Source of the DNA: Candidatus Omnitrophota bacterium
GTDB lineage: Bacteria; Omnitrophota; Gorgyraeia; Duberdicusellales; 4484-171
Assembly: GCA_018818105.1 (NCBI GenBank)
Contig: JAHISK010000130.1
Span: 1-58,822 of the forward strand
Direction: 5' to 3'
DNA: 58,822 bases
In this document: positions 1 through 58,822 of the stretch, one piece after another
Numbering within the stretch: the stretch's first letter is position 1
Layout of the letters: the number at the start of each line of letters is the position of its first letter
The notes under the pieces: model-generated
What the model was told of the DNA's origin: nothing
What the model saw: the letters and a program-made list of their open reading frames with translations, nothing else
Databases searched by the model: none
Program-made: the position numbers and the translations under genes

Positions 1-92
1 ATAATCAAAGCAAAAGATATAATTGTTAGATTGATAAAGTTTTCCATCCGGACATGCAGACTAGCATAAAAGAAATTTCCGTCATCTCTTTA
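1..92. mobile_element. Partial copy (right part) of a MITE-like element also found at 47314-47494 and 55111-55242
   Basis: 1-39 matches 55185-55222. 40-61 is the near reverse complement of GTCTTGATGTCCGGATGGAGAA inside the 47314 copy. Ends in the degenerate TIR GTCATCTCTTTA. Confidence 0.65.
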
Positions 93-356
93 CAATGCGA
101 AGGGTTATATATGTTATCGCGACCTATTTAAGAAAGAACCGAAAATGACTTATCTATGATAGTTTTTCTGTACGCAAGAAATCAAGAGGAATAGATAAAC
201 GATTTAATGAAGTTACGCTACTGCCATCGCTCCAGCCGAATAACGCTTCCATCCGAACTCGTTTTATTTTCCTTTGGCTCTAACCCATAGTGTGTCTGCA
301 ACACACTAATCACTTTATCAGAATAGATTTTATTAATCAAGGTAGGCGATAAAAAT

Positions 357-391
357 ATTCAGGCCTGTTACAAAAATTAACAGGCCTGAAT
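357..391 (-). terminator. Intrinsic terminator downstream of 446..1183
   Basis: Perfect 14-bp stem ATTCAGGCCTGTTA/TAACAGGCCTGAAT with a 7-nt loop, followed by a T-run on the minus strand. Confidence 0.75.
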
Positions 392-445
392 TCAATCATC
401 GTAATACTTCAGCCGCTTAGAGATATTAAGTACCAGCGGCGGTTT

Positions 446-1183
446 TCAGTTAACTGTTCTGGTATGTAAAAAATCTAAATGTAGCCGATCTCCTATGCTT
501 GTACTGCCGCCGCCCCAACCAGATAGCGAATTCACTAAATCGGCTTTCTTTATTTCTTCTTCTAAGTCCCTATCACAATAATCCTCATACCCTTTTACTT
601 TTTCTGGCATTGACTTTATATTCTTTTTAAACTCTTCATTATTTCTAAAGTTCTTATTTTTATATAACCTCACAAGCCCCCTATATGATTCAACTGCATG
701 CCACCAATCATAACCACTGCCGCTTTTTTTATCGTTATACTCAGTAATAACGTTCTCAAGAAAATCTCTAATACCCAACACTTCTTTTAACGATAGTTTT
801 TTATTCCTCCCTATCTCTCCCAAAGCGTATGCTGCATGCTTACGCGCGTCCGAATTTACACTTAAATCGTCTACCACTTCTTCTAATTCAGGGACTGCCT
901 TTATTCCTAATCCTACAAGATACATAAAAGCATCCTGCCTATGCGCTGTACCAGGATCTTGAATGCCGTCTAATTGAATTATATAGCCTCTGACTTTTGT
1001 AGCTATTAAAGAAATATCTTTCGGGATTTCTGCCTGCGCGATAACCATAGGTTCAAAGGGCTCAAAATTCATGCTATCCCACGCCCAAACCTGACTAACC
1101 ACCGCCAACACCATGACTAAACCAATTATTACACTTATTCCTTTTCCCCATACTTTAATTAATTTTTTTGTAGCTAAACTCAT
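446..1183 (-). CDS. Secreted/membrane-anchored protein with a HEAT-like (PBS lyase) repeat
   Basis: N-terminal signal-like segment (VWA-W), motif AVPELEEVV...ARKHAAYALGEIG, GGAGG RBS. Confidence 0.7.
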   Translation of the reverse strand: MSLATKKLIKVWGKGISVIIGLVMVLAVVSQVWAWDSMNFEPFEPMVIAQAEIPKDISLIATKVRGYIIQLDGIQDPGTAHRQDAFMYLVGLGIKAVPELEEVVDDLSVNSDARKHAAYALGEIGRNKKLSLKEVLGIRDFLENVITEYNDKKSGSGYDWWHAVESYRGLVRLYKNKNFRNNEEFKKNIKSMPEKVKGYEDYCDRDLEEEIKKADLVNSLSGWGGGSTSIGDRLHLDFLHTRTVN

Positions 1184-1233
1184 ATGCCCTCCTTGGTATA
1201 ATTAGATATCACTGCACTTTGTTAAAAAATAAA

Positions 1234-1449
1234 TTAAGCTAATATTAACTTATGACATTTTGGCTCGGGTATAGCATCTCCAAATTCTTTTGCTGTTTTT
1301 ATCCAAAGCTCAATAGCATCGCTAATATTTTTCAGAGCTATCTGCTGAGTTTGCCCATGAGCCATACAGCCTGGTAATTCAGGGACTTCTGCGATATAGG
1401 CATTATCTTCATTGCTCCAATATAAAATAATTTCATATTTATTCTTCAT
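1234..1449 (-). CDS. hicB: HicB-family antitoxin (short, no DNA-binding domain)
   Basis: YIAEVPELPGCMAHGQT...IPEP motif; 4-nt overlap with hicA. Confidence 0.9.
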   Translation of the reverse strand: MKNKYEIILYWSNEDNAYIAEVPELPGCMAHGQTQQIALKNISDAIELWIKTAKEFGDAIPEPKCHKLILA

Positions 1450-1703
1450 ATAATTCTACCTCCAAGCTTATATTTTAATATTACCACTCTAACTTGTTTT
1501 ACTTGATAAGGTTTAGCTTTACTACCATCTCTTTGAAGATTTATTTTTTCTTCAATTCCTTTTTTCCTAAAGATATAATGACTGCCTTTTTTCCTCAAAT
1601 CAAAGCCTAATTTGATTAATAATTGACATAAATCAGTAAACCCAATATTAGCATCTGATGTCCCATGTAATATTTGTAATATTACTTTTTTATATTTTCC
1701 CAT
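1446..1703 (-). CDS. hicA: HicA-family toxin (mRNA interferase)
   Basis: LGF...KGSH motif, AKPYQVKQV tail, 85 aa basic protein. Confidence 0.9.
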   Translation of the reverse strand: MGKYKKVILQILHGTSDANIGFTDLCQLLIKLGFDLRKKGSHYIFRKKGIEEKINLQRDGSKAKPYQVKQVRVVILKYKLGGRII

Positions 1704-1735
1704 AGGCTTTTATTTTATATTCTATTTCGATGAAG

Positions 1736-2350
1736 TCAATAATATTTTCTAGACACAAATCGGCTATCTTTAATATAAAACCGTAAAGGTAAATCTTTTG
1801 ATTTTGCGGCGTATTCAACGCCTACCCTTTTTGTCTTAACAATATTAAACTTCTTAAGAGGTCCTCTGGCGACAAAAAAATCCCGAGAACAAATACTTTT
1901 ACCTAAAAATTGCTTGTTTATGCCAAAAGCTTGCGTCCACCGGCAAGGCCCAGCAGTTAACTTTTTCAAATCTTCGCCCCCTCCCCGGTTTCGCTTCATG
2001 ACGTCTATCCCCTCTATAGGCTCCAACGCTCTTATAAAAACAGCTTGAGGTACGTCTTTTTTAGAAACAACAATATTAAAACAATAGAACTTACCGTAAA
2101 TAAGATACACATAAATTATTCCGCCGGCATGATACATAATTTTATTGCGCGCGGTAATTTTTCCGCCGAAACTATGAGAAGCATCATCATCTAGTCCCAA
2201 ATAACTTTCGGTTTCAACTATTTTACCAATTAATATCTTTTTTTTGTCCTTTACAACTAAAAAATCTCCTAATAAATTCTGGGCGACATACTCGGGAGGA
2301 CGCTGAAAAAAACGCTCGTTTCTCTTTCTCTTGTTTAATTCTGATATCAT
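1736..2350 (-). CDS. mpg: DNA-3-methyladenine glycosylase (MPG/AAG family)
   Basis: IVETESY, ASHS, YVYLIYG, AVFIRALEP, GP motifs. Confidence 0.92.
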   Translation of the reverse strand: MISELNKRKRNERFFQRPPEYVAQNLLGDFLVVKDKKKILIGKIVETESYLGLDDDASHSFGGKITARNKIMYHAGGIIYVYLIYGKFYCFNIVVSKKDVPQAVFIRALEPIEGIDVMKRNRGGGEDLKKLTAGPCRWTQAFGINKQFLGKSICSRDFFVARGPLKKFNIVKTKRVGVEYAAKSKDLPLRFYIKDSRFVSRKYY

Positions 2351-2441
2351 TGGTCTTTATAACGGGAGAGTTACCCCTCGAACATACTCGGGATTTCCTT
2401 CGGTCACAAACCCTCCCCTACATATTTTCACTAGCTACTAT

Positions 2442-2795
2442 TTATATTTCTTCCCAACTTTCTAAATAATCATCTTTAAAAAACAGCATTAACTTCCTAC
2501 TTTTATAAACCCAGCAATCATACCCTTCTACGGTTTTCTCTCGCTTATCCGGCAAACCCATCTTTTTAACAATTTCATCTTTGGTATCACGAACAATAAA
2601 ATACAGGCCATCATTAGCACTATAATAATCTCTTCCTTCCTGATATCCTTCGCCCATTTCCTGCTTAACTCGCAACCCACAGGAACCGTTCTCTCTATAA
2701 GTATAATCTCTCATTTTCACACACCCCACACTGCCCACAAAACACAAAACACTAAACACTAAACACTTCCTCCATTGCCCCTTCTTCATAATCAC
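2442..2795 (-). CDS. Putative lipoprotein (SmpA/BamE-like fold possible)
   Basis: Basic N-terminus, hydrophobic stretch, SVG-C lipobox-like site, TKDEIVKKMGLPD...W.Y motif. Confidence 0.6.
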   Translation of the reverse strand: MIMKKGQWRKCLVFSVLCFVGSVGCVKMRDYTYRENGSCGLRVKQEMGEGYQEGRDYYSANDGLYFIVRDTKDEIVKKMGLPDKREKTVEGYDCWVYKSRKLMLFFKDDYLESWEEI

Positions 2796-4513
2796 ACCCC
2801 CAATAATGAAAGAATCATATTTAAAATAAACCCTGCCACAACTGTCGTGCTAATCATAATAAGAACTGATTTAGCCATATCCTTGATCCCTAATTCCTTC
2901 ATTAAAACAACAAACGTTGCCGCGCAAGGAAAATATATTGATAAAATAGTAGCGCCCACGATCAACTGTTTTAATGAAAGACTTAACGGACGTAACATCC
3001 CAACAGCAACATCTTTTCTTAAAAACCCAACAATCAAAGCCCCAATTACTTCCTTAGGAAGTCCCCATAAATTAGTTACTATGGGAGCGAATATATTAGC
3101 AAAAAAATCAATAACCTTAAAGAAATAAAGGACATTAATAAACAAAATACCCACTAAGACCAAAGGAATCGCTTCCTTTAGGAACCAGCTTATTCGCATC
3201 CATAACTTCTTAAAAATACTTCTAAGATGCGGGATTCGGTAAGGCGGAATCTCTATTAAAATTTCAGGGCTTTGTCCTTTCACAAATTTGTTCATTACAT
3301 TTCCCAAAATTTGCAATATACAAAAAAGCACAAAGAAAACAACAAATACGTACTGACTTCCAAATCTACCTAACACCCCAATAATCATCGCTGTCTGCGC
3401 CATACAGGGAACAGCTATCGCCATCAGCGTAGCGGCAATAAACTTTTCACGTTTTTCCTCAAACAATCTTACCGCTAACGCGCCAGGAACATTACACCCT
3501 AACCCTAAAATCATAGGAATAATCGCGTACCCATGCAGCCCTAACCGATGAAACAACCTGTCCGCCAATACTGCTAACCGCGGTAAATACCCCCAATCTT
3601 CAAGCAAACTTAAGATAAAATAAAAACTAAACACATACGGCAAAACCATAACCAAAGGAACATACAATCCCGTGGTAAGCAACCCAAATGACTGGCTATA
3701 ATCAACCGCTCCCTCTACCAGATTCCCAATAAAAACAGTATGAAAAAAAGAACCTTGTCGCAAAAATTCACTTAATTGTAATATTAAAGGATTATAGATA
3801 TTTTGAAAAAAAGGGTCAAAAATATAATTAATAAGGCCTTCTCCAATACTTCTCATTATAAAAAACGAAGCACTAATCACCCCTAACCCGATAATAAAAG
3901 AAAACGGCGGTTTTATGCTCAAATCCTGTAAAACATCTAAAAACGTATGATGACGATGATAAAGCTTCTGAGTGGTTTCAACGATATCACCAATTTCATT
4001 CCATAAAGGCTCCTTGGAATATTTTAGCGGTGACTGTTTAGCTTCGTTTATATTATAAACCAACTGGCTGATCCCCTCTCCCGTCAATCCGCAAGTAGCC
4101 ACAACAGGTATTCCCAATAACTCTTGTAATTTAACTACATCTATCTCTATACCTAAATGTTTTGTCTCATCCCACATATTCAAAACAACAATTATAGGTT
4201 TATTTACTTTTCGAATTAGTTCTAACGTCAAATATAAATTTCTTTCTAAATTCGTCGCGTCGATAACATTAATAATCAAATCCGCGTCTTCAACAATTTT
4301 TACGGCCACCTCTTCGGCTTTTGATGTCGCTTTAAGGCTATAGGTGCCGGGAACATCAATGATTTCTGCCTTTATGTTAAAAAACCGCATAAACCCTTTT
4401 TTAAATTCAACAGTTGTACCGGGATAATTAGACGCGATAACTTTAACCCCAGTAAGACGGGAAAAAATCACGCTTTTACCTACATTAGGATTTCCTATTA
4501 AAAGTGTCTTCAT
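2792..4513 (-). CDS. feoB: Ferrous iron transporter FeoB
   Basis: GNPNVGKS, NYPGTTV, DVPG, NMWD G-domain motifs, followed by a multi-TM domain with GLGCNVP. Confidence 0.95.
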   Translation of the reverse strand: MKTLLIGNPNVGKSVIFSRLTGVKVIASNYPGTTVEFKKGFMRFFNIKAEIIDVPGTYSLKATSKAEEVAVKIVEDADLIINVIDATNLERNLYLTLELIRKVNKPIIVVLNMWDETKHLGIEIDVVKLQELLGIPVVATCGLTGEGISQLVYNINEAKQSPLKYSKEPLWNEIGDIVETTQKLYHRHHTFLDVLQDLSIKPPFSFIIGLGVISASFFIMRSIGEGLINYIFDPFFQNIYNPLILQLSEFLRQGSFFHTVFIGNLVEGAVDYSQSFGLLTTGLYVPLVMVLPYVFSFYFILSLLEDWGYLPRLAVLADRLFHRLGLHGYAIIPMILGLGCNVPGALAVRLFEEKREKFIAATLMAIAVPCMAQTAMIIGVLGRFGSQYVFVVFFVLFCILQILGNVMNKFVKGQSPEILIEIPPYRIPHLRSIFKKLWMRISWFLKEAIPLVLVGILFINVLYFFKVIDFFANIFAPIVTNLWGLPKEVIGALIVGFLRKDVAVGMLRPLSLSLKQLIVGATILSIYFPCAATFVVLMKELGIKDMAKSVLIMISTTVVAGFILNMILSLLGV

Positions 4514-4552
4514 AATAAATATTAGACCAAAAATCTTTTTTCTAGTTTCTTT

Positions 4553-4582
4553 CTATGGACTATCGACTATGGTCTATGGACT
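4553..4582. repeat. Heptamer array CTATGGA/CTATCGA/CTATGGT/CTATGGA overlapping the feoA stop
   Basis: Four 7-nt units; same family as 42864-42958. Confidence 0.8.
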
Positions 4583-4811
4583 TTTCCACAGGTTCTACCA
4601 TTACTTTTGAAGCCATACCAACACCTAACGCAACCTGCGTACGGCCCATCGTCACAACTACCGGGCCTCGCCAGGAAGAACCAGTTATTTTCTTTACCAC
4701 CATACCTTCTTTTACCCCAAGATTATGTAAGCGGTCCTTTAAATTAGTTCCACCTTCCACACTAATCACCTTAGCAGAACTGCCTGTTGCTAATTTATCT
4801 AAACTAATCAT
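4560..4811 (-). CDS. feoA: FeoA
   Basis: RLHNLGVKEG, GPVVV, VALG..MA motifs; directly upstream of feoB. Confidence 0.93.
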   Translation of the reverse strand: MISLDKLATGSSAKVISVEGGTNLKDRLHNLGVKEGMVVKKITGSSWRGPVVVTMGRTQVALGVGMASKVMVEPVEKSIDHSR

Positions 4812-4823
4812 ACCCTTTTATAT

Positions 4824-5852
4824 TTATAATCCCATCAAATAAAGCCCATACCCAATAACCAACCCTATCGCGAGATTAAATAATTTCACCCAAATACTAG
4901 CTTTTACACTGTGCGAAAGTAAGGGGATTATACCATGTCCATCTTGGACTATACAAGAAGTAAATAACACCGAAAATGGGATTATACCCTTAAAAAACAT
5001 TATAACAAAAATCAAATGAGGCCCGCTATCCGGTATAATTCCTACCAAAGCGGCAATAAGCAACACATAAACCAGATGATTCTTTACAAACACCTCCAGA
5101 TTAAAAAATGTTGATCCTGTTTCTATTAATAAAAACGCGAAGAAACTCCATAACAATATTCGCCAAAGATGTTTTTTAACTATATGTTCCCATATATGCT
5201 CATGAAGATAGTGTTCTGAAACTGTCCCCACGATAAACAATGCTATGCTCATTAAAGACACAAAACTCCATCGTTCCCATCCCCACTCTTGTGGCCCTAA
5301 AGCACCGGTAATAAAGGTATAAAGAAAAAAAACAAATAACGCGATTAATAAAAATCGGCTAAATGATAATCTTTTCAAAACTGTAAATATTTCTTTTATT
5401 CCTAAAGAATATTGGTGATCTTCTACATGAATAGCGCAAGCCCCACAATCACAGGGATCCCGCCATTTAAACTTTTTCATCATTTTATCGACAATAAAAG
5501 CGCCGCAAACGCCCACGACAAATAATAAACCATGAATAATCAACGCTTTCTTAGGAAACAACCCAAACATAACAAAGGAAGCATCTCCGCTAGTAGCAAG
5601 CATTGCCGCGGCAAGCGCGCCAAAAGAAACTAATCCTCTCACATAAAACGAGACCACCATAAAAGCGCCTAAACATCCAGGAATCACACCCAGAAAAGAA
5701 GCAATAACATACTGACGAAATCTGCCCCCCTTTATAACCCCTGTTAACCTCCCCGCGGTTAAAACATTCATATAATCAATAAGCATCATCATCACAAACA
5801 CAAACGACGTTACCATCAACCCATGATTGAAACTATGACTTATTATTTCCAT
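4824..5852 (-). CDS. Putative manganese/metal transporter (arsenic-efflux-like, multi-TM)
   Basis: LGVIPGCLGAF, ATSGD, EHYLHEHIWEH, IPDSGPH, QDGHG motifs; co-oriented with feoAB. Confidence 0.75.
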   Translation of the reverse strand: MEIISHSFNHGLMVTSFVFVMMMLIDYMNVLTAGRLTGVIKGGRFRQYVIASFLGVIPGCLGAFMVVSFYVRGLVSFGALAAAMLATSGDASFVMFGLFPKKALIIHGLLFVVGVCGAFIVDKMMKKFKWRDPCDCGACAIHVEDHQYSLGIKEIFTVLKRLSFSRFLLIALFVFFLYTFITGALGPQEWGWERWSFVSLMSIALFIVGTVSEHYLHEHIWEHIVKKHLWRILLWSFFAFLLIETGSTFFNLEVFVKNHLVYVLLIAALVGIIPDSGPHLIFVIMFFKGIIPFSVLFTSCIVQDGHGIIPLLSHSVKASIWVKLFNLAIGLVIGYGLYLMGL

Positions 5853-5889
5853 ATACCATCCTCCCTATCAATTATCAGCTTCTGCAAAA

Positions 5890-6020
5890 AATAAACAATA
5901 GACAAAATCCAAATTACAAACAATACACAAATTCAAATATACAATTTACAAATAAAGAAATTCTTCGGGTTTTATTGTATATTTTATCCCTTTGTCTATT
6001 GTTTATTGTAATTTGTGATT
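5890..6020. repeat. Imperfect inverted repeat built from ~7-nt units (caaatta/taatttg type)
   Basis: ataaacaatagacaaa / tttgtctattgtttat arms, plus caaattacaaa / ttgtaatttg. Confidence 0.7.
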
Positions 6021-6041
6021 TTCATATAAATTTCAACAGTA

Positions 6042-6692
6042 TCATCTAGATCCAAAAATCGCTGTTCCCACCCGTACAATATTAGCGCCTTCCTGATACG
6101 CGACTTTATAGGTATCACTCATACCCATAGATAAATATTTACAATCGGCGTTTGTTTGTTTTATTCTATCAAAAATATCTTTAGTCACCTTAAAAAAAGA
6201 CCTAATATCTTCGGGATTATCAACAGACGGACCCATAGTCATTAATCCCATAAAATTCAAATTCTTAAACCCAAGAATTTCCGCCACAAGGTCTTTTACA
6301 TTTTCTGGCAAAACACCCGCTTTCTGAGATTCGCAAGCAGAATTAACCTCAATTAAAACCGGCATTACTTTATTTATCTTTTTACATTCTTTATCTAACG
6401 CGGCCGCCAACTCAACCGAATCTAACGTCTCAATCATATCAAATATCTTAACTGCCGTCTTAGCCTTATTCTTCTGCAAATGGCCAATCAAATGCCATTT
6501 AACTTTACGCCCTAAAACATCAAATTTAGATTGAGCTTCCTGGACATAATTCTCTCCAACTATTCTTACGCCAGCCGCTATCACTTCTAAAATTTGAGAA
6601 ATATCTCTCTTTTTAGTAGCAACTTCTAATTCCACATCTCGCGGCAATTCTGATAGAATATTTTTTACATTATTTTTAATCATTTCTGGCAC
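6042..6692 (-). CDS. yggS: PLP-binding protein YggS/PROSC
   Basis: GENYVQE, WHLIGHLQKNK, GLMTM, LSMGMS, VRVGTAIFG. Confidence 0.95.
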   Translation of the reverse strand: MPEMIKNNVKNILSELPRDVELEVATKKRDISQILEVIAAGVRIVGENYVQEAQSKFDVLGRKVKWHLIGHLQKNKAKTAVKIFDMIETLDSVELAAALDKECKKINKVMPVLIEVNSACESQKAGVLPENVKDLVAEILGFKNLNFMGLMTMGPSVDNPEDIRSFFKVTKDIFDRIKQTNADCKYLSMGMSDTYKVAYQEGANIVRVGTAIFGSR

Positions 6693-6695
6693 GAA

Positions 6696-7622
6696 TTAAT
6701 TATTACCAATGTAGTAACATTTTTTATTAACAACTTTCTCTTTTATTTTATTTTCTTTAATAAAATTGTTAACGCATATATTCACTTCTTTGACGTCTAA
6801 CCCTAAAGAGCCCACTAAATCATCTAATGTTGCTGGACGCCGCCTTAAATATTCCATAATCTTATCTTGAGCGTTAACCAAGCATTTCTTTTGTTCTTTG
6901 TTAAGAGATGACTCAGCGACTTCAATATTAGAATCAATTATTTCCTTTATTTTATCTATCTTCTCTTTACTCGATAGTTTTAACTTAATCGGCGCCGGTC
7001 TTACGGGAAGATTAAGCTGTATTTTATCCGGATTTACCTTATCGACTATTCTTTTAAACTCTTTAGCTTCTTTTATAGAATCATTTATATTGGCTAGAAT
7101 CATAATTTCCAACCAAATTTGGCCTTTAAACTCTTTTCGTAACGCGATTAACCCCTCAACTATTTTTTTAAAAGTAATTCCTTTAGCGGGACGATTTATT
7201 TCATGAAAAGTCTTAGCGCCAGCCGCGTCTAAAGACGGCACTATTAAATCGGCTTCCTTTAATTCTTTTCTAACATCTTTACGGTATAAAAGAGAAGAAT
7301 TAGTAATCACGCATATAGGATAACGATTTTTAGTGATTTTTTTTACAATCCGTATTAATTTATCTAAATCTTTATGCAACGTTGGTTCGCCTGAACCAGA
7401 AAAGGTTATATAATCAATTTTAGGCTGTTTTCGTAATATATCTTTAAGTTCTTTCTTAAACACGACTAAATCAACCTTAAAAAAACGACGCGCGGTCATA
7501 GTCGTAGTAACTCCTACTTGACAATAAAGACAATCAAAAGAACACACTTTTTTAGGGATTAAATCTACCCCTAAAGAAAACCCTAAGCGTCTTGATAAAA
7601 CTGGACCATAAAAGTAACTCAT
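6696..7622 (-). CDS. Radical SAM protein (Tyw1-like bacterial family) with a C-terminal HTH
   Basis: YGPVLSRRLGFSLG, CSFDCLYC, FSGSGEPTL. Confidence 0.85.
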   Translation of the reverse strand: MSYFYGPVLSRRLGFSLGVDLIPKKVCSFDCLYCQVGVTTTMTARRFFKVDLVVFKKELKDILRKQPKIDYITFSGSGEPTLHKDLDKLIRIVKKITKNRYPICVITNSSLLYRKDVRKELKEADLIVPSLDAAGAKTFHEINRPAKGITFKKIVEGLIALRKEFKGQIWLEIMILANINDSIKEAKEFKRIVDKVNPDKIQLNLPVRPAPIKLKLSSKEKIDKIKEIIDSNIEVAESSLNKEQKKCLVNAQDKIMEYLRRRPATLDDLVGSLGLDVKEVNICVNNFIKENKIKEKVVNKKCYYIGNN

Positions 7623-7718
7623 TAGGTTATTATATAATATTATTACCTTAATTTCATGTGTTTATTTTAGACCTATCAGGGACATCCTTACCTACTAACA
7701 GGAAAACAAAAATCTCCC

Positions 7719-8762
7719 TTACAATTTTTTTAATTCTTTTAAGGCAGATTTGAGATGTTCTAAAGACTGGCGGTCAGCAAGCAACGCGTACTTGGGAGTA
7801 TCTATAAAAACAACATCATTTATCCCCATAACTAAAACTTCTTTACCGGCACCGTTGACATATATAAGATTATTTTTTCCTTCCTTAACAAAAACTTTCC
7901 CCTTCTTTACATTATTATTTTTCCTTTTTGATAAAACTTCATATACAGCATTCCAATTTCCAAAATCTTTCCATTTAAAACTTCCTTTAACTACCCTGGC
8001 GCGTTTAGTTTTTTCCATAATTGCTTTATCAAAAGGAATTTTATCTATTCTTTTATACAGCTGATCTAACTTTCTACCTGAAGGGATAGCTTTATCTAAA
8101 ACCTTACTAAAAGCGTCATAAAATCCATAATATTTTCTAAACTCATTATCTAAAACTTCTAAGGTAGATATAAATATACCGCTATTATAATAAACGCTGC
8201 CTTTTTTTATAAGATTCTTGGCACAACTAAGAGAAGGTTTTTCCAAGAATTTCTTCACAGAAAAAACATCTTTACTAATTTCTTTCCCCGCTTGAATATA
8301 GCCAAAATTAGAAGTAGGCTGAGTAGGTACAATACCTAAAGTACATATCCCACCTCTACACGCTAAAGCTAAAGCTTTTTTTAATACCGAATAAAAATGG
8401 GTTTCTTCATCAATAAGATGGTCTACGGGAGAAATAACAACTTTACTTTCTAAGGGGAATCTCTTTTTCAAATAAAAAAGAGAAAGCAAAACTGCCGGCG
8501 CGGTATTTTTAGATTCCGGTTCAAAAATAATATTTTCTTTTTTAATCTGTCCTAATTTATAAAGCGCAAAGGCTTCTCCTTTATTAGCCGCTAGAAAAAT
8601 ATTTTCACGGGAAGTGACCTTCAAAAAACGCTTTATCGTTAACTCTAATGGCGAAAACCCAAAAACATCTAAGAAATTTTTGCTCCTATACTCTGAAAGC
8701 GGCCATAACCTTAAAGACTGCCCCCCACAAAGAATCAAAACAATGGGTTCATTTGATTTCAT
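7719..8762 (-). CDS. manC: Mannose-1-phosphate guanylyltransferase-like
   Basis: ILCGG.S.RLWPLS, EPESKNTAPA, P.DH, FGYI, FLEKP, NSGIF, W.DFGNW. Confidence 0.85.
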   Translation of the reverse strand: MKSNEPIVLILCGGQSLRLWPLSEYRSKNFLDVFGFSPLELTIKRFLKVTSRENIFLAANKGEAFALYKLGQIKKENIIFEPESKNTAPAVLLSLFYLKKRFPLESKVVISPVDHLIDEETHFYSVLKKALALACRGGICTLGIVPTQPTSNFGYIQAGKEISKDVFSVKKFLEKPSLSCAKNLIKKGSVYYNSGIFISTLEVLDNEFRKYYGFYDAFSKVLDKAIPSGRKLDQLYKRIDKIPFDKAIMEKTKRARVVKGSFKWKDFGNWNAVYEVLSKRKNNNVKKGKVFVKEGKNNLIYVNGAGKEVLVMGINDVVFIDTPKYALLADRQSLEHLKSALKELKKL

Positions 8763-10218
8763 TTAATTCCTTTACCCTTTTAGAAAAATGTCCGCCAGTA
8801 TACCCATCAATAATAGCATCTAATTCTTTTAACCGCAACTGTTTTTGAAATAACTCATCACCAAATAATGAAGAAGTTTTAATTTCTCTCTTTAACCGCA
8901 ACCGCTCAAAATATACCCTATTTAGTTCATCAATCAAATCTAAGCGCAACTGAGTATTAAGCCTGCTTCTTGTATCAACATCATCTTCATAAGAATTCCA
9001 AATAACATTAGCAACATCCCAGGAAAACCCCACCGACCAATCACGCGGCCCAACAAAAGCCCTCCCATCATAGTTATTTGTACCCGCGGTTCCATAAATA
9101 GTCTTATTAAAATCTAAATCCACACTAGGGAACAACGCTCTAAATTTAAGGCCATTTCTCCACCTCTTTATTTTATCAGGATGTATCTCGTTATACAGTA
9201 ATGCCGCGGTTTGAATTTCTTCTATGGCAGGCTCATTCTTTAACAATTCTTCTAGTCCATTCTTTGCTGAACCCTTTAAAAAAGAATCTTCGCTTACAAA
9301 AACACCGTTTGAAGTAGCTAAATAAACCCTATCATTAAAACTGACTTCTACCCAATTAATCTTTGCGGACAACACTCCCGCGGAAATATTCTGAGATATT
9401 TTTTGGTCTAAATCAACCTTTAAAAATCCTTTGGAAGCAGCTAAATAGATAGAATTTTTCTCATTTTTTTTCTGCCCTAAAGAATTTATATCCAGATTAT
9501 CTATCCCTTCAATATACAGTTTAACCCAACTTTGCCCCTTATCTAAAGAAACAAACAATCCTTGATTTGTTCCCAGCCAAATTTTGCTTTCATCGAAAAT
9601 ATCTACTTTTATAATATTCGCGATTATTCCAATTTTATCTTCAACATCAGCACTTCTAACAACAAACACTCTCCTCGCTGAATTCTGCTCTGTTAAAACA
9701 TAAACTCCTTTGCTGGAAGCAATATATACCGCCTCTTGGGTCGCGGCAATAGAATACACAGCCGCGTCATTTCTTAAATTTCTGATCCTTTCCCAATTTA
9801 AAATATCATCACTGGCAAAATAAATCCCGGCTGTTGTTCCTACATAAATTTTGTCCCTAACCTTAACTGCAGTTAAAATTGATTCCTCATCACTAGATGT
9901 AAATACCGTCTCAACCTTATTACCTACCTTAAAAATATGCCGACTCGCCACTACATACAAAATATTAGCTAAATAGGGATCAAAAAAAAGATGTTGAACC
10001 GTTTCATCCTTAAAAACAGACACCTTTTCAAAAGTCTGGCCGCCGTCCTGACTCTTAAAAAGAGAATTATCCGAAGCAATATACATAAGCTTTGGATTCA
10101 AAGGCGAAACAACTACCCGCCTAATCCGAGCATCTTCCACGCCCTCGACCCTAGCAAACATTGAAAAACCGTTATGGAAAGGAAAAACCAAAAGCAAGAA
10201 AAAAATAGCAAATCTCAT
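8749..10218 (-). CDS. Secreted beta-propeller (BNR/two-component-propeller-like) protein with a C-terminal helical, TolC/OEP-like segment; start revised to ATG 10218
   Basis: GGAGG RBS before ATG 10218; signal peptide MRFAIFFLLLVF; S.DGG.TF, SLDKGQSW and repeated YxAT/GTxxG blades. Confidence 0.7.
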   Translation of the reverse strand: MRFAIFFLLLVFPFHNGFSMFARVEGVEDARIRRVVVSPLNPKLMYIASDNSLFKSQDGGQTFEKVSVFKDETVQHLFFDPYLANILYVVASRHIFKVGNKVETVFTSSDEESILTAVKVRDKIYVGTTAGIYFASDDILNWERIRNLRNDAAVYSIAATQEAVYIASSKGVYVLTEQNSARRVFVVRSADVEDKIGIIANIIKVDIFDESKIWLGTNQGLFVSLDKGQSWVKLYIEGIDNLDINSLGQKKNEKNSIYLAASKGFLKVDLDQKISQNISAGVLSAKINWVEVSFNDRVYLATSNGVFVSEDSFLKGSAKNGLEELLKNEPAIEEIQTAALLYNEIHPDKIKRWRNGLKFRALFPSVDLDFNKTIYGTAGTNNYDGRAFVGPRDWSVGFSWDVANVIWNSYEDDVDTRSRLNTQLRLDLIDELNRVYFERLRLKREIKTSSLFGDELFQKQLRLKELDAIIDGYTGGHFSKRVKELNEIK

Positions 10219-10257
10219 TATAAACACCTCCTTATTTTTTTGCTCCACAAAAAAATA

Positions 10258-10342
10258 GAGCATTGGAGCATTAGACCATTTAAACATTAGAAAAAATAAA
10301 AAAATGCCCAATGCGGTCTAATGCTCCAATGTTCAAATGCTC
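10258..10342. repeat. Octamer-period inverted repeat (gagcattg/caatgctc family) in the 5' leader of the beta-propeller gene
   Basis: Left arm gagcattg-gagcatta-gaccattt-aaacatta; right arm ctaatgct-ccaatgtt-caaatgct. Confidence 0.75.
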
Positions 10343-10372
10343 AAAAATAGAAAATTTTACCCTCTCATATAA

Positions 10373-10402
10373 TAGACGATTGAATTGACTAAATTCTTTC
10401 AA
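10373..10402 (-). promoter_or_regulatory. ECF-type promoter, copy 1 (TGAAAG-N17-CGTCTA)
   Basis: Minus strand TTGAAAGAATTTAGTCAATTCAATCGTCTA; same boxes and spacing as copies 2 and 3. Confidence 0.8.
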
Positions 10403-10526
10403 AAAATATTTAAATTTTTTACAAGTATAAAAGTATAAACTTCCCCACACCTAAAAATCTAAATAATTATCCCCAAAGGTAATTTTCTTGAAAAATGATA
10501 GATAATGACGTTTTGGCAATAAAAAG

Positions 10527-10599
10527 TGCCGAGGAAGGGAGTTGAACCCCTGACGCAGGGATTTTCAGTCCCTCGCTCTACCGCCTGAGCTACCTCGGC
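10527..10599 (-). tRNA. tRNA-Phe(GAA), CCA not encoded
   Basis: GCCGAGG/CCTCGGC acceptor stem, D-arm GCTCAGGCGGTAGAGC, anticodon arm AGGGA-CTGAAAA-TCCCT, GTTCAAC T-loop. Confidence 0.97.
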
Positions 10600-10690
10600 A
10601 TTCAAATAAGACTAGCGAACAACAGATATTTTTGAAGTTTTAATCTAGAATTCACATTAGAACACAATACGCAAATTCTAGATTAAAAGA

Positions 10691-10718
10691 ATTATAGCAT
10701 AGGAGTGTTTTTAGGCAA
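10691..10718 (-). promoter_or_regulatory. Sigma70-type promoter for tRNA-Phe
   Basis: TTGCCT-N16-TATAAT with an extended TG. Confidence 0.5.
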
Positions 10719-10890
10719 GGATTTTTTGAAGTCAAAAAAATCATTTCATATTTTTTACAGCTTCTCCAATTCTTATTTATTTTATCTACAATTTCTCTAG
10801 GATTATTTCTTTTCATAATAGTCATAATTATACCAAACATCCCTAAAAATAGGAATATATATTTTACGTGCTCTTGTCGCGATTTTTAGC

Positions 10891-11262
10891 TCAACCTACC
10901 CGCCAAAACGTAATATTCTGATAATGCGTAACGCGTTCTATACTGCTGTTCTCCCCTAAAACAATACATACCGCGTCTATTCGATAAACACCAGCATGCT
11001 TTTTTAGCGCGGTATATGCCGCGGCATTTCTCTTTAGTTTATTAATTTTTTTCCAGTTTATCGAATCTTCCGGCGAACCAAACTGCTGTCCAACCTTAGT
11101 TCTTACTTCCACAAACACAAGAGCCTTTTTATCCCAGGCAATCAAATCGATTTCGCCATATTTATTTCTATAATTCCGCTCAATAATTTCATACTTTTTC
11201 TCTCGTAAATACTTCGCGGCAATCAGCTCTCCGTTATAACCGATTTCAAGATTTTTGTTCAA
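10891..11262 (-). CDS. yraN: YraN-family nuclease (UPF0102)
   Basis: G..GE..A..YL, RNYR...GEIDLI, VFVEVRT, RIDAV. Confidence 0.93.
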   Translation of the reverse strand: MNKNLEIGYNGELIAAKYLREKKYEIIERNYRNKYGEIDLIAWDKKALVFVEVRTKVGQQFGSPEDSINWKKINKLKRNAAAYTALKKHAGVYRIDAVCIVLGENSSIERVTHYQNITFWRVG

Positions 11263-12797
11263 CCGCCATCCTTATCCTGCGGACGGTACTGCAAAGCCTC
11301 GGCTATATGAGAAACCTCTATATCCTGAACATTTTCTAAATCAGCAACGGTACGGGCGATTTTTATCATTTTAAAATACGCCCGCGCAGAAAGCTGAAAA
11401 TTCGCTCCAGCATTAATAAGCACTTGATTTACTTCTTTAGACAGCCGGCAGTATTTTTTAATATGCTTATTACGCATTTCAGCGTTAGTATAAATACCTT
11501 CTTTATCAAACCGTCTTTGCTGTAAGTCTCTTGCTTTTACTACCCTCTGCCTAATTTTTTCCGATAATTCTAATGACTTTTTTATCCTTTCATCACAGGA
11601 AAGGACTTTTATATCTACCACAGGAACTTCAACATATAAATCTATTCTATCTAAAACCGGCCCGGAAATCCTTTTTTTATATTTTTCAATCTCACGCCGA
11701 GTACAAATACAAGTTTTCTTAGGATGATATAGATAACCACAAGGACAAGGATTCGCTGAAGCAATCAGCGTAAATTGAGACGGAAAAGTTATTTTTTCTT
11801 TGCTTCGGCAAATGCTAATGCACCCGTCTTCCAACGGCTGACGTAACGCTTCCAACGCTGTTCGGGGAAATTCGTTAAACTCGTCTAAAAACAATACTCC
11901 CCGATGAGCCAAACTCACCTCTCCGGGTTTTATTCTACTTCCTCCACCGATAAGTCCCGCGGGAGAAATTGTATGGTGCGGCGCCCTGAAAGGACGCGTT
12001 GTCATTAGTGAACCTCGCGGCGGGATACGCCCGGAAGCAGAATAAATCTTGGTTACATCAAGCGATTCTTTTTCATTTAACAACGGCAGAATTCCCGGAA
12101 ACGCCCGCGCCAACATTGTTTTTCCTGAACCAGGACTGCCTACCATAAAAAGATTATGATTACCTGCCGCGGCAATTTCCATTGCTCTTTTTGCCTGCTC
12201 CTGACCTAAAACTTCTGACATATCAAATTCCGCTGCACTAACACTCTGTTCACTTTGATTGACTTTATATACTGCCAGTTCAAAAGTTATCTGACCGCAA
12301 AGAAAAAATAGTAACTGGCTAAGACTTTCCACGGGATACACATTAACACCTTTAACAACCGCGGCTTCATTAGCTGAAGCTTTAGGAAGAAATATGTTTT
12401 TAATACCTTTTTCTCTAGCAAACAACGCTAATAATAACGCGCCTTTAACATGCCTCAGGGTACCATCCAAAGAAAGTTCCCCAAAAAATACACTTTTTTC
12501 AGGCAATTTAAAACCCATAACTGTTGCTAATATCCCAACTGCTATCGGCAAATCATAAAACGATCCCTCTTTAGGCACATCCCCCGGCGCTAAATTAACC
12601 ATAATTCGTCTCTCGGGGAATTGAATGTTTGAGTTTATAATTGCTGTTCTCACCCGCTCCTTACTCTCAGCCACAGCTTTAGTCGGCAATCCCACTATAT
12701 CAAAAGCAGGAAGCCCTCGTGAAGCCACGTTAACTTCAACCTCCATTTCCATAGTATTAAGTCCCAAATTTAGTGCCGAAGCCACTTTAACTAACAT
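11259..12797 (-). CDS. comM: ComM/YifB Mg-chelatase-like helicase
   Basis: VGLP, ESKERVR, GELSLDG, GSPGSGKTM, PFRAPHH, LAHRGVLFLDE, NPCPCG, SGPVLDRID. Confidence 0.95.
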   Translation of the reverse strand: MLVKVASALNLGLNTMEMEVEVNVASRGLPAFDIVGLPTKAVAESKERVRTAIINSNIQFPERRIMVNLAPGDVPKEGSFYDLPIAVGILATVMGFKLPEKSVFFGELSLDGTLRHVKGALLLALFAREKGIKNIFLPKASANEAAVVKGVNVYPVESLSQLLFFLCGQITFELAVYKVNQSEQSVSAAEFDMSEVLGQEQAKRAMEIAAAGNHNLFMVGSPGSGKTMLARAFPGILPLLNEKESLDVTKIYSASGRIPPRGSLMTTRPFRAPHHTISPAGLIGGGSRIKPGEVSLAHRGVLFLDEFNEFPRTALEALRQPLEDGCISICRSKEKITFPSQFTLIASANPCPCGYLYHPKKTCICTRREIEKYKKRISGPVLDRIDLYVEVPVVDIKVLSCDERIKKSLELSEKIRQRVVKARDLQQRRFDKEGIYTNAEMRNKHIKKYCRLSKEVNQVLINAGANFQLSARAYFKMIKIARTVADLENVQDIEVSHIAEALQYRPQDKDGG

Positions 12798-13644
12798 AAT
12801 ACTTGCCTTCTTCTTTACTCACTATTCCCCTAATATGCATAAGAGAAAGAACTGTTCCCAACTCTGCCGCCGAAACTTTTATTACTCGAGATAATTCATC
12901 TATCTCACAAGGCTCCTGAGCTAACTTCTTTAAAACTATCTGCTCCATCCGACTCAACCCTAAACTTGCTATATTGTCCCGCCCATTTTCTTGAGGATAT
13001 AGCCCATAACTTCCTAATATATCATTGGCTCCAGTTACTATACCAGCACCTTCTCTAATCAATTGCAGAGTTCCTTGAGACACAGCGCTGGTAATGGGTC
13101 CGGGCACAGCGAAAAGTTTACGTCCATATTTTTTAGTAAGCGCGGCGGTAATCAAAGAACCACTCCTCTGCCCTGCTTCAACAACTAGAGTTGCTTGAGA
13201 TAATCCAGCTACAATCCTATTTCGCCGAGGATATGTCCAACGCGCGGGAAGAAAATCACCTTCAAATTCAGAAATAATAAGCCCTCCATTTGCTAATATC
13301 TGCTTGTATAACTCTTCTTGATATTCAGGATGAATAAGGTCAATACCACAAGGCATAACCGCGATAGTTCTGCCTCCTGCCAAAAGAGCCGCTTTATGCG
13401 CCTGAGCGTCAATTCCATACATAAACCCTGAAACAATAGTTATCCCCGCGCGAGCCACTTTAGATACTAACTGATCCGTAACACGCCTGCCGTAACCGGT
13501 CATTTGCCGCGAACCTACAACCGCTAAACAATTGTCAAAAAGGCTACTATCCCAAACTCCCTTATAATAAAATCTTTGCGGGGGTTTATTAATTTGTTTA
13601 AGTAATTTAGGATATTTTAAATTATTGATTTGAACTACGTTCAT
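12787..13644 (-). CDS. dprA: DNA-processing protein DprA
   Basis: LAVVGSR, IVSGFMYGID..AH, RRNRIVAGLS, SGSLITA, AVPG, C-terminal winged helix. Confidence 0.95.
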   Translation of the reverse strand: MNVVQINNLKYPKLLKQINKPPQRFYYKGVWDSSLFDNCLAVVGSRQMTGYGRRVTDQLVSKVARAGITIVSGFMYGIDAQAHKAALLAGGRTIAVMPCGIDLIHPEYQEELYKQILANGGLIISEFEGDFLPARWTYPRRNRIVAGLSQATLVVEAGQRSGSLITAALTKKYGRKLFAVPGPITSAVSQGTLQLIREGAGIVTGANDILGSYGLYPQENGRDNIASLGLSRMEQIVLKKLAQEPCEIDELSRVIKVSAAELGTVLSLMHIRGIVSKEEGKYYVS

Positions 13645-13888
13645 ACGCTAACAACACCACTTCATTAAGCGCCTCTTTAGACGATGCCGTCAAAGGAAAA
13701 GCGTTACTATACCATTTCCCATCTTTACCTTGTTCACGAGGTCCTCCTACAAATAAACCATTCTTTCCCTTGATTACACGAAACCCCTTTACTAAAAACT
13801 CTCCTGAAATAGCCACATCACATATAGCTTTGATCGCGCCGTCACCATTAAACCTGTAAAGCTTATTAACCTTGAAATCTAAATTCAT
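13622..13888 (-). CDS. spoVG: SpoVG-family nucleic-acid-binding protein; start revised to ATG 13888
   Basis: KAICDV, VKGFRVIKGKNGLFV..P, DGKW....FPL; GGAGG RBS. Confidence 0.88.
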   Translation of the reverse strand: MNLDFKVNKLYRFNGDGAIKAICDVAISGEFLVKGFRVIKGKNGLFVGGPREQGKDGKWYSNAFPLTASSKEALNEVVLLAYERSSNQ

Positions 13889-13957
13889 ATCTACCACCTC
13901 CTTTTAATGATCCGCCTGCGGCGGAGAATTTACCGACTTTCTTACCCCTCACTTATA

Positions 13958-13987
13958 TAGACGTAATATCTCAAAGAATTCTTTCAA
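13958..13987 (-). promoter_or_regulatory. ECF-type promoter, copy 2, upstream of spoVG-dprA-comM-yraN
   Basis: Minus strand TTGAAAGAATTCTTTGAGATATTACGTCTA. Confidence 0.82.
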
Positions 13988-14163
13988 TTTTTTTAAATTT
14001 TTTTGAAAAATGTACTGCGGAAGGTTTTTTCTCGAATTACCCTATTCTTCCTTGACCCTTGACCCAGAATCATTTTAAATTTTTAAATATTATTTCTTTT
14101 AAATGCTAATTTTAAAATGTTAATTGTAAATTTAAAATTGCCGCCCCTTGACCCTACTAATAT

Positions 14164-14742
14164 CTACAATCGACTTTTAAAATGGCGGGAGATATCTTTA
14201 TCTTTATCTTTATCTTTATCTTTATCTTTATCTTTATTTTTATCATGAGAATGGCGACGCCAAGAATCAAGCACCATAATTAGGGTACGACCACCCTCAC
14301 TTTCAAACGACCAGCGTATACCCAAAATAAGCGTAGCGACTAAAAACTGAATGAAATATTTAGGCGCAAAAAATGATAAAAGAAACGAAATAATCATACC
14401 AATAAAAAAAATTCTTTTTCTCATTATTCCACCCTTATTAACTTCTTTATCCTTCCCTATTCCCAACGCTAATTTTGTCCTATTAATTAATTTTCGCGGC
14501 ACCTGATCAAACCGGCGTTTCTTATGCATTACCTGCGCTAAAGAAGCTATATTAAGCCGTCGTAAACAAAAAACACAACCAGCAATATGATACTCAATAT
14601 CCTGACACCTCTCCTTACTTAATTTACCACCCAAATATTCTAGCAAAGCCTCATCATCATAACAATCAGAAGAGCTAACGTCTTTACTAAACTCTACATT
14701 CGTTTTCAAATATTTCTTAATTAATTCGTTTATCTTATCCAT
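14164..14742 (-). CDS. Zinc-binding (ZAS, zf-HC2) anti-sigma factor with two TM helices
   Basis: HIAGCVFC (HxxxCxxC), preceded by LLEYLGGKLS; downstream of the ECF sigma. Confidence 0.85.
   Translation of the reverse strand: MDKINELIKKYLKTNVEFSKDVSSSDCYDDEALLEYLGGKLSKERCQDIEYHIAGCVFCLRRLNIASLAQVMHKKRRFDQVPRKLINRTKLALGIGKDKEVNKGGIMRKRIFFIGMIISFLLSFFAPKYFIQFLVATLILGIRWSFESEGGRTLIMVLDSWRRHSHDKNKDKDKDKDKDKDKDISRHFKSRL
14194..14244. repeat. In-frame hexamer microsatellite (ATCTTT)x7 plus a degenerate unit, encoding a DK repeat
   Basis: Read directly; protein reads DKNKDKDKDKDKDKD. Confidence 0.9.
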
Positions 14743-14759
14743 ATATACCCTCTAAATAA

Positions 14760-14789
14760 TAGACGAAATAACTCCATCTTTTCTTTCAA
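14760..14789 (-). promoter_or_regulatory. ECF-type promoter, copy 3, upstream of the anti-sigma gene
   Basis: Minus strand TTGAAAGAAAAGATGGAGTTATTTCGTCTA, followed by an AGAGGG RBS and ATG 14742. Confidence 0.82.
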
Positions 14790-14816
14790 TTTACCAAAAA
14801 AATCTCCTTTAAAAAT

Positions 14817-14869
14817 AATTATTTAGATTTTCAGTGGTTAGAAAAGTCTTTAATACTTTCCTATACCGT
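14817..14869. repeat. Dispersed ~52-bp repeat, second copy at 18105-18155
   Basis: 22-bp exact match AATTATTTAGATTTTCAGTGGT; both copies end in ATACCGT. Confidence 0.8.
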
Positions 14870-15438
14870 TAAAAACTATCGCCCAAACCTCTTTTCTCTA
14901 ATTCTTTTTTAATTTTCTCTTTAGCCCGGGAAATTACAGTTGAAACAGTATTAATAGATATCCCTACTATGCCGGCAATTTCTTTATGCGTCCTCTCTTG
15001 AAGCAGATTTAAAGAAATAATTATTCTTTCTTTACCGGATAAAGCTTTGATAACCTCCTGGGTTACAAAAAACATATCTCTGTTAAAAAGATTTTGTTCA
15101 AAAGTATAATCCCTAAACACCGGAACATCAAAAACTAGATTCTGTTCCAACCGTACTTTATTCCGCATGAAATCAACTGTTTTGTTCGAAGTTACCATCG
15201 CCAGCCAACCAGGCATGAATTTAAAGTCTTTTAATTGCCTAAGCTTCTCACCTTTAAAAATTGTCAAAAACACTTCTTGAAAAATATCATCAATATCCGT
15301 TTCGTCATACCTAAAACCGCCTGTAGCTAACCGTTTGCGTATCGCCCAATACACTAATCTTGAGTATTTTTGGATAAATACATTCCATGCTTTTTTATCG
15401 TTCTTTAGGCACCGTTTTATAATTTTTGAATCATTCAT
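14869..15438 (-). CDS. ECF RNA polymerase sigma factor
   Basis: Region 2 (DIDDIFQEVF, WLAMVTSNKTVDFMR) and region 4 (EIAGIVGISINTVSTVISRAK); 189 aa. Confidence 0.93.
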   Translation of the reverse strand: MNDSKIIKRCLKNDKKAWNVFIQKYSRLVYWAIRKRLATGGFRYDETDIDDIFQEVFLTIFKGEKLRQLKDFKFMPGWLAMVTSNKTVDFMRNKVRLEQNLVFDVPVFRDYTFEQNLFNRDMFFVTQEVIKALSGKERIIISLNLLQERTHKEIAGIVGISINTVSTVISRAKEKIKKELEKRGLGDSF

Positions 15439-15468
15439 AACTGTCGCGGCAGCATAATATATTGGCTT

Positions 15469-15879
15469 CTACAAAGAGCTTTCTCTCTCTATAAACTGTA
15501 TTATTTCCTCTTCGCTTACTTCTTCATAGTCGTCGGAATCAGCAAAATACTCTCTAAGAATAGCTATTGGCAGAAAAACATAAAAAGATAAAAATTTAAT
15601 ACAGGATTTAAAAGGGCCTTCAAATAACTCTGGATATTCGTTTCGGTAATACTTTTCAATGAATTCTCTTCTTCTCTTAAACCTCTCCCTTGCTAATTTT
15701 AAATTCTGAGGATATTGGCGCGATATATCTACCGTAAAGTAAGGCATTTCTGTTCTTCCCTTCTTAACTAAATATCCCTTATTTACTTCATTTCCTCTTA
15801 CAAATCTATACGCTGGAGAACAGCCTGATAAAATAAACAAAACAATTATGCCTATAGTTAAAATTTTTTTCTTATTCAT
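15469..15879 (-). CDS. Hypothetical lipoprotein
   Basis: MNKKK plus hydrophobic core plus LSG-C lipobox. Confidence 0.7.
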   Translation of the reverse strand: MNKKKILTIGIIVLFILSGCSPAYRFVRGNEVNKGYLVKKGRTEMPYFTVDISRQYPQNLKLARERFKRRREFIEKYYRNEYPELFEGPFKSCIKFLSFYVFLPIAILREYFADSDDYEEVSEEEIIQFIERESSL

Positions 15880-15903
15880 TTCCTACCCCCTACGCCTATC
15901 ATA

Positions 15904-16090
15904 GGTATTGTCAAAAGTTTCTTGTTTTTTTAAACTCTAAATCCTAAACACTAAACTCTAAATAAATCAAAAACATCAAACCCTAAACTAAAAACATTAA
16001 TAAATACAGTGTTTTCTCTTAAATTATCTTGTTTTAGATTTTGTGTTTTTCTCATTTGGGTTTATTTAGAGTTTAGGATTTAGTGTTTAA
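15904..16090. repeat. GGTATTGTCAAAA end followed by a heptamer hairpin (ctaaact/atcctaa family)
   Basis: Arms aaactctaaatcctaaacactaaactctaaataaa / tttatttagagtttaggatttagtgttt. Confidence 0.75.
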
Positions 16091-16225
16091 TGAAACTCAG
16101 ATAATATTCTAAGGTAATCTTGATTTTTTTTCATAGTGCCACCTTAATTATCTTTTAAGAACTAAGCATACTATCGAATAAATATTTAAAAAGCTATCCA
16201 CGGAAAGACCAAAGAATAAAATTAA

Positions 16226-16606
16226 TTAAGCGGGTAAAATCCGATTTACCATTTTTAATAATTCAGGCGCGGTTACAGGCTTAGCAATCACGTAATGCTT
16301 ACCTGTCTTTTTCACAAAACATTCTTCTTCTTTCTTAAGTACGCCAGTCAAAAACAGCACGGGAATTGTAGCCGTCATAGGATCATCAGCTAAAGTGGTA
16401 GCAACATCACTGCCATCCATGTCAGGAAGAACTATGTCTAAAATAATAAGGTTGGGTTTTTGACGCATAGCTAAATCGAGAGCTTCTTTACCTTTAGTAG
16501 TAGAAATTACTGTATAATCAGCGCGGCGTAAAATATTGGCTAAATGCTCCACAACCTGCTCTTCATCATCTACTAATAATATTTTCTGCTGCTGACTCAT
16601 TAACAT
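16226..16606 (-). CDS. Single-domain response regulator (receiver)
   Basis: ILLVDDE, LIILDIVLPDMDG, FLTG, AKP. Confidence 0.92.
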   Translation of the reverse strand: MLMSQQQKILLVDDEEQVVEHLANILRRADYTVISTTKGKEALDLAMRQKPNLIILDIVLPDMDGSDVATTLADDPMTATIPVLFLTGVLKKEEECFVKKTGKHYVIAKPVTAPELLKMVNRILPA

Positions 16607-16676
16607 AAATTATCACTCTTAACTATATATTTGTCAATAAAAATAATAAGCCGATAGTAAAAGAGAGGGGACGGAG

Positions 16677-16870
16677 TTAACTTATTAACTTATACTCCCG
16701 CCCCTCTGCTATCTTTTCTCCTTTGGTAATATTCTTGGATACCACGGAATTGGAAATACTAAGAATTCTTCTCGGTCTCTATCGTCTTTAAATATTTCTT
16801 TACGCTCTATTCCTCGGATAAATAAATGATACACTCCTCCGATAACGTTTAATCGTTTCCCTCTTGGCAT
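16677..16870 (-). pseudogene. Internally deleted REP-associated/IS200-like tyrosine transposase (RAYT) remnant
   Basis: ATG 16870 reads MPRGKRLNVIGGVYHLFIRGIERKEIFKDDRDREEFL (typical Y1 transposase N-terminus). Another frame reads SISNSVVSKNITKGEKIAEGREYKLIS*. Flanked by inverted AGGGGACGGAGTTAACT motifs. Confidence 0.75.
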
Positions 16871-16873
16871 GTA

Positions 16874-17012
16874 TATATTTTATTTGGCATTTGGCAAAAA
16901 GAAAATGTCAATAGTTAATTAGTTAACTCCGTCCCCTATTTTTTATATTTTATTTGGCATTTGGCAAAAAGAAAATGTCAATAGTTAATTAGTTAACTCC
17001 GTCCCCTATTTT
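16874..17012. repeat. Perfect 69-bp tandem duplication (16874-16942 / 16944-17012)
   Basis: Read directly; period 70; each copy contains AGTTAACTCCGTCCCCT. Confidence 0.92.
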
Positions 17013-17014
17013 CG

Positions 17015-17386
17015 CTAATCAATCCATTCAATTTCAAATAGCTCTCCGCTTTGAACTTTTTTGGCAATATAATTGAGGATATTCCCACGATCAAAAGGGT
17101 CCATGGAACTAAACTTCACCCCTACCAAAAATGGAAATTGGATATCTTCTCTGACAGTCAGCCACACCACTTCACCAACTGCAACTATAGGTTTTTCTCG
17201 TTTAGGCAGGTAAATTTCTAACTCTAAGATCGTTCCAGGTTTTATTCTATTAGCCACAGGGATACTTACTCCCCCGCCGCCAAGATCTCCGATTAAGGAT
17301 CCTTTCTCAACAGAATCGGCACCAATTCCTTTATAAGTTATCTTCAACGAATCTTTTAATCTAACAAACTTACGCCGCTCAATCAT
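17015..17386 (-). CDS. PilZ-domain protein
   Basis: ERRKFVR (RxxxR), DLGGGG (DxSxxG variant), GEVVW, GVKF. Confidence 0.9.
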   Translation of the reverse strand: MIERRKFVRLKDSLKITYKGIGADSVEKGSLIGDLGGGGVSIPVANRIKPGTILELEIYLPKREKPIVAVGEVVWLTVREDIQFPFLVGVKFSSMDPFDRGNILNYIAKKVQSGELFEIEWID

Positions 17387-17464
17387 AAAATAAGTTTATC
17401 ATATCCCAATTTAGTGTCAACTTCATTTTAAAATCAACAAGATTAATCATGATGCTGTTGACCA

Positions 17465-17695
17465 CTATACCGCGGGAACAAATGCTTTTTGCGGTTTATA
17501 CGCGGATAAAAAACACAACTTGCACACATAAACGGCTGACTTATCATCGACCCCAACTTTATTTTTAAATTCTTCACCGTCTTTTAATAAAGACCCTATT
17601 TGAGCGTAGGCCCTTTCAGATAGAATAACTATCTTATCTTTTTCTTTTTCACGTCCGCAAATCCGACACTTCATCGTAACGCTTTTATCCATCAT
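17465..17695 (-). CDS. Small zinc-finger-like hypothetical protein
   Basis: CRIC ... CKLC pairs. Confidence 0.6.
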   Translation of the reverse strand: MMDKSVTMKCRICGREKEKDKIVILSERAYAQIGSLLKDGEEFKNKVGVDDKSAVYVCKLCFLSAYKPQKAFVPAV

Positions 17696-17697
17696 GA

Positions 17698-18078
17698 TTA
17701 TTTCTCCGCTAAAACTCTACTTATAGCATCGAGGAGATCTTCCCTGAAAACAGGTTTTGCTAAAAGGTGATAATTGCCCGCTTTTTTTATCATCTGTTCA
17801 TCTTCTTTTGTGTTAAGGCCGGTTAAGAAAATTATAGGAATAGCATAGGTCAAAGAATCTTGTGAAAGAATTTGAGAAATTTCTCCTCCCATCATATCAG
17901 GAAGAATAATATCTAGAATAATCAAATCCGGCTTAGAATTTTTCGCTAACTCGACAGCCTCTTTTCCGCTAGTAGTAGCAATCACTTCATAATTAGCACC
18001 GCTTAATATCTTTTCTATAAACGTAAGAATCGCTTGATCATCATCTACTATTAGTATTTTTTTTATATTATTTGCCAT
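17698..18078 (-). CDS. Single-domain response regulator (paralog of 16226..16606)
   Basis: ILIVDDD, LIILDIILPDMMG, FLTG, AKP. Confidence 0.92.
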   Translation of the reverse strand: MANNIKKILIVDDDQAILTFIEKILSGANYEVIATTSGKEAVELAKNSKPDLIILDIILPDMMGGEISQILSQDSLTYAIPIIFLTGLNTKEDEQMIKKAGNYHLLAKPVFREDLLDAISRVLAEK

Positions 18079-18180
18079 CTTTTACAAGAAAATTCATTTA
18101 GGCGAATTATTTAGATTTTCAGTGGTATAGAAAATCTTATAATTCCCAATACCGTAAATTATCACTAATTTTTCAATCTG

Positions 18181-18375
18181 TCAAGATACTTTCGGCTTAT
18201 CAACAAGAGCTTTTTCAATTAAAATTCTTAATTTATTAACTAACATTCTCGGCAAACGAAATTGAGAAGTCAATGTTGGCGTTGAAATCACAAACTCAAA
18301 CATATTCGGATTATCTTTAACTTTACGGATAGATACTTCCATACGAAATCCACTACTACTCATTGTCACCTCCAT
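18181..18375 (-). CDS. Small hypothetical protein (start may be ATG 18363)
   Basis: GGAGG lies inside the annotated 5' end, before the second Met; protein-like composition. Confidence 0.6.
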   Translation of the reverse strand: MEVTMSSSGFRMEVSIRKVKDNPNMFEFVISTPTLTSQFRLPRMLVNKLRILIEKALVDKPKVS

Positions 18376-18379
18376 CTTA

Positions 18380-18463
18380 AACGAAGGACGAGATACGAAA
18401 GACGATGGACGAAAAATAAAACTCTCTTCATTCGTCCTTCATCCTTCTTCCCTCGTGCTTCGT
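18380..18463. repeat. Heptamer hairpin (ggacgaa/ttcgtcc family)
   Basis: acgaagg acgagat acgaaag acgatgg acgaa / ttcgtcc ttcatcc ... ctcgtgc ttcgt. Confidence 0.75.
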
Positions 18464-18464
18464 T

Positions 18465-20339
18465 TTAATAATCTTTTAGCGCTTTCTCCAACACCGGATT
18501 AGTTATCCCTAATTCTTTAGCTTTCTTATAATTGACGCCAGCTAATTTAAAATTATTCTTTCTCAAATATATCACCGCTAAATTATTATAGGCTTCGGCG
18601 TAGCTGGAATTATTTTTTATCGCTTTTCGATACGCTGCCACCGCCCCCTGATCTCTATCAAAATTAACATAAATATTACCTAAATTATAATAAGCGTCAG
18701 CATCATAAGGATTAATTTCTACCGCCTTCCGCAGAAAAAATAAAGCCTTATCATTATCGCGCGTATAGGTATGTATTATCCCTAAATTACAGTACGCGCC
18801 GGCAAAAAAAGGATTATTTTTTATTGCCTTTTCATAAGCGCTTATTGCCTTTCCATAATCTTGGTTATACATATATATATTACCTAGATTATAAAACCCT
18901 TGAGCGTAATTAGGGTCTATTTCTATTGCCCTCGTGTAAAATTTGAACGCTTTTTGAAAATCTTTCTTACTACTGTAAAGAAGCCCTATGTTATTATATA
19001 TATAAGCGTCTTTAGAATTAAGTTTCAAAGCTATACCATAAGCCTCTAACGCTTTATCAAAATCACCCCTTTCTTTATACGCCACGCCAAGATTATTATA
19101 AAGGCGGCTACTGGAAGCATATTTTAAAGTTTGTTGGTACAAAGTTACAGAATCTCGCCAATATCTATTTTGCTTAATTGTTAGAAAAGAACAAGCCCCT
19201 ACTATAATTAAAGATATTACTACGGCTATTATTATTTGTTTTCGACCTTTAAAAAGAACGCTTATTATCTTAGCCGCGATAAGAAAAAAACCAATAGACG
19301 GCAAATACAGCCAGTGTTGAGCCATATAAGCGTTAAGGGGATATATATTAGAAACCGGTAGAATTGTCACAAAAAAACACATTATAGAAAAAAACAAAAA
19401 AGTATTTTTTCGTTTCATTACGGCAACAACCAATAAAAACAATGATAAAAAAATACCCATTATACATTTAGGGTCAAACACAGAAAATAATTTGTTTCCA
19501 TATTCCATATGAAGATTAACCGGCGCGATTAATAATTTTAGATACCGCGTTATAGCAACAAAAAAACCCGGTATTCGCCGCCACATAGTTGTCACACTAT
19601 CACCCGCGGATAACATATCTTTTAAAAATGTAATTCGCAACAAACAATATCCGACCGCAATAACCACTAAGGAGAAGAAAAGCTTGGTGTTAATCTTTCT
19701 TTTAAAAGTGTAATGGTAAAGCAATAATATAATCGGTAGAATTAAGCTATTTTCTCTAGTCAATAAAGCTGCCGCGTAACTTATTATTACAATTATATAA
19801 TTATTAATATTTATCTTTTCCGATGATTGCCGAAGGCTTGATCTTATATAAAAAATCGAGCAAACTATCATAAATACGGCCGCCGCCGAATCCGCCCCCC
19901 CTGATATATAAGTAACAGCTCCTGTATGTATAGGATGAACTACAAACAATAACCCCGTAAAAAAAGAAATTAATCTATCTTTAAAAATTAATAAACTCAA
20001 CCAAAAGATACCGATAGCAACACAAATATGACATAGAATATTTAATAAATGATAACCCCTTACATCTGCCCCCCATAAAGCATAACCTACCATATAAGAC
20101 ACTATCTGCAGAGGGCGATAAGAATTTGATTGAACACCGGCGCCTTCTCCGATACCGCGCGTAAACACTTTATCTAAATGCGCGAAACTGCGTATATACA
20201 TATTATCTTTAATCAATACCATATCGTCCCAAACAAACTCCCCGTTGATCGCGTTATGATACGATACCAACCCCGCGATTACTATCGCCGCCATTGACAA
20301 TATGTATATCCATCTTTTTCTTATAACGATCTGTTTCAT
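18465..20339 (-). CDS. TMTC-like GT-C glycosyltransferase (protein O-mannosyltransferase-like) with C-terminal TPRs
   Basis: FVWDD, YRPL, HPIHTGAV, LYLPSIG, multiple TM helices, about 6 TPR repeats. Confidence 0.85.
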   Translation of the reverse strand: MKQIVIRKRWIYILSMAAIVIAGLVSYHNAINGEFVWDDMVLIKDNMYIRSFAHLDKVFTRGIGEGAGVQSNSYRPLQIVSYMVGYALWGADVRGYHLLNILCHICVAIGIFWLSLLIFKDRLISFFTGLLFVVHPIHTGAVTYISGGADSAAAVFMIVCSIFYIRSSLRQSSEKININNYIIVIISYAAALLTRENSLILPIILLLYHYTFKRKINTKLFFSLVVIAVGYCLLRITFLKDMLSAGDSVTTMWRRIPGFFVAITRYLKLLIAPVNLHMEYGNKLFSVFDPKCIMGIFLSLFLLVVAVMKRKNTFLFFSIMCFFVTILPVSNIYPLNAYMAQHWLYLPSIGFFLIAAKIISVLFKGRKQIIIAVVISLIIVGACSFLTIKQNRYWRDSVTLYQQTLKYASSSRLYNNLGVAYKERGDFDKALEAYGIALKLNSKDAYIYNNIGLLYSSKKDFQKAFKFYTRAIEIDPNYAQGFYNLGNIYMYNQDYGKAISAYEKAIKNNPFFAGAYCNLGIIHTYTRDNDKALFFLRKAVEINPYDADAYYNLGNIYVNFDRDQGAVAAYRKAIKNNSSYAEAYNNLAVIYLRKNNFKLAGVNYKKAKELGITNPVLEKALKDY

Positions 20340-20344
20340 AATTT

Positions 20345-20385
20345 GTCCTCCGTCCTCCGTCTTCAGTCTTCAGTCTTCGATCTTT
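20345..20385. repeat. Heptamer array gtcctcc/gtcttca (single arm)
   Basis: gtcctcc gtcctcc gtcttca gtcttca gtcttcg fills the aroC-TMTC gap. Confidence 0.75.
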
Positions 20386-20387
20386 GA

Positions 20388-21539
20388 TCATCTTTTAACT
20401 GTTTTTACATAATTCTGATAATTCGTTTTTATTTCTTTCAATGTGTCTTGCCCAAACTTATCCAGAAATAATTCTGTTACAGCAATAGCCGCCATAGACT
20501 CAGCAATAACTCCGCAAGCGGCAACCGCGACGGTATCAGCCCTCTCTACCATAGCCTTTTCTTTCTTTCCAGTAATAAGATCAACAGAATCAAGCGGTTT
20601 TCTTAAGGTCGCAATGGGTTTCATTGCTGCCCTAAAAACAATAACTTCGCCATTAGACATCCCGCCTTCTATGCCGCCGGAATTATTTGTTTGGTGATAA
20701 ATCCCTTTACCATGCTCAGAATAAATAGCGTCATGGGAAGCGCTTCCCTTTTGTTTGGCATACTCAAACCCCAACCCATTCTCAACGCCTTTGATAGCGG
20801 GAATACTCATAAGATAATAGGCTACTCTCGCGTCTAATCTCCTATCAAAATGCATGAAGCTGCCCACGCCGGGAATAAGGCCTTCTATCCAAACTTCTAC
20901 GAGTCCCCCTAAACTATCTTTGCTTTCATCGGCTTTCTTTATTTGAGAAATCATCTCTCTTTCAGCGTCTCTATCAATACAGTTTAATTTTGAATGTTCA
21001 GTTTTAGTTATTATTTCTTCAATATTTTTAGGTTTCTTTTTACTAATAACCCTACCCACACTTACCGTAAAACTTGCTACTTTTATATTAAATTTAAGAA
21101 GAAATTGTTTACAAACCGCGCCGACGCAAACTCTTGCCACAGTTTCTCTAGCTGAAGACCGTTCTAAAATATTTCTCACGTCATTTTCCTGATACTTAAT
21201 GGCCCCGGCAAAATCAGCATGAGCAGGACGAGGAATAGTTAACGCTTCTAAATCATCTTTCTTTCGCGAAAAAATTCTAGCGTCTCTGTTCTTAACCAGC
21301 ATTGTTATCGGACTGCCTAAAGTAACCTTATTCCGCATCCCGGAAACAATCTTAACTTTATCTTCTTCAATTTTCATTCGCCCGCCACGGCCAAAACCAG
21401 ACATTCTCCGTTTAAGCTCATCATTAATAAAATCCTGGCATATAGTTACTCCTTTAGGAAAACCTTCTAATATTGCCGAAATATATTCACCATGAGACTC
21501 ACCGGCAGTTAATATCCTCATAATATTTTCCTCCTTCAA
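20388..21539 (-). CDS. aroC: Chorismate synthase
   Basis: TAGESHG, PRPAHAD, ERSSARET, GGIEGGMSNG, MKPIATL. Confidence 0.96.
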   Translation of the reverse strand: MKEENIMRILTAGESHGEYISAILEGFPKGVTICQDFINDELKRRMSGFGRGGRMKIEEDKVKIVSGMRNKVTLGSPITMLVKNRDARIFSRKKDDLEALTIPRPAHADFAGAIKYQENDVRNILERSSARETVARVCVGAVCKQFLLKFNIKVASFTVSVGRVISKKKPKNIEEIITKTEHSKLNCIDRDAEREMISQIKKADESKDSLGGLVEVWIEGLIPGVGSFMHFDRRLDARVAYYLMSIPAIKGVENGLGFEYAKQKGSASHDAIYSEHGKGIYHQTNNSGGIEGGMSNGEVIVFRAAMKPIATLRKPLDSVDLITGKKEKAMVERADTVAVAACGVIAESMAAIAVTELFLDKFGQDTLKEIKTNYQNYVKTVKR

Positions 21540-21540
21540 A

Positions 21541-22353
21541 TTAAAAGATCAACGCCAAAATCCTATTCCCCCACAAAAAATAAACTAATGTCGCTAAAGA
21601 TAAATACGGTAAATAGGGAATAAGATGCGTCTTCTTAAAAATAAGCGCGCCTACGGCATAAATCAAACCGAAAAACGGAGCGACAAAAAACACAAGGATT
21701 ACCGCTTTTACACCCAGAAAAGCGCCTACCATTCCCATAAAATCAACGTCGCCTAACCCTAAAGATTCTGTTTCCCCCTCTATTGATTCTTTTTTACGTA
21801 TGGCTAAATAAATATTTAAAAGCGCATCGCCAAAGAGCTTAAAAAGATACGTAAACCCCAACCCAAAAATAAGACCTCTTATAGAGTAATAAATAGGCAG
21901 CGACGTAAAATCCACATCGAATTTCAACAGGCCTACGCTTCGCGTTAAACTAATAACTACCGCGACTGCTATTCCTAAAAAACATAAGTATACCGGAATA
22001 GCAAAATATTTTATATCTATAAAAGAAATAACAATACACAAACAAAAAAGAAAAGCGTATTTTAAAAAGCTTAAAGTTAACCCAAATTTTATGTATAAAA
22101 AAAGAAATAACACTGCCGTAATAAGTTCAACTATAGGATACCTGGGAGAGATCTTTTCTTTACAAAATCGGCACTTACCTTTTAAGAACAAATATCCAAA
22201 GATAGGCACATTGTCATACCATTTAAGAGGTTTTTCACATTTTGGACAAAAAGATGATGGCTGTACAATGGAAACATTTTTAGGTAACCGGTAAATACAA
22301 ACGTTTAAAAAACTACCTAAACAAGCGCCTAAAACAACCATGAAAATATTCAT
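21541..22353 (-). CDS. pilD: Type IV prepilin peptidase
   Basis: GSFLNVCIYRLP, CPKC, CRFC, ISPRYPIVE, GLGDV, IPYLPYL. Confidence 0.93.
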   Translation of the reverse strand: MNIFMVVLGACLGSFLNVCIYRLPKNVSIVQPSSFCPKCEKPLKWYDNVPIFGYLFLKGKCRFCKEKISPRYPIVELITAVLFLFLYIKFGLTLSFLKYAFLFCLCIVISFIDIKYFAIPVYLCFLGIAVAVVISLTRSVGLLKFDVDFTSLPIYYSIRGLIFGLGFTYLFKLFGDALLNIYLAIRKKESIEGETESLGLGDVDFMGMVGAFLGVKAVILVFFVAPFFGLIYAVGALIFKKTHLIPYLPYLSLATLVYFLWGNRILALIF

Positions 22354-22374
22354 TTATTTTCTCCTTTTAAATAC

Positions 22375-22506
22375 GTAGGGGCGTCGCTTGCCTACGCCCG
22401 TAATAATATAAAATGATTAACAATTGAATGAACATATCATTATACCAAATCATATTCATGATATAATCATAATTAATAATCGGGCGCAGGCAAGCGGCGC
22501 CCCTAC
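22375..22506 (+). mobile_element. Pair of inverted GTAG-type REP sequences bracketing a RAYT fragment
   Basis: GTAGGGGCGTCGCTTGCCTACGCCCG and CGGGCGCAGGCAAGCGGCGCCCCTAC; the sequence between encodes EHIIIPNHIHDIII (HUH motif as in RAYT MPNHxHGII). Confidence 0.8.
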
Positions 22507-23450
22507 TATATTATACCTAATTTATCGTTTAAAGCTTTACGCATTACCTCAACCGGCGCCGATTGATTCATCCAAAATTCCCATGCCAAAACACCCTGAT
22601 ACAAAAGCATACCTAACCCGCCGGCAACGCCTTTACATTTTTTCTCTTTCGCGTCTTTTATCAATTGCGTTTCTCTATTATACACTACATCATATACATA
22701 TAAATCTTTGCGCAATAAATTTTTATCGATAGCTGAACAGTTATCGCCTTCTTTCATTCCTATGGGTGTGGCATTAACTACTAACTGACATTGAGTTACA
22801 ACCTCTACTACTTTTTCATTATCATAGATAAATTCTAACCTATCTTCTACTATATCTGACTGTGTAGAAAAATGTCTTTTTGCCGAATCAACGGACTCTT
22901 TATTACTATCACATACAAATATTTTTTTAACTCCCATACCTGCCTGCATTAAACCGGCAATAATTGCTCTTCCCGCGCCGCCGCAGCCAATAAGAAGAAT
23001 GTTTTTATCGACTGTATTAAACTTTAAATCCTCCCGCAATGATTTAACAAACCCTTGCGCGTCAGTATTTCGATAGATTAATTTATCACCAATTCTTTTT
23101 ACTGTATTTATTGCCCCTGTTAAAACTACCAATTCATTATCATACCTTACAGCTATCTCTTTTACTGGTGTCTGCAAGGTTTTCACCTTATAAGGAACTG
23201 TGATATTAAACCCTTCAACCTTTTCAGCAAGGATAGAATTACCATTAGTATCTTCTACATCGATATTCCCTTGCAAAAAACCTCGCAAATTTTCTGGTTT
23301 AACTTCAAACAAACGGTACTCCGCGTCAATTTTACATTCTCTAAACGCGGCGTTGTGCATTGCAGGTGATAAGCTATGTTTAACAGGATATCCGATTAAT
23401 CCATAGATTTTAGGTAAGGACTTTTTCATTGAAAAATTAACAATTAACAT
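22506..23450 (-). CDS. aroE: Shikimate dehydrogenase (true start probably ATG 23429)
   Basis: GYPVKHSLSP.MHN, NITVPYK, NTDAQGF, GCGGAGRA, NATPIGM, GLGMLLYQG. Confidence 0.95.
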   Translation of the reverse strand: MLIVNFSMKKSLPKIYGLIGYPVKHSLSPAMHNAAFRECKIDAEYRLFEVKPENLRGFLQGNIDVEDTNGNSILAEKVEGFNITVPYKVKTLQTPVKEIAVRYDNELVVLTGAINTVKRIGDKLIYRNTDAQGFVKSLREDLKFNTVDKNILLIGCGGAGRAIIAGLMQAGMGVKKIFVCDSNKESVDSAKRHFSTQSDIVEDRLEFIYDNEKVVEVVTQCQLVVNATPIGMKEGDNCSAIDKNLLRKDLYVYDVVYNRETQLIKDAKEKKCKGVAGGLGMLLYQGVLAWEFWMNQSAPVEVMRKALNDKLGII

Positions 23451-23500
23451 TTAGCATTTTTAATTGATAACTGATAAATGCTAAATTTCATTATTACTTT

Positions 23501-25009
23501 TTATAGAACTATTTTATTTATAGCGTCAAGATACGCTTTTGTTGACGCCTCTAGAATATCAGTGCTTGCGCCTCTGCCAATGGCGGTTTTATTTTTAACT
23601 TTCACCTCAACTCTTACAGAACCTTGAGCGTCTTTACCGATAGTAAGGGCATCTATCTTATAGGTGAGTAACTTCGCTTTTACTTTAGTAATTTTATCTA
23701 TAGCTTTATAACAGGCGTCTACCGGCCCATCTCCACACGATGTTGCCTGACAATCCTTTTTCTTATATTTTATTGTTACAGTTGCCTCAGGAATAATGTC
23801 TGTTCCTGTTACCACTTTTATAGAAACCAACTCATAAACTTTTTTCTTTTCTCTTGTTTCTTCCTCCGCTAAAGCGATTAAATCGTCGTCAAAAACCTCT
23901 TTCTTCTTATCAGCCAACTCTTTAAACCGTTTAAAAATATCGTCTAATCTTTCCGGCGGCAATATAAACCCTAAATCTTTTAATCTTCTCATTAAGGCAT
24001 GTCGCCCTGAATGCTTACCCAAAATAATTGAACTTTTCCCAATTCCTACGTCTTTGGGATCCATTATTTCATACGTGTCCCTTTTCTTTAAAACCGCGTC
24101 CTGATGAATCCCTGATTCATGACTAAAGGCGTTTTTTCCCACAATCGCTTTATTGGGAGGAACAACAAACCCCGTAAGGTTACTTACCAATTTTGAAGTA
24201 CGATAAATCTCTTTTGTATTAATACCGGTTATAAGATTTTTAAAAGCGTCTTTACGTGTCTTTATTGCCATGACCACTTCTTCTAAAGAAGCGTTGCCCG
24301 CCCTCTCGCCTATACCATTTACCGTACAATGGATTTGTCTTGCTCCGGCTAAAATCGCTGATAAAGAATTTGCCGCGGCTAACCCTAAATCATCATGACA
24401 ATGAATAGCAATAACCGCTTTATTGATATTAGGCACATTATTAAAAATATCGCTAATTAGCGAATAAATTTCCTGAGGATAACTGTACCCCACAGTATCG
24501 GGAATATTTATTGTACGGGCACCTTGATCAATTGCCGCCTCTACCACACGAAACAAAAAATCTCTTTGAGTCCTTGTCGCGTCTTCAGGAGAAAACTCAA
24601 CGTCATCACAAAGATTTCGCGCCATCTTAGTCGCCTTTTTGGCTAACGCCAGAATTTCACCTTCCGCCTTTTTAAACTTATACTTTAGATGTATTTTCGA
24701 CGTGGCAAGAAATATATGGATACGCCCGCTTGCCGCTTTCTTTAAAGCCTTAGCTACCGCTTCGATATCCGGGGCAAGACACCTCGCTAACCCGCATATA
24801 GCACTCTTCCTTATATTCTGCGCCACTAAACTTACCGCTTTAAAATCATCAGGGCTGGAGATAGGGAATCCCGCTTCAATAACGTCAACGCCTAACTTCT
24901 CCAACTGAAAAGCTATTTCCAGTTTTTGTTCAGACGTCAACGCCGCGCCCGGCGCCTGCTCTCCATCACGTAAAGTAGTGTCAAAAACAATAATCTTCTC
25001 TTTCTTCAT
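23501..25009 (-). CDS. leuA: 2-isopropylmalate synthase
   Basis: DTTLRDGEQ, HCHDDLG, GIGERAGN, HESGIHQD, GDGPVDA. Confidence 0.96.
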   Translation of the reverse strand: MKKEKIIVFDTTLRDGEQAPGAALTSEQKLEIAFQLEKLGVDVIEAGFPISSPDDFKAVSLVAQNIRKSAICGLARCLAPDIEAVAKALKKAASGRIHIFLATSKIHLKYKFKKAEGEILALAKKATKMARNLCDDVEFSPEDATRTQRDFLFRVVEAAIDQGARTINIPDTVGYSYPQEIYSLISDIFNNVPNINKAVIAIHCHDDLGLAAANSLSAILAGARQIHCTVNGIGERAGNASLEEVVMAIKTRKDAFKNLITGINTKEIYRTSKLVSNLTGFVVPPNKAIVGKNAFSHESGIHQDAVLKKRDTYEIMDPKDVGIGKSSIILGKHSGRHALMRRLKDLGFILPPERLDDIFKRFKELADKKKEVFDDDLIALAEEETREKKKVYELVSIKVVTGTDIIPEATVTIKYKKKDCQATSCGDGPVDACYKAIDKITKVKAKLLTYKIDALTIGKDAQGSVRVEVKVKNKTAIGRGASTDILEASTKAYLDAINKIVL

Positions 25010-25070
25010 ATAATCTGCCCCTTCTCCAATTTTAATCTTTTACTAAACACAAACAACTAAACACTAACCA

Positions 25071-26114
25071 CTACTTAATCCACGGCATCATCTTTCGTAG
25101 TTTCTGCCCGACTTTTTCTATTAAATGTTCTTTTTCCTGGTCTCTTAATGACTTAAATCTGGGAGCGCCGGCTTTATTTTCTAAAATCCATTCTCTAGCA
25201 AACTCACCTGACTGAATTTCCGAAAGAATATTCTTCATTTCTTTCTTTGTTCCATCAGTAATAATCCGTTTACCGCGAGTTAAATCTCCATATTCAGCTG
25301 TATTAGAAACAACATGGCGCATGCCGGCTATCCCTTTAGAATAAATCAAATCTGTAATTAACTTTAATTCATGTAAACATTCAAAATAAGCTATTTCAGG
25401 CTGATACCCAGCTTCAACTAATACCTCAAACCCTTTCTGCACAAGCGCTGTAACACCGCCGCACAACACAACCTGTTCACCAAATAAATCTGTTTCAGTT
25501 TCTTCTTTAAACGTTGTTTCTAAAACTCCCGCGCGCGCTCCACCTATGGCGCCGGCGTAGGCTAAAGCAATCTCTTTTGCGGTTTTTGTCGCGTCCTGAT
25601 AAATCGCGAACAAACAAGGAACTCCTTTACCCTCCTCATACTGTTCTCTTACTAAGGCTCCCGGTCCTTTAGGCGCGACCATATATACGTCAACATCAGC
25701 CGGAGGAACTATTTGATAATACCGAATATTAAATCCATGAGAAAACCCTAACGCTTTACCTTTAGTTAAATTCGGTTTGATTGATTCTTCATAAACCTTA
25801 GGTTGAATAGTATCCTGCGTTAAAATATGAATAATATCCGCTTCTTTAGAAGCATCGACCGCGGTTTTAACTTCAAACCCATCTTTCTTAGCCTGTTCAT
25901 AATTAGGCGTTCCTTTTAATTCAGAGATAATAACTTTAATTCCTGAATCTTTAAGGTTTAAAGCCTGAGCTCTTCCCTGCGCGCCGTACCCAATAATAGC
26001 TACAGTCTTTTGCTTTAAAATACTCATGTCGACATCCTGATCATAATAAACTTTAGTTTCATTCCCCTTCATAATAACTGCTTTTAAATCTGGATCATAC
26101 ACACCTTTTGTCAT
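25071..26114 (-). CDS. ilvC: Ketol-acid reductoisomerase
   Basis: [33 protein letters not shown]. Confidence 0.97.
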
Positions 26115-26132
26115 TTCAAATCCCTCCTTTAA

Positions 26133-26217
26133 TAGCGGATAGCGTTTAGCGGGTAGCGTATAGAAAATCTAAAAATATTCTTCTCTATTTACTCTATACA
26201 CTATGCGCTATACGCTA
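26133..26217. repeat. Heptamer hairpin (tagcgta/tacgcta family)
   Basis: tagcgga tagcgtt tagcggg tagcgta tag / ctataca ctatgcg ctatacg cta. Confidence 0.8.
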
Positions 26218-26230
26218 AAATAAAATGTTT

Positions 26231-26704
26231 TCATTTCCCAATAGCAAGCCTACCCGTCCGTGCTAACTCCTGTACACCTAATTTTCTTAATTCTTTTAAG
26301 ATATCATCAATATTATGCCGATCAGCGCGAATTTCTAGAATATAATAATTGACCGCGTCTTCAACGATTTCCACAGGATATTTCTTAACAAGATTATCAA
26401 TAACCTCCCTGTCTTTTTTATTTTTATCTATTTTCGCTAAAAACAACTCTTTATCAATATACTCGCGCTTGGTAAAATCTACAACCTGAATTACATCTAT
26501 CAATTTGTTTAATTGCTTCTTTATTTGTTCTAAGATTTTTTCATCAGAAGTGTCAACCACAATTGTCATACATGAAACGGTTGAATCTTGAGTCTCTCCT
26601 ACCGCTAACGACTCAATATTATAACCTCGAGCGCTAAACAAAGAAGCAATCCTCGCTAAAACTCCAAACTTATTTTCAACTAATGCCTGAATTGTATGTT
26701 TCAT
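26231..26704 (-). CDS. ilvN: Acetolactate synthase small subunit; start revised to ATG 26704
   Basis: MKHTI..LVENKFGVLARIASLFSARGYNIESL, QLNKLIDV; AGGAGG RBS. Confidence 0.93.
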   Translation of the reverse strand: MKHTIQALVENKFGVLARIASLFSARGYNIESLAVGETQDSTVSCMTIVVDTSDEKILEQIKKQLNKLIDVIQVVDFTKREYIDKELFLAKIDKNKKDREVIDNLVKKYPVEIVEDAVNYYILEIRADRHNIDDILKELRKLGVQELARTGRLAIGK

Positions 26705-26728
26705 TTTTATCCTCCTAATGACCACATG

Positions 26729-26925
26729 GGTATTGTCAAAAATATTAATCTTCTCCCTCAGAGAAAATATCAAATATTAAAAAGCAAATATCAAAACGAC
26801 ATATTAAATTGTAAAATTACTAAAAAACTTAAAACTCTATCTTTTCTGCTTTTTGTTAAAATACATCTTTTCTTCATTTTGATTTTTACATTGTCATTTT
26901 GCCCTTTAATATTTAATCTTTGATT
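26729..26925. repeat. GGTATTGTCAAAA end plus hairpin family B (aaatatcaaaacgacatattaaa ... cattgtca..ttaatatttaatcttt)
   Basis: Near-identical arms recur at 52428-52556. Confidence 0.8.
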
Positions 26926-26930
26926 TACTC

Positions 26931-28370
26931 CTATATTTGCCTATCATCTATTATTTTAAAAAGAGTCTTTACTACCCTGTCATCAACTTTGCCTTTCCGG
27001 ACTAAACTTTGTAACTCTTTTTTTATTGCGGTAACTTTCAAAGCTTTTCTATACGGCCTATTCGTAGCTAACGCGTTATAAATATCAGCTACCGTTAAAA
27101 TCCTTGTAATCAACGAAATCCCATCCCCTTTTAATCCATCAGGATATCCTGATCCATCCAACATTTCATGATGATGCCTTATGGGATCAAGTAAATGCTG
27201 AAACGTTTTTAACGGCCTAACAATACTTTCCCCAATAGTCGGGTGTTTCACCATGACTTCTTTCTCTTGAGGAGACAACCCACTTTCCTTCTTTAAAATG
27301 TTATCAGCTATCCCTATTTTACCTAAATCATGCAGCCGGGAAGCGTCGCGTAAAGTCAACAGATCCTCTTCTGATAAGCCCATCTCTTTTCCTATTTCAA
27401 CCGCGCGTTCACCCACGCTTTCAGAATGCCCCTGGGAATAAGGATCTTTAGCTTCTACCGCTAAAGCAAGAGCGGCAATAGTTTCAAAGTGTGTTCTTTC
27501 TATATCCCGATTTAGATTAAGATTTTCAAAAGAAATAGCCATCTGATAACTCAAGTTAGAAATCATCTTCAACTCGTCTTCACTAAAATTAGTCCCAGTT
27601 TTCTTGCCGCTTAAACAAAGAACGCCCCATACTTTTTCATGAAAAATTAATGGAGTACAAACCAATGGCGACCCTAACACCTTATCATTTCCTTCTTCTT
27701 TCTCTAAGGCAGGAATAAATAAAGTCTTCTTCTCATTCACCGCCCAGTTAATCGATGAATTAGCTAACCTTATAATCTCTTCCGACGAAATATCCGCGAA
27801 CCCCACAGACGCCTTAACCTCTGGACATTCTTCGCCAAAAGAAAAAATAACGCCTTTTTCTGTACCTAAAGCCTCCACCGCGGTTTCCAAAATCAATTGA
27901 ATGAGCAAATCAAAATTTTCGACAGATGCTAACGCTTTACCAACTTTAGAAAGAACTTCATGCAACTTTTTCTTTGTATACTCTAACTCTCTAATATTAC
28001 CTTCCAGCTTTCTAAAAACTTCGCCAAACGCTTTAGCTAACTCCGCGGTTTCTCCTTCACCTTTTGCTAAATCTAAAATAACTTTTTCATCTACTTTCTC
28101 AAATAACGCTTTTTTTAAATTACTGCTTAAAATAACTATCTTTTTCAAGGAATTTCGTACTCCGAAAAACCCCAAAATCGAGACAACAGCAACGCCTAAA
28201 GTAAACCAGGTAAGCTGTTCTCTATTAACTATTATAGTTTCATCACCTTTATACTGAGTAAAAAGGTAAAACAACAAGATTAAAGGCGTAACAGAAAAAG
28301 CAAAAAAGAATATTGTAAACCGCCTTAATAAAAAACTCGACCCTACAATTCCTGAGATTCTCTTCCCCAT
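26931..28370 (-). CDS. Membrane-bound GAF + HD-GYP c-di-GMP phosphodiesterase
   Basis: Two TM helices, HAMP-like linker, GAF, EAKDPYSQGHS, LHDLGKIG, HHHE..DGSGYPDG. Confidence 0.92.
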   Translation of the reverse strand: MGKRISGIVGSSFLLRRFTIFFFAFSVTPLILLFYLFTQYKGDETIIVNREQLTWFTLGVAVVSILGFFGVRNSLKKIVILSSNLKKALFEKVDEKVILDLAKGEGETAELAKAFGEVFRKLEGNIRELEYTKKKLHEVLSKVGKALASVENFDLLIQLILETAVEALGTEKGVIFSFGEECPEVKASVGFADISSEEIIRLANSSINWAVNEKKTLFIPALEKEEGNDKVLGSPLVCTPLIFHEKVWGVLCLSGKKTGTNFSEDELKMISNLSYQMAISFENLNLNRDIERTHFETIAALALAVEAKDPYSQGHSESVGERAVEIGKEMGLSEEDLLTLRDASRLHDLGKIGIADNILKKESGLSPQEKEVMVKHPTIGESIVRPLKTFQHLLDPIRHHHEMLDGSGYPDGLKGDGISLITRILTVADIYNALATNRPYRKALKVTAIKKELQSLVRKGKVDDRVVKTLFKIIDDRQI

Positions 28371-28387
28371 CTGTTTTTCGCTTCCTT

Positions 28388-28640
28388 AAATTCCAAATTA
28401 CAAGCACCAAATTACAAATAAATCTCAATATCCAATGACCTAAATTCAAAACGATACAATAACTTTTCTGTTTCGGTCATTTGGTAATTCGAATTTGTAA
28501 TTTATTTGTTATTTGTAATTTGTTATTTTCATACATTACCCATATATGTTCAAACCAATATAGAAAATATTTATGTTTCGGTCATTTGAATTTGATTTTT
28601 GTAAATTATTTGTTATTTGGTGCTTGTAATTTGTCATTTT
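28388..28640. repeat. Hairpin family A (caaattacaagcaccaaattacaaataaatctcaat...), one left arm and two right arms
   Basis: Matches 45040-45186, 50405-50570, 52316-52385 and 58436-58600. Confidence 0.85.
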
Positions 28641-28664
28641 AATCTTTCTTCTTTCGTCCCTCGC

Positions 28665-30347
28665 CTATGCCATCCCGCCAATCATACGGCTAATAGCTTC
28701 CCCCGCGGGAACCATAGGAAACACATTCTCTTCTTCCTCAATTAAAAAATCAGCAAATACCGGCCCCTTATGCTTAAGAATATCCGCCACAGCACCGATA
28801 ACATCTTTCTTTTTTTCAACTTTCACGCCCTTTACTCCATATCCAGAAGCTACCTTAACAAAATCGGGATTGTTTAAAGTCGTCCCTGAATAACGGCGGT
28901 TATAAAAAAGTTCCTGCCACTGCCTAACCATGCCCAAGTAACCATTATTAAGAATAACTACTTTTACGCCTATGTTATAACTTGCTACTGTCGCTAATTC
29001 TTGAATATTCATCTGAATAGACCCATCTCCAGCGATTACCACTACTTCTTTTTGGGGATTAGCAATTTTAGCGCCAATGGCGGCGGGAAACCCATATCCC
29101 ATTGTTCCCAACCCACCACTAGAAAGAAAATGCCGCGGAAAATCATACTGGTAAAACTGAGCCGCCCACATTTGGTTTTGTCCAACTTCAGTAACAATAA
29201 TAGCTTGCCCCTTCGTTTGGTTATAAATCTCCTCAATAATAGCTTGAGGTTTAATTTTGCCGTCTTTTTCTTTTTTATATTTAAGAGGATATTTTTTCTT
29301 CCAATCTCCAACTTGTTTCTGCCATTTGCCACAAGCCTTAAGTTGACAAGAAGCAAGTTCCTCATTAAGCTGTCCCAAAATGTTCTTAGCGTCACCTACT
29401 ATAGGCACATCAACTTTTATATTTTTACTTATCGATGTCGGATCTATATCAATATGAATTATTTTTGCTTGCGGCGCGAACTCAGAAACTTTGCCGGTAA
29501 CTCTATCGTCAAACCTACATCCAACAGAAATCAAAAGGTCACATTCTGTTATTGCCATGTTAGCGTAAACTGTACCATGCATCCCCGGCATACCTAATGA
29601 TAACTCATGAGTAGAAGGAAATCCTCCCATCCCCATTAAAGTAGTAGTAACCGGCGCGTTTATCTTTTCCGCGAACTTAAATAACTCGTCAGTTACGTTA
29701 GAAATAATTACTCCGCCGCCGGCGATAATACATGGTTTCTTACTATCGCGAATAACTTTAACTGCCTTCTTAATCTGGCCAGGATGACCAAAATAAGTCG
29801 GCTTATAACTTCTTAAATCTACCTCCCCTGAATAATCAAACTCTGCTGTCTGCGTCTGTATATCTACAGGCAAATCTATTACTACAGGCCCAGGGCGACC
29901 GCTCCTTGCTAAATAAAAAGCTTCTTTAACTGTCGGCGCTAAATCTTTTATATCTTTTATTAAATAATTATGTTTAGATATAGAACGAGTAACACCGATA
30001 ACATCTGCCTCCTGAAAAGCGTCGTTTCCAATTAAAGATGTTTTTACCTGCCCAGTTATAGCAATAAGGGGTACTGAATCCATATGCGCTGTAGCAATAC
30101 CCGTAGCCAAATTTGTCGCGCCTGGTCCGCTAGTAGCAAGACATACTCCTACTTTTCCTGAAGATCGAGCATATCCATCAGCAGCATGAACCGCTGCCTG
30201 CTCATGACGCGTTAAGAAAAAATTTATAGGCGCGTCATATAAAAAATCGAATATAGGAATAACTGATCCGCCGGGATATCCAAAAATATGTTCAACGCCT
30301 TCTTTTATAAGCGCTTGTCCTAAAATATTCGCACCGTTAATCTTCAT
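28665..30347 (-). CDS. ilvB: Acetolactate synthase large subunit
   Basis: FGYPGG, RHEQ, TSGPGATN, RFDDRVTG, GDGSIQMN, LGMVRQWQ. Confidence 0.97.
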   Translation of the reverse strand: MKINGANILGQALIKEGVEHIFGYPGGSVIPIFDFLYDAPINFFLTRHEQAAVHAADGYARSSGKVGVCLATSGPGATNLATGIATAHMDSVPLIAITGQVKTSLIGNDAFQEADVIGVTRSISKHNYLIKDIKDLAPTVKEAFYLARSGRPGPVVIDLPVDIQTQTAEFDYSGEVDLRSYKPTYFGHPGQIKKAVKVIRDSKKPCIIAGGGVIISNVTDELFKFAEKINAPVTTTLMGMGGFPSTHELSLGMPGMHGTVYANMAITECDLLISVGCRFDDRVTGKVSEFAPQAKIIHIDIDPTSISKNIKVDVPIVGDAKNILGQLNEELASCQLKACGKWQKQVGDWKKKYPLKYKKEKDGKIKPQAIIEEIYNQTKGQAIIVTEVGQNQMWAAQFYQYDFPRHFLSSGGLGTMGYGFPAAIGAKIANPQKEVVVIAGDGSIQMNIQELATVASYNIGVKVVILNNGYLGMVRQWQELFYNRRYSGTTLNNPDFVKVASGYGVKGVKVEKKKDVIGAVADILKHKGPVFADFLIEEEENVFPMVPAGEAISRMIGGMA

Positions 30348-30497
30348 TTAATTAATCCTCCTTACCTCTTATCTTCCCATCTTTCATATGAAAAAATGGT
30401 CTTTATTACTATTTTTAAAATTATACCATTAACCTCAAAAAACACAATGAAACGTTTAGATTAACGATAATTTTACTGATATTAACAAAATGGCAGG

Positions 30498-32069
30498 CTA
30501 TTTTTTCAAGTCTTTTAGGAGTTTATACTCTACAGAATCAACCAGCGCTTCCCAAGATGCTTCGATAATGTTTTCCGACACGCCAATTGTCGTCCAATTT
30601 TCATTCTCATCCTGAGATTCAATTAGTACTCTAACCTTGGCGGCTGTACCACTTTTTTCATCTAAAACTCTTACTTTAAAATCAGTCAGGTGCATATTAG
30701 ATACCGCCGGATAAAAGCGCTGTAAAGCTTTTCTCAACGCGTTATCTAAAGCGTTTACAGGGCCGTCGCCTTCGGCAGCAGTATGCTCTAAGCTATCATT
30801 TATCTTAAGTTTTATTGTCGCCTCCGAAATCAACTCGTTGTTCTCTCTCTTCTCCACACTAACTTTAAACCCATGTAATTCAAAAAATTTCTTATATTTT
30901 TTAAACTCTCGCTGTAAAATCAATTTAAACGAACCTTCCGCGGCCTCAAATTGATACCCCTGCGCTTCTAAATCTTTGATAAGCGTATATATTTTCTTAG
31001 CCTTTTCGCTTTTCTTATCTAACTGAAAATCTAATTCTTTAGCTTTAGCAACTAACGTCGATTTCCCAGCCATTTCAGATACGACAAACTTCCTTTTGTT
31101 CCCTACTAAAATCGGATCTAGATGCTCATAGGCTAACGGGTTTTTTATTACCGCGTCAATATGAATACCACCTTTATGAGCGAAAGCGCTTTTACCGGTA
31201 AAAGGTTGATTATCATGAGCAACCATATTGCTTACTTCACTCACGTACCGCGCTATTTTAGTTAAATCTTCCATACCTTTAGCAGAAATAATGTCATACC
31301 CCATCTTAAGCTGTAGAATTCCAATAATAGGGATCAAATCAGCGTTGCCGCATCTCTCGCCATACCCATTAATCGTTCCCTGAATTTGAACGCAGCCTTC
31401 TTCTATACAGCTTATAGAGTTAGCCACAGCTAACCCTAAATCATTATGACAATGTATACCAAACTGATTTTGTCCTATTTTTTCTTTAACCTCACTTACA
31501 ATCTTCTTCATCTCCCAAGTAAGAGTCCCGCCGTTAGTATCACAAAAAACAACCAAATCAGTCCCAGCATCTAACGCCGCGGTTATTGTCTTTAACGCGT
31601 ATTCAGGATTTGCTTTATATCCATCAAAAAAATGCTCAGCGTCATAAAAAACTTTTTTACCTTTCTTTTTTAAAAACCGCGCGCTATCAGAAATTATCTT
31701 CAAATTATCTTCTAGTTTTATCTTTAAGACTTCTTTTACATGCAAATCCCAAGTTTTACCGAAAATAATAACGTATTCTGTATCGGCCTCAATTAAACTA
31801 ATAAGATTCTTATCTTTAGCGGCAGGATTTATCGGATGCGCCGTTGACCCAAAAGGAACCAACTTTGATTTCTTTAACTTTTGCTTTTTAAAGTAATTAA
31901 ATAACTCTTTTGCTTTTGGATTAGAAAAAGGCCAGCCGCCTTCAATAAAATGAACACCGAATTCATCCAGACGCTTAGCAATATTAATTTGATCCTGCAT
32001 AGAATAAGAAATCCCTTCAGTCTGAGCCCCATCCCGTAAAGTTGTATCGTAAATAAAAACTTTCTTCAT
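30498..32069 (-). CDS. cimA: Citramalate synthase
   Basis: DTTLRDGAQ, IEGGWP.SNPK, FYDAEHFFDG, HKGGIH, GDGPVNALD. Confidence 0.93.
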   Translation of the reverse strand: MKKVFIYDTTLRDGAQTEGISYSMQDQINIAKRLDEFGVHFIEGGWPFSNPKAKELFNYFKKQKLKKSKLVPFGSTAHPINPAAKDKNLISLIEADTEYVIIFGKTWDLHVKEVLKIKLEDNLKIISDSARFLKKKGKKVFYDAEHFFDGYKANPEYALKTITAALDAGTDLVVFCDTNGGTLTWEMKKIVSEVKEKIGQNQFGIHCHNDLGLAVANSISCIEEGCVQIQGTINGYGERCGNADLIPIIGILQLKMGYDIISAKGMEDLTKIARYVSEVSNMVAHDNQPFTGKSAFAHKGGIHIDAVIKNPLAYEHLDPILVGNKRKFVVSEMAGKSTLVAKAKELDFQLDKKSEKAKKIYTLIKDLEAQGYQFEAAEGSFKLILQREFKKYKKFFELHGFKVSVEKRENNELISEATIKLKINDSLEHTAAEGDGPVNALDNALRKALQRFYPAVSNMHLTDFKVRVLDEKSGTAAKVRVLIESQDENENWTTIGVSENIIEASWEALVDSVEYKLLKDLKK

Positions 32070-32148
32070 ATCTCGTATCCTTTCAAATATTCTTCGTCTA
32101 TTATACCATCAAGCTGATGATAGTAACAGTTTTAGCTACCTTTCTTAG

Positions 32149-33366
32149 TTATTTTTTCAAAGCAAACACTGAATGAAGAACTTTCAACGCTGCTTTTCCT
32201 GAACTTTTTTTAACCACGCAAGAAATACTTATTTCCGACGTAGAAATCATATCTATATTAATCTTATTTTTTGCTAAAGCCGCAAAACATTTCGCGGCAA
32301 CGCCGGAATGAGATTTCATGCCAACGCCAACGACAGAAACTTTAGCGATATTCTCATCAGACAACACTTCTCCCGCTCCGACTTTTTGAGCGATTTGTTT
32401 AGATATTCTAATTGTTTTAGATACACTTGATTTAGGTACAGTAAAAGAGATATCCGTTATCTTCTTATGGCTTACGTTTTGAACAATCATATCAACATTA
32501 ATATTCGCCGAAGCTAGTTTATCAAATATCTTGGCAGCAATCCCCGGTTTATCGGAAAGATTACAAACCGTTATTTTAGCTTCATTCTCAGCAAGAGTTA
32601 CGCCTCTTACTACTGACTCTTCGATATAGGGCGCCTTTTCCATAATTATAGTACCCTCCTTTTTAGAAAAACTACTTCGCACATGCAAAGGAATATTAAA
32701 CTTTTTCGCGACTTCAACAGCTCTAGTCTGCATCACCTGCGCTCCTCTAGCGGCAAGCTCAAGCATTTCATCAAAGGTTATATACTCTATTTTCTTCGCT
32801 TCGGGAATAAGCCGCGGATCGGCAGTGTAAATTCCTTCAACATCAGTATAAATCTCACACATATCCGCGCCCGTTGCTACCGCTAATGCCACCGCGCTTA
32901 AATCAGACCCACCTCTGCCTAAAGTCGTTATTTCTAAAGCGGTACTTACCCCCTGGAACCCCGCGATAATAACAACTCTCTTCTGTTTCAGCTCTTTTTT
33001 AATACGTTCAGTCTCAATTTTTAAAATCTTTGCTTGAGTATGATAAGTATCTGTAATTATGCCTATCTGCTGACCGGTAAAAGATATCGCGTCAATACCT
33101 TTCTTATGCAAAGCCATTGCTAAAAGAGCGCTTGAAATCTGTTCTCCCGTAGAAATTAACATATCCATTTCTCTATTAGAAGGAGAAGAATTTATTTGTT
33201 CGGATAAACTAAGCAGATTATCAGTAGTATCGCCCATCGCAGAAACTACTATTACTAACCGATCTCCCCTCTTAACATAGAAAGCAATTCTATTTGCTAC
33301 ATTTTTAAGCTTTTTCACATTAGCTACAGAACTGCCGCCGTATTTCTGTACAATTAATTTACCCAT
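32149..33366 (-). CDS. lysC: Aspartate kinase
   Basis: VQKYGGSSV, TTLGRGGSD, TDVEGIYTADPR, two ACT domains, STSEI. Confidence 0.96.
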   Translation of the reverse strand: MGKLIVQKYGGSSVANVKKLKNVANRIAFYVKRGDRLVIVVSAMGDTTDNLLSLSEQINSSPSNREMDMLISTGEQISSALLAMALHKKGIDAISFTGQQIGIITDTYHTQAKILKIETERIKKELKQKRVVIIAGFQGVSTALEITTLGRGGSDLSAVALAVATGADMCEIYTDVEGIYTADPRLIPEAKKIEYITFDEMLELAARGAQVMQTRAVEVAKKFNIPLHVRSSFSKKEGTIIMEKAPYIEESVVRGVTLAENEAKITVCNLSDKPGIAAKIFDKLASANINVDMIVQNVSHKKITDISFTVPKSSVSKTIRISKQIAQKVGAGEVLSDENIAKVSVVGVGMKSHSGVAAKCFAALAKNKINIDMISTSEISISCVVKKSSGKAALKVLHSVFALKK

Positions 33367-33368
33367 AT

Positions 33369-34559
33369 CTATTTTAAAAAATACTTAAGCAATTCGCTAC
33401 CTTTATTAAAATAAAGTGAACTGCTTTGGGCCTCTACCTCTGAATAACACGAAAAGTTTTCACCCTCTATGCCATCTCCATAAATCAAAAAAGGTACCGG
33501 CTCATCAGTATGCGTCCTTTTAGAAATAGGAGTTGGATGATCCGGCGTAATTAAAATCCGAAAATTAGTATCTTTTAATTTATTCACTAACGTACCGATA
33601 ACTAACCTATCTATCCTTTCCAAACAAATAATTTTCATACGTAAATCCTGATTATGTCCCGCTTCATCGGGAGCTTCTATATGAATAAAAACAAAATCTA
33701 CTTCCTCTAACGCGTCCAATGCTGCCTGCGCTTTCCCCTTATAATTAGTATCATAATACCCTGTCGCGCCACAGACATTCACAACTCTAAACCCAATTAT
33801 TTTACCAATACCTTTTATAAGATCAACTGCTGAAATTACCGCTCCTTCCAACCCAAATTTATCCTTAAAAGACGGTATACTCGGCTTTCCTCCCGCCCCC
33901 CATAACCAAATCATATTAGCCGGCGTCTCTTCTAAATCGACTCTAACCTTATTTATTTCATGCTCTCCTAAAAGAACTTGAGAGCGCCTCATTAAATCAA
34001 CTAAAATATCACTATTACGTCCCCGCGGCAAATGTTTTTTTATGTCTTTGCCTATAATGTCGTGAGGAGGAAAATACTTCACCTTTTCTAACCCCAGTTT
34101 AGAAGCATTACGGTAAACCATAAGGTTACGATAACTTGTTCCATGATAAAATTCGACGTTCTTTGATCCTAAACTCCTGTTAAGATATTCCATAAGAATC
34201 CTTGATTCTCGATCTGTTATATGCCCAGCGCTATAATCAAGAATTTTACCTTCCGACTCAGTAATTAAGTTACACCTAAAAGCTAAATCTCCTTTTTTCA
34301 ACTCAACACCTAAATTCGTTGCCTCCAAAGGACCTCTGCCGGTATAAAATTTTTGTGGTTCATATCCAAATAGAGAAAGATTAGCAACGTCACTTGAAGG
34401 AGTATATCCCGATGGAACAGTCTTAACCCTACCTAAAACACCTTGGGAAGCTAAAGAATCCATAAAAGGAGTCTCGGCCACCTCCAAAGGGGTTTTCCCC
34501 CCTAAAGCTTCAATAGGATAATCACTAGCGCCATCTAAAACTACAACAATGTATTTCAT
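33369..34559 (-). CDS. apgM: Cofactor-independent phosphoglycerate mutase, ApgM/ThrH-like; start revised to ATG 34559
   Basis: DGASD, GKTPLE, SDVANLS, GRGPLEA, HIEAPDEAGH, PDHPTP, HTDEPVP. Confidence 0.9.
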   Translation of the reverse strand: MKYIVVVLDGASDYPIEALGGKTPLEVAETPFMDSLASQGVLGRVKTVPSGYTPSSDVANLSLFGYEPQKFYTGRGPLEATNLGVELKKGDLAFRCNLITESEGKILDYSAGHITDRESRILMEYLNRSLGSKNVEFYHGTSYRNLMVYRNASKLGLEKVKYFPPHDIIGKDIKKHLPRGRNSDILVDLMRRSQVLLGEHEINKVRVDLEETPANMIWLWGAGGKPSIPSFKDKFGLEGAVISAVDLIKGIGKIIGFRVVNVCGATGYYDTNYKGKAQAALDALEEVDFVFIHIEAPDEAGHNQDLRMKIICLERIDRLVIGTLVNKLKDTNFRILITPDHPTPISKRTHTDEPVPFLIYGDGIEGENFSCYSEVEAQSSSLYFNKGSELLKYFLK

Positions 34560-34571
34560 AATAATTGTAAA

Positions 34572-34602
34572 AGGGTCAAGGGGCAAGGGTCAGGGGTCAA
34601 GG
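34572..34602. repeat. Heptamer array gggtcaa/ggggcaa; reverse-complement family at 14050-14065 and 14143-14154
   Basis: agggtca aggggca agggtca ggggtca agg. Confidence 0.75.
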
Positions 34603-34817
34603 AAAAAAAACAGATAATTATTCAGCCTTTCTCCTTACTGCCTTGACAGATACAAAAACCGCATTTTATGGTCTGATTAAGAGTTTAATACAAACCATAT
34701 CTTCTTGCAAGATTTTTTTAAAATGATATATTAGTAGATTGGAGATGGCAGATTACAGATTGCAGATAATTTCATCTCCCATCTCGAATCTGCAACCTAT
34801 TAATAAATAATAGTAAT

Positions 34818-35579
34818 ATGATAAAACAAGGTGATTTAGTATTCATTTATAAAGACGACCGCAGAAACTTCTTAATTAAAGTCCAAGGAGGACGTCTGCA
34901 TACAGACAAAGGATTTATAGACCTTACCGCGGTTATAGGAAAACAATTTGGCGAAAAAGTAGACACTAACTTAGGTGAACCCTTCTATCTGCTAAAACCT
35001 TACCTTCATGAAATGATTATGAAGGTCAAACGCCAAACCCAAATTATCTACCCTAAAGATATTGGAATAATACTTACCCGCGGCCACATTTTTCCCGGAG
35101 CACGAGTAATCGAATCAGGAATCGGAAGCGGCGCGTTAACTACCGCCATGGCAAACTTTGTAAGGCCAACCGGCAAAGTTTACAGTTACGAGCGCAATGA
35201 AGACTTCTTAAAAAACGCGAAAAAAAATCTGGAAAAAAATGGACTAGCCGAATGGGTTGAATTTAATCATCAGGAAATTACTGATGAATACCCCCAAAAA
35301 GAAGTTGATTTTATAATGATAGATATTGGAAGCCCTTGGACATTAATTGACGCGGCATATAAATCACTTAAAGGCGGATGCCGCCTAGCCACTATTTGCC
35401 CAACATTTGAACAGTTAACTGAAACCGTTTTTACTTTAGAAGAAAAAGGATTCATAAATATTGAAACTATGGAAGTTCTTCTGCGGCGTATTCTCGTAAG
35501 ACGCGGCAAAACCCGCCCCGAACAAAAAATGCCGTCCCACACCGGATGGCTGGTATTCGCCACAAAAATCCTACGATAA
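34818..35579 (+). CDS. trmI: tRNA (adenine-58-N1)-methyltransferase
   Basis: RQTQIIYPKD, ESGIGSGALT, SYER, D...PW, PTFEQ, HTGWL. Confidence 0.93.
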   Translation: MIKQGDLVFIYKDDRRNFLIKVQGGRLHTDKGFIDLTAVIGKQFGEKVDTNLGEPFYLLKPYLHEMIMKVKRQTQIIYPKDIGIILTRGHIFPGARVIESGIGSGALTTAMANFVRPTGKVYSYERNEDFLKNAKKNLEKNGLAEWVEFNHQEITDEYPQKEVDFIMIDIGSPWTLIDAAYKSLKGGCRLATICPTFEQLTETVFTLEEKGFINIETMEVLLRRILVRRGKTRPEQKMPSHTGWLVFATKILR

Positions 35580-35608
35580 CTCAACGTAATTTTTATAAAC
35601 TCTAAATA

Positions 35609-35657
35609 GGACATTTCTATTTTGCTAAAAAAGGGACATTTTTACTTTGCCTTGACA
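35609..35657. mobile_element. Solo IS end resembling an IS1202/ISNCY-type terminal repeat
   Basis: Two tandem GGACATTT(C/T)TA(T/C)TTTGC boxes ending in TTGACA (TGTCAA on the other strand); no transposase nearby. Confidence 0.6.
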
Positions 35658-35662
35658 CTATA

Positions 35663-35702
35663 TACAAATTTGTATTGACAGTACAAATTTGTATGGTATA
35701 TT
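35663..35702 (+). promoter_or_regulatory. Sigma70 promoter (TTGACA-N16-TATATT, extended TG) with two perfect TACAAATTTGTA palindromes flanking the -35
   Basis: Palindromes at 35663-35674 and 35682-35693; ATG 6 nt after the -10. Confidence 0.75.
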
Positions 35703-35708
35703 TGAATT

Positions 35709-36893
35709 ATGAGATACCTAAAAAGAAACATAGAAAACCAAATCAGCCATTACCTTAAAATCTTTCCCGCCGTAGGCATAACCGGCCCCCGCCAATCAGG
35801 AAAATCAACAACTCTAAAAACAGTTTTCGGCAATAAATATACTTATCTAAGCTTTGATGATCCACTGAATGTGGATTTTTTCAATAACGATCCCCGCGGT
35901 TTTATTAAAGAATATAAAAAACACATCATTTTTGATGAAGTCCAACGCGTTCCTCAAATTTTTAACTATCTAAAAATTGAAATTGATAACCATCGACAAA
36001 ATTATGGACGTTATATCCTAACCGGCTCCAGTCAATTTAACCTTTTAAAATCTATAACCGAATCCTTAGCCGGCCGCATAGGGTTATTATCACTTCTGCC
36101 ATTGGAACTAAAAGAAACTCCCCCTTCTTTACGAAAATCACACATTCTATTAGGAGGATATCCCGAATTAATAACGCGTGAGTATAAAGATACAAAAGAG
36201 TGGTACGGCGCCTATTTACAAAACTATATCGAAAGAGATGTTAGAACCTTACATAATATAGGTAACTTAAGAGATTTTCACCGGCTGATTATGCTTTTGG
36301 CGGCGCGGGCATCAAAAGAATTAAATATGTCCGGCTTAGCCAAAAAAATCGGCGTTACCGTAAAAACTATCCAAAGTTGGATATCAATATTAGAAGCAAG
36401 TTATATAATTTTCCTCCTGCCTTCTTATCATAATAATCTAGGCAAACGTATCGTTAAGCGCCCTAAATTATGTTTTTACGATACCGGTCTTATCTGTTAC
36501 TGCACAGGCATAGAAAATACGAACCTCCTACGCCGGGGACCTCTTGATGGACAAATATTTGAAAACTACGTAATAGCTGAAATCAAAAAAAACATTATGC
36601 ATTACGGAAAAAATCAAGACCTCTATTATTTTAGAGATAACTTAGGATTAGAATGTGATTTAATTATTGAAGATAAAGATAACCATCAATTATCATTTAT
36701 CGAAATAAAAAGCAATGATACGCCTAAAAGAGAAATGATTACCCCTATAAAAATCTTAATCGAAAAATACCAACAAAGCGAATTATCTTCATTATATAAG
36801 ATTCAAGGTTATCTAATCTATCGCGGCAGCCAAAATGGCAATTTCAAAGAAAACATAAAATACATCAACTACCAAGACTTTATCTTAACCTAA
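35709..36893 (+). CDS. AAA_14 ATPase with DUF4143 and a C-terminal PD-(D/E)xK-like motif
   Basis: GPRQSGKST, FDEVQ, LTGSS, ESLAGR, GGYPE, DTGL, FENYV, ECDLI...IEIKS. Confidence 0.9.
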   Translation: MRYLKRNIENQISHYLKIFPAVGITGPRQSGKSTTLKTVFGNKYTYLSFDDPLNVDFFNNDPRGFIKEYKKHIIFDEVQRVPQIFNYLKIEIDNHRQNYGRYILTGSSQFNLLKSITESLAGRIGLLSLLPLELKETPPSLRKSHILLGGYPELITREYKDTKEWYGAYLQNYIERDVRTLHNIGNLRDFHRLIMLLAARASKELNMSGLAKKIGVTVKTIQSWISILEASYIIFLLPSYHNNLGKRIVKRPKLCFYDTGLICYCTGIENTNLLRRGPLDGQIFENYVIAEIKKNIMHYGKNQDLYYFRDNLGLECDLIIEDKDNHQLSFIEIKSNDTPKREMITPIKILIEKYQQSELSSLYKIQGYLIYRGSQNGNFKENIKYINYQDFILT

Positions 36894-37070
36894 AGCTATT
36901 TAATTACAAAAAATGACTCCCCACACTAGCTAGCTAGTATTCGCTACCAAAATTCTGCGATAATTCAAAAAAACAGTTCCTTACACTTCTATTAGTTATT
37001 ATTTAATTAATTATATTTTCACTAATATTCTATCCCTATATACTCTTCCCTATATACTAACGACTAAATA

Positions 37071-38087
37071 CTATACACTAAACATTCCCGCTATAGCTTC
37101 TCCACAATGTCCACATTTACCACCCTCTATATGATTTTGTTTTATGGAAAATGACATTCTTTCTATAACCATACCGGAACAAGAAGGGCAATAAGTGTTT
37201 TCTCCATAATCAGTATGAACATTGCCAAGATATACATACTTTAACCCTTTCTCTTTACCAATCAGATAAGCTTTTTCCAACACAGAAAGAGCAGTAGCGA
37301 TTCTATGATCAAACTTATAACTAGGATGAAAACAAGAAATATGCCACGGAATATTCTTATCTAACGCCGCGATAAAGGCGGCGATAGCAAATAACTCACT
37401 ATCACTATCGTTCTGACCAGGAATAACTAAAGTAGTCAACTCAACCCAAATGCCAAGTTCCTTCATTAAGGTAATAGTCTCTAACACCGGCTTAAGCTTC
37501 GCCTTACAAATTTTATGATAGAATTCTTCTCTAAACGATTTTAAATCCACATTGGCAGCATCAAGATAAGGACTTATAGATTTTAACGCGTCCTTACTAA
37601 TATATCCGTTAGTAACAAAATTATTATACACCCCCTTATCCTTGGCGAGAACCGCGCAATCATAGGCAAACTCAAAATAAATAGTTGGTTCTGTATAGGT
37701 ATAAGAAATACTCTGACACTGGCGCGACTTCGCTTGACGAACTAAATCCTTTGCCGAAACACTAACGGTTTTCATTTGTAACTCTTTAGCTTCTTGAGCC
37801 TGAGAAATCTGCCAATTTTGACAAAAGCCGCACTTGAAATTACACCCTATCGAGGCGATAGAATAAGCGGTTGTGCCGGGGAAAAAATGGAAAAGCGGCT
37901 TCTTCTCAATAGGATCAATGTTAAAAGCAACTAATTGCGCGTAATTTAAAGAATATAGCGCCCCATCTTTATTAAGGCGCGCTCCACAAATTCCAACTTG
38001 TCCGTTTTTTATATTACAAAAATGATTACACAGAAAACAATCCACATTTTTGTCATCTGATTTTTTATAAAACAAAGCCTCTTTCAT
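37071..38087 (-). CDS. amrS: AmmeMemoRadiSam system radical SAM enzyme
   Basis: CFLCNHFC, DPIEKKPLFHF, GCNFKCGFCQNWQISQ, YTYTEPT, NVDLKSF. Confidence 0.93.
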   Translation of the reverse strand: MKEALFYKKSDDKNVDCFLCNHFCNIKNGQVGICGARLNKDGALYSLNYAQLVAFNIDPIEKKPLFHFFPGTTAYSIASIGCNFKCGFCQNWQISQAQEAKELQMKTVSVSAKDLVRQAKSRQCQSISYTYTEPTIYFEFAYDCAVLAKDKGVYNNFVTNGYISKDALKSISPYLDAANVDLKSFREEFYHKICKAKLKPVLETITLMKELGIWVELTTLVIPGQNDSDSELFAIAAFIAALDKNIPWHISCFHPSYKFDHRIATALSVLEKAYLIGKEKGLKYVYLGNVHTDYGENTYCPSCSGMVIERMSFSIKQNHIEGGKCGHCGEAIAGMFSV

Positions 38088-38106
38088 TTCAAGCCAATTT
38101 TTATTT

Positions 38107-38230
38107 AGTTCGGAGTTATGAGTTCGGAGTTCATAGATATTTCTACGAACTACGAACTACGAACTACGAACTACGAACTACGAACTACGAACTACGAACT
38201 ACGAACTACGAACTACGAACTACGAACTAC
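38107..38230. repeat. Perfect (CTACGAA)x12 array (38143-38226, plus CTAC) with a short inverted left arm agttcgg/agttatg
   Basis: Counted directly. Confidence 0.95.
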
Positions 38231-38262
38231 TATAATTATATATTTGATTTTTGTAAAATTCA

Positions 38263-38931
38263 ATGCTAATATATTTTGTGAGCAAACGAAATCAACTTTT
38301 TCCTTCTTATGAATATTTAGATTCACAAAGACTAAAAGATACTTTTTTCTCTCCGCCGCGAAAAAAAACATTTTCTAAACGTGTCGTGTTTACTACCTTA
38401 ACCGTTATTTTTTTATCAATCATTACTATTTTACTTATGTTCAATTATGCCATTATACTTATTCCCCGGAAAAACATTAGCAAAAACACCTTTTCTCTTA
38501 TCAAAAACAAAAAATTGGCTTCTGTTTATGCTCTTACCAAAGATACTAATTTACTCGCGAAAAGAGGACCTTTTCTTCATTTAATTATTCCACCTCAAGA
38601 AAAAAACGGCATACAGGTAAATCTCAAAAAATCAATTAATTTAAATACCAACACACTAAATCTTTCCCTAAAAAAACCGCCGGGCACGATAAAAATAGGC
38701 TTAATAATAAAAGATGTATTCTACCATTCAAACGCGCGCGCCCCTTTTATTATCGATATCGCGGATAATCACTGTCCCTTAACACAAATCCCTATAGCCT
38801 TTACATCTAATCTAATAAAAAACACAAACTTATCTAAAATAGACCAAATAACAGTATACTTTTACCGCCAAGATACAGCCCAAGAATCTTGGGCGTTAAT
38901 TAGCGATCTTGTATTGGTTAAAAATAATTAA
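38263..38931 (+). CDS. Single-TM protein with a possible carbohydrate-binding (CIA30/CBM11-like) domain; start uncertain
   Basis: One TM helix; C-terminal beta-rich segment with QIPIAF...NLSKIDQITVYF. Confidence 0.55.
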   Translation: MLIYFVSKRNQLFPSYEYLDSQRLKDTFFSPPRKKTFSKRVVFTTLTVIFLSIITILLMFNYAIILIPRKNISKNTFSLIKNKKLASVYALTKDTNLLAKRGPFLHLIIPPQEKNGIQVNLKKSINLNTNTLNLSLKKPPGTIKIGLIIKDVFYHSNARAPFIIDIADNHCPLTQIPIAFTSNLIKNTNLSKIDQITVYFYRQDTAQESWALISDLVLVKNN

Positions 38932-39014
38932 ATCCAAAATTGGTCGAAAAATTTATTAATTAAGATTTGACTAACTCTTAATATTTGTGATAATTTAATT
39001 ATGGAGGTGACATA

Positions 39015-40037
39015 ATGAAAATTATATCTGTTGCCAATCAAAAAGGCGGATGCGGAAAAACAATAACAGCTGTAAATCTTTCTGCCGCGTTAAGTAAGAA
39101 AGGGCATAAAGTTCTACTTATAGACTTTGATCCACAAGCTCATGCCACATTTGCTCTAGGAGGGAAAAGTAATTTTACAATAACTGATATTTTAGAAAAA
39201 ATTCATAATAAAGAAGTTCCTGATTTTAATGAAGCTATAACACCGATTTCCGATAACTTTTATTTTATCGGGGCAAGTATCGGATTAATAGCGTTGGAAC
39301 ACCATCTAGCATTAAGCAAAAATAAGCTAACGTTTTTATCATCCGCTCTTAAAGGTCTCCCTTCTAATTATGATTACTGCATATTAGATTGCCCCCCCAA
39401 CTTAGGAGTATTAACGTTAAACGCCCTCAACGCCAGCGCCTACTGCCTCACGCCTATAAGCATTTGCGATTTTTCCCTGCACGGCTTAAAAATATTAAAA
39501 AATATTTTTATCATGCTTAAAGAATTTAATAACCGCATGCCTACCCCTCTTTATCTTCTCAATCAACTCGATAAACGCTCACGCTTCTCAAAAGACTTTA
39601 TCGAACGAGCAAAAAGCACTCTTGGAGATTTCCTTCTTAATACTTCCATAAGAACAAATATCCATCTAAGAGAAGCCGCCGCCGCTGGTAAAGATATAAT
39701 CAATCATAAACCCGCCTCCCGAGGCGCCGAAGATTTTATGAATTTAGCGCGAGAAGTGGAAAACATCACAACCTCTACATCTTGGACCACCATTTTTTTA
39801 AAAGACAAAAAGTTTCAGGATGTCCATGTCGTAGGCGATTTTACTAACTGGGAAAAAGATGACCAATACAAATTGAAAAAAATCAGTAAAGATATATGGA
39901 GTATAAAAATCCCTTTAGGAAAAGGAAAATACCGCTATAAATTTGTGGAAGGAAAAGAATGGTTTACTGATCCCCATAATAGCCTTACAGAAAACGACTC
40001 TTTCGGAGGAAGGAACTCTCTACTTTACGTGGAATAA
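39015..40037 (+). CDS. ParA/Soj-family ATPase fused to a C-terminal glycogen-binding CBM48/AMPK-beta-like domain
   Basis: NQKGGCGKT, IDFDPQAHAT, LDCPPNLG; C-terminus VHVVGDFTNW...W.IKIPL.KGKYRYKFV..KEWFTDP.N...DSFGGRNS. Confidence 0.88.
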   Translation: MKIISVANQKGGCGKTITAVNLSAALSKKGHKVLLIDFDPQAHATFALGGKSNFTITDILEKIHNKEVPDFNEAITPISDNFYFIGASIGLIALEHHLALSKNKLTFLSSALKGLPSNYDYCILDCPPNLGVLTLNALNASAYCLTPISICDFSLHGLKILKNIFIMLKEFNNRMPTPLYLLNQLDKRSRFSKDFIERAKSTLGDFLLNTSIRTNIHLREAAAAGKDIINHKPASRGAEDFMNLAREVENITTSTSWTTIFLKDKKFQDVHVVGDFTNWEKDDQYKLKKISKDIWSIKIPLGKGKYRYKFVEGKEWFTDPHNSLTENDSFGGRNSLLYVE

Positions 40038-40064
40038 TGACGCTATCGCATAATAGCACCAGCG

Positions 40065-40154
40065 CCTGATTACACCGATTTAAGAAATGATTACAGAGAT
40101 AAAAAACAAAGTATTTTCAATCGTCGCAATCTATGTTTAATCACTGTAATCAGG
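40065..40154. repeat. CCTGATTACAC...TAATCAGG palindromic element, second copy at 44664-44714
   Basis: Shared cctgattacac, agataaaaaac, tttcaatc and taatcagg blocks. Confidence 0.7.
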
Positions 40155-40886
40155 AACTGTCGTGTTATTGCGCGATCGTTCCTCGAATTCCCGTTTTATG
40201 ACAATTTTACCTACTAACAAAATAAATTCTAAACGTAAAGGTAATCTTTTTTCTTTATCCAACCATAAATTAAATTTTTTATCGCCTCGACCTTGCAGAA
40301 AATACGTTTCTTTTTCTTCGCTATTAACTTTTAATGATCTATGAGATACTATTTTTATTACTACCTTTTGCGTAGGCAGATTAAATCTACGCGTTTCTCC
40401 AAATTCTAAATCTATTCCTGTTGGGAAAAAATATAGAAGCGCTAATATATTATGAATTGGCTTATCCACAAAAAGAACCTCTTCTTTCTTAGTATCATTA
40501 TTTCTTACTATTTTTACAACTCCCTGATCCTGATCATAAAACTCCTGAATCAATTCCTTTTTACCAAAAAAGACAACATCTCTTTCTACTTTAAGCGGAA
40601 GACCTGTCTTTACATCAATAAAAATCTTCTCTTTACTCCGCAAATTTAAAAGTTCAAGAATATTGGCATCAGAATTAATACCAAGAACATGAGAGTTCTT
40701 GTTAGAAACCTCCTCCTGACCTAAATACTCCCACTCTATATGGCCTACAGGAATACCATTAAAATACACTCCATAGGCTAATTTGTCTCTACCGCCAAAA
40801 CGCTCTTGGATATCTTCACCGAATCCCGCCACGCGAAAAAACACTGACAAAATCGAAAATAAAATTAGCTTCTTCCAACCTTTCAT
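40137..40886 (-). CDS. Secreted DUF3108-like protein
   Basis: Signal peptide; beta-rich, with TGLPLKVER and LWLD...RLPLR. Confidence 0.6.
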   Translation of the reverse strand: MKGWKKLILFSILSVFFRVAGFGEDIQERFGGRDKLAYGVYFNGIPVGHIEWEYLGQEEVSNKNSHVLGINSDANILELLNLRSKEKIFIDVKTGLPLKVERDVVFFGKKELIQEFYDQDQGVVKIVRNNDTKKEEVLFVDKPIHNILALLYFFPTGIDLEFGETRRFNLPTQKVVIKIVSHRSLKVNSEEKETYFLQGRGDKKFNLWLDKEKRLPLRLEFILLVGKIVIKREFEERSRNNTTVPDYSD

Positions 40887-40965
40887 ATAATTATCTTTGG
40901 TGTACGCGCGAAATCAACAATTATCATTTATCAATCTTCATTTATCATTTTAAATTTAAAATTAA

Positions 40966-42870
40966 TTATCCCCCCGCCCCTACTAACTGTCTGATTTCTT
41001 CTATCTTCTCAAAAGCGGCTTGCTCTCCCTTTCTTATAAACTGCTCAGCTCTATCAAATTCCATCCACCCTCCCACACCACCAAAATCAGGATGAATAAC
41101 CACATCACTGATTTTCAAAGCCCTTTCAATAAACTCCCGTTGCATTGTTTCAATACTTCCAAAAATAAAATCTAAAATATGAAATTTCCTATCACCTTTA
41201 TACCCTCTGATAATCTCTTCTTTCGATGGAGTAATGTTAACAGCAATTATTTTATGAGCTCCGTAATTAAGCAATATCCTTGTAGGAAGAGGATTTAATA
41301 TTCCTCCATCCATAAGAATATCTTTTTTAAACAGCACCGGTTCAAACATTCCCGGCATCGCGCAACTTGCCGCGACAGCTTTATATAGTAACCCATCTTC
41401 CAAAATTTTTGTTTCCCTTCTTATAAAATCAAAAGCAACTATCTTAAGAGTACGCTTTAAATCATAAAAACTCATATCGCCAAAAATACTTTTCAAAATA
41501 TTCTCTAGACGTTTAGCCCTTAAAACCCCCTTAAAAGGGAGAGATATCCCCGTAAAAGGGAATAGACTAAGTTTCTTACTTACCCATTTCACGGCCTTCT
41601 CCATTTCCGAAATTTCAAAACCCGCGGCCCATAACGCTGCCACCAACGCCCCCATACTTGACCCACAAACAACATCAATCGATACATTATTATCTCGCAG
41701 AACTTTTAAAACTCCTATATGAGAAAAAGCGTAAGCGCCGCCGCTGCCTAAAGCTAAGCCAACGACAACCTCTCCTATCTGCCGGGAAATTCTTCTAACC
41801 GCTTTAGAGTAATCATCTACTTTACAAGACGACAACGTGGCATAAATAGGAAAATCTACTAACTTTATTTTTTCTTCCCGGGAAAACTCAACTTTATCAA
41901 ACTCGCTTACAATTAACCTTATTTTGTCCTTATTAAAAGGGTTGATACTCTCTAATTCTTTTATAAAAACGTCGGCCGCTTTCAATTCCTCTTTATTAAG
42001 CGAGAAAATCAAATGCAAAAAGTTAGCCGTATATACAAAATCTGTTAAATTCTGATGTGAAGACGAAGGAACTTCATAAAGAATAAAATGATAATTTTCT
42101 GAAAGAAAATTCAACAACGCCCCAAACCTCGCTGAATCTAATGTTTTTACTAAAAAATAATCAACCTTATCCTTGATAACATACGCGTTAAAACCATCTT
42201 CTGAAACCACGCTTAAGTCCAAAACTTTCTTTGTTTTTTTAACGGGACAGTTGAGACCTCCCTCTACAATTAAATCCTCTAACGAAAATTTACTCTCAAA
42301 AGACAATTCCAAACAAACAACTTCTTTCTTTGTTTGCTCTTTTAACTGCGCGCCTAAATTATACATATACGTTGTTTTCCCCGACGATCGGGGCCCTAAT
42401 ATAGCTATTCTCCTACATTGAAATATCTTTTTAGGATGAGTACGCCGTTTAACTCTCTGAGAAAAAAGGCTAAAAAACTCCGCGAAAAACAGAGGGTACC
42501 CGTTAAGGAATTTCTTAAATTTATCCTTCTCGACCCTCAAAACAAACGATGTCTCAATTGACTTAGTAGTTACTGAATGCGCCTCCGCGGTCAAAATAGA
42601 TATCATGCCAAAGCAAGTACCCCGTTTAAGCAATTCTATTTCAGATTCTACACCCTCAAAATTCGTTATAGCGACAACTCTTCCACTTAAAAGAAGATAA
42701 AAATAATCAGGCGGGTCTGATTCGTTATAAATAACATCTCTATTACTATATTCCTTAACTTCACACAACCTTATAAACTTATCAATTTCTCTATCTTTTA
42801 ATTTATTAAAAGGCGGGATATTACTGACTATGAATTTTATTTCTTTTGTGTCCATATTAATACAGACCAT
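40966..42870 (-). CDS. cNMP-binding + P-loop (MinD/CpaE-like) + patatin phospholipase (NTE-like)
   Basis: cNMP domain (FYLLLSGRV, GTCFG), GPRSSGKTT, patatin motifs LALGSGG, GSSMG, DGG. Confidence 0.85.
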   Translation of the reverse strand: MVCINMDTKEIKFIVSNIPPFNKLKDREIDKFIRLCEVKEYSNRDVIYNESDPPDYFYLLLSGRVVAITNFEGVESEIELLKRGTCFGMISILTAEAHSVTTKSIETSFVLRVEKDKFKKFLNGYPLFFAEFFSLFSQRVKRRTHPKKIFQCRRIAILGPRSSGKTTYMYNLGAQLKEQTKKEVVCLELSFESKFSLEDLIVEGGLNCPVKKTKKVLDLSVVSEDGFNAYVIKDKVDYFLVKTLDSARFGALLNFLSENYHFILYEVPSSSHQNLTDFVYTANFLHLIFSLNKEELKAADVFIKELESINPFNKDKIRLIVSEFDKVEFSREEKIKLVDFPIYATLSSCKVDDYSKAVRRISRQIGEVVVGLALGSGGAYAFSHIGVLKVLRDNNVSIDVVCGSSMGALVAALWAAGFEISEMEKAVKWVSKKLSLFPFTGISLPFKGVLRAKRLENILKSIFGDMSFYDLKRTLKIVAFDFIRRETKILEDGLLYKAVAASCAMPGMFEPVLFKKDILMDGGILNPLPTRILLNYGAHKIIAVNITPSKEEIIRGYKGDRKFHILDFIFGSIETMQREFIERALKISDVVIHPDFGGVGGWMEFDRAEQFIRKGEQAAFEKIEEIRQLVGAGG

Positions 42871-42958
42871 AGACTATCGACTATAGACCATCGTCTACCA
42901 AGCACCAATTCTTCTTAAATATCTTATCTATAGTCTATGGTCAATAGTCTATAGTCGA
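42864..42958. repeat. Heptamer hairpin (agactat/atagtct family)
   Basis: agaccat agactat cgactat agaccat / atagtct atggtca atagtct atagtcg; contains the GH1 stop codon. Confidence 0.8.
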
Positions 42959-44187
42959 TTCTCTCTACATATCTTAGCATAAGTATTAGCGAAAGGTTTA
43001 ATTTTTCTCTCAAAATTATTATAATCTACTTCCAGCAACCCAAATCTAGGACCGAATCCTTTATCCCATTCAAAATTATCCAGTAAAGACCACCACAAAT
43101 ACCCTCTTATATCTAAGCCTTCCTCAATTGCTTTAGATACCATTTTAAGGTGCGCGATTAAATACTCTTGATAAAACGCGTCATTACTTTCGGCAGTACC
43201 ATTTTCCGTAATTATTATTGGTAAAGAGTACTTTTTCAATTTCTTAAGAACCCTATAAAACCCTTGAGGGGAAACATACCACCCCAAATAATTACGGTGT
43301 TCTTTATGCGTTATATGCGCGCACTCATCTCCAAACGGCCATTTAGCTTTTACATATTCTTTACAGTAGTAATTTACTGCCAGATAATCTAAGCATCGCT
43401 TCTTACTTAAATAATCATACACAGGAAAATTAAAAACAGTTTCTCTAATAAAAGCATAAAAATTATTCACCCCAAAATTATAGCTGGGACACGGAGAAAA
43501 ACCGCGCATATTTTTTGACAAGGAAATTTCAGGAGTTATCTTCTCTCCTTCATATATTCTTTTTATTTCACTATACCCTTTAATATAAGCGGCAATAATA
43601 TTCTTTAAAACCTTTAAAGCGAGTTTAAAATCTTTACTTCCCGGAGGCCAAATCCCGAGAACAAAACTATTATAAATATAAACTAAAGGCTCATTAAAAA
43701 TAAGCCAATACTGAACTTTACCTTTCAACTCTTTGACTAGACGCCTAAGATATTTTAGAAAAAAATCAATATTTTTAGAATCAGCCCACCCCCCTTTATC
43801 GCTAAACCAAATAGGATTAGTAAAATGATGCAGTGTTATAAAAGGTGTTAACCCCTCATCTAAAAGAGAATCAACTACTTGACTATAATGATTTAATTCT
43901 TGATCTGAAATGACGAGTTCTCGCGGATTAATTCGTGACCACTCTATAGAAATTCTTAAAGAATTTAAATTAAGGCTGTTGGCTAACTGAAAATCTTTCT
44001 TAAATAACTGATAATGATTACAAGCATCACAGGCCCCTTCTAAGCCTTTATCTTTCTCCCATAAATACCAGTCAGAATTATGATTTTTACCTTCACATTG
44101 ATAACTAGAAAGGGCGGCTCCCCAGAAAAAATTAGGCGGCAATTTTACATCCATTGATATTATAAAATATAAAATTCCAAATAACAA
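42949..44187 (-). CDS. Glycoside hydrolase family 1 (start probably ATG 44154)
   Basis: FFWGAA.SSYQCEG, RISIEWSRI, TLHHF, NEP, ITENG, WSLLDNFEW. Confidence 0.93.
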   Translation of the reverse strand: MLFGILYFIISMDVKLPPNFFWGAALSSYQCEGKNHNSDWYLWEKDKGLEGACDACNHYQLFKKDFQLANSLNLNSLRISIEWSRINPRELVISDQELNHYSQVVDSLLDEGLTPFITLHHFTNPIWFSDKGGWADSKNIDFFLKYLRRLVKELKGKVQYWLIFNEPLVYIYNSFVLGIWPPGSKDFKLALKVLKNIIAAYIKGYSEIKRIYEGEKITPEISLSKNMRGFSPCPSYNFGVNNFYAFIRETVFNFPVYDYLSKKRCLDYLAVNYYCKEYVKAKWPFGDECAHITHKEHRNYLGWYVSPQGFYRVLKKLKKYSLPIIITENGTAESNDAFYQEYLIAHLKMVSKAIEEGLDIRGYLWWSLLDNFEWDKGFGPRFGLLEVDYNNFERKIKPFANTYAKICRENRL

Positions 44188-44193
44188 TTTCCA

Positions 44194-44592
44194 TTATAGC
44201 CTAGAAACAACTTCTAAAGCTTTATTGTTATCACTAGAAGAAAAAATAATATTCGCGTCTACTCCGGTTCTAACCGTAGTCCCATAAATATGGATAAGAT
44301 TGATATTAGCATCCCTCAATTTAGCGGCAAGATTATAAAGATACCCTACCTCATCAGCCATCTCAACAATAATAACTTCTTTACTATCAACCGTTCCCAT
44401 ACTCTTTAAGACACATCGCGCGCCGGCATTGTCTGAAGTAACTAATCTAAAAAATGCCTTATCTGCTACAACATAAGCGCTTATTGCTCGAACATTAATG
44501 TTAGCTTCCTTCATCAATTTAGAAACCGCGCTTAATTGTCCAACTTTATTCTCTGTTGAAAGAAATAACTCCTGACCTTTAACTGCTTTCAT
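44194..44592 (-). CDS. Tandem ACT-domain protein
   Basis: ENKVGQL...ANINVRAI; DEVGYL...ANINL..IY. Confidence 0.85.
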   Translation of the reverse strand: MKAVKGQELFLSTENKVGQLSAVSKLMKEANINVRAISAYVVADKAFFRLVTSDNAGARCVLKSMGTVDSKEVIIVEMADEVGYLYNLAAKLRDANINLIHIYGTTVRTGVDANIIFSSSDNNKALEVVSRL

Positions 44593-44739
44593 ACCTAATC
44601 TCCAACTAAATATATTATGCCGCTATTACGTAATAACAGAATCGTCTGACTCAAGCGATTAATCCCTGATTACACAGATAAAAAACCTAATGGTTTCAAT
44701 CTGTATAATCAGGGACTATTAAATTTCGCGACAGTTCTA

Positions 44740-44970
44740 TTATTTCTTTCCTCTCGACACAATTTCTTTTTCTGCCTTAACCCAATGGCTAAAATCTTGA
44801 CCTTGCGGCCGACCCTGTTTTTCCCATAAAAAGTATGCTTGTTCTCTTATCATTTGGTTTAATTTAGCTTCGTTAATACCATGATGCGCAGCCTTAATAT
44901 CAGAAGTTCCTTTTTTACTACCTTTAGATACCCTTGAAAAAATACCCCTTTTTTTATCCGTAGCGCCCAT
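44740..44970 (-). CDS. DUF2934-domain protein; start revised to ATG 44970
   Basis: IREQAYFLWEKQGRPQGQDFSHWVKAE; GGAGG RBS. Confidence 0.85.
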   Translation of the reverse strand: MGATDKKRGIFSRVSKGSKKGTSDIKAAHHGINEAKLNQMIREQAYFLWEKQGRPQGQDFSHWVKAEKEIVSRGKK

Positions 44971-45005
44971 AACCCACCTCCTTATCTTAACTTTGGTATT
45001 ATTTA

Positions 45006-45186
45006 CAGCCAAAGGCTGACCAGCCTCCGGCTGGAAATCTCAAATCACAAGCACCAAATTACAAATAAATCTCAATATCCAATGATCAAAATTCCAAACG
45101 ATACGAAAACATTAATGTTTTGGTCATTTGAAAATTGAAATTTGGAGCTTATTTGTTATTTGGCGCTTGTAATTTGTTATTTTCAT
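45006..45186. repeat. CAGCCAAAGGCTGACCAGCCTCCGGCTGG double hairpin plus a family A hairpin
   Basis: The same 29-mer (1 mismatch) occurs at 58448-58476. Confidence 0.85.
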
Positions 45187-45209
45187 CCAAAAATGAATAT
45201 AGTTACTTA

Positions 45210-47252
45210 CTACCCCACAACAAAACTAAGTTTGACCCCCCTCTTTATATCTTTAATTATAAAAAGAACTATTATCTGCTGATACACCTTCTCAAATCCT
45301 GATTCAGAAGAAGAAACCGAATATAGCGGCGCGGTATAAATATCAGCTTTATCAAATTTAAAGTTTAAAGTTATATCTTTATAATGATCGTCTATTTCAA
45401 AAGAAGAAATATCTTTAGTTACTGTCGGAGCCATCAAAGAAGTTTGCCCATTTTTTTCTTTTTTAAAAATATCTTTTGGCGATTCAAGGGCCAAATTAAA
45501 TTCTATACCAAAATTATGATTATTTAAACCTTTTTTTTCATTTTTTCCAAAAAATTTATATTCAGCGTCAAACCCACATCGAGAAGAAAACTTTACAATT
45601 TTTGAAAAGTCGATAGTTTGATCCTGATAAGACCAATCTAAAATAATTTCTTTTTTACTTTTTCTGACATTCAAATCATAAAGACTATTACTAAAAGTTG
45701 ATATACCTTTTTGTCCCACCAAATCTTCTACAGTTAAATCTTTACTTAAAAGATGATCTAACAAACAAAGACGCTCGTATTTATCATAGCTCAAAAACCG
45801 CCGTAAATTATCCTCTTTAGACGTAACTATATCATGAATTGTACTAACACACCCTTTATGAGCAACTTTATCGGTAATCTTTCTATGATATGATTCAACT
45901 CTGCGTGTAATAGTATTAACCAAATTAAGCGCGGGTTTACGCAAACTCAACTCTGCCAGACTGCCGCCCCTACAAGAAAAACAACAAATAATTTTACGAT
46001 TTTTCAGCAAAACTTCTTCTACTCCATCAAAATCAAAATCTCTTCGTTCCACACAAATTTCGCTTTTCGTAAACTTCTTATCAAACAAATTTTCAGCTGT
46101 AATCAATTTTTCATAAATTGACGCTCTTATATGCCCTAAATAAAACCCTCCAAAAACACCATGCCAATACCCGCAATTAGTCTGAGCCTTCCATAAATTC
46201 AAAAACATATCTTTATCTTTATTAAAATCTGTATGTTTATTTATTTTCTCACTCACCGACAGCATTCTTTTATGCATATAATTAAGCCTATTATATTTTT
46301 TGTAAAAGTTACGAAAAAATCCGCCCCTAACAAAATCTTTGAACTTATGATACTTATGATGCGATTTTAAAAAGTTATTTAAATCCTCAAAGACAGAAAA
46401 ATCCCCGGGTTCCAACACCCACTCGCCCATCTCTTCATAGGAAGCTGTAGGCAAATATATAAGCCCGCGAGAAGAAAACTTCTCTAACGCCTTCGCGGGA
46501 GTAATCGTTTCAATAGAAGTTGATTCCCGCAAAAGAGAAAAGAATTTATGAAGCCACCCCTTTTCATAAACCCAATCAAAAGTATGCGGCCACATGCCAA
46601 ACTTTTCTCCATCATCAAAAAGAGTGACTAATACATCTCCTTCTTTTTTAAAACTGTTAAGAAGATCTATTGCTTCAGAGGCTTGCGAAAATGGAATTTT
46701 ATACCTTAACGATTTACTAATAGGGAACACAGAAATCGGTTTAGCCTGATCTTCAGTGGTATAATATCCGAAAAATTCTTCTTTATTACATCCGGCATAA
46801 CGAAAATGCGTATCATCAAGAAATGTGTATTTCAAACCGCAACTATTAATAATCCCCGCTAAATTTGGTTCCCATACCCTCTCTGCTAACCAAAAACCGC
46901 CAGGCTTAAGATTAAACTTTTTCTCAATAAAATCATTCATTAACCTCACTTGGCCTACTTTATCTTTATCATTAATCAACGGCAAAATCGGTTCATAATA
47001 CCCTCCGCTAATGACTTCAACCTGCCCATTCTTAACTAATTCATTAAGAATGGTTAGATACTCTTTACCATTATCCTTCATCCAGTCATAAAGAGGCCCG
47101 CTTGTGTGAATACTACATTTTATTTTAGGAAACTGCGCTAACATCGATAAAAAAGGCAAGTAGCAAGTTTTATAAGCTTGCTGAAAAACATGCTCAAAAT
47201 TACCTACCGGCTGATGATTATGTACCCCAAATAAAAAATATACTTTACCCAT
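45210..47252 (-). CDS. GH57 alpha-amylase/4-alpha-glucanotransferase (DUF1925/DUF1926 type)
   Basis: HNHQPVGNF, GGYYEPIL, WLAERVWEP, DDGEKFG.WP, SYEEMGEW, WHGVFGG.Y. Confidence 0.93.
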   Translation of the reverse strand: MGKVYFLFGVHNHQPVGNFEHVFQQAYKTCYLPFLSMLAQFPKIKCSIHTSGPLYDWMKDNGKEYLTILNELVKNGQVEVISGGYYEPILPLINDKDKVGQVRLMNDFIEKKFNLKPGGFWLAERVWEPNLAGIINSCGLKYTFLDDTHFRYAGCNKEEFFGYYTTEDQAKPISVFPISKSLRYKIPFSQASEAIDLLNSFKKEGDVLVTLFDDGEKFGMWPHTFDWVYEKGWLHKFFSLLRESTSIETITPAKALEKFSSRGLIYLPTASYEEMGEWVLEPGDFSVFEDLNNFLKSHHKYHKFKDFVRGGFFRNFYKKYNRLNYMHKRMLSVSEKINKHTDFNKDKDMFLNLWKAQTNCGYWHGVFGGFYLGHIRASIYEKLITAENLFDKKFTKSEICVERRDFDFDGVEEVLLKNRKIICCFSCRGGSLAELSLRKPALNLVNTITRRVESYHRKITDKVAHKGCVSTIHDIVTSKEDNLRRFLSYDKYERLCLLDHLLSKDLTVEDLVGQKGISTFSNSLYDLNVRKSKKEIILDWSYQDQTIDFSKIVKFSSRCGFDAEYKFFGKNEKKGLNNHNFGIEFNLALESPKDIFKKEKNGQTSLMAPTVTKDISSFEIDDHYKDITLNFKFDKADIYTAPLYSVSSSESGFEKVYQQIIVLFIIKDIKRGVKLSFVVG

Positions 47253-47313
47253 TTTTAAATTTATTACGGGCGCGCCCCTACCTTTTTATACGATAAATAA
47301 CCTTTGGCATAAT

Positions 47314-47494
47314 TAAAGAGATAACAAAAATCTCTTTTGCGCGCGTCTTGATGTCCGGATGGAGAACCGCGAGTGAAGCCGATTTTATCGGCTGAACCGC
47401 GAGCTCTTTTGCTTTGATTATTATGTTTATTCATTATCAATACGGTTTTAGGACTCATACGCGAAGCAAAAGGGCTATTTTTGTTATCTCTTTA
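47314..47494. mobile_element. 181-bp MITE-like element with perfect 18-bp TIRs
   Basis: TAAAGAGATAACAAAAAT ... ATTTTTGTTATCTCTTTA; internal AGCCGAT-TTT-ATCGGCT hairpin between GAACCGCGAG direct repeats. Confidence 0.8.
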
Positions 47495-47524
47495 CCACCA
47501 CTAAATGAAAAACACACCCATCCC

Positions 47525-49120
47525 CTACCTTTTCGCATTTATGCACGCAGGGACTTTCTTGCCTAACAACACGTATACCTTTTCTATATACTTAAAAAAT
47601 ATATTTTTAAACTCCCCGCTCGTATCATAAAAAGTATTCCACCAGTACCAATCACTTCCCTCCAATAAATACAGATATTTTTTTACTTCTTCCCTCTTTG
47701 CGCCAGTTATTTCACTTTTTTCTATCGCGTCTTTAAGACGCCTTAAAATATTCCAATAAAAATTATTCTTTTCTGATCCAACCCAAACCCCAAAATCACC
47801 GTTAATCCAAGAACCGCTTGCTACTCGCTCTAGCTTTCTACTACGATTACTTTTTAAAAACTCAGACGGCGTAGTAGTCTCTAAACTACCGCTTTTATTT
47901 AACTCTGTATATACTGCCTCCAGGAAATCAACCCCATTATTATTATAGTATTCCCAAGCATTTTCACCATCCATAATAATGGTAATCGCTCTTTCTTTAG
48001 AAATATCCTTAATATAGCTATGTGTCCGTTTAAAATGAGCCAGTAAATCCGCGGCGGCAAACGCGGCATCATCCCACCCCTGATAAATAAAGCTTATCGT
48101 GTCAGATAAATTCCTATCCCGAAAAAACATATTTACTCCCCGAAATTTATAAGGCTGATAAATAAGCTGCCGTTGTTTTTTGATCATATCATAAGAAACA
48201 TAATCTGTGGTAAGACTTTTAAAAAGAATCTCCTCATCAGCCCCTATCCATTTAAATCCCTCATCTTTATAGATAGAAATTATATCTTCAGAAACGCTGC
48301 CTTCTGAAGGCCAGCTACCCTTAACATCGTATCCGAACACCTCTTTAAAAATAGTCTTTGCTTTTCTTAAGTGCCAAGAACAATCTTCGGGCGCCGAAAA
48401 CCTTAACGAAGGCTTCTTTAAATAAGAAAAGTCCCGTAAAATATCCGTATCATAAATTAAAGGCATGATAGGATGATGATACGGCGTCACAATCAACTCA
48501 ATTTTATCTTGTTTTACTAACTCTTTATACAACGGGAAAATTAGCGAAATAATTTCGTATTGTTTTTTTATAACATATTCCTTATCATCTCTATTATACT
48601 GCTTACCTTTAGCTATAATCTCCCTTAAATTCTTATCTTCCTTTATAGTATAAGGGTGAAACCAACAAAGGTTAAATAAAACCTGCAAATCCTTAATATC
48701 CTGGCTGCTAAATTTGTCAGGATGAGATTGTTTCTTATCATAAAGATGACTAAATCTAGTATTTGGCCTAATAAATCTTTCAAAATTTACTGAAAAAAAT
48801 CTGTTTATGATAAATTCTTTTTCTTTACTATCAAGATCAGAAGCCTTTTTTAAAGTAAGATTTACATAATCATCCTTTGCCCCTCTTTGAGCATAATCAA
48901 ATAGCTGATCCAACAACACTCCGCTAAAATTAAATGTCGCTTTAGCCTTACCGCATTTCTGAATAATCCTAGCCATACCGTAATAATCTTTCACGGCGTG
49001 AAGCCTAACCCAAGGTAAAATATACCCCTCTCTATCAGGATGCTTATAGCAAGGCTGATGCATATGCCAAATAAAAATTACTTTTGTGGATAAAGACAAA
49101 CCGGTTTCTGTTTTATTCAC
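47525..49120 (-). CDS. GH57 amylopullulanase-like glycoside hydrolase
   Basis: WHMHQP, LPWVRLHAVKDY, HPIMPL, WPSEGSVS, DGENAWEYY, EGSDWYWW. Confidence 0.92.
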   Translation of the reverse strand: MNKTETGLSLSTKVIFIWHMHQPCYKHPDREGYILPWVRLHAVKDYYGMARIIQKCGKAKATFNFSGVLLDQLFDYAQRGAKDDYVNLTLKKASDLDSKEKEFIINRFFSVNFERFIRPNTRFSHLYDKKQSHPDKFSSQDIKDLQVLFNLCWFHPYTIKEDKNLREIIAKGKQYNRDDKEYVIKKQYEIISLIFPLYKELVKQDKIELIVTPYHHPIMPLIYDTDILRDFSYLKKPSLRFSAPEDCSWHLRKAKTIFKEVFGYDVKGSWPSEGSVSEDIISIYKDEGFKWIGADEEILFKSLTTDYVSYDMIKKQRQLIYQPYKFRGVNMFFRDRNLSDTISFIYQGWDDAAFAAADLLAHFKRTHSYIKDISKERAITIIMDGENAWEYYNNNGVDFLEAVYTELNKSGSLETTTPSEFLKSNRSRKLERVASGSWINGDFGVWVGSEKNNFYWNILRRLKDAIEKSEITGAKREEVKKYLYLLEGSDWYWWNTFYDTSGEFKNIFFKYIEKVYVLLGKKVPACINAKR

Positions 49121-49332
49121 TATATTGTCTAAAGTCTCCTAAAATCCCAAATAACAATTTCCAAATTCCAATCATCAATAACCAATTACCAAACTTACAA
49201 TTTATTCTTAATTTCATTGAATTCTTTGGTTATTTGAATTTGGTTATTGGTCATTGTTTGGTTATTGTTTCTTGTATCTTGGTTATTTCTTCCTTATTAA
49301 TCATTATTTGATGCTTGGAATTTGTTATTTTA
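49121..49332. repeat. Heptamer hairpin (taaccaa/ttggtta type) with a degenerate TATTGTC left end
   Basis: caaataacaatttccaaattccaat... / ttggttattggtcattgtttggttattgtttcttgtatcttggttatt. Confidence 0.75.
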
Positions 49333-49334
49333 CT

Positions 49335-49550
49335 CTATTTGCCGTAGTCTCCTTTTCGGCGAAGTATATCCTTCAATTCTTCCATCGATTCAGCCGCTTT
49401 ACAAATATTACGCTCAATATCTTTTAAGGCGTCATTTATATCGCTTCGGCTGGTTAAAGATACCTCTCTGTACTTTAATGTGCCGGCTATAACATTAACC
49501 GAATTTAGATAATTAAAAATATCATGAAATAAATCAGGTATCTCTGACAT
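49335..49550 (-). CDS. Small stand-alone HisKA/DHp-like protein
   Basis: H-box-like LFHDIFNYL in a two-helix 71-aa protein; overlaps the response regulator stop. Confidence 0.55.
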   Translation of the reverse strand: MSEIPDLFHDIFNYLNSVNVIAGTLKYREVSLTSRSDINDALKDIERNICKAAESMEELKDILRRKGDYGK

Positions 49551-50394
49551 AAAGTTTATTTTTTACGCATATCGCTTTCATGCTATTATTTACCTGCTCC
49601 AACATTACTTTATATGATGACTCCGCCCCGCTGACCCAAAGCGCGGAATTAACAATAATGCCTCTTTTTAACATTACATCCAGCTCATCCCATTGCTCAG
49701 CCGGCTCGCCAAAAGTAATTATTTCACAGGGAGAATTTTTAAAATTCATCATTTCAAATGAAAACTCGCCGAATATTTTAGTTATATCTACGTCAACAAG
49801 TATAATATTGGCGATAAAATCACCGTCAAATATTTTCTCTTTAATATCGATACTGCTTATTTGATACAGTCCTTTACAATAATCAAAATTCAAGAAATAA
49901 CCCAACAGCAATTCGCGAATCGCCGGCCGGGGTTCAATAAGAAGAATATCCGCTTTAGGAATAATATCCTCGGCGAAAACCACAGCGTCATCGGTTAAAT
50001 TCCCGCTGACGCCGGGAATACGGCTTGAATGGTCAAATAAAAGATTTTCAATCTTAGCCTTAACAGCTTCAATTAATATCGGTTTGGAAAAATACGCTTC
50101 ACAGCCAACCTTCATAATTTTCTGTTTATACTCACTTCCGTATCCGGTAATTACGATTACTTTTATCAGGGGATAGTCACGGCGAAAAGTCTTTAAAACT
50201 TCCAAACCGTTCATCCCTAAAAGCCGCATATCCAACAGCACAAGATTGATGCTTTCTTTTTCGATAATCCGTAAAGCGCTTCCGCTGTCAAATGATTTAA
50301 ACACCTCATAACCTTTAAGGCGCAACATTCCCGCTAAAAAATCCACAGTTATTTTTTCATCATCAACGATTAATATCTTCTGAACCACAACCAC
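49534..50394 (-). CDS. Response regulator with a second degenerate receiver-like domain
   Basis: ILIVDDE, LVLLDMRL.GMNG, VITGY, SKP; C-terminal ILLIEP...ILVDVD. Confidence 0.8.
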   Translation of the reverse strand: MVVVQKILIVDDEKITVDFLAGMLRLKGYEVFKSFDSGSALRIIEKESINLVLLDMRLLGMNGLEVLKTFRRDYPLIKVIVITGYGSEYKQKIMKVGCEAYFSKPILIEAVKAKIENLLFDHSSRIPGVSGNLTDDAVVFAEDIIPKADILLIEPRPAIRELLLGYFLNFDYCKGLYQISSIDIKEKIFDGDFIANIILVDVDITKIFGEFSFEMMNFKNSPCEIITFGEPAEQWDELDVMLKRGIIVNSALWVSGAESSYKVMLEQVNNSMKAICVKNKLYVRDT

Positions 50395-50404
50395 CCCCTT
50401 TTAT

Positions 50405-50579
50405 AAATTCCAAATAACAATTTCCAAATCCCAAATAATTTTCAATTACCAAAATTCAAAACAATATAGAAAACATTTATGTTTTGGTCATTTTAAATTT
50501 GGAATTTGGCGCTTGAAATTTGTTATTTATTATTTTCATATGGTTCTTGTTATTTGTTATTTTCATACAAATTTTGATA
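50405..50579. repeat. Family A hairpin with a degenerate right end TTTTGATAT
   Basis: Similar to 28540-28640 and 58500-58614. Confidence 0.75.
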
Positions 50580-52250
50580 TTAGATTTCCTGGGTAACCCG
50601 AAAAATTTCCGACAAACTGGTTATTCCCTTAATCAGTTTATCCATACCGTCTTGGCGTAAAAGGGTTGCCCCCTCACTCACAATATATTCTCTAATTTCT
50701 CTGGAGGAACCTTTTTTATCAATTAGTTTTTTTACGCCGTCGTCGGGAATAAGAATTTCAAAAATACCCACGCGCCCAGAATAGCCGGTATCGCGGCATT
50801 GACGGCAACCAGTCTGACGGTAAAATTTGTAAGAAGCTTTCTTTTCTATTTTTAATTCATCCAGCACTTCCTTATCAGGCTTATACTGCTCCTTGCACTG
50901 CGCGCATAAAACTCTTACCAGGCGCTGAGCAACTATACAGATTACCGATGATGAAACCAAAAAAGGCTCTATCCCCATATCTACCAGACGGGTAATGCCT
51001 GAAGCAGCATCATTAGTATGCAATGTGGAAAAAACTAAATGTCCCGTTAGCGCGGCATGAATAGCAATTTCGGCAGTCTCGCGATCGCGAATCTCTCCAA
51101 TCATAATTACATCCGGATCCTGGCGCACAATAGAACGCAGTCCCGAAGCAAAAGTAAGCCCTGCCTTAACATTCACCTGAGACTGACGCGCCCGTTTAAT
51201 CTCATACTCTATAGGATCCTCCATTGTGATAACATTTTTCTCAACGGCATTAATTTTATTAAGAGCGGCATAAAGAGTAGTCGATTTACCGGAACCAGTC
51301 GGCCCGGTCACCAAAATGATTCCATGCGGTTTATGAATAATCTGCTCAAATACCGGCAAATCTCCATCGGATAAACCTAAATCTTCCAAACAAAAAAGGA
51401 GCCGCGTTTTATCGAGAATCCTTATAACTAAATTCTCTCCGTACATAGTAGGAAACGTTGAGATTCTTAAATCCACGTTTTTACCATCTATATGCGTTTG
51501 AATTCTACCGTCCTGAGGCAGGCGTTTTTCCGCGATATCCATACTTGCCATAATTTTTATACGCGAAATTATTGCCGCTTCATACTTTTTAGGAAGCCGC
51601 GGCATATCATGCAAAATGCCGTCTATCCGCAACCGGCAGTAAAAATGCGGTCCTTGCGGCTCCAAATGGATGTCGCTCGCTCTCATCTCCACCGCCGTAG
51701 AAATCAGATTATCAACAATGCTGACTACCGGCGCCAAACTGGCCACCCGCGCGGAATCCAAGCCGGTTATCTCTATGTCTTCTATCTCTGAAAGAATCGG
51801 CATAAACTCTGTCTTGCGATACTCTTCTTCGATACGCTTACTTATCCGCGAAGGAACGGCAAAAACAGGCCGAATCCGCTGATTTATTAATTTCTGGATT
51901 TCATCAATCGTGCCGAGGTCTAAAGGATTAAACATTGCTACTGTAAGTACATCCCCTCTTTTAAAAAGCGGCAAAACCTGATATTTTACGGCTAAATCAA
52001 AAGGCAAAGATTTAATAATCTGAGGTTCTAAGTTATAGTTTTCTAAATCCACATAGGCAAATCCCAGTTGTTCGCTTAAACTTTGCGCCACCTGCTCCTC
52101 AGAAGCGAATCCTTTTCTAACTAAAATCTCGCCTAAAAACTCGCCGGTTTCATGATGCTGCTTCAAAGCCTCATTTAACTGACTGCTGGTGATTAACTTT
52201 TTATTAACTAATAATTCGCCTAACCGCATTTCCGCCATTTTACACCTCAT
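50580..52250 (-). CDS. pilB: Type IV pilus/T2SS assembly ATPase PilB/GspE with an N-terminal MshEN-like region
   Basis: RLGELL, ASDIHLEP, RLPQDGR, GPTGSGKSTT, RQDPD..MIGEIRD, TGHLVFSTLHTN, Cys tetrad. Confidence 0.92.
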   Translation of the reverse strand: MRCKMAEMRLGELLVNKKLITSSQLNEALKQHHETGEFLGEILVRKGFASEEQVAQSLSEQLGFAYVDLENYNLEPQIIKSLPFDLAVKYQVLPLFKRGDVLTVAMFNPLDLGTIDEIQKLINQRIRPVFAVPSRISKRIEEEYRKTEFMPILSEIEDIEITGLDSARVASLAPVVSIVDNLISTAVEMRASDIHLEPQGPHFYCRLRIDGILHDMPRLPKKYEAAIISRIKIMASMDIAEKRLPQDGRIQTHIDGKNVDLRISTFPTMYGENLVIRILDKTRLLFCLEDLGLSDGDLPVFEQIIHKPHGIILVTGPTGSGKSTTLYAALNKINAVEKNVITMEDPIEYEIKRARQSQVNVKAGLTFASGLRSIVRQDPDVIMIGEIRDRETAEIAIHAALTGHLVFSTLHTNDAASGITRLVDMGIEPFLVSSSVICIVAQRLVRVLCAQCKEQYKPDKEVLDELKIEKKASYKFYRQTGCRQCRDTGYSGRVGIFEILIPDDGVKKLIDKKGSSREIREYIVSEGATLLRQDGMDKLIKGITSLSEIFRVTQEI

Positions 52251-52260
52251 ACTATTTTTG

Positions 52261-52714
52261 ATTCTGTCAGAAATTTAATCACCAATAACCAAGATACAAG
52301 ATACAAGATACAAACAAATTCCAAATTACAAGCACCAAATTACAAATAAATCTCAATACTCAATGATCAAAATTCCAAACAATACCAAAATACTGATAAA
52401 AGATACAAGTTACAAACAAACCCCATAAAAATATCAAAAATTAAAACGTAAATATCAAAACGACATATTAAAATGTAAATTTACGTCCGCCTTTTACTAC
52501 TCTCTTAACTTTGATTTTTTCATTGTCACTTCGCATTTTAATATTTAATCTTTAATTTTATTTTCTTCCTTAATTAAAACCAAAAATTCGTTTGGTGATT
52601 GTATCTTGTTCATTGGACTTTGTTTGTATCTTGTTTCTTGATGTTTGGTTATTTCTTTTTGATTGGTCATTATTTGATTATTGTTTCTTGTTTCTTGTTT
52701 CTTGAATCTTTTAA
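52261..52714. repeat. Nested composite of three repeat-hairpin families
   Basis: Outer agataca/tttcttg arms, a family A left arm, and an inner family B hairpin. Confidence 0.8.
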
Positions 52715-55045
52715 TTATCTTCTTTTCAATTCTCTCCACATTAAAGCGTTTATCCCCGTTTTACCCTTCCTGCCAAAAATAATCGTGCCCTTTTTAACGT
52801 TTATTTCAAACGGCGAAGAAGGCACTATTGTAACAGTTTCCGCCTCAGTATTAAACACGGTAATAACAGCTCTGCCCTCAGTCAACGTTATTAAGCCCTG
52901 CTGTAAAGAAACGCTATTGTTTTCTATATCTTCAACGAATTTGACATTAATTTCTAATCCGTCTTCGGAAGTAATAACGTTGCCAAACTCATCCACAATC
53001 TGAATTATAACTTCCCCGCTTCCAATAGGCGAAACAGTATCAATTACCTGAATATACGCTTCTTTAACTATAATATCCAGCGATTCCGCCGTTAATGACT
53101 CTTCGGCTTTAACCCCTACCGTGTATTTCCCCGCCTGAACAGGATTAGCCAAAAACTTATGACTACCGGCATCCTCATCGGTAAAAGTATATTCCCGCGT
53201 CAGTTCTAACCCGAATATAGCGCTTAATTCCACCGTTCCCGGATAATTAACAACAGGATTTCTCAAATAATCTTCTATCGTAACAATAATACCTACAGGC
53301 TCGCCGATATAAAAGAATTCACGGCCACCGGCCGGATGCTCCACGCTGACCGACACTCCTTGAGGTAAAAAATCAATTTCACCGCTAATTCCCTGCTTTG
53401 TAGAATCGTTTGAATCTTCCCCTCTTATTTTTATAGTACCGTAAAGATTAAAACTGACATTCACATCGGCAAAGCCGCTTTCAAATTCGCCGCCGGAAAC
53501 CACGGCGGGAGATAATATACCCACGGCAGCGCTTTGAGGAGAAACAGCCATAACGTACAAATTAACATCGCTGTTATAATTGGGCGTGACTACTCCATAA
53601 ACATTCTTCGCGCTAATAGAAAAAGAAAAAAGATCAGATATAATCTGCGAACTCTCTGTAGTTAAGTTAAAACCTGCCGGTAAAAATAGAATTCGCGGGC
53701 TAGTTCCGGTTTTAGAAGATTGGAGACTGTCTTCTACGGTAATCGTAATAGACCCGCAATCAGGATACGAAACGGATAGAGTTATTCTTCCTTTACTAAA
53801 TCCCAAAACATTATCAGGCAAAACCTTATATCCTCCGCTGGAAGGCGAAACATAATTAGTTTTAATAACCACGCTTCCCGAATAAAGCTCGTTAATACCT
53901 CCTTCTTCATCTTTAGCGGTAATATCAATAGCAAAATTCTGCCCGGCAATTTGCCGTAAAGACGCGGGTTCAACGTCAAAATAAGAAACTTGAGTAACAA
54001 TCTCCTGCTGTTGAGACGCGGTGATAATTCCCTGGTCAGGATATTCCGACACAGTAATAACAGGTTTGCCGGCGAGGGTATCTTTATAATAAAAAGCCGC
54101 CTGCTGACTGTCTTGGGAAATAACTATTTGTTCCACGTCTACCCAGAGATCACGGTTAAGGGAAAATTTTCCTTTTTCCGAGGTAGATTTTAGCTCCAGC
54201 GTTATATCAAAAACCGCTGTTTGCGGTTCTGAAAGAGAATTTTGAAGCTGCGCCGTAATCGGCCAGGATATTTGGTTAATCATCAGTTTTTGAGGAGACG
54301 AAATTACCGATATACGGTCAATATAACTAATGAAAAGATTATCGATATAAACGTCATCCGCCAAAGAGGAGCTGTAAGAACCGTAAAACTTCAAATCGCT
54401 CAATGAATTTATAGAACTGTCAATAAACTTCAGAGAAGTCTTAACAGGAAGAAACTGCGCGTCAGGAACTAACGTGTTAGTGAAATAAAAATCGTAGGTG
54501 TGAGTTTTAAAATCTAGTTTCATTGCCGCGTCATACCACTGACCGATAGAATAGGTTTTACCTGTATCCACCCATGACGTCTCGTCGCTAACTAAGATTT
54601 TTCCATCGTAAGCAAAACATACCGCGGCAATGCCTGAAGCGGGAACATTAGGATTTTGCGCTGAATTCGCCGGCCGAGCGGAAAAACGAATCCAGGTAGG
54701 CGTAAGTCCACCGTAAGAAGTAGAACGAGCGGCATTAACAACAGTAGAACTGCCTATAAGTTTTAGAGCTTGTCCCAAACCGCTGACAGTCACGCCTGAC
54801 TCAGTAATACCTCCCCCTTGCGAAACTGTCCAATACTCTATATCATTAATCGACGCTCCATCGGTAAAATCGTCAAAATTTTCAAAGTAACTATCCAACA
54901 CTGCCGCCTCCGCCGGCGCGCTAATACCAATCGCTGTCACAAAACATCCAAATATCAATAAAGACGCTGCCGCGTAATAGCGCCAGCGCCTGATTTCAAC
55001 GATTAAGGAATGAAGACAGCGATAAAAACTTATTTGCCTTAACAC
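52715..55045 (-). CDS. Large secreted/surface protein: N-terminal ConA/LamG-like domain plus repeated Ig-like beta-sandwich modules
   Basis: Signal-like hydrophobic segment ending AEA; FENFDD, GQWY...DF....YDFY, YIDNL; repeated G..F...ITA.D..G.....Y.G.V modules. Confidence 0.7.
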   Translation of the reverse strand: MLRQISFYRCLHSLIVEIRRWRYYAAASLLIFGCFVTAIGISAPAEAAVLDSYFENFDDFTDGASINDIEYWTVSQGGGITESGVTVSGLGQALKLIGSSTVVNAARSTSYGGLTPTWIRFSARPANSAQNPNVPASGIAAVCFAYDGKILVSDETSWVDTGKTYSIGQWYDAAMKLDFKTHTYDFYFTNTLVPDAQFLPVKTSLKFIDSSINSLSDLKFYGSYSSSLADDVYIDNLFISYIDRISVISSPQKLMINQISWPITAQLQNSLSEPQTAVFDITLELKSTSEKGKFSLNRDLWVDVEQIVISQDSQQAAFYYKDTLAGKPVITVSEYPDQGIITASQQQEIVTQVSYFDVEPASLRQIAGQNFAIDITAKDEEGGINELYSGSVVIKTNYVSPSSGGYKVLPDNVLGFSKGRITLSVSYPDCGSITITVEDSLQSSKTGTSPRILFLPAGFNLTTESSQIISDLFSFSISAKNVYGVVTPNYNSDVNLYVMAVSPQSAAVGILSPAVVSGGEFESGFADVNVSFNLYGTIKIRGEDSNDSTKQGISGEIDFLPQGVSVSVEHPAGGREFFYIGEPVGIIVTIEDYLRNPVVNYPGTVELSAIFGLELTREYTFTDEDAGSHKFLANPVQAGKYTVGVKAEESLTAESLDIIVKEAYIQVIDTVSPIGSGEVIIQIVDEFGNVITSEDGLEINVKFVEDIENNSVSLQQGLITLTEGRAVITVFNTEAETVTIVPSSPFEINVKKGTIIFGRKGKTGINALMWRELKRR

Positions 55046-55110
55046 AAAAAAACCTTTTAATCAAAATTTACATTTAGTATTACTATTGTCTCTTTCTTAC
55101 AAAGGTTGAA

Positions 55111-55242
55111 TAAAGAAATAACAAAAATAGTTCTTTTATTTCGCGTATGAATCCTAAAACCGTATTGGCAATTAAAAAGCGTAATAATCAAAGCAAAAGA
55201 TATAATTGTTAGATTGATAAAGAACTTTTCGTCATCTCTTTA
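55111..55242. mobile_element. Degenerate, internally deleted MITE copy, inverted relative to 47314
   Basis: 55111-55200 is the reverse complement of about 47405-47494; TIRs TAAAGAAATAACAAAAAT and TTTTCGTCATCTCTTTA. Confidence 0.75.
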
Positions 55243-55427
55243 CAACGCGAAGGGTTATACATGTTATCGCGACTTATTTAAGAAAAAACCTTACTATTTG
55301 TGTAGCTGTCCCCCAAATTACAAAATATTTTCTAAAACTTTTAAATATCTACTCATTCAAAATTTCCTCCCTCCTGGCTTGGATTTTATCATAGCCACAG
55401 ACAAAAATCAACACCAGAATTCAGTAT

Positions 55428-55456
55428 TGTAGGGACGAAACTGTATTTTCGCCCGT
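55428..55456. repeat. GTAG-type REP-like palindrome
   Basis: GTAGGGACGAAA-ctgta-TTTTCGCCC; a possible partner ending CCTAC near 55543. Confidence 0.5.
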
Positions 55457-55608
55457 AATCGTATTATTATTGTATATTTTATTTTGATTATTTTTTTGGT
55501 ATTTCTTAAATCCCGGCATGATAAAACCCCTTTCGCGCCTACGAAATATAGTCAACAATTTTTGTTTCCGCCTTCGCGAAAGACCCAAAAAGAAAAACCA
55601 CACACTTC

Positions 55609-55863
55609 TCACGGGGCAAATGTTCGAATACTATTCCTAATATCTCTTTTTTTAGATTCGTTATAATCATTTCCATTGTCACAGAATAACATCCCGTTCG
55701 CGTCTTTGATGTTATCAACCGCTACCTGCATGTAGTCAAGTCGAGACTTAACCCCCTTTATAAAAATGTTGTGATTACAGACTTGACCCCTTTTTTTATA
55801 ACCTAATCTCCCACTTGCCGCCTTTATCGCTTTTTTACCTGAAACTACGGGGAGTCTGCTCAT
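55609..55863 (-). pseudogene. hicA: Disrupted HicA toxin
   Basis: MSRLPVVSGKKAIKA..LGY start, then homology is lost where AGACTT(G/A)ACCCCT repeats occur; no intact GSH motif. Confidence 0.65.
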
Positions 55864-56078
55864 ACATGAACCTCAACTAACGTTTCTTTTATCCCTTTAT
55901 GGCTAAAAATCGGCAGTCCATCTTCAGCTAATAGCCTTATATGGAGTTTAATCGCTTTTTTGATATTTTGCGGCGCGTCTTGCTGTGTTGCCCCTTGCGA
56001 AATGCACCCAGGCAATGAAGGACATGTAGCAATCCATACTCCATCTTCGTCCTTTTCCAATCTTATCCTTATTTCCAT
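55860..56078 (-). CDS. hicB: HicB-family antitoxin; start revised to ATG 56078
   Basis: EKDEDGVWIATCPSLPGCISQG; GGAGG RBS. Confidence 0.88.
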   Translation of the reverse strand: MEIRIRLEKDEDGVWIATCPSLPGCISQGATQQDAPQNIKKAIKLHIRLLAEDGLPIFSHKGIKETLVEVHV

Positions 56079-56220
56079 TATTTTCACCTCCGATTAAATT
56101 ATACCACAACGCGAATAAAAAGCCTCGAATATTTGTGATATCGAGGGTGTGGTAAAAATTCGAGATATGGATGCCGACATTGCCACTGTTGAATTATTTT
56201 CTAAAAAAACAGTTCCGCCA

Positions 56221-56442
56221 TTAAAACGCGTTAAATTCTTCAACGCTAAGCTCAGCTTGTTTCAATAGTTTTTTAAGAATCCCTACACCTAATTCTTTAT
56301 GCTGGGGAACCGATAGCGTATACCGATATCCAATTTTCACAAGCATAACATGAGAACCGGATTGCCGGGCGATTGTCCATCCCGCGCGTTTGAATTTTTT
56401 TACTGCGTCAAATCCTGAACACAACTTAAGATGCCGGCTCAT
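56221..56442 (-). CDS. hicA: HicA-family toxin
   Basis: RQSGSHV, SVPQHKELGVGILKKLLKQA. Confidence 0.92.
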   Translation of the reverse strand: MSRHLKLCSGFDAVKKFKRAGWTIARQSGSHVMLVKIGYRYTLSVPQHKELGVGILKKLLKQAELSVEEFNAF

Positions 56443-56639
56443 ACTGAAACTTCCACTATTTGCGCCCGGCGATGCTTAACCTTGTCATTCATAACCGCTA
56501 TCCAACCCGCAATGGCTTCTTTGATGTTGGCTTTGGCTTCGGCTAAAGTTCTCCCCTGACTCACACAGCCAGGAAAAATCGGTACTTCAGCAACGTAATA
56601 ACCTGTTTCATCTTGCTCAATTATAACTTCTAACTTCAT
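56439..56639 (-). CDS. hicB: HicB-family antitoxin; start revised to ATG 56639
   Basis: EQDETGYYVAEVP.FPGCVSQGRT..EA..NIKEAI. Confidence 0.9.
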   Translation of the reverse strand: MKLEVIIEQDETGYYVAEVPIFPGCVSQGRTLAEAKANIKEAIAGWIAVMNDKVKHRRAQIVEVSV

Positions 56640-56882
56640 ACATTTCACCTCCACACAAATTATATCACAATTTGAATTTATATAAAACGTCTCAAATTTT
56701 AAATTTTCCCTACCGCCATCCCCGCAGTGGCGGCAGGTTTCATTTAGGGCGCGAGATATCGCGCCCGTTTATTTATTATCAAAATACCGTGAAGCTGAAG
56801 GGCCCAAATTCCTAGCGCAATTTTGATTTTCTGAACGCAGTCTATTCATAAAAGAAATTCTTTTTTTCACCTTTTTCACTTT

Positions 56883-58205
56883 TTAAAAGTAAGAAGCTAA
56901 ATACAATGGGTAGCTTCGGACTTTATTAACCGAATCAATGAAAAGATTATTCGCGCTAAAAATTGTTCTGTACTTAGAATTATACCTCTGAGCAAAAACT
57001 TTTAGGCTCTTTGCCTGAGTTACCCAGCCTGATTTAATTTCAATAGGCAAAACATCCCCATTAATTTCTCTTAAAAATTCTACCTCCGCGGATCCTTTTT
57101 TCCAGCAATATAGCTCCTTTACTCCCGAAAAAAGGAATTCCTGAGCCGCAAAGTTTTCCGCGAAGTATCCTTTGTAGGTACCATAGTCATACTCCATAAT
57201 AGACTTTGGAGGCAAGTCGCTTAAAGCCCCTAATAGCCCTGTATCAAAAACATATAGTTTAAAACTGTTTTCCGCGATATGCGCGGAAAAAGGAAGCTGT
57301 CCGCTATTGACAATATGCGCTTTTATAATAAGTCCAGATGAAACTAACCAATCAATGCTCCCGGATAACCTTGAATATCTTCTAACTCCAGGAATAATTC
57401 CTTTAAATTTAAACTTCCCGGCAGAGCCATCTTGTTCCCTTGCCAATCGCGCGGGAATATTACGCCATAATCTTTCAATATGCATAGCATTCTGCTTACC
57501 TGAATGTTTTGCTATATCAGCGATATAAGTTGACAATAAATTATCCTGTTTTTCTCTCACTTTTTGCAGAGCGATAAATAAATCATCTTTGTATTCCCCA
57601 AAAGTTTTAACAATTTCCGGAAGACCTCCTGTTACAAAGTATATTTTTAATTGTTCCCAAAGATGACTGTGAACAATATCAGGGATAGCATCGATTTTCT
57701 TACGGCCTTGAAGGAATTCAAATGATTTCCTATCCCCTGTCCCTGCTAAAAACTCTTCAAACGACATAGGAAACATATTTAAAAATTCAACCTTCCCAAC
57801 AGGAAAAGATTCATCTGACAACTGAATTCCCAATAGCGAGCCAGCCGCGCAAATAGCTAATTCAGGTAATTCTTCCTGAAAATATTTTAGGCTTGTTAAT
57901 GCCCTGGGAGCATTCTGAATTTCGTCAAAAATAACAAGGTCTTTTTCTTTATCAATGGAAGCATCAAGATAAAAACTTAAATCCCTAAGTATGTTTTGAG
58001 GAATAAGATCTCCTTCAAAAATTTTAGCTACTTGTTTATATTTCTCAAAATTTAAATAATGTGCTTGAGAAAAACATTCTTTGCCAAAAGCCTGGAGAAT
58101 GTAAGTTTTCCCAACCTGACGCGCCCCTTTAAGAATAAGAGGCTTTCGGTCTTTTTTATTCTTCCACTCTATTAACTTACTCCAAATATCTCTTTTCATA
58201 ATCAA
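56883..58205 (-). CDS. AAA_14 ATPase with DUF4143
   Basis: GARQVGKT, FDEIQ, AAGSLLG, FPVGKV, PMSFEEFL, GGLPE, DTGLL, AEVEF...PIEIKSG. Confidence 0.9.
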   Translation of the reverse strand: MIMKRDIWSKLIEWKNKKDRKPLILKGARQVGKTYILQAFGKECFSQAHYLNFEKYKQVAKIFEGDLIPQNILRDLSFYLDASIDKEKDLVIFDEIQNAPRALTSLKYFQEELPELAICAAGSLLGIQLSDESFPVGKVEFLNMFPMSFEEFLAGTGDRKSFEFLQGRKKIDAIPDIVHSHLWEQLKIYFVTGGLPEIVKTFGEYKDDLFIALQKVREKQDNLLSTYIADIAKHSGKQNAMHIERLWRNIPARLAREQDGSAGKFKFKGIIPGVRRYSRLSGSIDWLVSSGLIIKAHIVNSGQLPFSAHIAENSFKLYVFDTGLLGALSDLPPKSIMEYDYGTYKGYFAENFAAQEFLFSGVKELYCWKKGSAEVEFLREINGDVLPIEIKSGWVTQAKSLKVFAQRYNSKYRTIFSANNLFIDSVNKVRSYPLYLASYF

Positions 58206-58395
58206 ATTATGCCATATTTATACACTTTTCGCAAGGACTTTATGTAATTATTGGGCACTTTTTAGCATGTCTTTTCCCAAAAATCTTTAAAGCCACACAC
58301 ATTCAACGGTTTTTGTCTTTGTATTTTGTCGAAACCATTTGGTCACGGCTGATTTGAACGATCCTATAATTATTGGGCACCTCTGAGTAGCGTCC

Positions 58396-58614
58396 GGTAT
58401 TGTCAAAAGGTTAATCACCAATTTTAATAATTTTCAAATTACAAATTCAGCCAAAGGCTGACCAGCCTCAGGCTGGAAATCTCAATATCCAATACTCAAA
58501 ATTCCAAACAATACGAAAACATTGATGTTTTGGTCATTTGAAAATTGGAATTTGTAGCTTATTTGTTATTTGGTGCTTGTAATTTGTTATTTTTATACAC
58601 ATTTTGACATTACC
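58396..58614. mobile_element. 219-bp MITE with IS1-like TIRs and a 9-bp target-site duplication, carrying a family A hairpin
   Basis: TIRs GGTATTGTCAAAA / TTTTGACATTACC (12 of 13 match); flanks GTAGCGTCC (58387-58395) and GTAGTGTCC (58615-58623). Confidence 0.8.
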
Positions 58615-58822
58615 GTAGTGTCCCCTTTTTCATAAATTATACCATTATTAAGGTTGATATAAAAGTCTCATATTTTGAAGGCAAAAAAACCCGGATATTT
58701 ATGTTTTTGGGGCGGCTAATATTTTATACGATGAATTATATCGGGGAATGACGTGGTCGTGGAAGGAACGTTGCCATAACCGTTTGTTGAACGGTTGCCA
58801 ATTATTATTTTTTACATTTTGA

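Follow-up and report, generated by a model that had tools for sequence, protein, structure and literature searches.

Inverted heptamer-repeat hairpins in operon spacers of an Omnitrophota genome and their association with four-helix-bundle genes

Introduction

Excision of intervening sequences (IVSs) from 23S rRNA is the work of RNase III, and filamentous cyanobacteria carry short tandemly repeated repetitive (STRR) sequences. Heptamer repeat hairpins are, to our knowledge, a long-catalogued class to which neither origin nor function has been assigned, and we know of no role for the large family of four-helix-bundle (4HB) proteins outside retroelements. In the Coxiella 23S IVS, as one account describes it, a homologous ORF lies downstream of 2–3 tandem heptamers whose number varies between strains, and the proposal of a possible mobility role for the IVS ORF is credited there to earlier authors (PMC4990558). 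STRR sequences are described as degenerate tandem heptamers that pair into hairpins, for example between hupS and hupL and in P6b of the tRNA-Leu intron (PMC2670836, PMC3488679). For Xanthomonas, about 185 intergenic GGGAATC arrays per genome are reported, with 70–75 convergent inverted pairs and species-variable length (PMC4692102).

Here we analyze a 58,822-nt stretch of a Candidatus Omnitrophota genome (contig JAHISK010000130.1; hereafter, the window). An earlier note, made from the sequence alone, had described some 20 intergenic gaps filled with 7–8-nt periodic repeats, mostly hairpins of many sequence families, and read them as empty sites of a mobile or RNA-level excision system defined by periodicity and fold rather than sequence.

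Results

The genome, 2.03 Mb in a 92% complete assembly, belongs to a small groundwater bacterium. By genome-wide autocorrelation, intergenic self-match is 0.317 at lag 7, compared with ~0.29 at adjacent lags, and the signal is echoed at lags 14 and 21; coding DNA has no lag-7 excess genome-wide. The 264 kb of intergenic DNA contains 326 lag-7 arrays (6.7 in shuffles) and 47 lag-8 arrays (12.7 in shuffles), and a lag-7 array is present in 250 of 1228 gaps. The repeats noted earlier are therefore real, and TRF finds period-7 arrays at nearly all of the named sites; as for the proposed 7–8-nt period, 7 is borne out and 8 is rare, the window's sole gap with a best lag of 8 being that at 10258. 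Pairing also exceeds its control, since 54 of the 109 pairs of arrays separated by under 100 nt are reverse complements, compared with 9 for a complement-only control and 3 direct pairs. Inverted pairs, which form long hairpins, make up about a third of arrays, and 203 solo arrays have no partner. A strict detector distinguishes 100 canonical heptamer units.

Arrays lie a median of 15 nt past the upstream stop codon. Hairpins, described in the earlier note as abutting start or stop codons, are 0–30 nt from gene ends and occupy the space from the stop codon to the ribosome-binding site that follows. The first arm has the higher purine content in 54 of 63 pairs, with Shine-Dalgarno-like cores (AAGG, GGAG). 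Such placement and composition would suit periodic mRNA sites bound by a cold-shock, S1 or CsrA-like protein of 7-nt footprint that tunes translation of the neighbors, with the hairpin masking or exposing the sites, an idea put forward for the TAACTGA repeats of Beggiatoaceae (PMC4679880). We consider this very improbable: ~100 different units would demand a non-specific binder, the same genes lack arrays in a relative of the same genus (G001), and the dispersed identical copies and enclosed gene described below would be left unexplained.

The window's repeat sites are as follows, with strand given where one is assigned and z values referring to fold energy relative to dinucleotide shuffles.

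4553..4582: CTATGGA x4.3 (TRF), a single array of the ACCATAG family without a clear partner arm; z -2.0
5886..6021: hairpin, one arm matching the 3′ arm of the filled C103 element at 94% over 50 nt; z -5.8/-3.4
10256..10345: period-8 hairpin of GAGCATTG units, adjoining tRNA-Phe (10526-10599); -36.5 kcal/mol, z -7.8
14050..14139: one arm of the AAGGGTC family, CCTTGAC x2.3, plus TTTAAAATGCTAAT as a 14-nt array; z -0.5/-0.7
15931..16100: TAAACTC-type arrays forming a hairpin with a partner arm; z -3.6
18380..18464: ACGAAGG-type hairpin from stop codon to next ribosome-binding site, missing in the G001 ortholog; -39.6 kcal/mol, z -5.9
20345..20378: GTCCTCC/GTCTTCA single arm; z +0.4
23435..23500: small AT-rich hairpin of AATTAAC-type units, where G001 has no gap; z -3.05
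25042..25073: ACTAAAC x4.6 single arm, an insertion relative to G001
26132..26217: TAGCGTA-type hairpin in the ilvN-ilvC gap; -33.6 kcal/mol, z -6.6
26765..26930: AAATATC-type arrays with a weak stem; z -2.6 (minus strand)
28388..28662, minus strand: two abutting copies of a 27-copy element, AAATTCC/AAATTAC arms; z -5.7/-5.2
34571..34602: AAGGGTC x4.6 single arm, sharing its unit family with the arms of the filled element C138:37432-37821; z -1.1
34736..34795: AGATTGC-type hairpin in a divergent gap; -21.6 kcal/mol, z -3.6
38107..38230: hairpin of AGTTCGG x3.7 opposite 12.6 perfect CTACGAA copies; z -5.6
42864..42959: ACCATAG/ACTATCG-family hairpin, of the family of the C78 hairpin with a 4HB remnant; -37.5 kcal/mol, z -6.1
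45035..45205, minus strand: copy of the 27-copy element; z -6.6/-7.5
49142..49281: AAATTCC/CAATAAC-type hairpin, with 14 similar places in the genome
50405..50585, minus strand: copy of the 27-copy element, used as query
52277..52710: CAAGATA arrays with their reverse complement 360 nt away and a copy of the 27-copy element nested between them
58452..58615, minus strand: copy of the 27-copy element, adjoining the palindrome AAGGCTGACCAGCCT

The stretch 28388..28662 has greater depth in other metagenomes.

Lag analysis of individual gaps, for all of the 22 sites named earlier except 58436, gave a best lag of 7 in 19 gaps and 8 at 10258; the site at 36925 is not periodic. If a clear hairpin is one with z <= -3, the description "mostly hairpins" holds for 13 of the 22 sites (5890, 10258, 15931, 18380, 23428, 26133, 28388, 34741, 38107, 42864, 45040, 49141 and 50405). 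The others fold weakly (26767, 4553 and 58436, the last with z -2.1 on a partial stretch), are non-periodic or, as anticipated for a few sites, have one arm or no stem (14050, 20345, 25043, 34572 and 52280). The variety of families is likewise evident in the 100 units, except that 28388, 45040, 50405, 52280 and 58436 are not independent, all being the 27-copy element.

What do the arrays enclose? The earlier note's remark that similar arms flank 4HB genes proved correct. The genome has four PF05635/TIGR02436 4HB genes, and all four lie between inverted heptamer arrays; across the genome, 26 of 1500 genes pass the same flank test, these four included. The test is also passed by 17 of 29 4HB loci in relatives, 10 of 13 in named Omnitrophota and 24 of 30 in a Cyanobacteriota sample. 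When these three sets are restricted to loci with full flanks, inverted arrays enclose 44 of 55 4HB genes and 0 of 110 shifted control windows. In Omnitrophota, the 4HB gene is co-oriented with both neighbors in 29 of 32 cases and opposed to both in none. Whole-element folds of the four full elements predict 24–53 pairs between the terminal 75 nt, and the end-to-end duplex has z -5.5 to -7.7 in three of the four. The 4HB protein scores 128 bits with TIGR02436 and E 1e-19 with PDB 2gsc, and its closest solved structure is Xanthomonas XCC0516. Assignment to the Avd of diversity-generating retroelements was rejected: the NF033474 scores of 37.9 and 50.8 bits fall below the cut-off of 80, and the genome has no reverse transcriptase match (PF00078). 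Array density follows 4HB gene count only as a weak trend (25 arrays in 193 kb versus 6 in 200 kb): G008, with 10 genes, has 0 arrays, and G007 has heptamer arrays and no 4HB gene was found in it.

The arms of full elements are found again at 8–25 other places in the genome. Three loci share one arm at 100% identity over 32 nt, the 3′ end and arm of the C103 element recur with 90% identity over 79 nt at C106, and arms at unlinked loci keep the order of their degenerate variant units. One gene-less family of ~190 nt has 27 copies, 67–83% identical, with sharp ends, conserved non-repetitive loops and, in 17 of 18 scorable copies, one orientation relative to the flanking genes. Because the elements group into sequence families whose copies reach 100% identity, fold and periodicity do not suffice to define them, contrary to the earlier note. 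In the 27-copy family, 84% of stem cells pair (21 copies), compared with 30–46% for slid partners; its stems have no excess of compensatory changes (4 pairs versus 6.3 in shuffles), and no target-site duplication is evident in its alignment. In the hairpin C78:10990-11218, the loop codes for the N-terminal 36 residues of a 4HB protein (E 4e-4). A recognizable remnant of this kind occurs in only 1 of 59 strictly defined hairpins, beside one weak DNA-level trace, and for most unit families (TAGCGTA, ACGAAGG, AACTACG, AGATTGC and the 8-mer GAGCATTG) the 92% complete assembly contains no full member.

No transposition chemistry was found for the hairpin elements. The transposition of IS200/IS605 elements is single stranded and coupled to replication direction, and true Y1/REP-like families are present separately in this genome, with eight PF01797 matches, seven at or above the family cut-off. 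Could such transposases move the hairpins in trans on single-stranded DNA, as REPIN-like doublets, with the 4HB gene as passenger? The hairpin shape and intergenic position would fit, as would the 17-to-1 orientation bias of the 27-copy family; in this assembly, gene direction and replication direction are not separable. However, the transposase genes lie within non-periodic inverted repeats of their own, which form separate dispersed families of 4–23 exact copies, none of them resembling heptamer arms; moreover, five to eight transposases would need to handle ~100 unit types, and the gene consistently inside heptamer arms, in two phyla, is the 4HB gene. We regard movement by Y1 transposases as decidedly unlikely.

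Presence/absence polymorphism, which the earlier note had proposed looking for, was observed between related genomes: the same-genus G001 lacks five of the window's hairpins or arrays, and both arms and gene are absent from the orthologous sites of G001, G006, G007 and G010. With this, and with the 4HB remnant in the C78 loop, gene-loss derivatives are likelier than the "empty sites" first suggested. Recent movement was not seen: over the hairpins, contigs recovered in three other studies are identical. In the ilvN-ilvC and ilvC-leuA gaps, 19 relatives have 7–8-nt repeats of unrelated sequence or none; G001 has another 14-nt array in the ilvN-ilvC gap where the window has its hairpin.

These gaps would also be explained if the arrays were STRR-type simple repeats that grew in place by slippage, acquired inverted partners through template switching and were retained as neutral or mildly useful mRNA stem-loops (stabilizers or intercistronic spacers), with 4HB genes merely tending to settle in, or to acquire, such stems. 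One arm at 38107..38230 appears to have grown recently, because its 12.6 units (38143-38230) are perfect, which points to ongoing slippage; the solo arrays also fit, heptamer over-representation and copy-number change are described for many bacteria (PMC4679880, PMC4692102), and the Nostoc intron P6b hairpin offers a precedent (PMC3488679). Slippage does not, however, account for degenerate arms in the same order at unlinked loci with up to 100% identity, a 27-copy family with conserved non-repetitive loops and sharp ends, whole units present or absent between genomes, or the association with one gene family (44 of 55 versus 0 of 110). As the origin of the hairpins we therefore consider it unlikely.

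The RNA-level excision suggested earlier is not supported: the 92% complete genome yielded neither an RNase III gene nor its signature motif, the gene was found in only 2 of 21 genomes searched (this one and 20 relatives), and no RNA run was found to contain the locus. Sense folds are the more stable by 35 to 17 and have more G-U pairs (201 versus 114); sense-fold stability was rejected as an RNA-level signal, since same-composition shuffles reproduce it (-3.05 versus -3.32 kcal/mol, p 0.38).

Discussion

On balance, we lean toward reading the hairpins as a single kind of small selfish element that comprises several sequence families and is represented mostly by gene-less derivatives of an IVS-like, hairpin-bounded cassette. 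The full form would be a promoter-less cassette of ~0.5 kb, consisting of a purine-rich 5′ arm of 3–11 degenerate heptamers, a TIGR02436/PF05635 (S23p/Avd-like) gene and a complementary 3′ arm, placed in sense orientation in an operon spacer between stop codon and ribosome-binding site. The window's short hairpins would mostly be arms with a 7–170-nt spacer from which the gene has been lost, such gene-less copies exceeding full ones as MITEs exceed their parent transposons. Pairing of the arms may occur in the operon mRNA or in single-stranded DNA. Elements would be copied into new spacers by an activity whose only candidate with a constant link to them is the 4HB protein, and slippage may maintain and expand the 7-nt period.

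A broader and more tentative possibility is that TIGR02436/PF05635 4HB genes mark an unrecognized class of mobile cassettes in transcribed spacers, both rRNA helices (IVSs) and the stop-to-start gaps of operons. Their arms would be inverted short-period repeats, mostly of 7 nt, STRR-like hairpins would be their gene-less offspring, and a pentameric Avd-like protein would copy or maintain the arms without a known transposase. Such a class could explain the heptamer hairpins of cyanobacteria, Xanthomonas and Omnitrophota.

The tie between hairpins and 4HB genes, supported by the association in two phyla, shared arms and one decayed intermediate, offers one testable explanation for both, a hairpin-bounded cassette with gene-less copies. 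It would recast the ORF-bearing 23S IVS as a special case of a wider element and, if the 4HB protein is the mobility factor, imply a new mechanism of DNA or RNA mobility. As the elements occupy about one-fifth of intergenic gaps in a reduced genome and break assemblies, they also matter for annotation and binning of uncultured lineages.

How do these elements compare with known systems? Like the ORF-bearing 23S IVSs of Coxiella, Leptospira and Brucella, they have an inverted-repeat terminal stem around a sense PF05635/S23p gene. Unlike IVSs, which occupy 23S rRNA helix 25 or 45, all copies here lie between protein-coding genes, with operon mRNA as the host transcript (23S rRNA is not in the assembly), their arms are long arrays of 3–11 units, gene-less copies number dozens to hundreds and the genome has no detected RNase III gene. 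Tandem degenerate 7-nt units in intergenic DNA are shared with STRR sequences; however, the host is not a (heterocystous) cyanobacterium, its nearest named relatives being Omnitrophota MAGs, and 100 canonical units in a 2-Mb genome contrast with the few dominant units of STRRs. The STRR literature searched does not report the link to 4HB genes that we see in the Cyanobacteriota sample. The Xanthomonas GGGAATC arrays are likewise intergenic heptamers with inverted pairs capable of forming stem-loops, but have one dominant G-rich unit, read as quadruplex-forming (PMC4692102); the available text of that source has 0 occurrences of "S23" and so does not mention S23p genes. With REP/REPIN-RAYT systems and MITEs, the elements share dispersed intergenic non-coding hairpins, few full and many short copies and a repeat-flanked cognate gene. 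They differ in that the arms are periodic and enclose a gene that is not a known transposase, and the Y1 genes here are flanked by other, non-periodic repeats. As in MITEs, the full coding element and its gene-less copies have terminal inverted repeats in common.

Genome and Gene Setting

The assembly comprises 2.03 Mb in 157 contigs (36% G+C, estimated 92% complete), one of which, C63, is the window in full. The window genes are ordinary housekeeping genes, nearly all on the minus strand:

feoB
ilvBNC/leuA
aroC/aroE
lysC
a gene for a pilB-like ATPase
genes for GH57 enzymes
genes for response regulators

The closest named relatives of IlvC come from Candidatus Omnitrophota MAGs (69–70% identity) and, judged from sequence, the host is not a cyanobacterium. 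All of the 40 nearest genomes are 1–2.5 Mb in size, and groundwater metagenomes from several studies contain DNA near-identical to the window.

Intergenic DNA Is Rich in Heptamer Arrays and Hairpins

The earlier note had described about 20 intergenic gaps in the window that hold hairpins of 7–8-nt periodic units. By TRF, nearly all of the sites in that note have period-7 arrays, and site 36925 has no periodicity. Genome-wide, intergenic self-match is 0.317 at lag 7 versus ~0.29 at neighboring lags and rises again at lags 14 and 21, a signal that is absent from coding DNA. The 264 kb of intergenic DNA contain 326 lag-7 arrays (degenerate tandem 7-nt repeats), compared with 6.7 in dinucleotide shuffles; with a calibrated detector, which is blind to very degenerate arrays, 250 of 1228 gaps contain one, the gene calls behind these intergenic counts being ORF proxies. 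The period of seven is borne out; a period of eight is only mildly enriched (47 versus 12.7 in shuffles) and is represented in the window by 10258 alone. The wide variety of units was also borne out, as a strict detector yields 100 different canonical units.

When two arrays lie <100 nt apart, they are often reverse complements (54 of 109 pairs; a complement-only control gave 9, and just 3 pairs are direct). Hairpin folding far above shuffles (z of −3 to −7.8) holds for 13 of the 22 window sites but not for the remaining 9, among which 26767, 58436, and 4553 fold weakly and 14050, 20345, 25043, 34572, and 52280 have one arm or no stem. The first arm is richer in purine in 54 of 63 pairs, and this is the same when viewed from either strand. 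As had been proposed, the hairpins lie between genes, in the stretch from the upstream stop codon to the next gene's ribosome-binding site, which stays free. Since 1430 of 1552 gaps are co-directional, the test for enrichment of hairpins by gap type (p = 0.22) has limited contrast. Inverted array pairs >1 kb apart were considered as long-range units and rejected: direct pairs are equally frequent, which shows that such pairs are hairpins of one family in adjacent gaps. A search of the hairpins against Rfam matched no family, a tRNA being the sole match.

Periodic arrays were also seen within coding sequence. A perfect hexamer array (TATCTT × 8.7, window 14193–14244) lies within the ORF at 14164–14742, where it specifies a (Lys-Asp)n tail close to the C terminus of a putative anti-sigma-like membrane protein. 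Outside the window, at C152:7946–8433, a heptamer array (AGAAGAC × 5) interrupts a hisH-like gene, which is read in frame 0 before the array and in frame 2 after it; a one-unit change (7 nt) would restore the frame. A complete hairpin of the AGAAGAC family lies directly upstream of the start of this gene.

Four-Helix-Bundle Genes Are Enclosed by Heptamer Arms

The earlier note's statement that similar arms flank four-helix-bundle (4HB) genes proved correct, as all four PF05635 genes of the genome are enclosed by inverted heptamer arrays, their arm units being AAGGATT, AAGGGTC/AAGGGGC, AAACCAG, and one of ACAAATT type. In predicted RNA folds, the terminal 75 nt of these full elements form 24–53 pairs with each other, with duplex z of −5.5 to −7.7 in three of the four. 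The encoded proteins are TIGR02436 members that score under the cut-off for true DGR Avd; among solved structures, they resemble the Xanthomonas pentamer XCC0516 (E = 1e-19). The apt gene on C9 was considered as cargo between arms and rejected.

We scored flanks by their best ungapped reverse-complement match, a score of ≥13 being a pass. Genome-wide, 26 of 1500 genes pass, including all four PF05635 genes. Elsewhere, the test is passed by 17 of 29 4HB loci from 29 relatives. Two named Omnitrophota genomes gave 10 of 13, and 30 genomes from the phylum to which a Cyanobium MAG belongs gave 24 of 30. Contig ends account for the position of several misses; when only fully flanked loci are counted, 44 of 55 pass versus 0 of 110 control windows (same loci, shifted by 850 nt), although in these counts, as in the density counts below, related genomes are non-independent samples and the group labels of part of the genomes were tool-assigned. 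Arm units vary between genomes, with a period of 8 or 9 in some. The Omnitrophota 4HB genes share the strand of both neighbors in 29 of 32 cases and oppose both in none; in the cyanobacterial sample, 15 genes are on the same strand as their neighbors, 5 are opposite, and 5 are in a mixed setting. In one cyanobacterium, the 4HB arm unit forms arrays at ~25 other places (104 matches, whereas the reversed pattern gave 0). Within 20 kb sampled around ilvC, 6 lag-7 arrays were counted in ten genomes that have 0–1 4HB genes and 25 in ten that have 2–10, with large scatter among non-independent genomes.

Gene-less Hairpins Share Arms with Full Elements and Form Families

Arms of the full elements were found again at 8–25 further places in the genome. 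At three unlinked loci, one degenerate arm matches with 100% identity across 32 nt, and the 3′ end of one 4HB ORF together with its arm has a second occurrence (90% over 79 nt). Slippage in place, by which arrays would arise where they stand, cannot yield such recurrence of degenerate arms at unlinked loci, and we consider it an unlikely source of the arrays. When a profile from 53 4HB proteins was run against the six-frame translation of the genome, it found the four genes and one extra match, in the loop of the hairpin at C78:10990–11218. This match covers 4HB residues 1–36 and then reaches a stop; by its sequence features, the hairpin is a decayed intermediate between the full and gene-less forms.

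Many hairpins have 7–27 similar copies in the genome. Sites 28388, 45040, 50405, 52280, and 58436 belong to one gene-less family of 27 copies with 67–83% identity and sharp ends. Across 21 copies, 84% of stem cells are paired when the structure of a single copy is applied to all. Relative to flanking genes, 17 of the 18 copies that could be scored point the same way. On C88, C137, C152, C153, and C48, this 27-copy element is enclosed by a second inverted repeat, GGTATTGTCAAAAGTTT ... AAATTTTGACATTACC, which suggests nesting, with one hairpin element inserted in the loop of another.

At window positions 45012 and 58454, a palindrome (AAGGCTGACCAGCCT...) directly adjoins two copies of the 27-copy element. 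Window 28006–28672 has a depth ~10-fold that of neighboring bins in two other metagenome runs, and loose ends are numerous; either the element has multiple copies there or other organisms of those samples have it too.

Elements Are Gained and Lost between Genomes

Presence/absence differences were found between genomes. At the sites orthologous to two full elements, four relatives (G001, G006, G007, and G010) have neither arms nor gene, the neighboring genes being 17–78 nt apart. Among seven gaps of the window with orthologs in G001, a genome of the same genus, five window hairpins or arrays are absent from G001 and one gap has a different repeat. Within populations, the data for window 18001–38000 are of little weight: contigs of four other metagenome runs, a material that drops rare variants, gave no filled/empty or copy-number variants, and hairpins 18380, 20345, 26133, 26767, 34572, and 34741 are identical there. 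We have demonstrated here the architecture, gene association, shared arms, dispersal, and gain and loss of these elements.

Tests at the RNA Level

There was no sign of stem cutting, or even of selection, at the RNA level, and among listed RNA runs none contains window 18301–28300. Sense folds are more stable than antisense folds by 35 to 17 and have more G-U pairs; this was rejected as evidence of RNA-level selection because same-composition shuffles give an equal difference. For the 27-copy element, RNAalifold found no consensus in the 21-copy alignment, and compensatory changes in the stems are not above shuffles.

We found no PF14622 or PF00636 domain and no signature motif of RNase III in this 92% complete genome. 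Across this genome and 20 relatives, PF00636 occurs in 2 of 21, both times in short ORFs (157–185 aa). The lineage may do without canonical RNase III, the genomes searched being incomplete; the absence bears most on the analogy with 23S rRNA intervening sequences (IVS). No reverse transcriptase was found in the genome, and the 23S rRNA, sought for a true IVS, is not in the assembly.

How Might the Elements Spread?

Transcription-dependence and replication-tied single-strand transposition fit the orientation biases equally well, as nearly uniform gene direction makes the two inseparable. REPIN-like elements driven by Y1 transposases are improbable: Y1 genes exist in the genome and could act as a mover in trans, but they have their own non-periodic repeat families and nothing ties them to the heptamer arms. 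That the arrays are binding arrays for a protein we judge more improbable still.

One motif, GGGACGGAGTTA, is present 23 times as an exact copy genome-wide. Because a Y1 transposase gene on C123 is flanked by it as well, it is a REP/RAYT-like system. Its window positions are 16668, 16924, and 16994, and a perfect 70-nt tandem duplication that holds the motif lies at 16874–17012. The gap that separates the prepilin peptidase gene from the aroE-like gene is taken up by a G+C-rich long-range inverted repeat (22354–22505), whereas the orthologous G001 gap is 3 nt. Exact copies of one of its arms (GGGGCGTCGCTTGCC) number 14 in the genome.

We lean, if only slightly, toward a hairpin-bounded, promoter-less 4HB cassette in operon spacers, with short gene-less derivatives. 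Such a cassette, with the 4HB gene as its sole gene, would sit in the spacers in sense orientation. Loss of the gene through internal deletion would leave short hairpins that persist and multiply, and arm length would change in both directions by slippage, as suggested by the 12.6 perfect units at 38143–38230 and by the variable copy number in the Coxiella IVS (PMC4990558). Pairing of the arms in vivo, a mover, and any benefit we infer.

Comparison with Known Systems

Heptamer hairpins as such are already known: cyanobacteria have STRR hairpins in intergenic positions (PMC2670836), a P6b heptamer hairpin occurs in the tRNA-Leu intron of Nostoc (PMC3488679), and Xanthomonas has convergent GGGAATC arrays (PMC4692102). 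The TAACTGA repeats of Beggiatoaceae, as intergenic heptamer direct repeats, are described as a related case (PMC4679880). 23S IVS bearing an S23p ORF are also known, and the study on Coxiella reports heptamers in the IVS stem and a variable heptamer copy number (PMC4990558). Outside the Coxiella IVS, the literature searched, with subscription journals mostly beyond it, contains no report that ties PF05635/TIGR02436 genes to heptamer arrays. As far as that literature shows, and prior description is possible, what is new is the cross-phylum link between gene family and arms, the fact that it is met in spacers of operons, the existence of MITE-like families, and Omnitrophota as the host.

Follow-up and report, generated by a model that had tools for sequence, protein, structure and literature searches.

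In a Candidatus Omnitrophota genome, an ECF sigma factor gene, the gene of a small zinc-motif protein and a spoVG-led operon of recombination genes adjoin each other, and a single bipartite promoter-like motif recurs upstream of the latter two and of genes elsewhere. We consider it likely that these elements form an anti-sigma-gated programme for recombination and single-stranded DNA, with the same promoter placed before mobile and defence genes. A DNA-uptake or competence regulon is not supported, and the best explanation of the two regulatory genes is an Omnitrophota-specific pair of a sigma factor and a membrane-anchored zinc-motif anti-sigma factor. The first-pass annotation did not recognise the resulting putative circuit, a conserved sigma promoter before recombination genes and about ten other operons, as described, and no published account of such a circuit was found in the literature searched. 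The features of the locus are collected in Table 1, with positions in the window, i.e., the whole stretch of 58,822 nucleotides that was analysed.

Table 1. Features of the sigma factor locus and its neighbourhood.
Feature	Position	Strand	Evidence or remark
NTP_transferase gene	7719..8762	-	PF00483 E 2e-34
Secreted BNR/Sortilin-like beta-propeller protein, 489 aa	8749..10218	-	weak Pfam matches alone, all under cut-offs
Long hairpin in beta-propeller 5' leader	10261..10331	-	folding of leader 10225-10366
P(beta-propeller gene), promoter-like site	10373..10402	-	exact motif match
tRNA-Phe(GAA)	10526..10599	-	ARAGORN; Rfam 67 bits
yraN, UPF0102 nuclease family, 123 aa	10891..11262	-	PF02021 E 1e-25
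comM, YifB-type Mg-chelatase-like AAA+ helicase, 512 aa	11259..12797	-	TIGR00368 569 bits; Pfam
dprA, second short paralog, 285 aa	12787..13644	-	PF02481 E 1e-69 + DprA_WH
spoVG	13622..13897	-	Pfam SpoVG E 9e-16
5' leader element AGTCGGtAAATTCTCCGCC-GCA-GGCGGATCATTA...GGAGG	13897..13938	-	ends at ribosome-binding site
P(spoVG operon), promoter-like site	13958..13987	-	exact motif match
Anti-sigma candidate, 192 aa	14164..14742	-	N-terminal C27/H52/C56/C59 zinc-type motif
P(anti-sigma), promoter-like site	14760..14789	-	exact TTGAAAGAA-N15-CGTCTA; 17 nt 5' of anti-sigma ATG
ECF (group 4) sigma factor, 189 aa	14869..15438	-	Pfam Sigma70_r2 26.1 bits + Sigma70_r4_2 38.5 bits

The three equally spaced sites of the form TTGAAAGAA-N15-CGTCTA, each followed by GAGGG, that had been noted at the outset were recovered exactly by a pattern search. 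They are the only matches in the window, all lie on the minus strand without a mismatch, and TATA-like sequence and GAGGG lie at most 13 nt downstream of each. Dinucleotide shuffles of the window contain 0.24 matches on average, and at least three matches occur in 0 of 100 of them. In the 2.03 Mb genome the pattern TGAAAGAA-N15-CGTCTA has 12 exact sites, with a spacer of 15 nt in every one, compared with ∼0.03 expected from base composition by our own arithmetic; the reversed control pattern has 0 matches, and the two one-mismatch matches both fall within open reading frames. A PWM scores the 12 sites at 43–76 bits and the next-best site at 33.9 bits; this gap is in part circular, the same 12 sites having served to train the PWM. 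For all 11 sites with readable downstream sequence, an open reading frame starts on the same strand 41–223 nt downstream. The spacers vary between sites, except for two duplicated C123 copies, and the motif is therefore not a repeat family. Its -35 element is GAAAG, unlike the AAC that is usual for ECF promoters.

The gene content proposed for the region (ECF sigma factor, small zinc-motif protein, SpoVG, DprA, ComM, YraN and a secreted beta-propeller protein) is confirmed by Pfam and NCBIfam. The sigma factor, which has no region 3 according to Pfam, scores 70.9 bits with the generic model TIGR02937 (sigma70-ECF; cut-off 42.9), whereas none of the named ECF subfamilies in NCBIfam attains its cut-off. 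Its closest solved structures, by sequence, are SigW (5wuq) and sigma-E (1or7). It is the single clear ECF sigma factor detected in this 92%-complete genome; contig C3 encodes a weak sigma-like protein of 171 residues. The motif is absent upstream of the sigma gene itself, so that the common positive autoregulation is absent.

The anti-sigma candidate contains an H-x3-C-x2-C motif plus an upstream Cys, followed by two hydrophobic segments (residues 110–127 and 129–143, from hydropathy) that are separated by a P-K-Y turn alone, and it seems to be without a sizeable external domain. The C-terminal tail is conserved; a KD-repeat extension occurs in this genome only. Residues C27, H52, C56 and C59 are invariant in 10/10 homologues of one set and in 72/72 of a larger set. 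The matches to Pfam zf-HC2 (E 0.0046, 17.5 bits) and to the RsrA model TIGR03988 (27.3 bits) lie under the respective cut-offs of 22.2 and 62.5 bits, and no curated ZAS model attains its cut-off. The earlier designation as a ZAS anti-sigma factor is not supported by the curated models, although the C-H-C-C motif is invariant. All 76 homologues found are unnamed or called 'hypothetical protein', except one that its source labels 'Flp pilus assembly protein TadB', and those with an organism name are all Omnitrophica.

The exact motif is present in 11/11 genomes with a sigma orthologue (at least 48% identity) versus 3/50 others, the 61 relatives not being independent samples; matches to the reversed control pattern occur in 2 of these 61. 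In the close clade the anti-sigma gene follows the sigma gene in 21 of the 22 loci examined, in 20 of which the interval between the two genes holds the strict motif, and the motif upstream of spoVG is found in strict form in 17 and in relaxed form in all of the 19 loci with spoVG. The synteny of sigma and dprA suggested by the first reading is recovered in 16 of the 22 loci; comM is likewise present in 16 and yraN in 14. In 25 more distant loci (sigma identity 28–48%) the order sigma-antisigma-spoVG is kept, and 15 of the 18 with spoVG carry TTGAAAGAA-N15-TGTCTA 5' of that gene. Two genomes, G014 and G027, keep the dprA2-comM-yraN operon without a sigma orthologue and without the motif, and in G014 a TTGACA-type promoter stands 5' of spoVG in its place. 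The co-occurrence, the conserved position and the absence of the motif in these two sigma-less operon-keepers support the view that the adjoining ECF sigma factor uses the motif as its promoter.

Among the operon genes it is spoVG, and not dprA, that forms the conserved first target; spoVG is present in one copy in the genome and opens at GTG 13897, with ATG 13888 as the likely start of an 88-residue protein. The leader element upstream of it recurs in near-identical form 5' of nine genes in this genome, spoVG and ilvD included; it has no match in Rfam, and its folding energy is no better than that of shuffles (z 0.15). The DprA of the operon consists of a Rossmann domain and a winged helix, without an N-terminal extension, and this short type (at least 56% identity) occurs in 9 of the 61 genomes, all of which also have the other copy. 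In the present genome that other copy has 359 residues, is 38% identical, and is located in aroK-dprA-topA on contig C2, where no motif site is found. The motif precedes dprA in the spoVG-led operon, but not at the canonical locus. ComM is encoded once in the genome, the yraN start overlaps the comM stop, and YraN scores 109.3 bits with NF009154 (cut-off 109). The operon does encode the proteins that recombine DNA after uptake, namely DprA with the helicase ComM and the nuclease YraN (PMC13663708), of which ComM and YraN work with DprA in recombining incoming DNA (PMC13663708; 10.1101/2024.10.21.619469).

We propose that an inducing signal would free the sigma factor from the anti-sigma factor, and that it would then direct RNA polymerase to A/T-tract-TTGAAAGAA-N15-CGTCTA promoters, the transcript probably beginning a few bases downstream of CGTCTA, near the conserved GAGGG. 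Two putative targets are conserved in relatives, i.e., the anti-sigma gene, which would provide negative feedback, and the spoVG-led operon with the second DprA paralog as RecA loader. The third site of the window would drive the beta-propeller gene and the nine sites outside it other genes of this genome. In related families the same promoter would drive recA too, the motif being found before recA in five more distant Omnitrophota (G084, G086, G158, G106 and G143); recA of the present genome has no site in its 164 nt of upstream sequence, at which point the contig ends. Such a programme would be akin to the late steps of competence that follow uptake, or to a substitute for the SOS response.

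Outside the operon, most targets of this genome belong to defence, to mobile elements or to secreted proteins. The targets comprise a type I-C cas3-cas5-cas8c operon with the motif 60 nt before cas3, an FG-GAP/RHS pair, a RhuM-Fic gene, a DUF4062-HATPase_c_4 gene, Y1 (IS200-like) transposase-like genes and small proteins without recognised function, a coiled-coil family among them. Of these, cas, RHS, RhuM-Fic and DUF4062 were seen as targets in the present genome alone.

It is very improbable that the motif is read by another sigma factor or an activator, or is a repeat or chance pattern. Genome G004 (91% complete) has three sites with no sigma orthologue detected, and the weak sigma-like protein on contig C3 could be another reader, but the motif goes together with the sigma gene and, in nearly all relatives, falls within its locus. 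The varying spacers and the excess over expectation argue against a repeat or chance, and the bipartite structure, fixed spacer, strict orientation and CGTC -10 element are those of an ECF promoter. A true competence regulator, turning on the whole of natural transformation with the recombination arm merely its most visible part, is unlikely as well. DprA, ComM, YraN and, in the five relatives, RecA are indeed proteins with a dedicated or central role in recombination during transformation (PMC13663708), the genome holds comEA-comEC, seven PilB-like ATPases and two shorter T2SSE-family ATPases, and the C-terminal domain of the beta-propeller protein resembles one fused to ComEA-type HHH_3 in Myxococcota, a lead from the Atlas only. 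However, the best motif match at comEA-comEC (after leuS) has five mismatches, the 11 sites whose downstream gene could be read precede no pilus, comE, comF or ssb gene, and the canonical dprA beside topA lies outside the regulon; moreover, DprA, ComM and YraN occur widely among bacteria, and their presence is therefore no proof of transformability. From the natural-transformation regulon of the first-pass annotation the post-uptake recombination set remains, whereas the uptake genes stand outside, the dprA is an extra paralog and the targets are mixed; of the genes named there as possible further support, recA carries the motif in the distant relatives.

A general stress regulon (thiol-oxidative or membrane), with recombination genes for DNA repair, SpoVG as a downstream regulator and no particular link to foreign DNA, is conceivable but doubtful. 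The C-H-C-C motif with its weak RsrA matches is like that of redox-sensing anti-sigma factors, the apparent lack of a sizeable external domain in the candidate and the rank of spoVG as the most conserved target would fit, and the motif also occurs at recA-htrA operons and, in three distant genomes, at ilv operons. LexA was not found in the present genome and occurs in 1/11 sigma-bearing genomes versus 19/50 others, a weak contrast confounded by relatedness. On the other hand, no classical oxidative-stress genes (thioredoxin etc.) were seen downstream of the inspected sites, those of relatives included, and the operon retains, beside comM-yraN, a dprA paralog on top of the canonical copy, an indication of a specialised role in recombination. 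Rather improbable is a defence or mobile-element regulon in which invasion is sensed, CRISPR-Cas and other defences are turned on and DprA2 is Shosta-like instead of a recombination mediator, for which DdvS/DdvA of Myxococcus sets a precedent (PMC6061681, PMC11506125). The cas3 site would agree with it, as would the similarity of the RhuM-Fic protein to the defence candidate PDC-S23 (E 2e-129), that of the DUF4062 protein to Argonaute-associated domains, the 191-bit match of DprA2 to the defence protein ShosA, and the AbiEii, toxin-antitoxin-like pairs, group II intron reverse transcriptase and TnpB that carry the motif in relatives. Yet the cas link was seen in one genome only, and in 6/10 sigma-bearing relatives the exact motif is confined to the sigma locus, with one or two sites. 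DprA2, in turn, scores higher as a DprA equivalog (TIGR00732, 238 bits, cut-off 191), has no ShosT-like neighbour and is fixed beside comM-yraN.

The proposed recombination programme shares features with several known systems. ComX/SigX and SigH-like sigma factors also activate a single regulon to which dprA, recA and further late recombination genes belong; the promoter found here, TTGAAAGAA-N15-CGTCTA, is not a cin-box. These are the alternative competence sigma factors of streptococci (ComX/SigX) and of Staphylococcus and Lactobacillus sakei (SigH-like) (PMC3364868, PMC4109385). Their regulons include the uptake machinery (comE, comG, comF), no membrane zinc-motif anti-sigma factor gates them, and, unlike them, the Omnitrophota sigma factor matches the generic ECF model only. 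In the accounts of DdvS/DdvA of Myxococcus xanthus, an ECF sigma factor and a transmembrane anti-sigma factor control CRISPR-Cas and CBASS (PMC6061681, PMC11506125), an ECF promoter lies immediately 5' of a cas cluster (PMC6061681), and the cytoplasmic domain of DdvA is a C-H-C-C zinc three-helix bundle (PMC11506125). The candidate pair and its cas3 site resemble this arrangement, as does a small regulon that partly adjoins the sigma locus. In contrast, the external part of DdvA is a TPR-CHAT-type domain of ∼900 residues (PMC6061681, PMC11506125), and the search for DdvS promoters used the pattern GTAA-N16-CGT (PMC6061681). DdvS also acts on its own gene, whereas of the pair described here only the anti-sigma gene has a site, and it is spoVG and recombination genes that are conserved as targets in the present system. 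The cysteine-histidine motif recalls SigR-RsrA and other ZAS pairs, and the nearest structures and the CGTC -10 recall SigW-RsiW of Bacillus; unlike the ZAS pairs, the candidate is predicted to be membrane-bound and has a conserved C-terminal tail, and no thiol-redox genes occur in the regulon among the sites inspected. As in the LexA/SOS response, recA and recombination would share a signal with transposase, integrase-like, toxin-antitoxin and prophage-type genes, and the apparent lack of LexA is reminiscent of competence as an SOS substitute; control would be positive, by a sigma factor instead of a cleavable repressor, and recA is so far a target only in other families.

At the beta-propeller locus, the start of the NTP_transferase gene overlaps the end of the beta-propeller gene, and the two are probably co-transcribed; in G023 the same pair comes after spoVG. 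The beta-propeller protein ends in an unnamed domain of ∼170 residues, which the Atlas groups with Omnitrophota hypothetical proteins and with the HHH_3-bearing Myxococcota proteins, and homologues of the gene or of this domain lie 3' of the motif in G020, G023, L097, L104 and G158. The leader has a minimum free energy of -46.7 kcal/mol (z -5.7), with 0/200 shuffles equally stable, and its palindrome has no second copy in the genome. Between this site and the yraN-ending operon lies tRNA-Phe(GAA), which has its own sigma-70-like promoter (TTGCCT-16-TATAAT at 10718-10691) and is probably outside the regulon.

The pattern TTGAAAGAA-N15-CGTCTA, in which a fixed -35-like element containing TGAAAG is followed by a CGTCTA hexamer, occurs exactly three times in the window, on the minus strand and with 0 mismatches, confirming the three identically spaced sites claimed by the first-pass annotation. 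In 100 dinucleotide-preserving shuffles of the window the mean number of matches is 0.24, and none of the shuffles reaches three. Inspection of the flanks reveals a TATA-like stretch and then GAGGG downstream of each site. The window's own genome (G000; 2.03 Mb in 157 contigs, with the window as contig C63, 36% G+C, 92% completeness) contains 12 mismatch-free sites for TGAAAGAA-N15-CGTCTA, all with a spacer of 15 nt, where approximately 0.03 are expected from base composition by our own arithmetic; the reversed control pattern has no match in this genome. An A/T-rich tract immediately 5′ and TATA...GAGGG 3′ are common to all 12 sites, and the spacer sequences vary, save for two duplicated copies on contig C123. 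A PWM derived from the 12 sites scores them at 43–76 bits, the next match (on contig C33) at 33.9 bits and all else at no more than 15 bits, a gap that is partly circular. Downstream sequence is readable for 11 sites, all of which face a same-strand ORF starting 41–223 nt away; the twelfth lies 302 nt from a contig end. The one-mismatch matches, on contigs C2 and C57, were dropped, since each sits within an open frame and is without the flanking features, and the two-mismatch matches are uninformative, their number (40) being close to that of the reversed control (27). The motif is real and lies far beyond chance.

Features of the window and of other contigs of the same genome (C-numbers)
Feature	Position	Strand	Details
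ECF sigma gene	14869-15438	-	189 aa; Sigma70_r2 and r4_2 above Pfam cut-offs, no r3; TIGR02937 70.9 bits vs 42.9
Anti-sigma candidate gene	14164-14742	-	192 aa; H-x3-C-x2-C
(KD)n repeat in anti-sigma gene	14164-14230	-	KNKDKDKDKDKDKDKD
Motif site before anti-sigma gene	14760-14789	-	17 nt upstream of ATG of ORF 14164-14742
Motif site before spoVG	13958-13987	-	~70 nt upstream of spoVG
spoVG leader element	13897-13938	-	AAGTCGGgAAATTCTCCGCC-nnn-GGCGGATCATTA
spoVG-dprA-comM-yraN operon	13897-10891	-	SpoVG, DprA (TIGR00732 238 bits vs 191), ComM/YifB (569 bits), YraN; Pfam and NCBIfam
tRNA-Phe			between operon and beta-propeller gene region
Motif site before beta-propeller gene	10373-10402	-	154 nt upstream of its ATG
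Hairpin in beta-propeller leader	10261-10331	-	leader z -5.7
Beta-propeller gene	8749-10218	-	secreted BNR/Sortilin-like protein
C-terminal domain of beta-propeller protein	8749-9260	-	residues 320-489
NTP-transferase gene	7719-8762	-	start overlaps end of beta-propeller gene
ORF upstream of sigma locus	16709-16870	-	53 aa
Longer dprA	C2:14011-15090	-	359 aa; aroK-dprA-topA-xerC/D, without motif
Motif site before cas3	C23:178-206		60 nt before cas3
cas8c (Csd1) frame	C23:3084-3475		ends after 97 aa
Weak sigma-like matches	C119:~17741-18205		Sigma70_r2 21.6 bits, r4_2 26.6 bits

The window's sigma factor is small, contains regions 2 and 4 only and scores above the family model cut-off, as expected for an ECF (group 4) protein, and the earlier claim that it lies near a spoVG-dprA-comM-yraN operon is borne out by the Pfam and NCBIfam models. 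Its classification holds at the generic level but goes no further: TIGR02937 passes, whereas none of the named ECF subgroup models does. In addition, G000 encodes RpoD, a 273-aa group-3 sigma factor and a 171-aa protein with sub-threshold region-2 and GerE matches; one further match is a response regulator. From this inventory the window's sigma is the only clear ECF sigma of the genome. ECF promoters usually combine an AAC-type -35 element with a CGT-type -10 element. The -10 hexamer CGTCTA fits this form, and the -35 element TGAAAG lacks AAC in all 128 unique sites collected. On contig C119 a giant gene, with an open frame no shorter than 7185 aa, has a sigma-like stretch that gives weak region-2 and region-4 matches.

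The association between sigma factor and motif was followed in 60 relatives, which together with G000 form a set of 61 genomes. A sigma orthologue (48–70% identity) is present in 10 of the 60; all 10 have an exact motif between the sigma and anti-sigma genes, and eight a second exact site before spoVG. The spoVG operon is convergent in genome G044, where the site reads CGTCTT, and in G046 it lies on a separate contig, with the site present. Overall, the exact motif is found in 11/11 genomes with the sigma versus 3/50 without it, a contrast that overstates independence since the sampled genomes are mutually related; the reversed control matches in 2/61 genomes. The three motif-bearing genomes without a sigma orthologue are G004, with three sites and no orthologue found even by profile search, G025, with a single site before spoVG at 268 nt from a contig start, and G035, with a single site devoid of flanking features. 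We infer from this co-occurrence that the motif is read by the window's sigma factor.

A scan of species-representative genomes yielded 47 Omnitrophota loci that encode a relative of the sigma factor, 22 of them close (at least 48% identity; three with less than 600 nt of downstream sequence) and 25 distant (28–48%). In 20 of the 22 close loci the strict motif separates the sigma gene from the anti-sigma gene, and an anti-sigma homologue follows the sigma gene in 21/22 close and 23/25 distant loci. spoVG is present in 19 of the close loci, in all cases with the motif upstream (17 strict, 19 relaxed), and in 18 of the distant ones, 15 of which have TTGAAAGAA-N15-TGTCTA upstream. The synteny between sigma and dprA holds for the close loci (dprA 16/22, comM 16/22, yraN 14/22) but not for the distant ones, with dprA in only 2/25 and comM and yraN in 4/25 each. 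These counts identify sigma, anti-sigma, promoter and spoVG as the conserved core, joined by the recombination genes in some members of the group. Four sigma positions track the CGTC versus TGTC form of the hexamer (I33/A, K35/E, V88/L and D89/N), and may serve as a lead only, because the correlation is confounded by relatedness.

The assignment of the neighbouring protein as a ZAS anti-sigma factor stands as regards its putative ligands, but not by the curated models. Residues C27, H52, C56 and C59 are invariant in 10/10 orthologues and 72/72 homologues, and conform to the ZAS ligand pattern, H-x3-C-x2-C with an upstream cysteine. The scores stay below all curated cut-offs (zf-HC2 17.5 versus 22.2 bits, RsrA 27.3 versus 62.5 bits), and a profile search of the PDB retrieves RsrA at E 0.35 only. 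Two hydrophobic segments, residues 110–127 and 129–143, are separated by 1–3 residues, with a conserved P-K-Y between them; after the second comes a basic tail that is strongly conserved. The protein probably crosses the membrane as a hairpin whose two ends are both cytoplasmic, with no real external domain. Its family has 76 members in a large protein collection, those with an organism name all being Omnitrophica; their protein names are absent or hypothetical, bar one labelled by its source as 'Flp pilus assembly protein TadB'. In G000 alone a (KD)n repeat precedes the conserved C-terminal end.

G000 has two dprA copies, and the operon copy is the shorter (285 aa, 38% identical to the other); comM, yraN and spoVG are single-copy. 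Nine of the 61 genomes encode an operon-type DprA (at least 56% identity), always alongside the other type. Elsewhere the other type is the only one, except in G020, for which the same query found neither. The promoter type at the operon tracks the presence of the sigma factor in 9/9 genomes. Two of these, G014 and G027, have neither a sigma orthologue nor the motif; in one of the two, G014, a TTGACA-type, sigma-70-like promoter sequence stands before spoVG-dprA-comM-yraN in place of the motif. An assignment of the short paralog as ShosA of the Shosta (ShosTA) system was considered, but its ShosA score of 191 bits is exceeded by that of the DprA equivalog model (238 bits), and its neighbours in 16 loci are spoVG and comM rather than a ShosT phosphoribosyltransferase. 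The helicase ComM pairs with the nuclease YraN to resolve the D-loop of transformation, and their genes are colocalised in 34% of the genomes that hold both (PMC13663708); DprA recruits ComM (10.1101/2024.10.21.619469). This pairing and recruitment make the operon a coherent recombination module.

Besides the anti-sigma gene, the spoVG operon and the beta-propeller and NTP-transferase genes, the G000 sites precede a type I-C cas3-cas5-cas8c operon (Cas3c with E 1e-224, Cas5c, Csd1), genes for a 1156-aa FG-GAP/beta-propeller protein and then a 1513-aa RHS-repeat protein, and a gene for a RhuM-Fic protein with a match to PDC-S23, a phage-defence candidate (E 2e-129). Other sites lie before the gene of a DUF4062-HATPase_c_4 protein, followed by a Y1 transposase-like gene, before a 187-aa Y1 transposase-like gene and, on three occasions, before copies of a small unnamed coiled-coil protein. 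Downstream of one copy lies an alginate-export-type porin gene, and downstream of another a REP-associated tyrosine transposase-like gene (333 aa) that has a DnaA_C helix-turn-helix. A fourth copy of the small coiled-coil family, together with a ShlB/TPS pair, is found behind the weak C33 site. The G000 regulon thus described consists mostly of defence, mobile-element and secreted-protein genes. In the small-protein leaders on contigs C38 and C123, TTGACA-N17-TATACT is visible by eye between the ECF-type site and the start codon; this sigma-70-type sequence suggests that the small-protein genes have tandem promoters. The notion that every Y1 transposase-like gene carries the motif was rejected. 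Approximately 17 loci match in G000, many of them fragments at contig ends, and only those on C138 and C123 have the motif within 1.2 kb; on C82 the Y1 gene is the second of a motif-bearing unit. The cas8c frame ends about 100 nt short of the contig end, either as a broken gene or as an assembly artefact.

In the close relatives, extra sites precede Y1 genes (three times in G018, and in G013, G034 and G004), ORF6N genes (G020 and G034), a beta-propeller homologue (G020) and an integrase-like gene (G004, named by eye from its N-terminal sequence). ORF6N (KilA-N-like) genes also stand alone behind the motif in relatives, and have repeatedly been inserted in the spoVG-dprA-comM operon (loci L050, L051, L053 and L067), with up to five in G018.

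A wider sample of the phylum comprised 151 genomes, 71 of the same class and 80 of other classes. TTGAAAGAA-N15-YGTCTA is present in 12 of the 151, all within the same class (12/71 versus 0/80), with 1–10 sites per motif-bearing genome and the maximum in G000; the reversed control matches two genomes. Downstream ORFs were read for 40 of the 43 sites outside G000. The motif precedes recA in G084, G086, G158 and G106, and in G143 recA comes after a Y1 gene; one of these recA genes was confirmed by Pfam and the others are 69–97% identical to it. Behind recA, all five have a gene for an HtrA-like protease. spoVG-yraN-comM lies behind the motif in G086, G158, G106, G139 and G166, spoVG alone in G084, and the anti-sigma gene in G086, G106 and G139. 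Y1 transposase-like genes are found behind the motif in six genomes of this sample and ORF6N genes in four, and G158 has a homologue of the beta-propeller C-terminal domain in this position. Targets seen once include AbiEii, toxin-antitoxin-like pairs, a TnpB helix-turn-helix fragment, a group II intron reverse transcriptase, a LAGLIDADG protein, an Eco57I-like methylase and an AAA_14-DUF4143 ATPase. In three distant genomes (loci L136, L148 and L159 of G086, G158 and G139) ilvD-ilvB or ilvBNC unexpectedly follows the motif, the gene names being read by eye from N-terminal sequences; these operons fit none of the proposed themes.

That an anti-sigma-gated ECF sigma factor controls DNA-processing genes is well supported by the comparative data, but the label 'natural-transformation regulon' given to the system at first goes too far. 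spoVG is the conserved first target, the dprA gene in the regulon is an additional paralog, most of the G000 regulon lies in other functional classes, and uptake genes are outside it. Pilus or com uptake genes, proposed as targets that would support that label, are behind none of the 12 sites in G000, and the best match at comEA-comEC (after leuS on contig C110) has five mismatches. Shared control would extend over DprA, ComM and YraN in the operon here and in most close loci, and over RecA in the five distant genomes, but the G000 recA gene starts 160 nt into contig C152 and no motif occurs in those 160 nt. Contig C92, which has an orphan site at its end, does not overlap with C152 at the contig ends.

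For the mechanism we propose that the N-terminal zinc-motif domain of the anti-sigma factor would hold the sigma factor at the membrane until a signal frees it. Transcripts would then begin near the conserved GAGGG. The upstream region of the sigma gene in the window contains no site, which offers no positive autoregulation; the site lies instead between the sigma stop codon and the anti-sigma gene, and may provide negative feedback.

The regulons of ComX/SigX and SigH-like sigma factors include uptake genes and are not known to involve a membrane anti-sigma factor. In Bacillota these factors switch on dprA and recA (PMC3364868, PMC4109385). Another known switch is DdvS/DdvA of Myxococcus, an ECF sigma with a C-H-C-C anti-sigma factor that controls CRISPR-Cas (PMC6061681, PMC11506125). 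Like that system, the present one has an ECF-type promoter directly before a cas operon, in G000 only. DdvA, however, has a huge external TPR-CHAT sensor domain, unlike the short hairpin of the 192-aa protein described here, and DdvS has a different promoter (GTAA-N16-CGT) and a regulon of mainly CRISPR-Cas genes. In full-text literature searches no paper turned up on dprA or comM under ECF control, a circuit that the first-pass annotation likewise did not recognise as described, nor on Omnitrophota sigma factors or gene regulation; a literature listing gave none on an ECF sigma driving recA or on Omnitrophota competence genes.

Omnitrophota are uncultured, very small bacteria. The motif is exact, searchable as a pattern and almost free of background, so that regulons can be read directly from metagenome-assembled genomes. 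The locus offers a sharply defined, phylum-specific promoter with a probable sigma/anti-sigma pair. DprA, ComM and YraN, recently demonstrated to work as a single recombination machine in transformation, are joined in the regulon, and an ECF switch over this machine is a form of control that we did not find described. The circuit is small (one sigma, one anti-sigma domain and a 30-bp promoter) and suits work in a heterologous host. Mobile and defence genes appear to share a host stress promoter here, much as they share LexA boxes elsewhere. LexA_DNA_bind was not found in G000; it is patchily present in 20/61 genomes and in 1/11 sigma-bearing ones, a weak contrast confounded by relatedness. A broader reading is put forward tentatively, as one we hold to be rather doubtful. 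In this mostly LexA-less Omnitrophota class, the membrane-gated ECF sigma might be the master switch of a single-stranded DNA recombination programme (SpoVG, a dedicated DprA paralog, ComM, YraN and, in some families, RecA), co-deployed with antagonism and defence (RHS, two-partner-secretion proteins, CRISPR-Cas), for instance when the cell touches prey or host cells; the promoter would have been acquired repeatedly by ORF6N genes and Y1 single-strand transposases, timing their activity to that state. If this were true, killing, handling of foreign DNA and self-protection would be co-induced, and no regulatory circuit of the phylum would have been described earlier than this one, which would also be the first case of an anti-sigma factor gating the recombination machinery of transformation.

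Several smaller elements accompany the window genes. An Rfam scan of positions 7000–17000 (E 0.1) gave nothing beyond tRNA-Phe, and a scan for consensus sigma-70 promoters and terminators did no better than on shuffles. The beta-propeller leader contains a long, near-perfect hairpin followed by a U-rich stretch, which may be an attenuator; its reading as a REP-like repeat was rejected because the palindrome occurs only once in the genome. The unnamed C-terminal domain of the beta-propeller protein is elsewhere in Omnitrophota a stand-alone, motif-preceded gene, and its predicted structure resembles a domain of Myxococcota proteins that bear HHH_3 (ComEA-type) (Atlas structure, TM 0.82–0.86), a similarity that can be taken as a lead only. 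The spoVG leader element, followed by GGAGG and the start codon, has no Rfam match; it precedes spoVG, ilvD and seven further genes, with copies on contigs C4, C13, C53, C98, C105 (twice) and C151, and a similar hairpin lies upstream of spoVG in the distant locus L105. The 53-aa ORF immediately upstream of the sigma locus shares 70% identity with the N-terminus of the C123 Y1 transposase-like protein and is probably a gene fragment.

Follow-up and report, generated by a model that had tools for sequence, protein, structure and literature searches.

ParA/MinD ATPases organize chromosomes, plasmids, carboxysomes, chemoreceptor arrays, and division sites, and no such system is known to us for glycogen, which is the most common carbon reserve of bacteria. 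A stretch of 58,822 nucleotides from a "Candidatus Omnitrophota" bacterium (GenBank assembly GCA_018818105.1, contig JAHISK010000130.1; the whole stretch is referred to here as the window) encodes a ParA-type ATPase that carries a predicted glycogen-binding domain and is preceded by a gene for a membrane protein, which raises the question of what process such a pair serves. The ParA-CBM architecture and its membrane partner have already been published (Li, Burroughs, and Aravind, bioRxiv, October 2026; 10.64898/2026.10.19.760177) in a computational preprint which, in the part available, presents ParA-CBM as a sporadic, rapidly evolving immune system and takes its distribution, together with the rapid divergence of the ATPase-borne CBM, as grounds for an immune role. 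This preprint was the only literature found that names AMPK1_CBM together with ParA. Searches on ParA, CBM48, and glycogen and on glycogen in Omnitrophota gave no title on the fusion among the matches listed, and literature searches found no work on ParA/MinD positioning of glycogen and no experimental work on any family member. One architecture has two readings, immunity and storage housekeeping, that are open to direct test.

Gene content and genomic context of the locus

The span from 38263 to 40037 contained two genes and not one, both on the forward strand. The partner gene (38263..38931) is an open reading frame of 222 amino acids (aa) for a predicted single-pass, bitopic membrane protein, and the ParA-CBM48 gene (39015..40037) is an open reading frame of 340 aa with the sequence GGAGG at 39003..39007 on its 5' side. 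The 83-bp gap preceding the ATPase gene includes a promoter-like site on the forward strand (38967..38994; TTGACT, 16 nt, TG-GATAAT; 10/12 matches), and the ATPase gene may have its own promoter apart from the partner gene. The site is a lead only, because such sites were not in excess in the region (13 versus 10.1 ± 3.1 in shuffles).

The two GH57 genes (45210..47252 and 47525..49120), the GH1 gene (42949..44187), and the DUF2934 gene (44740..45012) that had been noted within 10 kb were all recovered by Pfam scan, 3 to 9 kb downstream and on the reverse strand. The GH57 gene at 47525..49120 encodes the enzyme type that other Omnitrophota carry directly upstream of their copy of the module; here it is context outside the operon, 8 kb from the module, on the opposite strand and not adjacent. 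Genes for GlgA and GlgP are also present in the genome, together with three GH57 matches. The absence of an adjacent parB likewise held, with no ParB_N match in the neighborhood of the window gene by Pfam scan. The sole ParB_N match of the genome was on another contig (C8:11909-12190), directly 3' of a canonical parA (C8:10989-11513); with this separate parA-parB operon, ParA-CBM48 is an extra ParA, and its identification as the chromosomal Soj of the cell was rejected.

A Soj-type ATPase fused to a predicted glycogen-binding domain

Profile searches bore out the reading of the downstream gene as a ParA/Soj ATPase fused to a CBM48 domain, with AAA_31 and AMPK1_CBM both scoring above their Pfam cut-offs. 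The Soj-type ATPase domain spans residues 1 to 254 (39015..39776, forward strand) and was matched by AAA_31 over residues 1 to 172 (E 5.6e-45; 153.9 bits versus a cut-off of 27) and by CbiA (73.2 bits versus a cut-off of 25.4). The deviant Walker A motif described in the initial annotation, KGGCGKT, is intact at residues 10 to 16 (39042..39062), and its K10 (the signature lysine), G11, G12, K15, and T16 were invariant in 38/38 sequences, as were R188 and the acidic residues D37, D39, and D125 of Walker A' and Walker B. By motif and family profile, the protein is assigned to the ParA/MinD (SIMIBI) deviant Walker A ATPases. Its AlphaFold2 (AF2) model had a pLDDT of 89.0 and a pTM of 0.83, and the closest solved structures were those of a ParA (8ray_B, E 5.7e-34), Soj of Thermus thermophilus (1wcv, 2.8e-29), and Soj of Helicobacter pylori (6iub, 1.7e-28). 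A BY-kinase of the Wzc/CapB type was considered and rejected, given an eps_fam score of 31.9 bits versus a cut-off of 108 and a Wzc match in the PDB of only 5.7e-4.

The continuous basic patch with which T. thermophilus Soj binds DNA nonspecifically consists of R182, R194, R208, and R211 (PMC6393308). When ParA-CBM48 was aligned to 1wcv, 2/4 of these positions were basic at the exact site, namely, R188 (aligned with R182; R in 38/38) and K200 (K or R in 32/38). The position of R208 is occupied by T214 and that of R211 by H217 (H in 14, K in 12, others in 12), and residues near the patch were also basic (R213, R in 26 and H in 12; R219, R or K in 38/38). Prediction of a complex of two ParA-CBM48 chains, ATP, Mg, and partner residues 1 to 45 gave a median score of 0.22 against a mark of 0.32, a result that bears neither way on binding.

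The predicted CBM48 module, of the AMPK-beta glycogen-binding type, spans residues 256 to 340 (39780..40034, forward strand). AMPK1_CBM matched residues 268 to 339 (E 2.5e-9; 37.7 bits versus a cut-off of 26.8) and was present in all 19 relatives scanned, and CBM_48 scored 23.1 bits versus a cut-off of 22.4. Chains with CBM48 were absent from the PDB search with the whole protein and were found when the C-terminal 93 residues were searched alone, the matches being the CBMs of AMPK beta2 and beta1, LSF1, and SEX4. PF13614 and PF16561 occurred together, in proteins of about 340 aa, in 119 of the best 120 protein clusters, so that the fusion is not a product of chance or assembly, and a gene-calling artifact was rejected on the same count. 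Outside Omnitrophota, the Atlas has the fusion in Planctomycetota, Myxococcota, Acidobacteriota, and Thermodesulfobacteriota.

The residues expected to contact sugar are retained. W279, Y308, W316, D319, P320, N322, G331, and S335 were invariant in 38/38 relatives, and position 309 was K in 26 and R in 12 of the 38. W279, K309, and W316 align to Trp, Lys, and Trp of the AMPK beta1 CBM, which are 26 and 7 residues apart; this spacing fits the numbering of W100, K126, and W133, mutation of which abolishes or weakens glycogen binding by AMPK beta1, according to the part of that source available (PMC6274970). The domain appears to keep the residues by which AMPK beta binds glycogen and probably binds glycogen as well. 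Judged by mean pairwise identity (0.464 versus 0.473 for the ATPase domain), it is not fast-evolving and matches the ATPase domain in its slow rate of change. The subfamily also includes a standalone CBM48 that, in another class, is encoded right next to glgA (G040 and G020).

A fast-evolving membrane partner

The upstream gene had been described as encoding a transmembrane protein with a possible carbohydrate-binding fold, and both AF2 and Foldseek agree, with one transmembrane helix and a CBM-like beta-sandwich. The 222-aa protein had no Pfam, NCBIfam, or PADLOC match, and in the protein collection its start is called at residue 6, for a length of 217 aa. In the AF2 model (pLDDT of 86.7), a cytoplasmic N-terminal helix (residues 16 to 29; 38308..38349) is followed by a K/R-rich juxtamembrane stretch, a transmembrane helix (residues 39 to 65; 38377..38457), and a predicted periplasmic beta-sandwich resembling CBM11 and CBM30 (residues 76 to 220; 38488..38922), all on the forward strand. 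An N-in, C-out topology is predicted; among 56 partners, K plus R were more numerous on the N-terminal than on the C-terminal flank of the transmembrane helix in 49, the two flanks were tied in 7, and no partner showed the reverse (means of 5.55 versus 2.73). Foldseek matches of the beta-sandwich in the PDB were the CBMs of GH50 agarases (E 9e-7), CBM30 (1wzx), CBM16, CBM11, and CBM29; an Atlas structure search with the partner gave similar leads, and in long proteins hit by the partner profile, the hit region coincided with a Pfam CBM30 or CBM_11 domain. From the periplasm, the large domain of the partner could not reach cytoplasmic glycogen.

A partner homolog of 190 to 246 aa lay directly upstream of ParA-CBM48 on the same strand in 17/19 related loci, and the two genes overlapped by 4 bp in L008 to L011. 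The partner-family profile matched 883 representatives at E<=1e-3, and a word-based search with the partner found only 7 proteins, versus thousands for the ATPase. Mean identity was 0.246 for the partner versus 0.491 for the ATPase and was lower for the partner in 136/136 pairs; on these alignments the partner's rate of change is twice that of the ATPase. The N-terminal helix is the best-conserved segment of the partner (mean pairwise identity of 0.389, compared with 0.249 in the C-terminal domain and 0.18 in the transmembrane helix), and its L24 was nearly invariant among the 56 sequences. This helix and the basic stretch are a candidate for the tail that contacts ParA.

Distribution in Omnitrophota and linkage to glucan genes

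The CBM48 profile matched 260/301 sampled Omnitrophota genomes and 175/207 genera, a tally that counts any CBM48 of the subfamily (1/5 spot-checked genomes had standalone CBM48 genes only). The match was all or none by family (for example, 15/15 in f4, 17/17 in f5, and 41/41 in f15), and by this tally ParA-CBM48 is near-core in the phylum and not sporadic. The co-occurrence with glg and GH57 genes that was proposed initially as a check was found, in counts in which related genomes are not independent samples: by hand count, a match was present in 0/13 genomes that have neither GH57 nor GlgA, which span six families, versus 259/287 genomes with at least one of them. In the class to which the window belongs, a match was present in 0/8 genomes without GH57 versus 160/184 with GH57 (hand count). 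In other classes, 13 genomes had a match without GH57, and GlgA was found in 5/5 of those checked. The module was missing from 24/184 same-class genomes with GH57, including the whole families f8, f11, and f13, which also have GlgA, so it is dispensable for glycogen metabolism. Joint loss with the glucan genes was seen mostly in small genomes (0.7 to 1.6 Mb) and could be general gene loss.

Gene order points the same way. GH57, partner, and ParA-CBM48 genes lay on one strand, with GH57 directly upstream, in 8/19 related loci. Among the matches listed, 42 more genomes had a same-strand GH57 gene 1.7 to 3.7 kb upstream (families f15, f22, f35, f37, f43, and f3). The window GH57 at 47525..49120 was 36 to 40% identical (tblastn) to the upstream GH57 of L013, L024, L041, L066, L067, L069, L079, and L080. 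The solved structure closest to it is that of the Aquifex GH57 amylopullulanase (8zyi/9jlq, E 1e-83), an enzyme that hydrolyzes glycogen according to the available part of its description (PMC12106739). The linked GH57 had no signal peptide, and its catalytic motif begins within the first 20 residues; it is a predicted cytoplasmic glucan enzyme, and a secreted GH57 neighbor was rejected for lack of the signal peptide. Glycogen synthesis is encoded in Omnitrophota metagenome-assembled genomes, according to the part of a published survey available (PMC8542988). The association with glycogen metabolism on which the initial proposal depended was seen in gene linkage, in co-occurrence, and in the invariant binding residues.

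Proposed function

We tentatively propose, at somewhat less than even confidence, that the pair is a conserved two-gene Omnitrophota module linking an ATP-driven ParA switch to the cytoplasmic alpha-glucan (glycogen) store. ATP-bound ParA-CBM48 would form the family's characteristic sandwich dimer and display two CBM48 modules, which together would grip glycogen particles. The dimer would dock on the membrane through the cytoplasmic tail of the partner, on the nucleoid through the partly kept Soj basic patch, or on both, and the partner's tail would set off ATP hydrolysis and release. The outcome would be glycogen particles that are tethered, distributed, and kept accessible to the co-encoded cytoplasmic GH57, and the periplasmic domain of the partner might tune the tethering. 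The initial annotation had pictured storage granules positioned on the nucleoid or membrane; the link to glycogen stands, and the tethering or positioning of glycogen is what we infer from it. Its other suggestion, a coupling of carbon storage to the cell cycle, is speculative. Glycogen in bacteria usually takes the form of numerous small, soluble particles, and where these lie in the cell may be of little consequence. A bolder version of the proposal, that the module is the first dedicated bacterial glycogen-particle machine, with a self-carried cargo domain and a periplasmic lectin domain in the partner that reads the envelope or surroundings so that the store is tethered, distributed, or released, and that the "immune" label of the preprint is wrong, at least for Omnitrophota, is possible but more doubtful.

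The same parts could instead make up a regulator of or scaffold for glycogen metabolism that does no positioning, in which the periplasmic CBM of the partner would sense an envelope or external glycan and relay the signal through its cytoplasmic tail to ParA, and the ParA switch, on glycogen via CBM48, would control whether GH57, GlgP, or GlgA can reach the polymer. AMPK beta employs the same CBM for regulation and not for transport, in the part of the source available (PMC6274970). Linkage to glucan genes supports a regulator equally with tethering, the layout of the partner is sensor-like (periplasmic CBM fold, one transmembrane helix, conserved cytoplasmic helix), and regulators, one with an ACT domain and one of the GAF-HD type, are found repeatedly in the vicinity of the module; the ligand of the fast-evolving periplasmic domain, however, is only putative. 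To our knowledge, the ParA/MinD ATPases characterized so far bind surfaces and form patterns and do not work as enzyme gates, and we consider such a regulator unlikely; if real, it would carry signals across the membrane to carbon storage. An organizer of an envelope polysaccharide machine, in the manner of BcsQ, would have ParA localize or activate a membrane export complex through the partner, with CBM48 holding the nascent glucan. The periplasmic CBM of the partner fits this, as do a Pfam CBP_BcsQ score of 41.2 bits versus a cut-off of 21.3 and the recurrence within a few kilobases of genes for Alginate_exp porins, Poly_export/SLBB and Wzz/GNVR proteins, MGDG-synthase-like glycosyltransferases, and lipid A synthesis. 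The envelope genes differ between clades, however, the NCBIfam BcsQ score (79.7 bits) is below its cut-off of 157.85, the operon is without bcs or glucan synthase genes, the linked GH57 is predicted to be cytoplasmic, and the phyletic pattern tracks GH57 and GlgA, which together leave this organizer very improbable.

The immune reading holds that the module is an anti-phage or anti-mobile-element sensor (the "CBM-containing system," ConB5, of Li, Burroughs, and Aravind), whose CBMs detect carbohydrates linked to infection or the depletion of polysaccharide and thereby lead to ParA multimerization that limits infection, as set out in the available part of the preprint (10.64898/2026.10.19.760177). 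That text describes the exact architecture together with the upstream single-TM CBM protein, and the partner evolves fast, as conflict genes often do. A candidate defense ATPase, PDC-S01 (E 3e-99), is encoded 1.4 kb upstream of the partner gene in the window but was not found in related loci. A cNMP-binding patatin weakly similar to CBASS phospholipases (E 6.4e-10) is encoded 0.9 kb downstream and recurs in L008 and L011, and the open reading frame that follows the gene in L084 has a deaminase domain matching a PADLOC dCTPase model (E 5.6e-34). Against an immune role stand the near-core, all-or-none distribution by family, a CBM48 domain whose conservation equals that of the ATPase domain and whose sugar-binding residues are invariant, and neighbors that are housekeeping genes (for example, those for MnmG, LpxB, lipid A acyltransferase, Rho, IspF, and TrkH). 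PADLOC scans of 20 ParA-CBM48 proteins and 18 partners gave no match, although PADLOC 2.0 dates from 2023 and thus cannot contain a system proposed in 2026; at E<=1e-10, only 5/142 locus proteins had matches (generic UvrD-type helicases, a kinase, a patatin, and a deaminase). Taken for Omnitrophota, an immune role seems quite improbable, and a glycogen-linked housekeeping role is favored.

The choice between these readings bears on how far "fast-evolving neighbor" arguments can be trusted for calling defense systems, and for the uncultured phylum Omnitrophota the family marks a near-core, lineage-typical module of cell biology. With its cargo domain joined to the motor, the ParA-CBM48 family lends itself to simple tests, having roughly 340 residues, one small partner, and clear point mutants.

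Comparison with known systems

The ParA-CBM of the preprint, as described in the part available, is like the pair in the window in having ParA with a C-terminal AMPK1_CBM and an upstream single-TM protein with a fast-evolving periplasmic CBM. In contrast to that description, the Omnitrophota family is near-core, has a CBM48 as conserved as its ATPase domain, occurs in operons with GH57, and has no match where the glucan genes (GH57 and GlgA) are absent; neither sporadic spread nor rapid CBM48 divergence was seen within Omnitrophota, and it is the CBM of the partner that does diverge fast.

With the CBM48 domains of AMPK beta, SEX4, and LSF1 (4y0g, 1z0m/1z0n, 3nme, and 8j5d) the window's domain shares Pfam families above cut-off and the Trp-Lys-Trp set, but it rides on a P-loop ATPase and not on a kinase scaffold or glucan phosphatase. 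BcsQ, too, belongs to the ParA/MinD ATPases and has links to the membrane and to a polysaccharide process, links that are predicted for the module; the enzyme linked here would act on cytoplasmic alpha-glucan, and bcs genes are absent. Chromosomal Soj/ParA (8ray, 1wcv/2bek, and 6iub/8jmj) has in common with ParA-CBM48 the deviant Walker A with its signature lysine, Walker A', and Walker B. Unlike the ATPase of chromosomal ParABS, ParA-CBM48 has no adjacent ParB or parS, scores below the cut-off of NF041546 ParA_partition (95.4 bits versus 180), carries the extra CBM48, keeps only part of the DNA basic patch, and coexists with a parAB pair elsewhere in the genome.

Orphan ParA/MinD systems that position cargo include PpfA/TlpT and PomZ in addition to McdA/McdB of carboxysomes. 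ParA-CBM48 matched the McdA structure 6noo (E 1.6e-15), and the module resembles McdA/McdB in pairing a ParA-type ATPase with a dedicated partner gene and, presumably, in acting on a cargo other than DNA. Its cargo-binding domain lies in the ATPase itself, whereas that of McdAB lies in the partner, and its partner is membrane anchored with a periplasmic domain and not bound to cargo, as McdB is. Where McdB has an N-terminal ATPase-stimulating peptide, the partner has a conserved N-terminal helix and basic tail that are predicted to be cytoplasmic. By analogy, the module most likely works like orphan cargo-positioning systems such as McdA/McdB.

Architecture of the ParA-CBM48 protein

The reported span, 38263..40037, comprises two genes on the + strand, one encoding a 222-aa membrane protein (the partner; 38263..38931) and one encoding the 340-aa ParA-CBM48 protein (39015..40037), which together are referred to here as the module. 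The two are separated by an 83-bp gap; GGAGG at 39003..39007 precedes the ParA-CBM48 gene, which may have its own promoter, judging from a promoter-like site in the sequence. The Walker A motif (KGGCGKT) and the C-terminal AMPK-beta/CBM48-like domain called in the initial annotation were both borne out: the motif is read in the sequence, and Pfam families AAA_31 (residues 1 to 172, E 5.6e-45), AMPK1_CBM (residues 268 to 339; 37.7 bits, cutoff 26.8), and CBM_48 (23.1 bits versus a cutoff of 22.4) were matched. The AF2 model, built with 38 relatives as input, is confident (pLDDT 89.0, pTM 0.83).

The nearest solved relatives of the ATPase are chromosomal ParA/Soj proteins (8ray_B, E 5.7e-34), including Thermus thermophilus Soj (1wcv, E 2.8e-29) and Helicobacter pylori Soj (6iub, E 1.7e-28). 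Residues K10, K15, T16, D37, D39, and D125 are invariant in 38/38 family members, and nothing in the sequence suggests a dead enzyme. The possibility that ParA-CBM48 is the partition ATPase of the cell was rejected; the same genome (2.03 Mb, 92% complete) has a canonical parA with parB behind it on contig C8, contig C19 contains a third ParA-like gene, and ParA-CBM48 scores 95.4 bits versus a cutoff of 180 for the NCBIfam ParA_partition model. Basic-patch residues of Soj proteins, taken from section 19 of PMC6393308, were mapped onto ParA-CBM48 through the T. thermophilus Soj alignment. Two positions are kept (R188 in 38/38 members; K200, as K or R, in 32/38), whereas the remaining two are T214 and H217 in the window's protein. 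Position 217 is K in a more distant clade (12/38), and neighboring positions 213 and 219 are basic. Nucleoid binding is possible.

The last 93 residues alone match the carbohydrate-binding modules of AMPK beta2 and beta1 (best E 3.7e-4), as well as LSF1, SEX4, pullulanases, and GlgB. In the alignment, W279, K309, and W316 coincide with a Trp, a Lys, and a Trp in the AMPK beta1 module that are 26 and 7 residues apart, a spacing consistent with W100, K126, and W133. According to a review (section 9 of PMC6274970), glycogen binding by beta1 is lost upon the substitution W100G or K126Q and weakened upon W133L. In the family, position 279 is W in 38/38 members, position 309 is K or R in 38/38, and position 316 is W in 38/38. 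Conservation of the CBM48 domain matches that of the ATPase domain, with mean pairwise identities of 0.464 and 0.473, respectively.

The membrane partner

The partner matched nothing in Pfam, NCBIfam, or PADLOC, a set of defense system models. Of the 19 related loci compared, 17 have a same-strand gene without a Pfam match, encoding 190 to 246 aa, immediately upstream of the ATPase gene, and the two genes overlap by 4 bp in loci L008 to L011. These proteins are built alike: a short, conserved N-terminal helix leads into a segment rich in K/R, a single hydrophobic helix follows, and the C-terminal domain is beta-rich. The AF2 model of the partner (56 sequences, pLDDT 86.7) places a helix at residues 16 to 29, a transmembrane (TM) helix at 39 to 65, and a beta-sandwich at 76 to 220. 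The sandwich resembles the CBMs of GH50 agarases (Foldseek, E 9e-7), with further matches to CBM30, CBM16, CBM11, and CBM29, in agreement with the carbohydrate-binding fold suspected earlier for this upstream TM protein. The partner-family profile matched 883 representatives at E ≤ 1e-3 and 298 at E ≤ 1e-10; in long multidomain proteins among its matches, the matched segment coincides with a Pfam CBM30 or CBM_11 domain.

K+R residues are more numerous on the N side of the TM helix than on the C side in 49 of the 56 members and fewer in none; therefore, a cytoplasmic N-terminal helix and a periplasmic CBM-like domain are predicted. Sequence divergence of the partner runs at about twice the rate seen in the ATPase: across an identical set of 136 genome pairs, mean identity is 0.246 for the partner versus 0.491 for the ATPase, with the partner lower in 136/136. 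The best-kept part of the partner is the cytoplasmic helix (identity 0.389).

In the more distant clade, a 132- to 144-aa protein is encoded after ParA-CBM48 (L012 1733-2167, L013 11154-11552, L024 11119-11523, L067 11103-11507, and L080 4026-4430). Its N-terminal half is rich in lysine, and its C-terminal barrel resembles EF-Tu domain 2, with Pfam GTP_EFTU_D2 matches below the cutoff; it may be a third component of the module. One query did not find it in the window's genome.

Surrounding sequence

A perfect heptamer tandem repeat, CTACGAA × 12.6, lies at 38143..38230 in the divergent intergenic region between an AmmeMemoRadiSam radical SAM gene (− strand, start 38087) and the partner gene, beside a weaker repeat, AGTTCGG × 3.7 (38107..38132). 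No repeat like CTACGAA was found in 17 related loci; its slippage could alter promoter spacing. A second perfect short tandem repeat, TATCTT × 7, is at 14193..14234. GC skew is strongly negative (−0.11 to −0.35) in 29/29 2-kb windows over positions 1..58000, with G+C of 32 to 41%, and the majority of genes between 26 and 50 kb are on the − strand.

Distribution and association with glucan genes

Profile A3, made from the junction and the CBM48 domain, was searched at E ≤ 1e-10 in 301 genomes sampled evenly across the Omnitrophota. It matched 260 genomes (212/248 high-quality genomes and 175/207 genera), a number that is an upper bound for the fusion because one spot-checked genome has only standalone CBM48. 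The pattern is all-or-none per family (e.g., f4, 15/15; f5, 17/17; f15, 41/41; f8, 0/5). Among the matches listed, 138/150 lie in open frames of 342 to 464 aa, as expected of the fusion. In a spot check of another class, four of five genomes had a full-span frame of 366 to 384 aa, one having an internal stop, and the fifth had standalone CBM48 genes only. In the ESM Atlas, the commonest phylum of clusters with ParA and AMPK1_CBM is Thermodesulfobacteriota, Myxococcota, or Planctomycetota.

Two GH57 genes, GH1, and DUF2934 had been noted near the fusion, and Pfam places them 3 to 9 kb downstream on the opposite strand. GH57, partner, and ParA-CBM48 follow one another on one strand in 8/19 loci, and among the matches listed GH57 lies 1.7 to 3.7 kb upstream on the same strand in at least 42 further genomes of six families, including G300, from the window's own order. 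The module sits 8 kb away from GH57 in this window and has drifted away from it. The linked GH57 begins directly at its catalytic motif, with no signal peptide; its nearest solved relative is an Aquifex amylopullulanase (E 1e-83), an enzyme that PMC12106739 describes as hydrolyzing glycogen.

The anticipated co-occurrence with glg/GH57 genes was also found in a hand count across genomes G001 to G300, with an A3 match as the marker for the module and E ≤ 1e-30 as the cutoff for GlgA; related genomes in this count are nonindependent samples. In the window's class (192 genomes), A3 matched 160/184 genomes with GH57 and 0/8 without it, the latter spanning four families (f1, f19, f46, and f9), so that no genome of this class had a match without GH57. 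Phylum-wide, A3 matched 0/13 genomes (six families) lacking both GH57 and GlgA, and GH57 was present in 11/11 genomes having a match without GlgA. In none of the 301 sampled genomes does the module, as marked by A3, occur in the absence of glucan genes. Joint loss of module and glucan genes in small genomes may, however, be unspecific.

Several other glucan-related arrangements were observed. In family f5, matches to GH57 and to GlgA share one open frame of ~1025 to 1046 aa, separated by a few hundred bases, which suggests a fused GlgA-GH57 protein (genome:contig G055:C95, G073:C46, G008:C14, G230:C24, G267:C33, G271:C1, G287:C1, G173:C33, G185:C49, and G161:C8). In a different class of the phylum, a standalone gene for a 106-aa CBM48 from this subfamily sits immediately next to glgA (G040:C1:138656-138940 and 137894-138616; G020:C52:69869-70126 and 69068-69790). 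In the window, the gene for the 90-aa DUF2934 protein (44740..45012, − strand) has an ACT-domain gene on one side and the GH57 pair on the other; the protein's match to DUF7067 of alpha-glucan water dikinase is weak (E 0.0013) and does not reach the cutoff.

Possible function and alternative explanations

We tentatively favor a glycogen-linked ParA switch. The ATP dimer of ParA-CBM48 would offer two CBM48 modules to cytoplasmic glycogen. Its docking surface would be the membrane, reached via the cytoplasmic tail of the partner, or the nucleoid, contacted via the partial basic patch, or the two together; hydrolysis stimulated by the partner would then release ParA-CBM48. Glycogen particles would thereby be tethered, spread, and held close to the GH57 enzyme. 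We infer every biochemical step of this scheme, the observations being of architecture, motifs, conservation, synteny, and phyletic dependence. Counting against a role in glycogen housekeeping, GH57 and GlgA persist in whole families that lack the module, and 13 genomes of other classes have an A3 match without GH57 (GlgA was present in 5/5 checked). The closest rival, which is rather unlikely, keeps the glycogen link but makes the module a transmembrane regulator of glycogen turnover, with no positioning. That the module organizes envelope polysaccharide is the least probable reading of all.

The architecture is in print (Li, Burroughs, and Aravind, bioRxiv, 22 October 2026, 10.64898/2026.10.19.760177). 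Section 29 of that preprint describes a "CBM-containing system" (branch ConB5), with an upstream single-TM protein bearing a second, fast-evolving periplasmic CBM as an optional component, and presents it as sporadic, fast-evolving, and immune. Because the same components are described there, the window's pair is a member of this catalogued architecture. An immunity role would fit the fast evolution of the partner and two genes near the module in the window. One encodes an AAA_14 + DUF4143 ATPase (35709..36893, + strand) matching the PADLOC candidate defense family PDC-S01 (E 3e-99); it was not found in related loci L007 to L011 and therefore looks like a local insertion. The other encodes a 634-aa cNMP-binding patatin phospholipase (40966..42870, − strand), weakly similar to CBASS phospholipase effectors (E 6.4e-10 and 7.4e-13), which also adjoins the module in 2/5 close-clade loci (L008 11041-12927 and L011 11250-13118). 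In addition, L084, a high-GC record outside the phylum labeled Anaerolineales, has an intact 383-aa ParA-CBM48 (9986..11137) without an upstream TM partner, followed by an open reading frame (10881..12476) whose C-terminal cytidine/dCMP deaminase domain matches the PADLOC dCTPase model (E 5.6e-34); this may be another variant of the preprint's system. Nevertheless, immunity is improbable for the pair, given its near-core spread in the Omnitrophota. Neither of its genes matches PADLOC, and only 5/142 proteins scanned from module loci do so at E ≤ 1e-10 (two UvrD-type helicases, a giant kinase, a patatin, and a deaminase), whereas the common neighbors are housekeeping genes.

Comparison with the described system

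The literature searched yielded no experimental study of the ParA-CBM48 family. The observation holds up: the module is conserved and makes biological sense, with an architecture already described and a functional role that is predicted. Relative to the ConB5 description, what is new is the N-in orientation of the partner and the conservation of its cytoplasmic helix, the rule linking the module to the presence of glucan genes in 301 sampled genomes, and, within the Omnitrophota only, evidence from a side-by-side comparison against describing the system as sporadic, fast-evolving, and immune.
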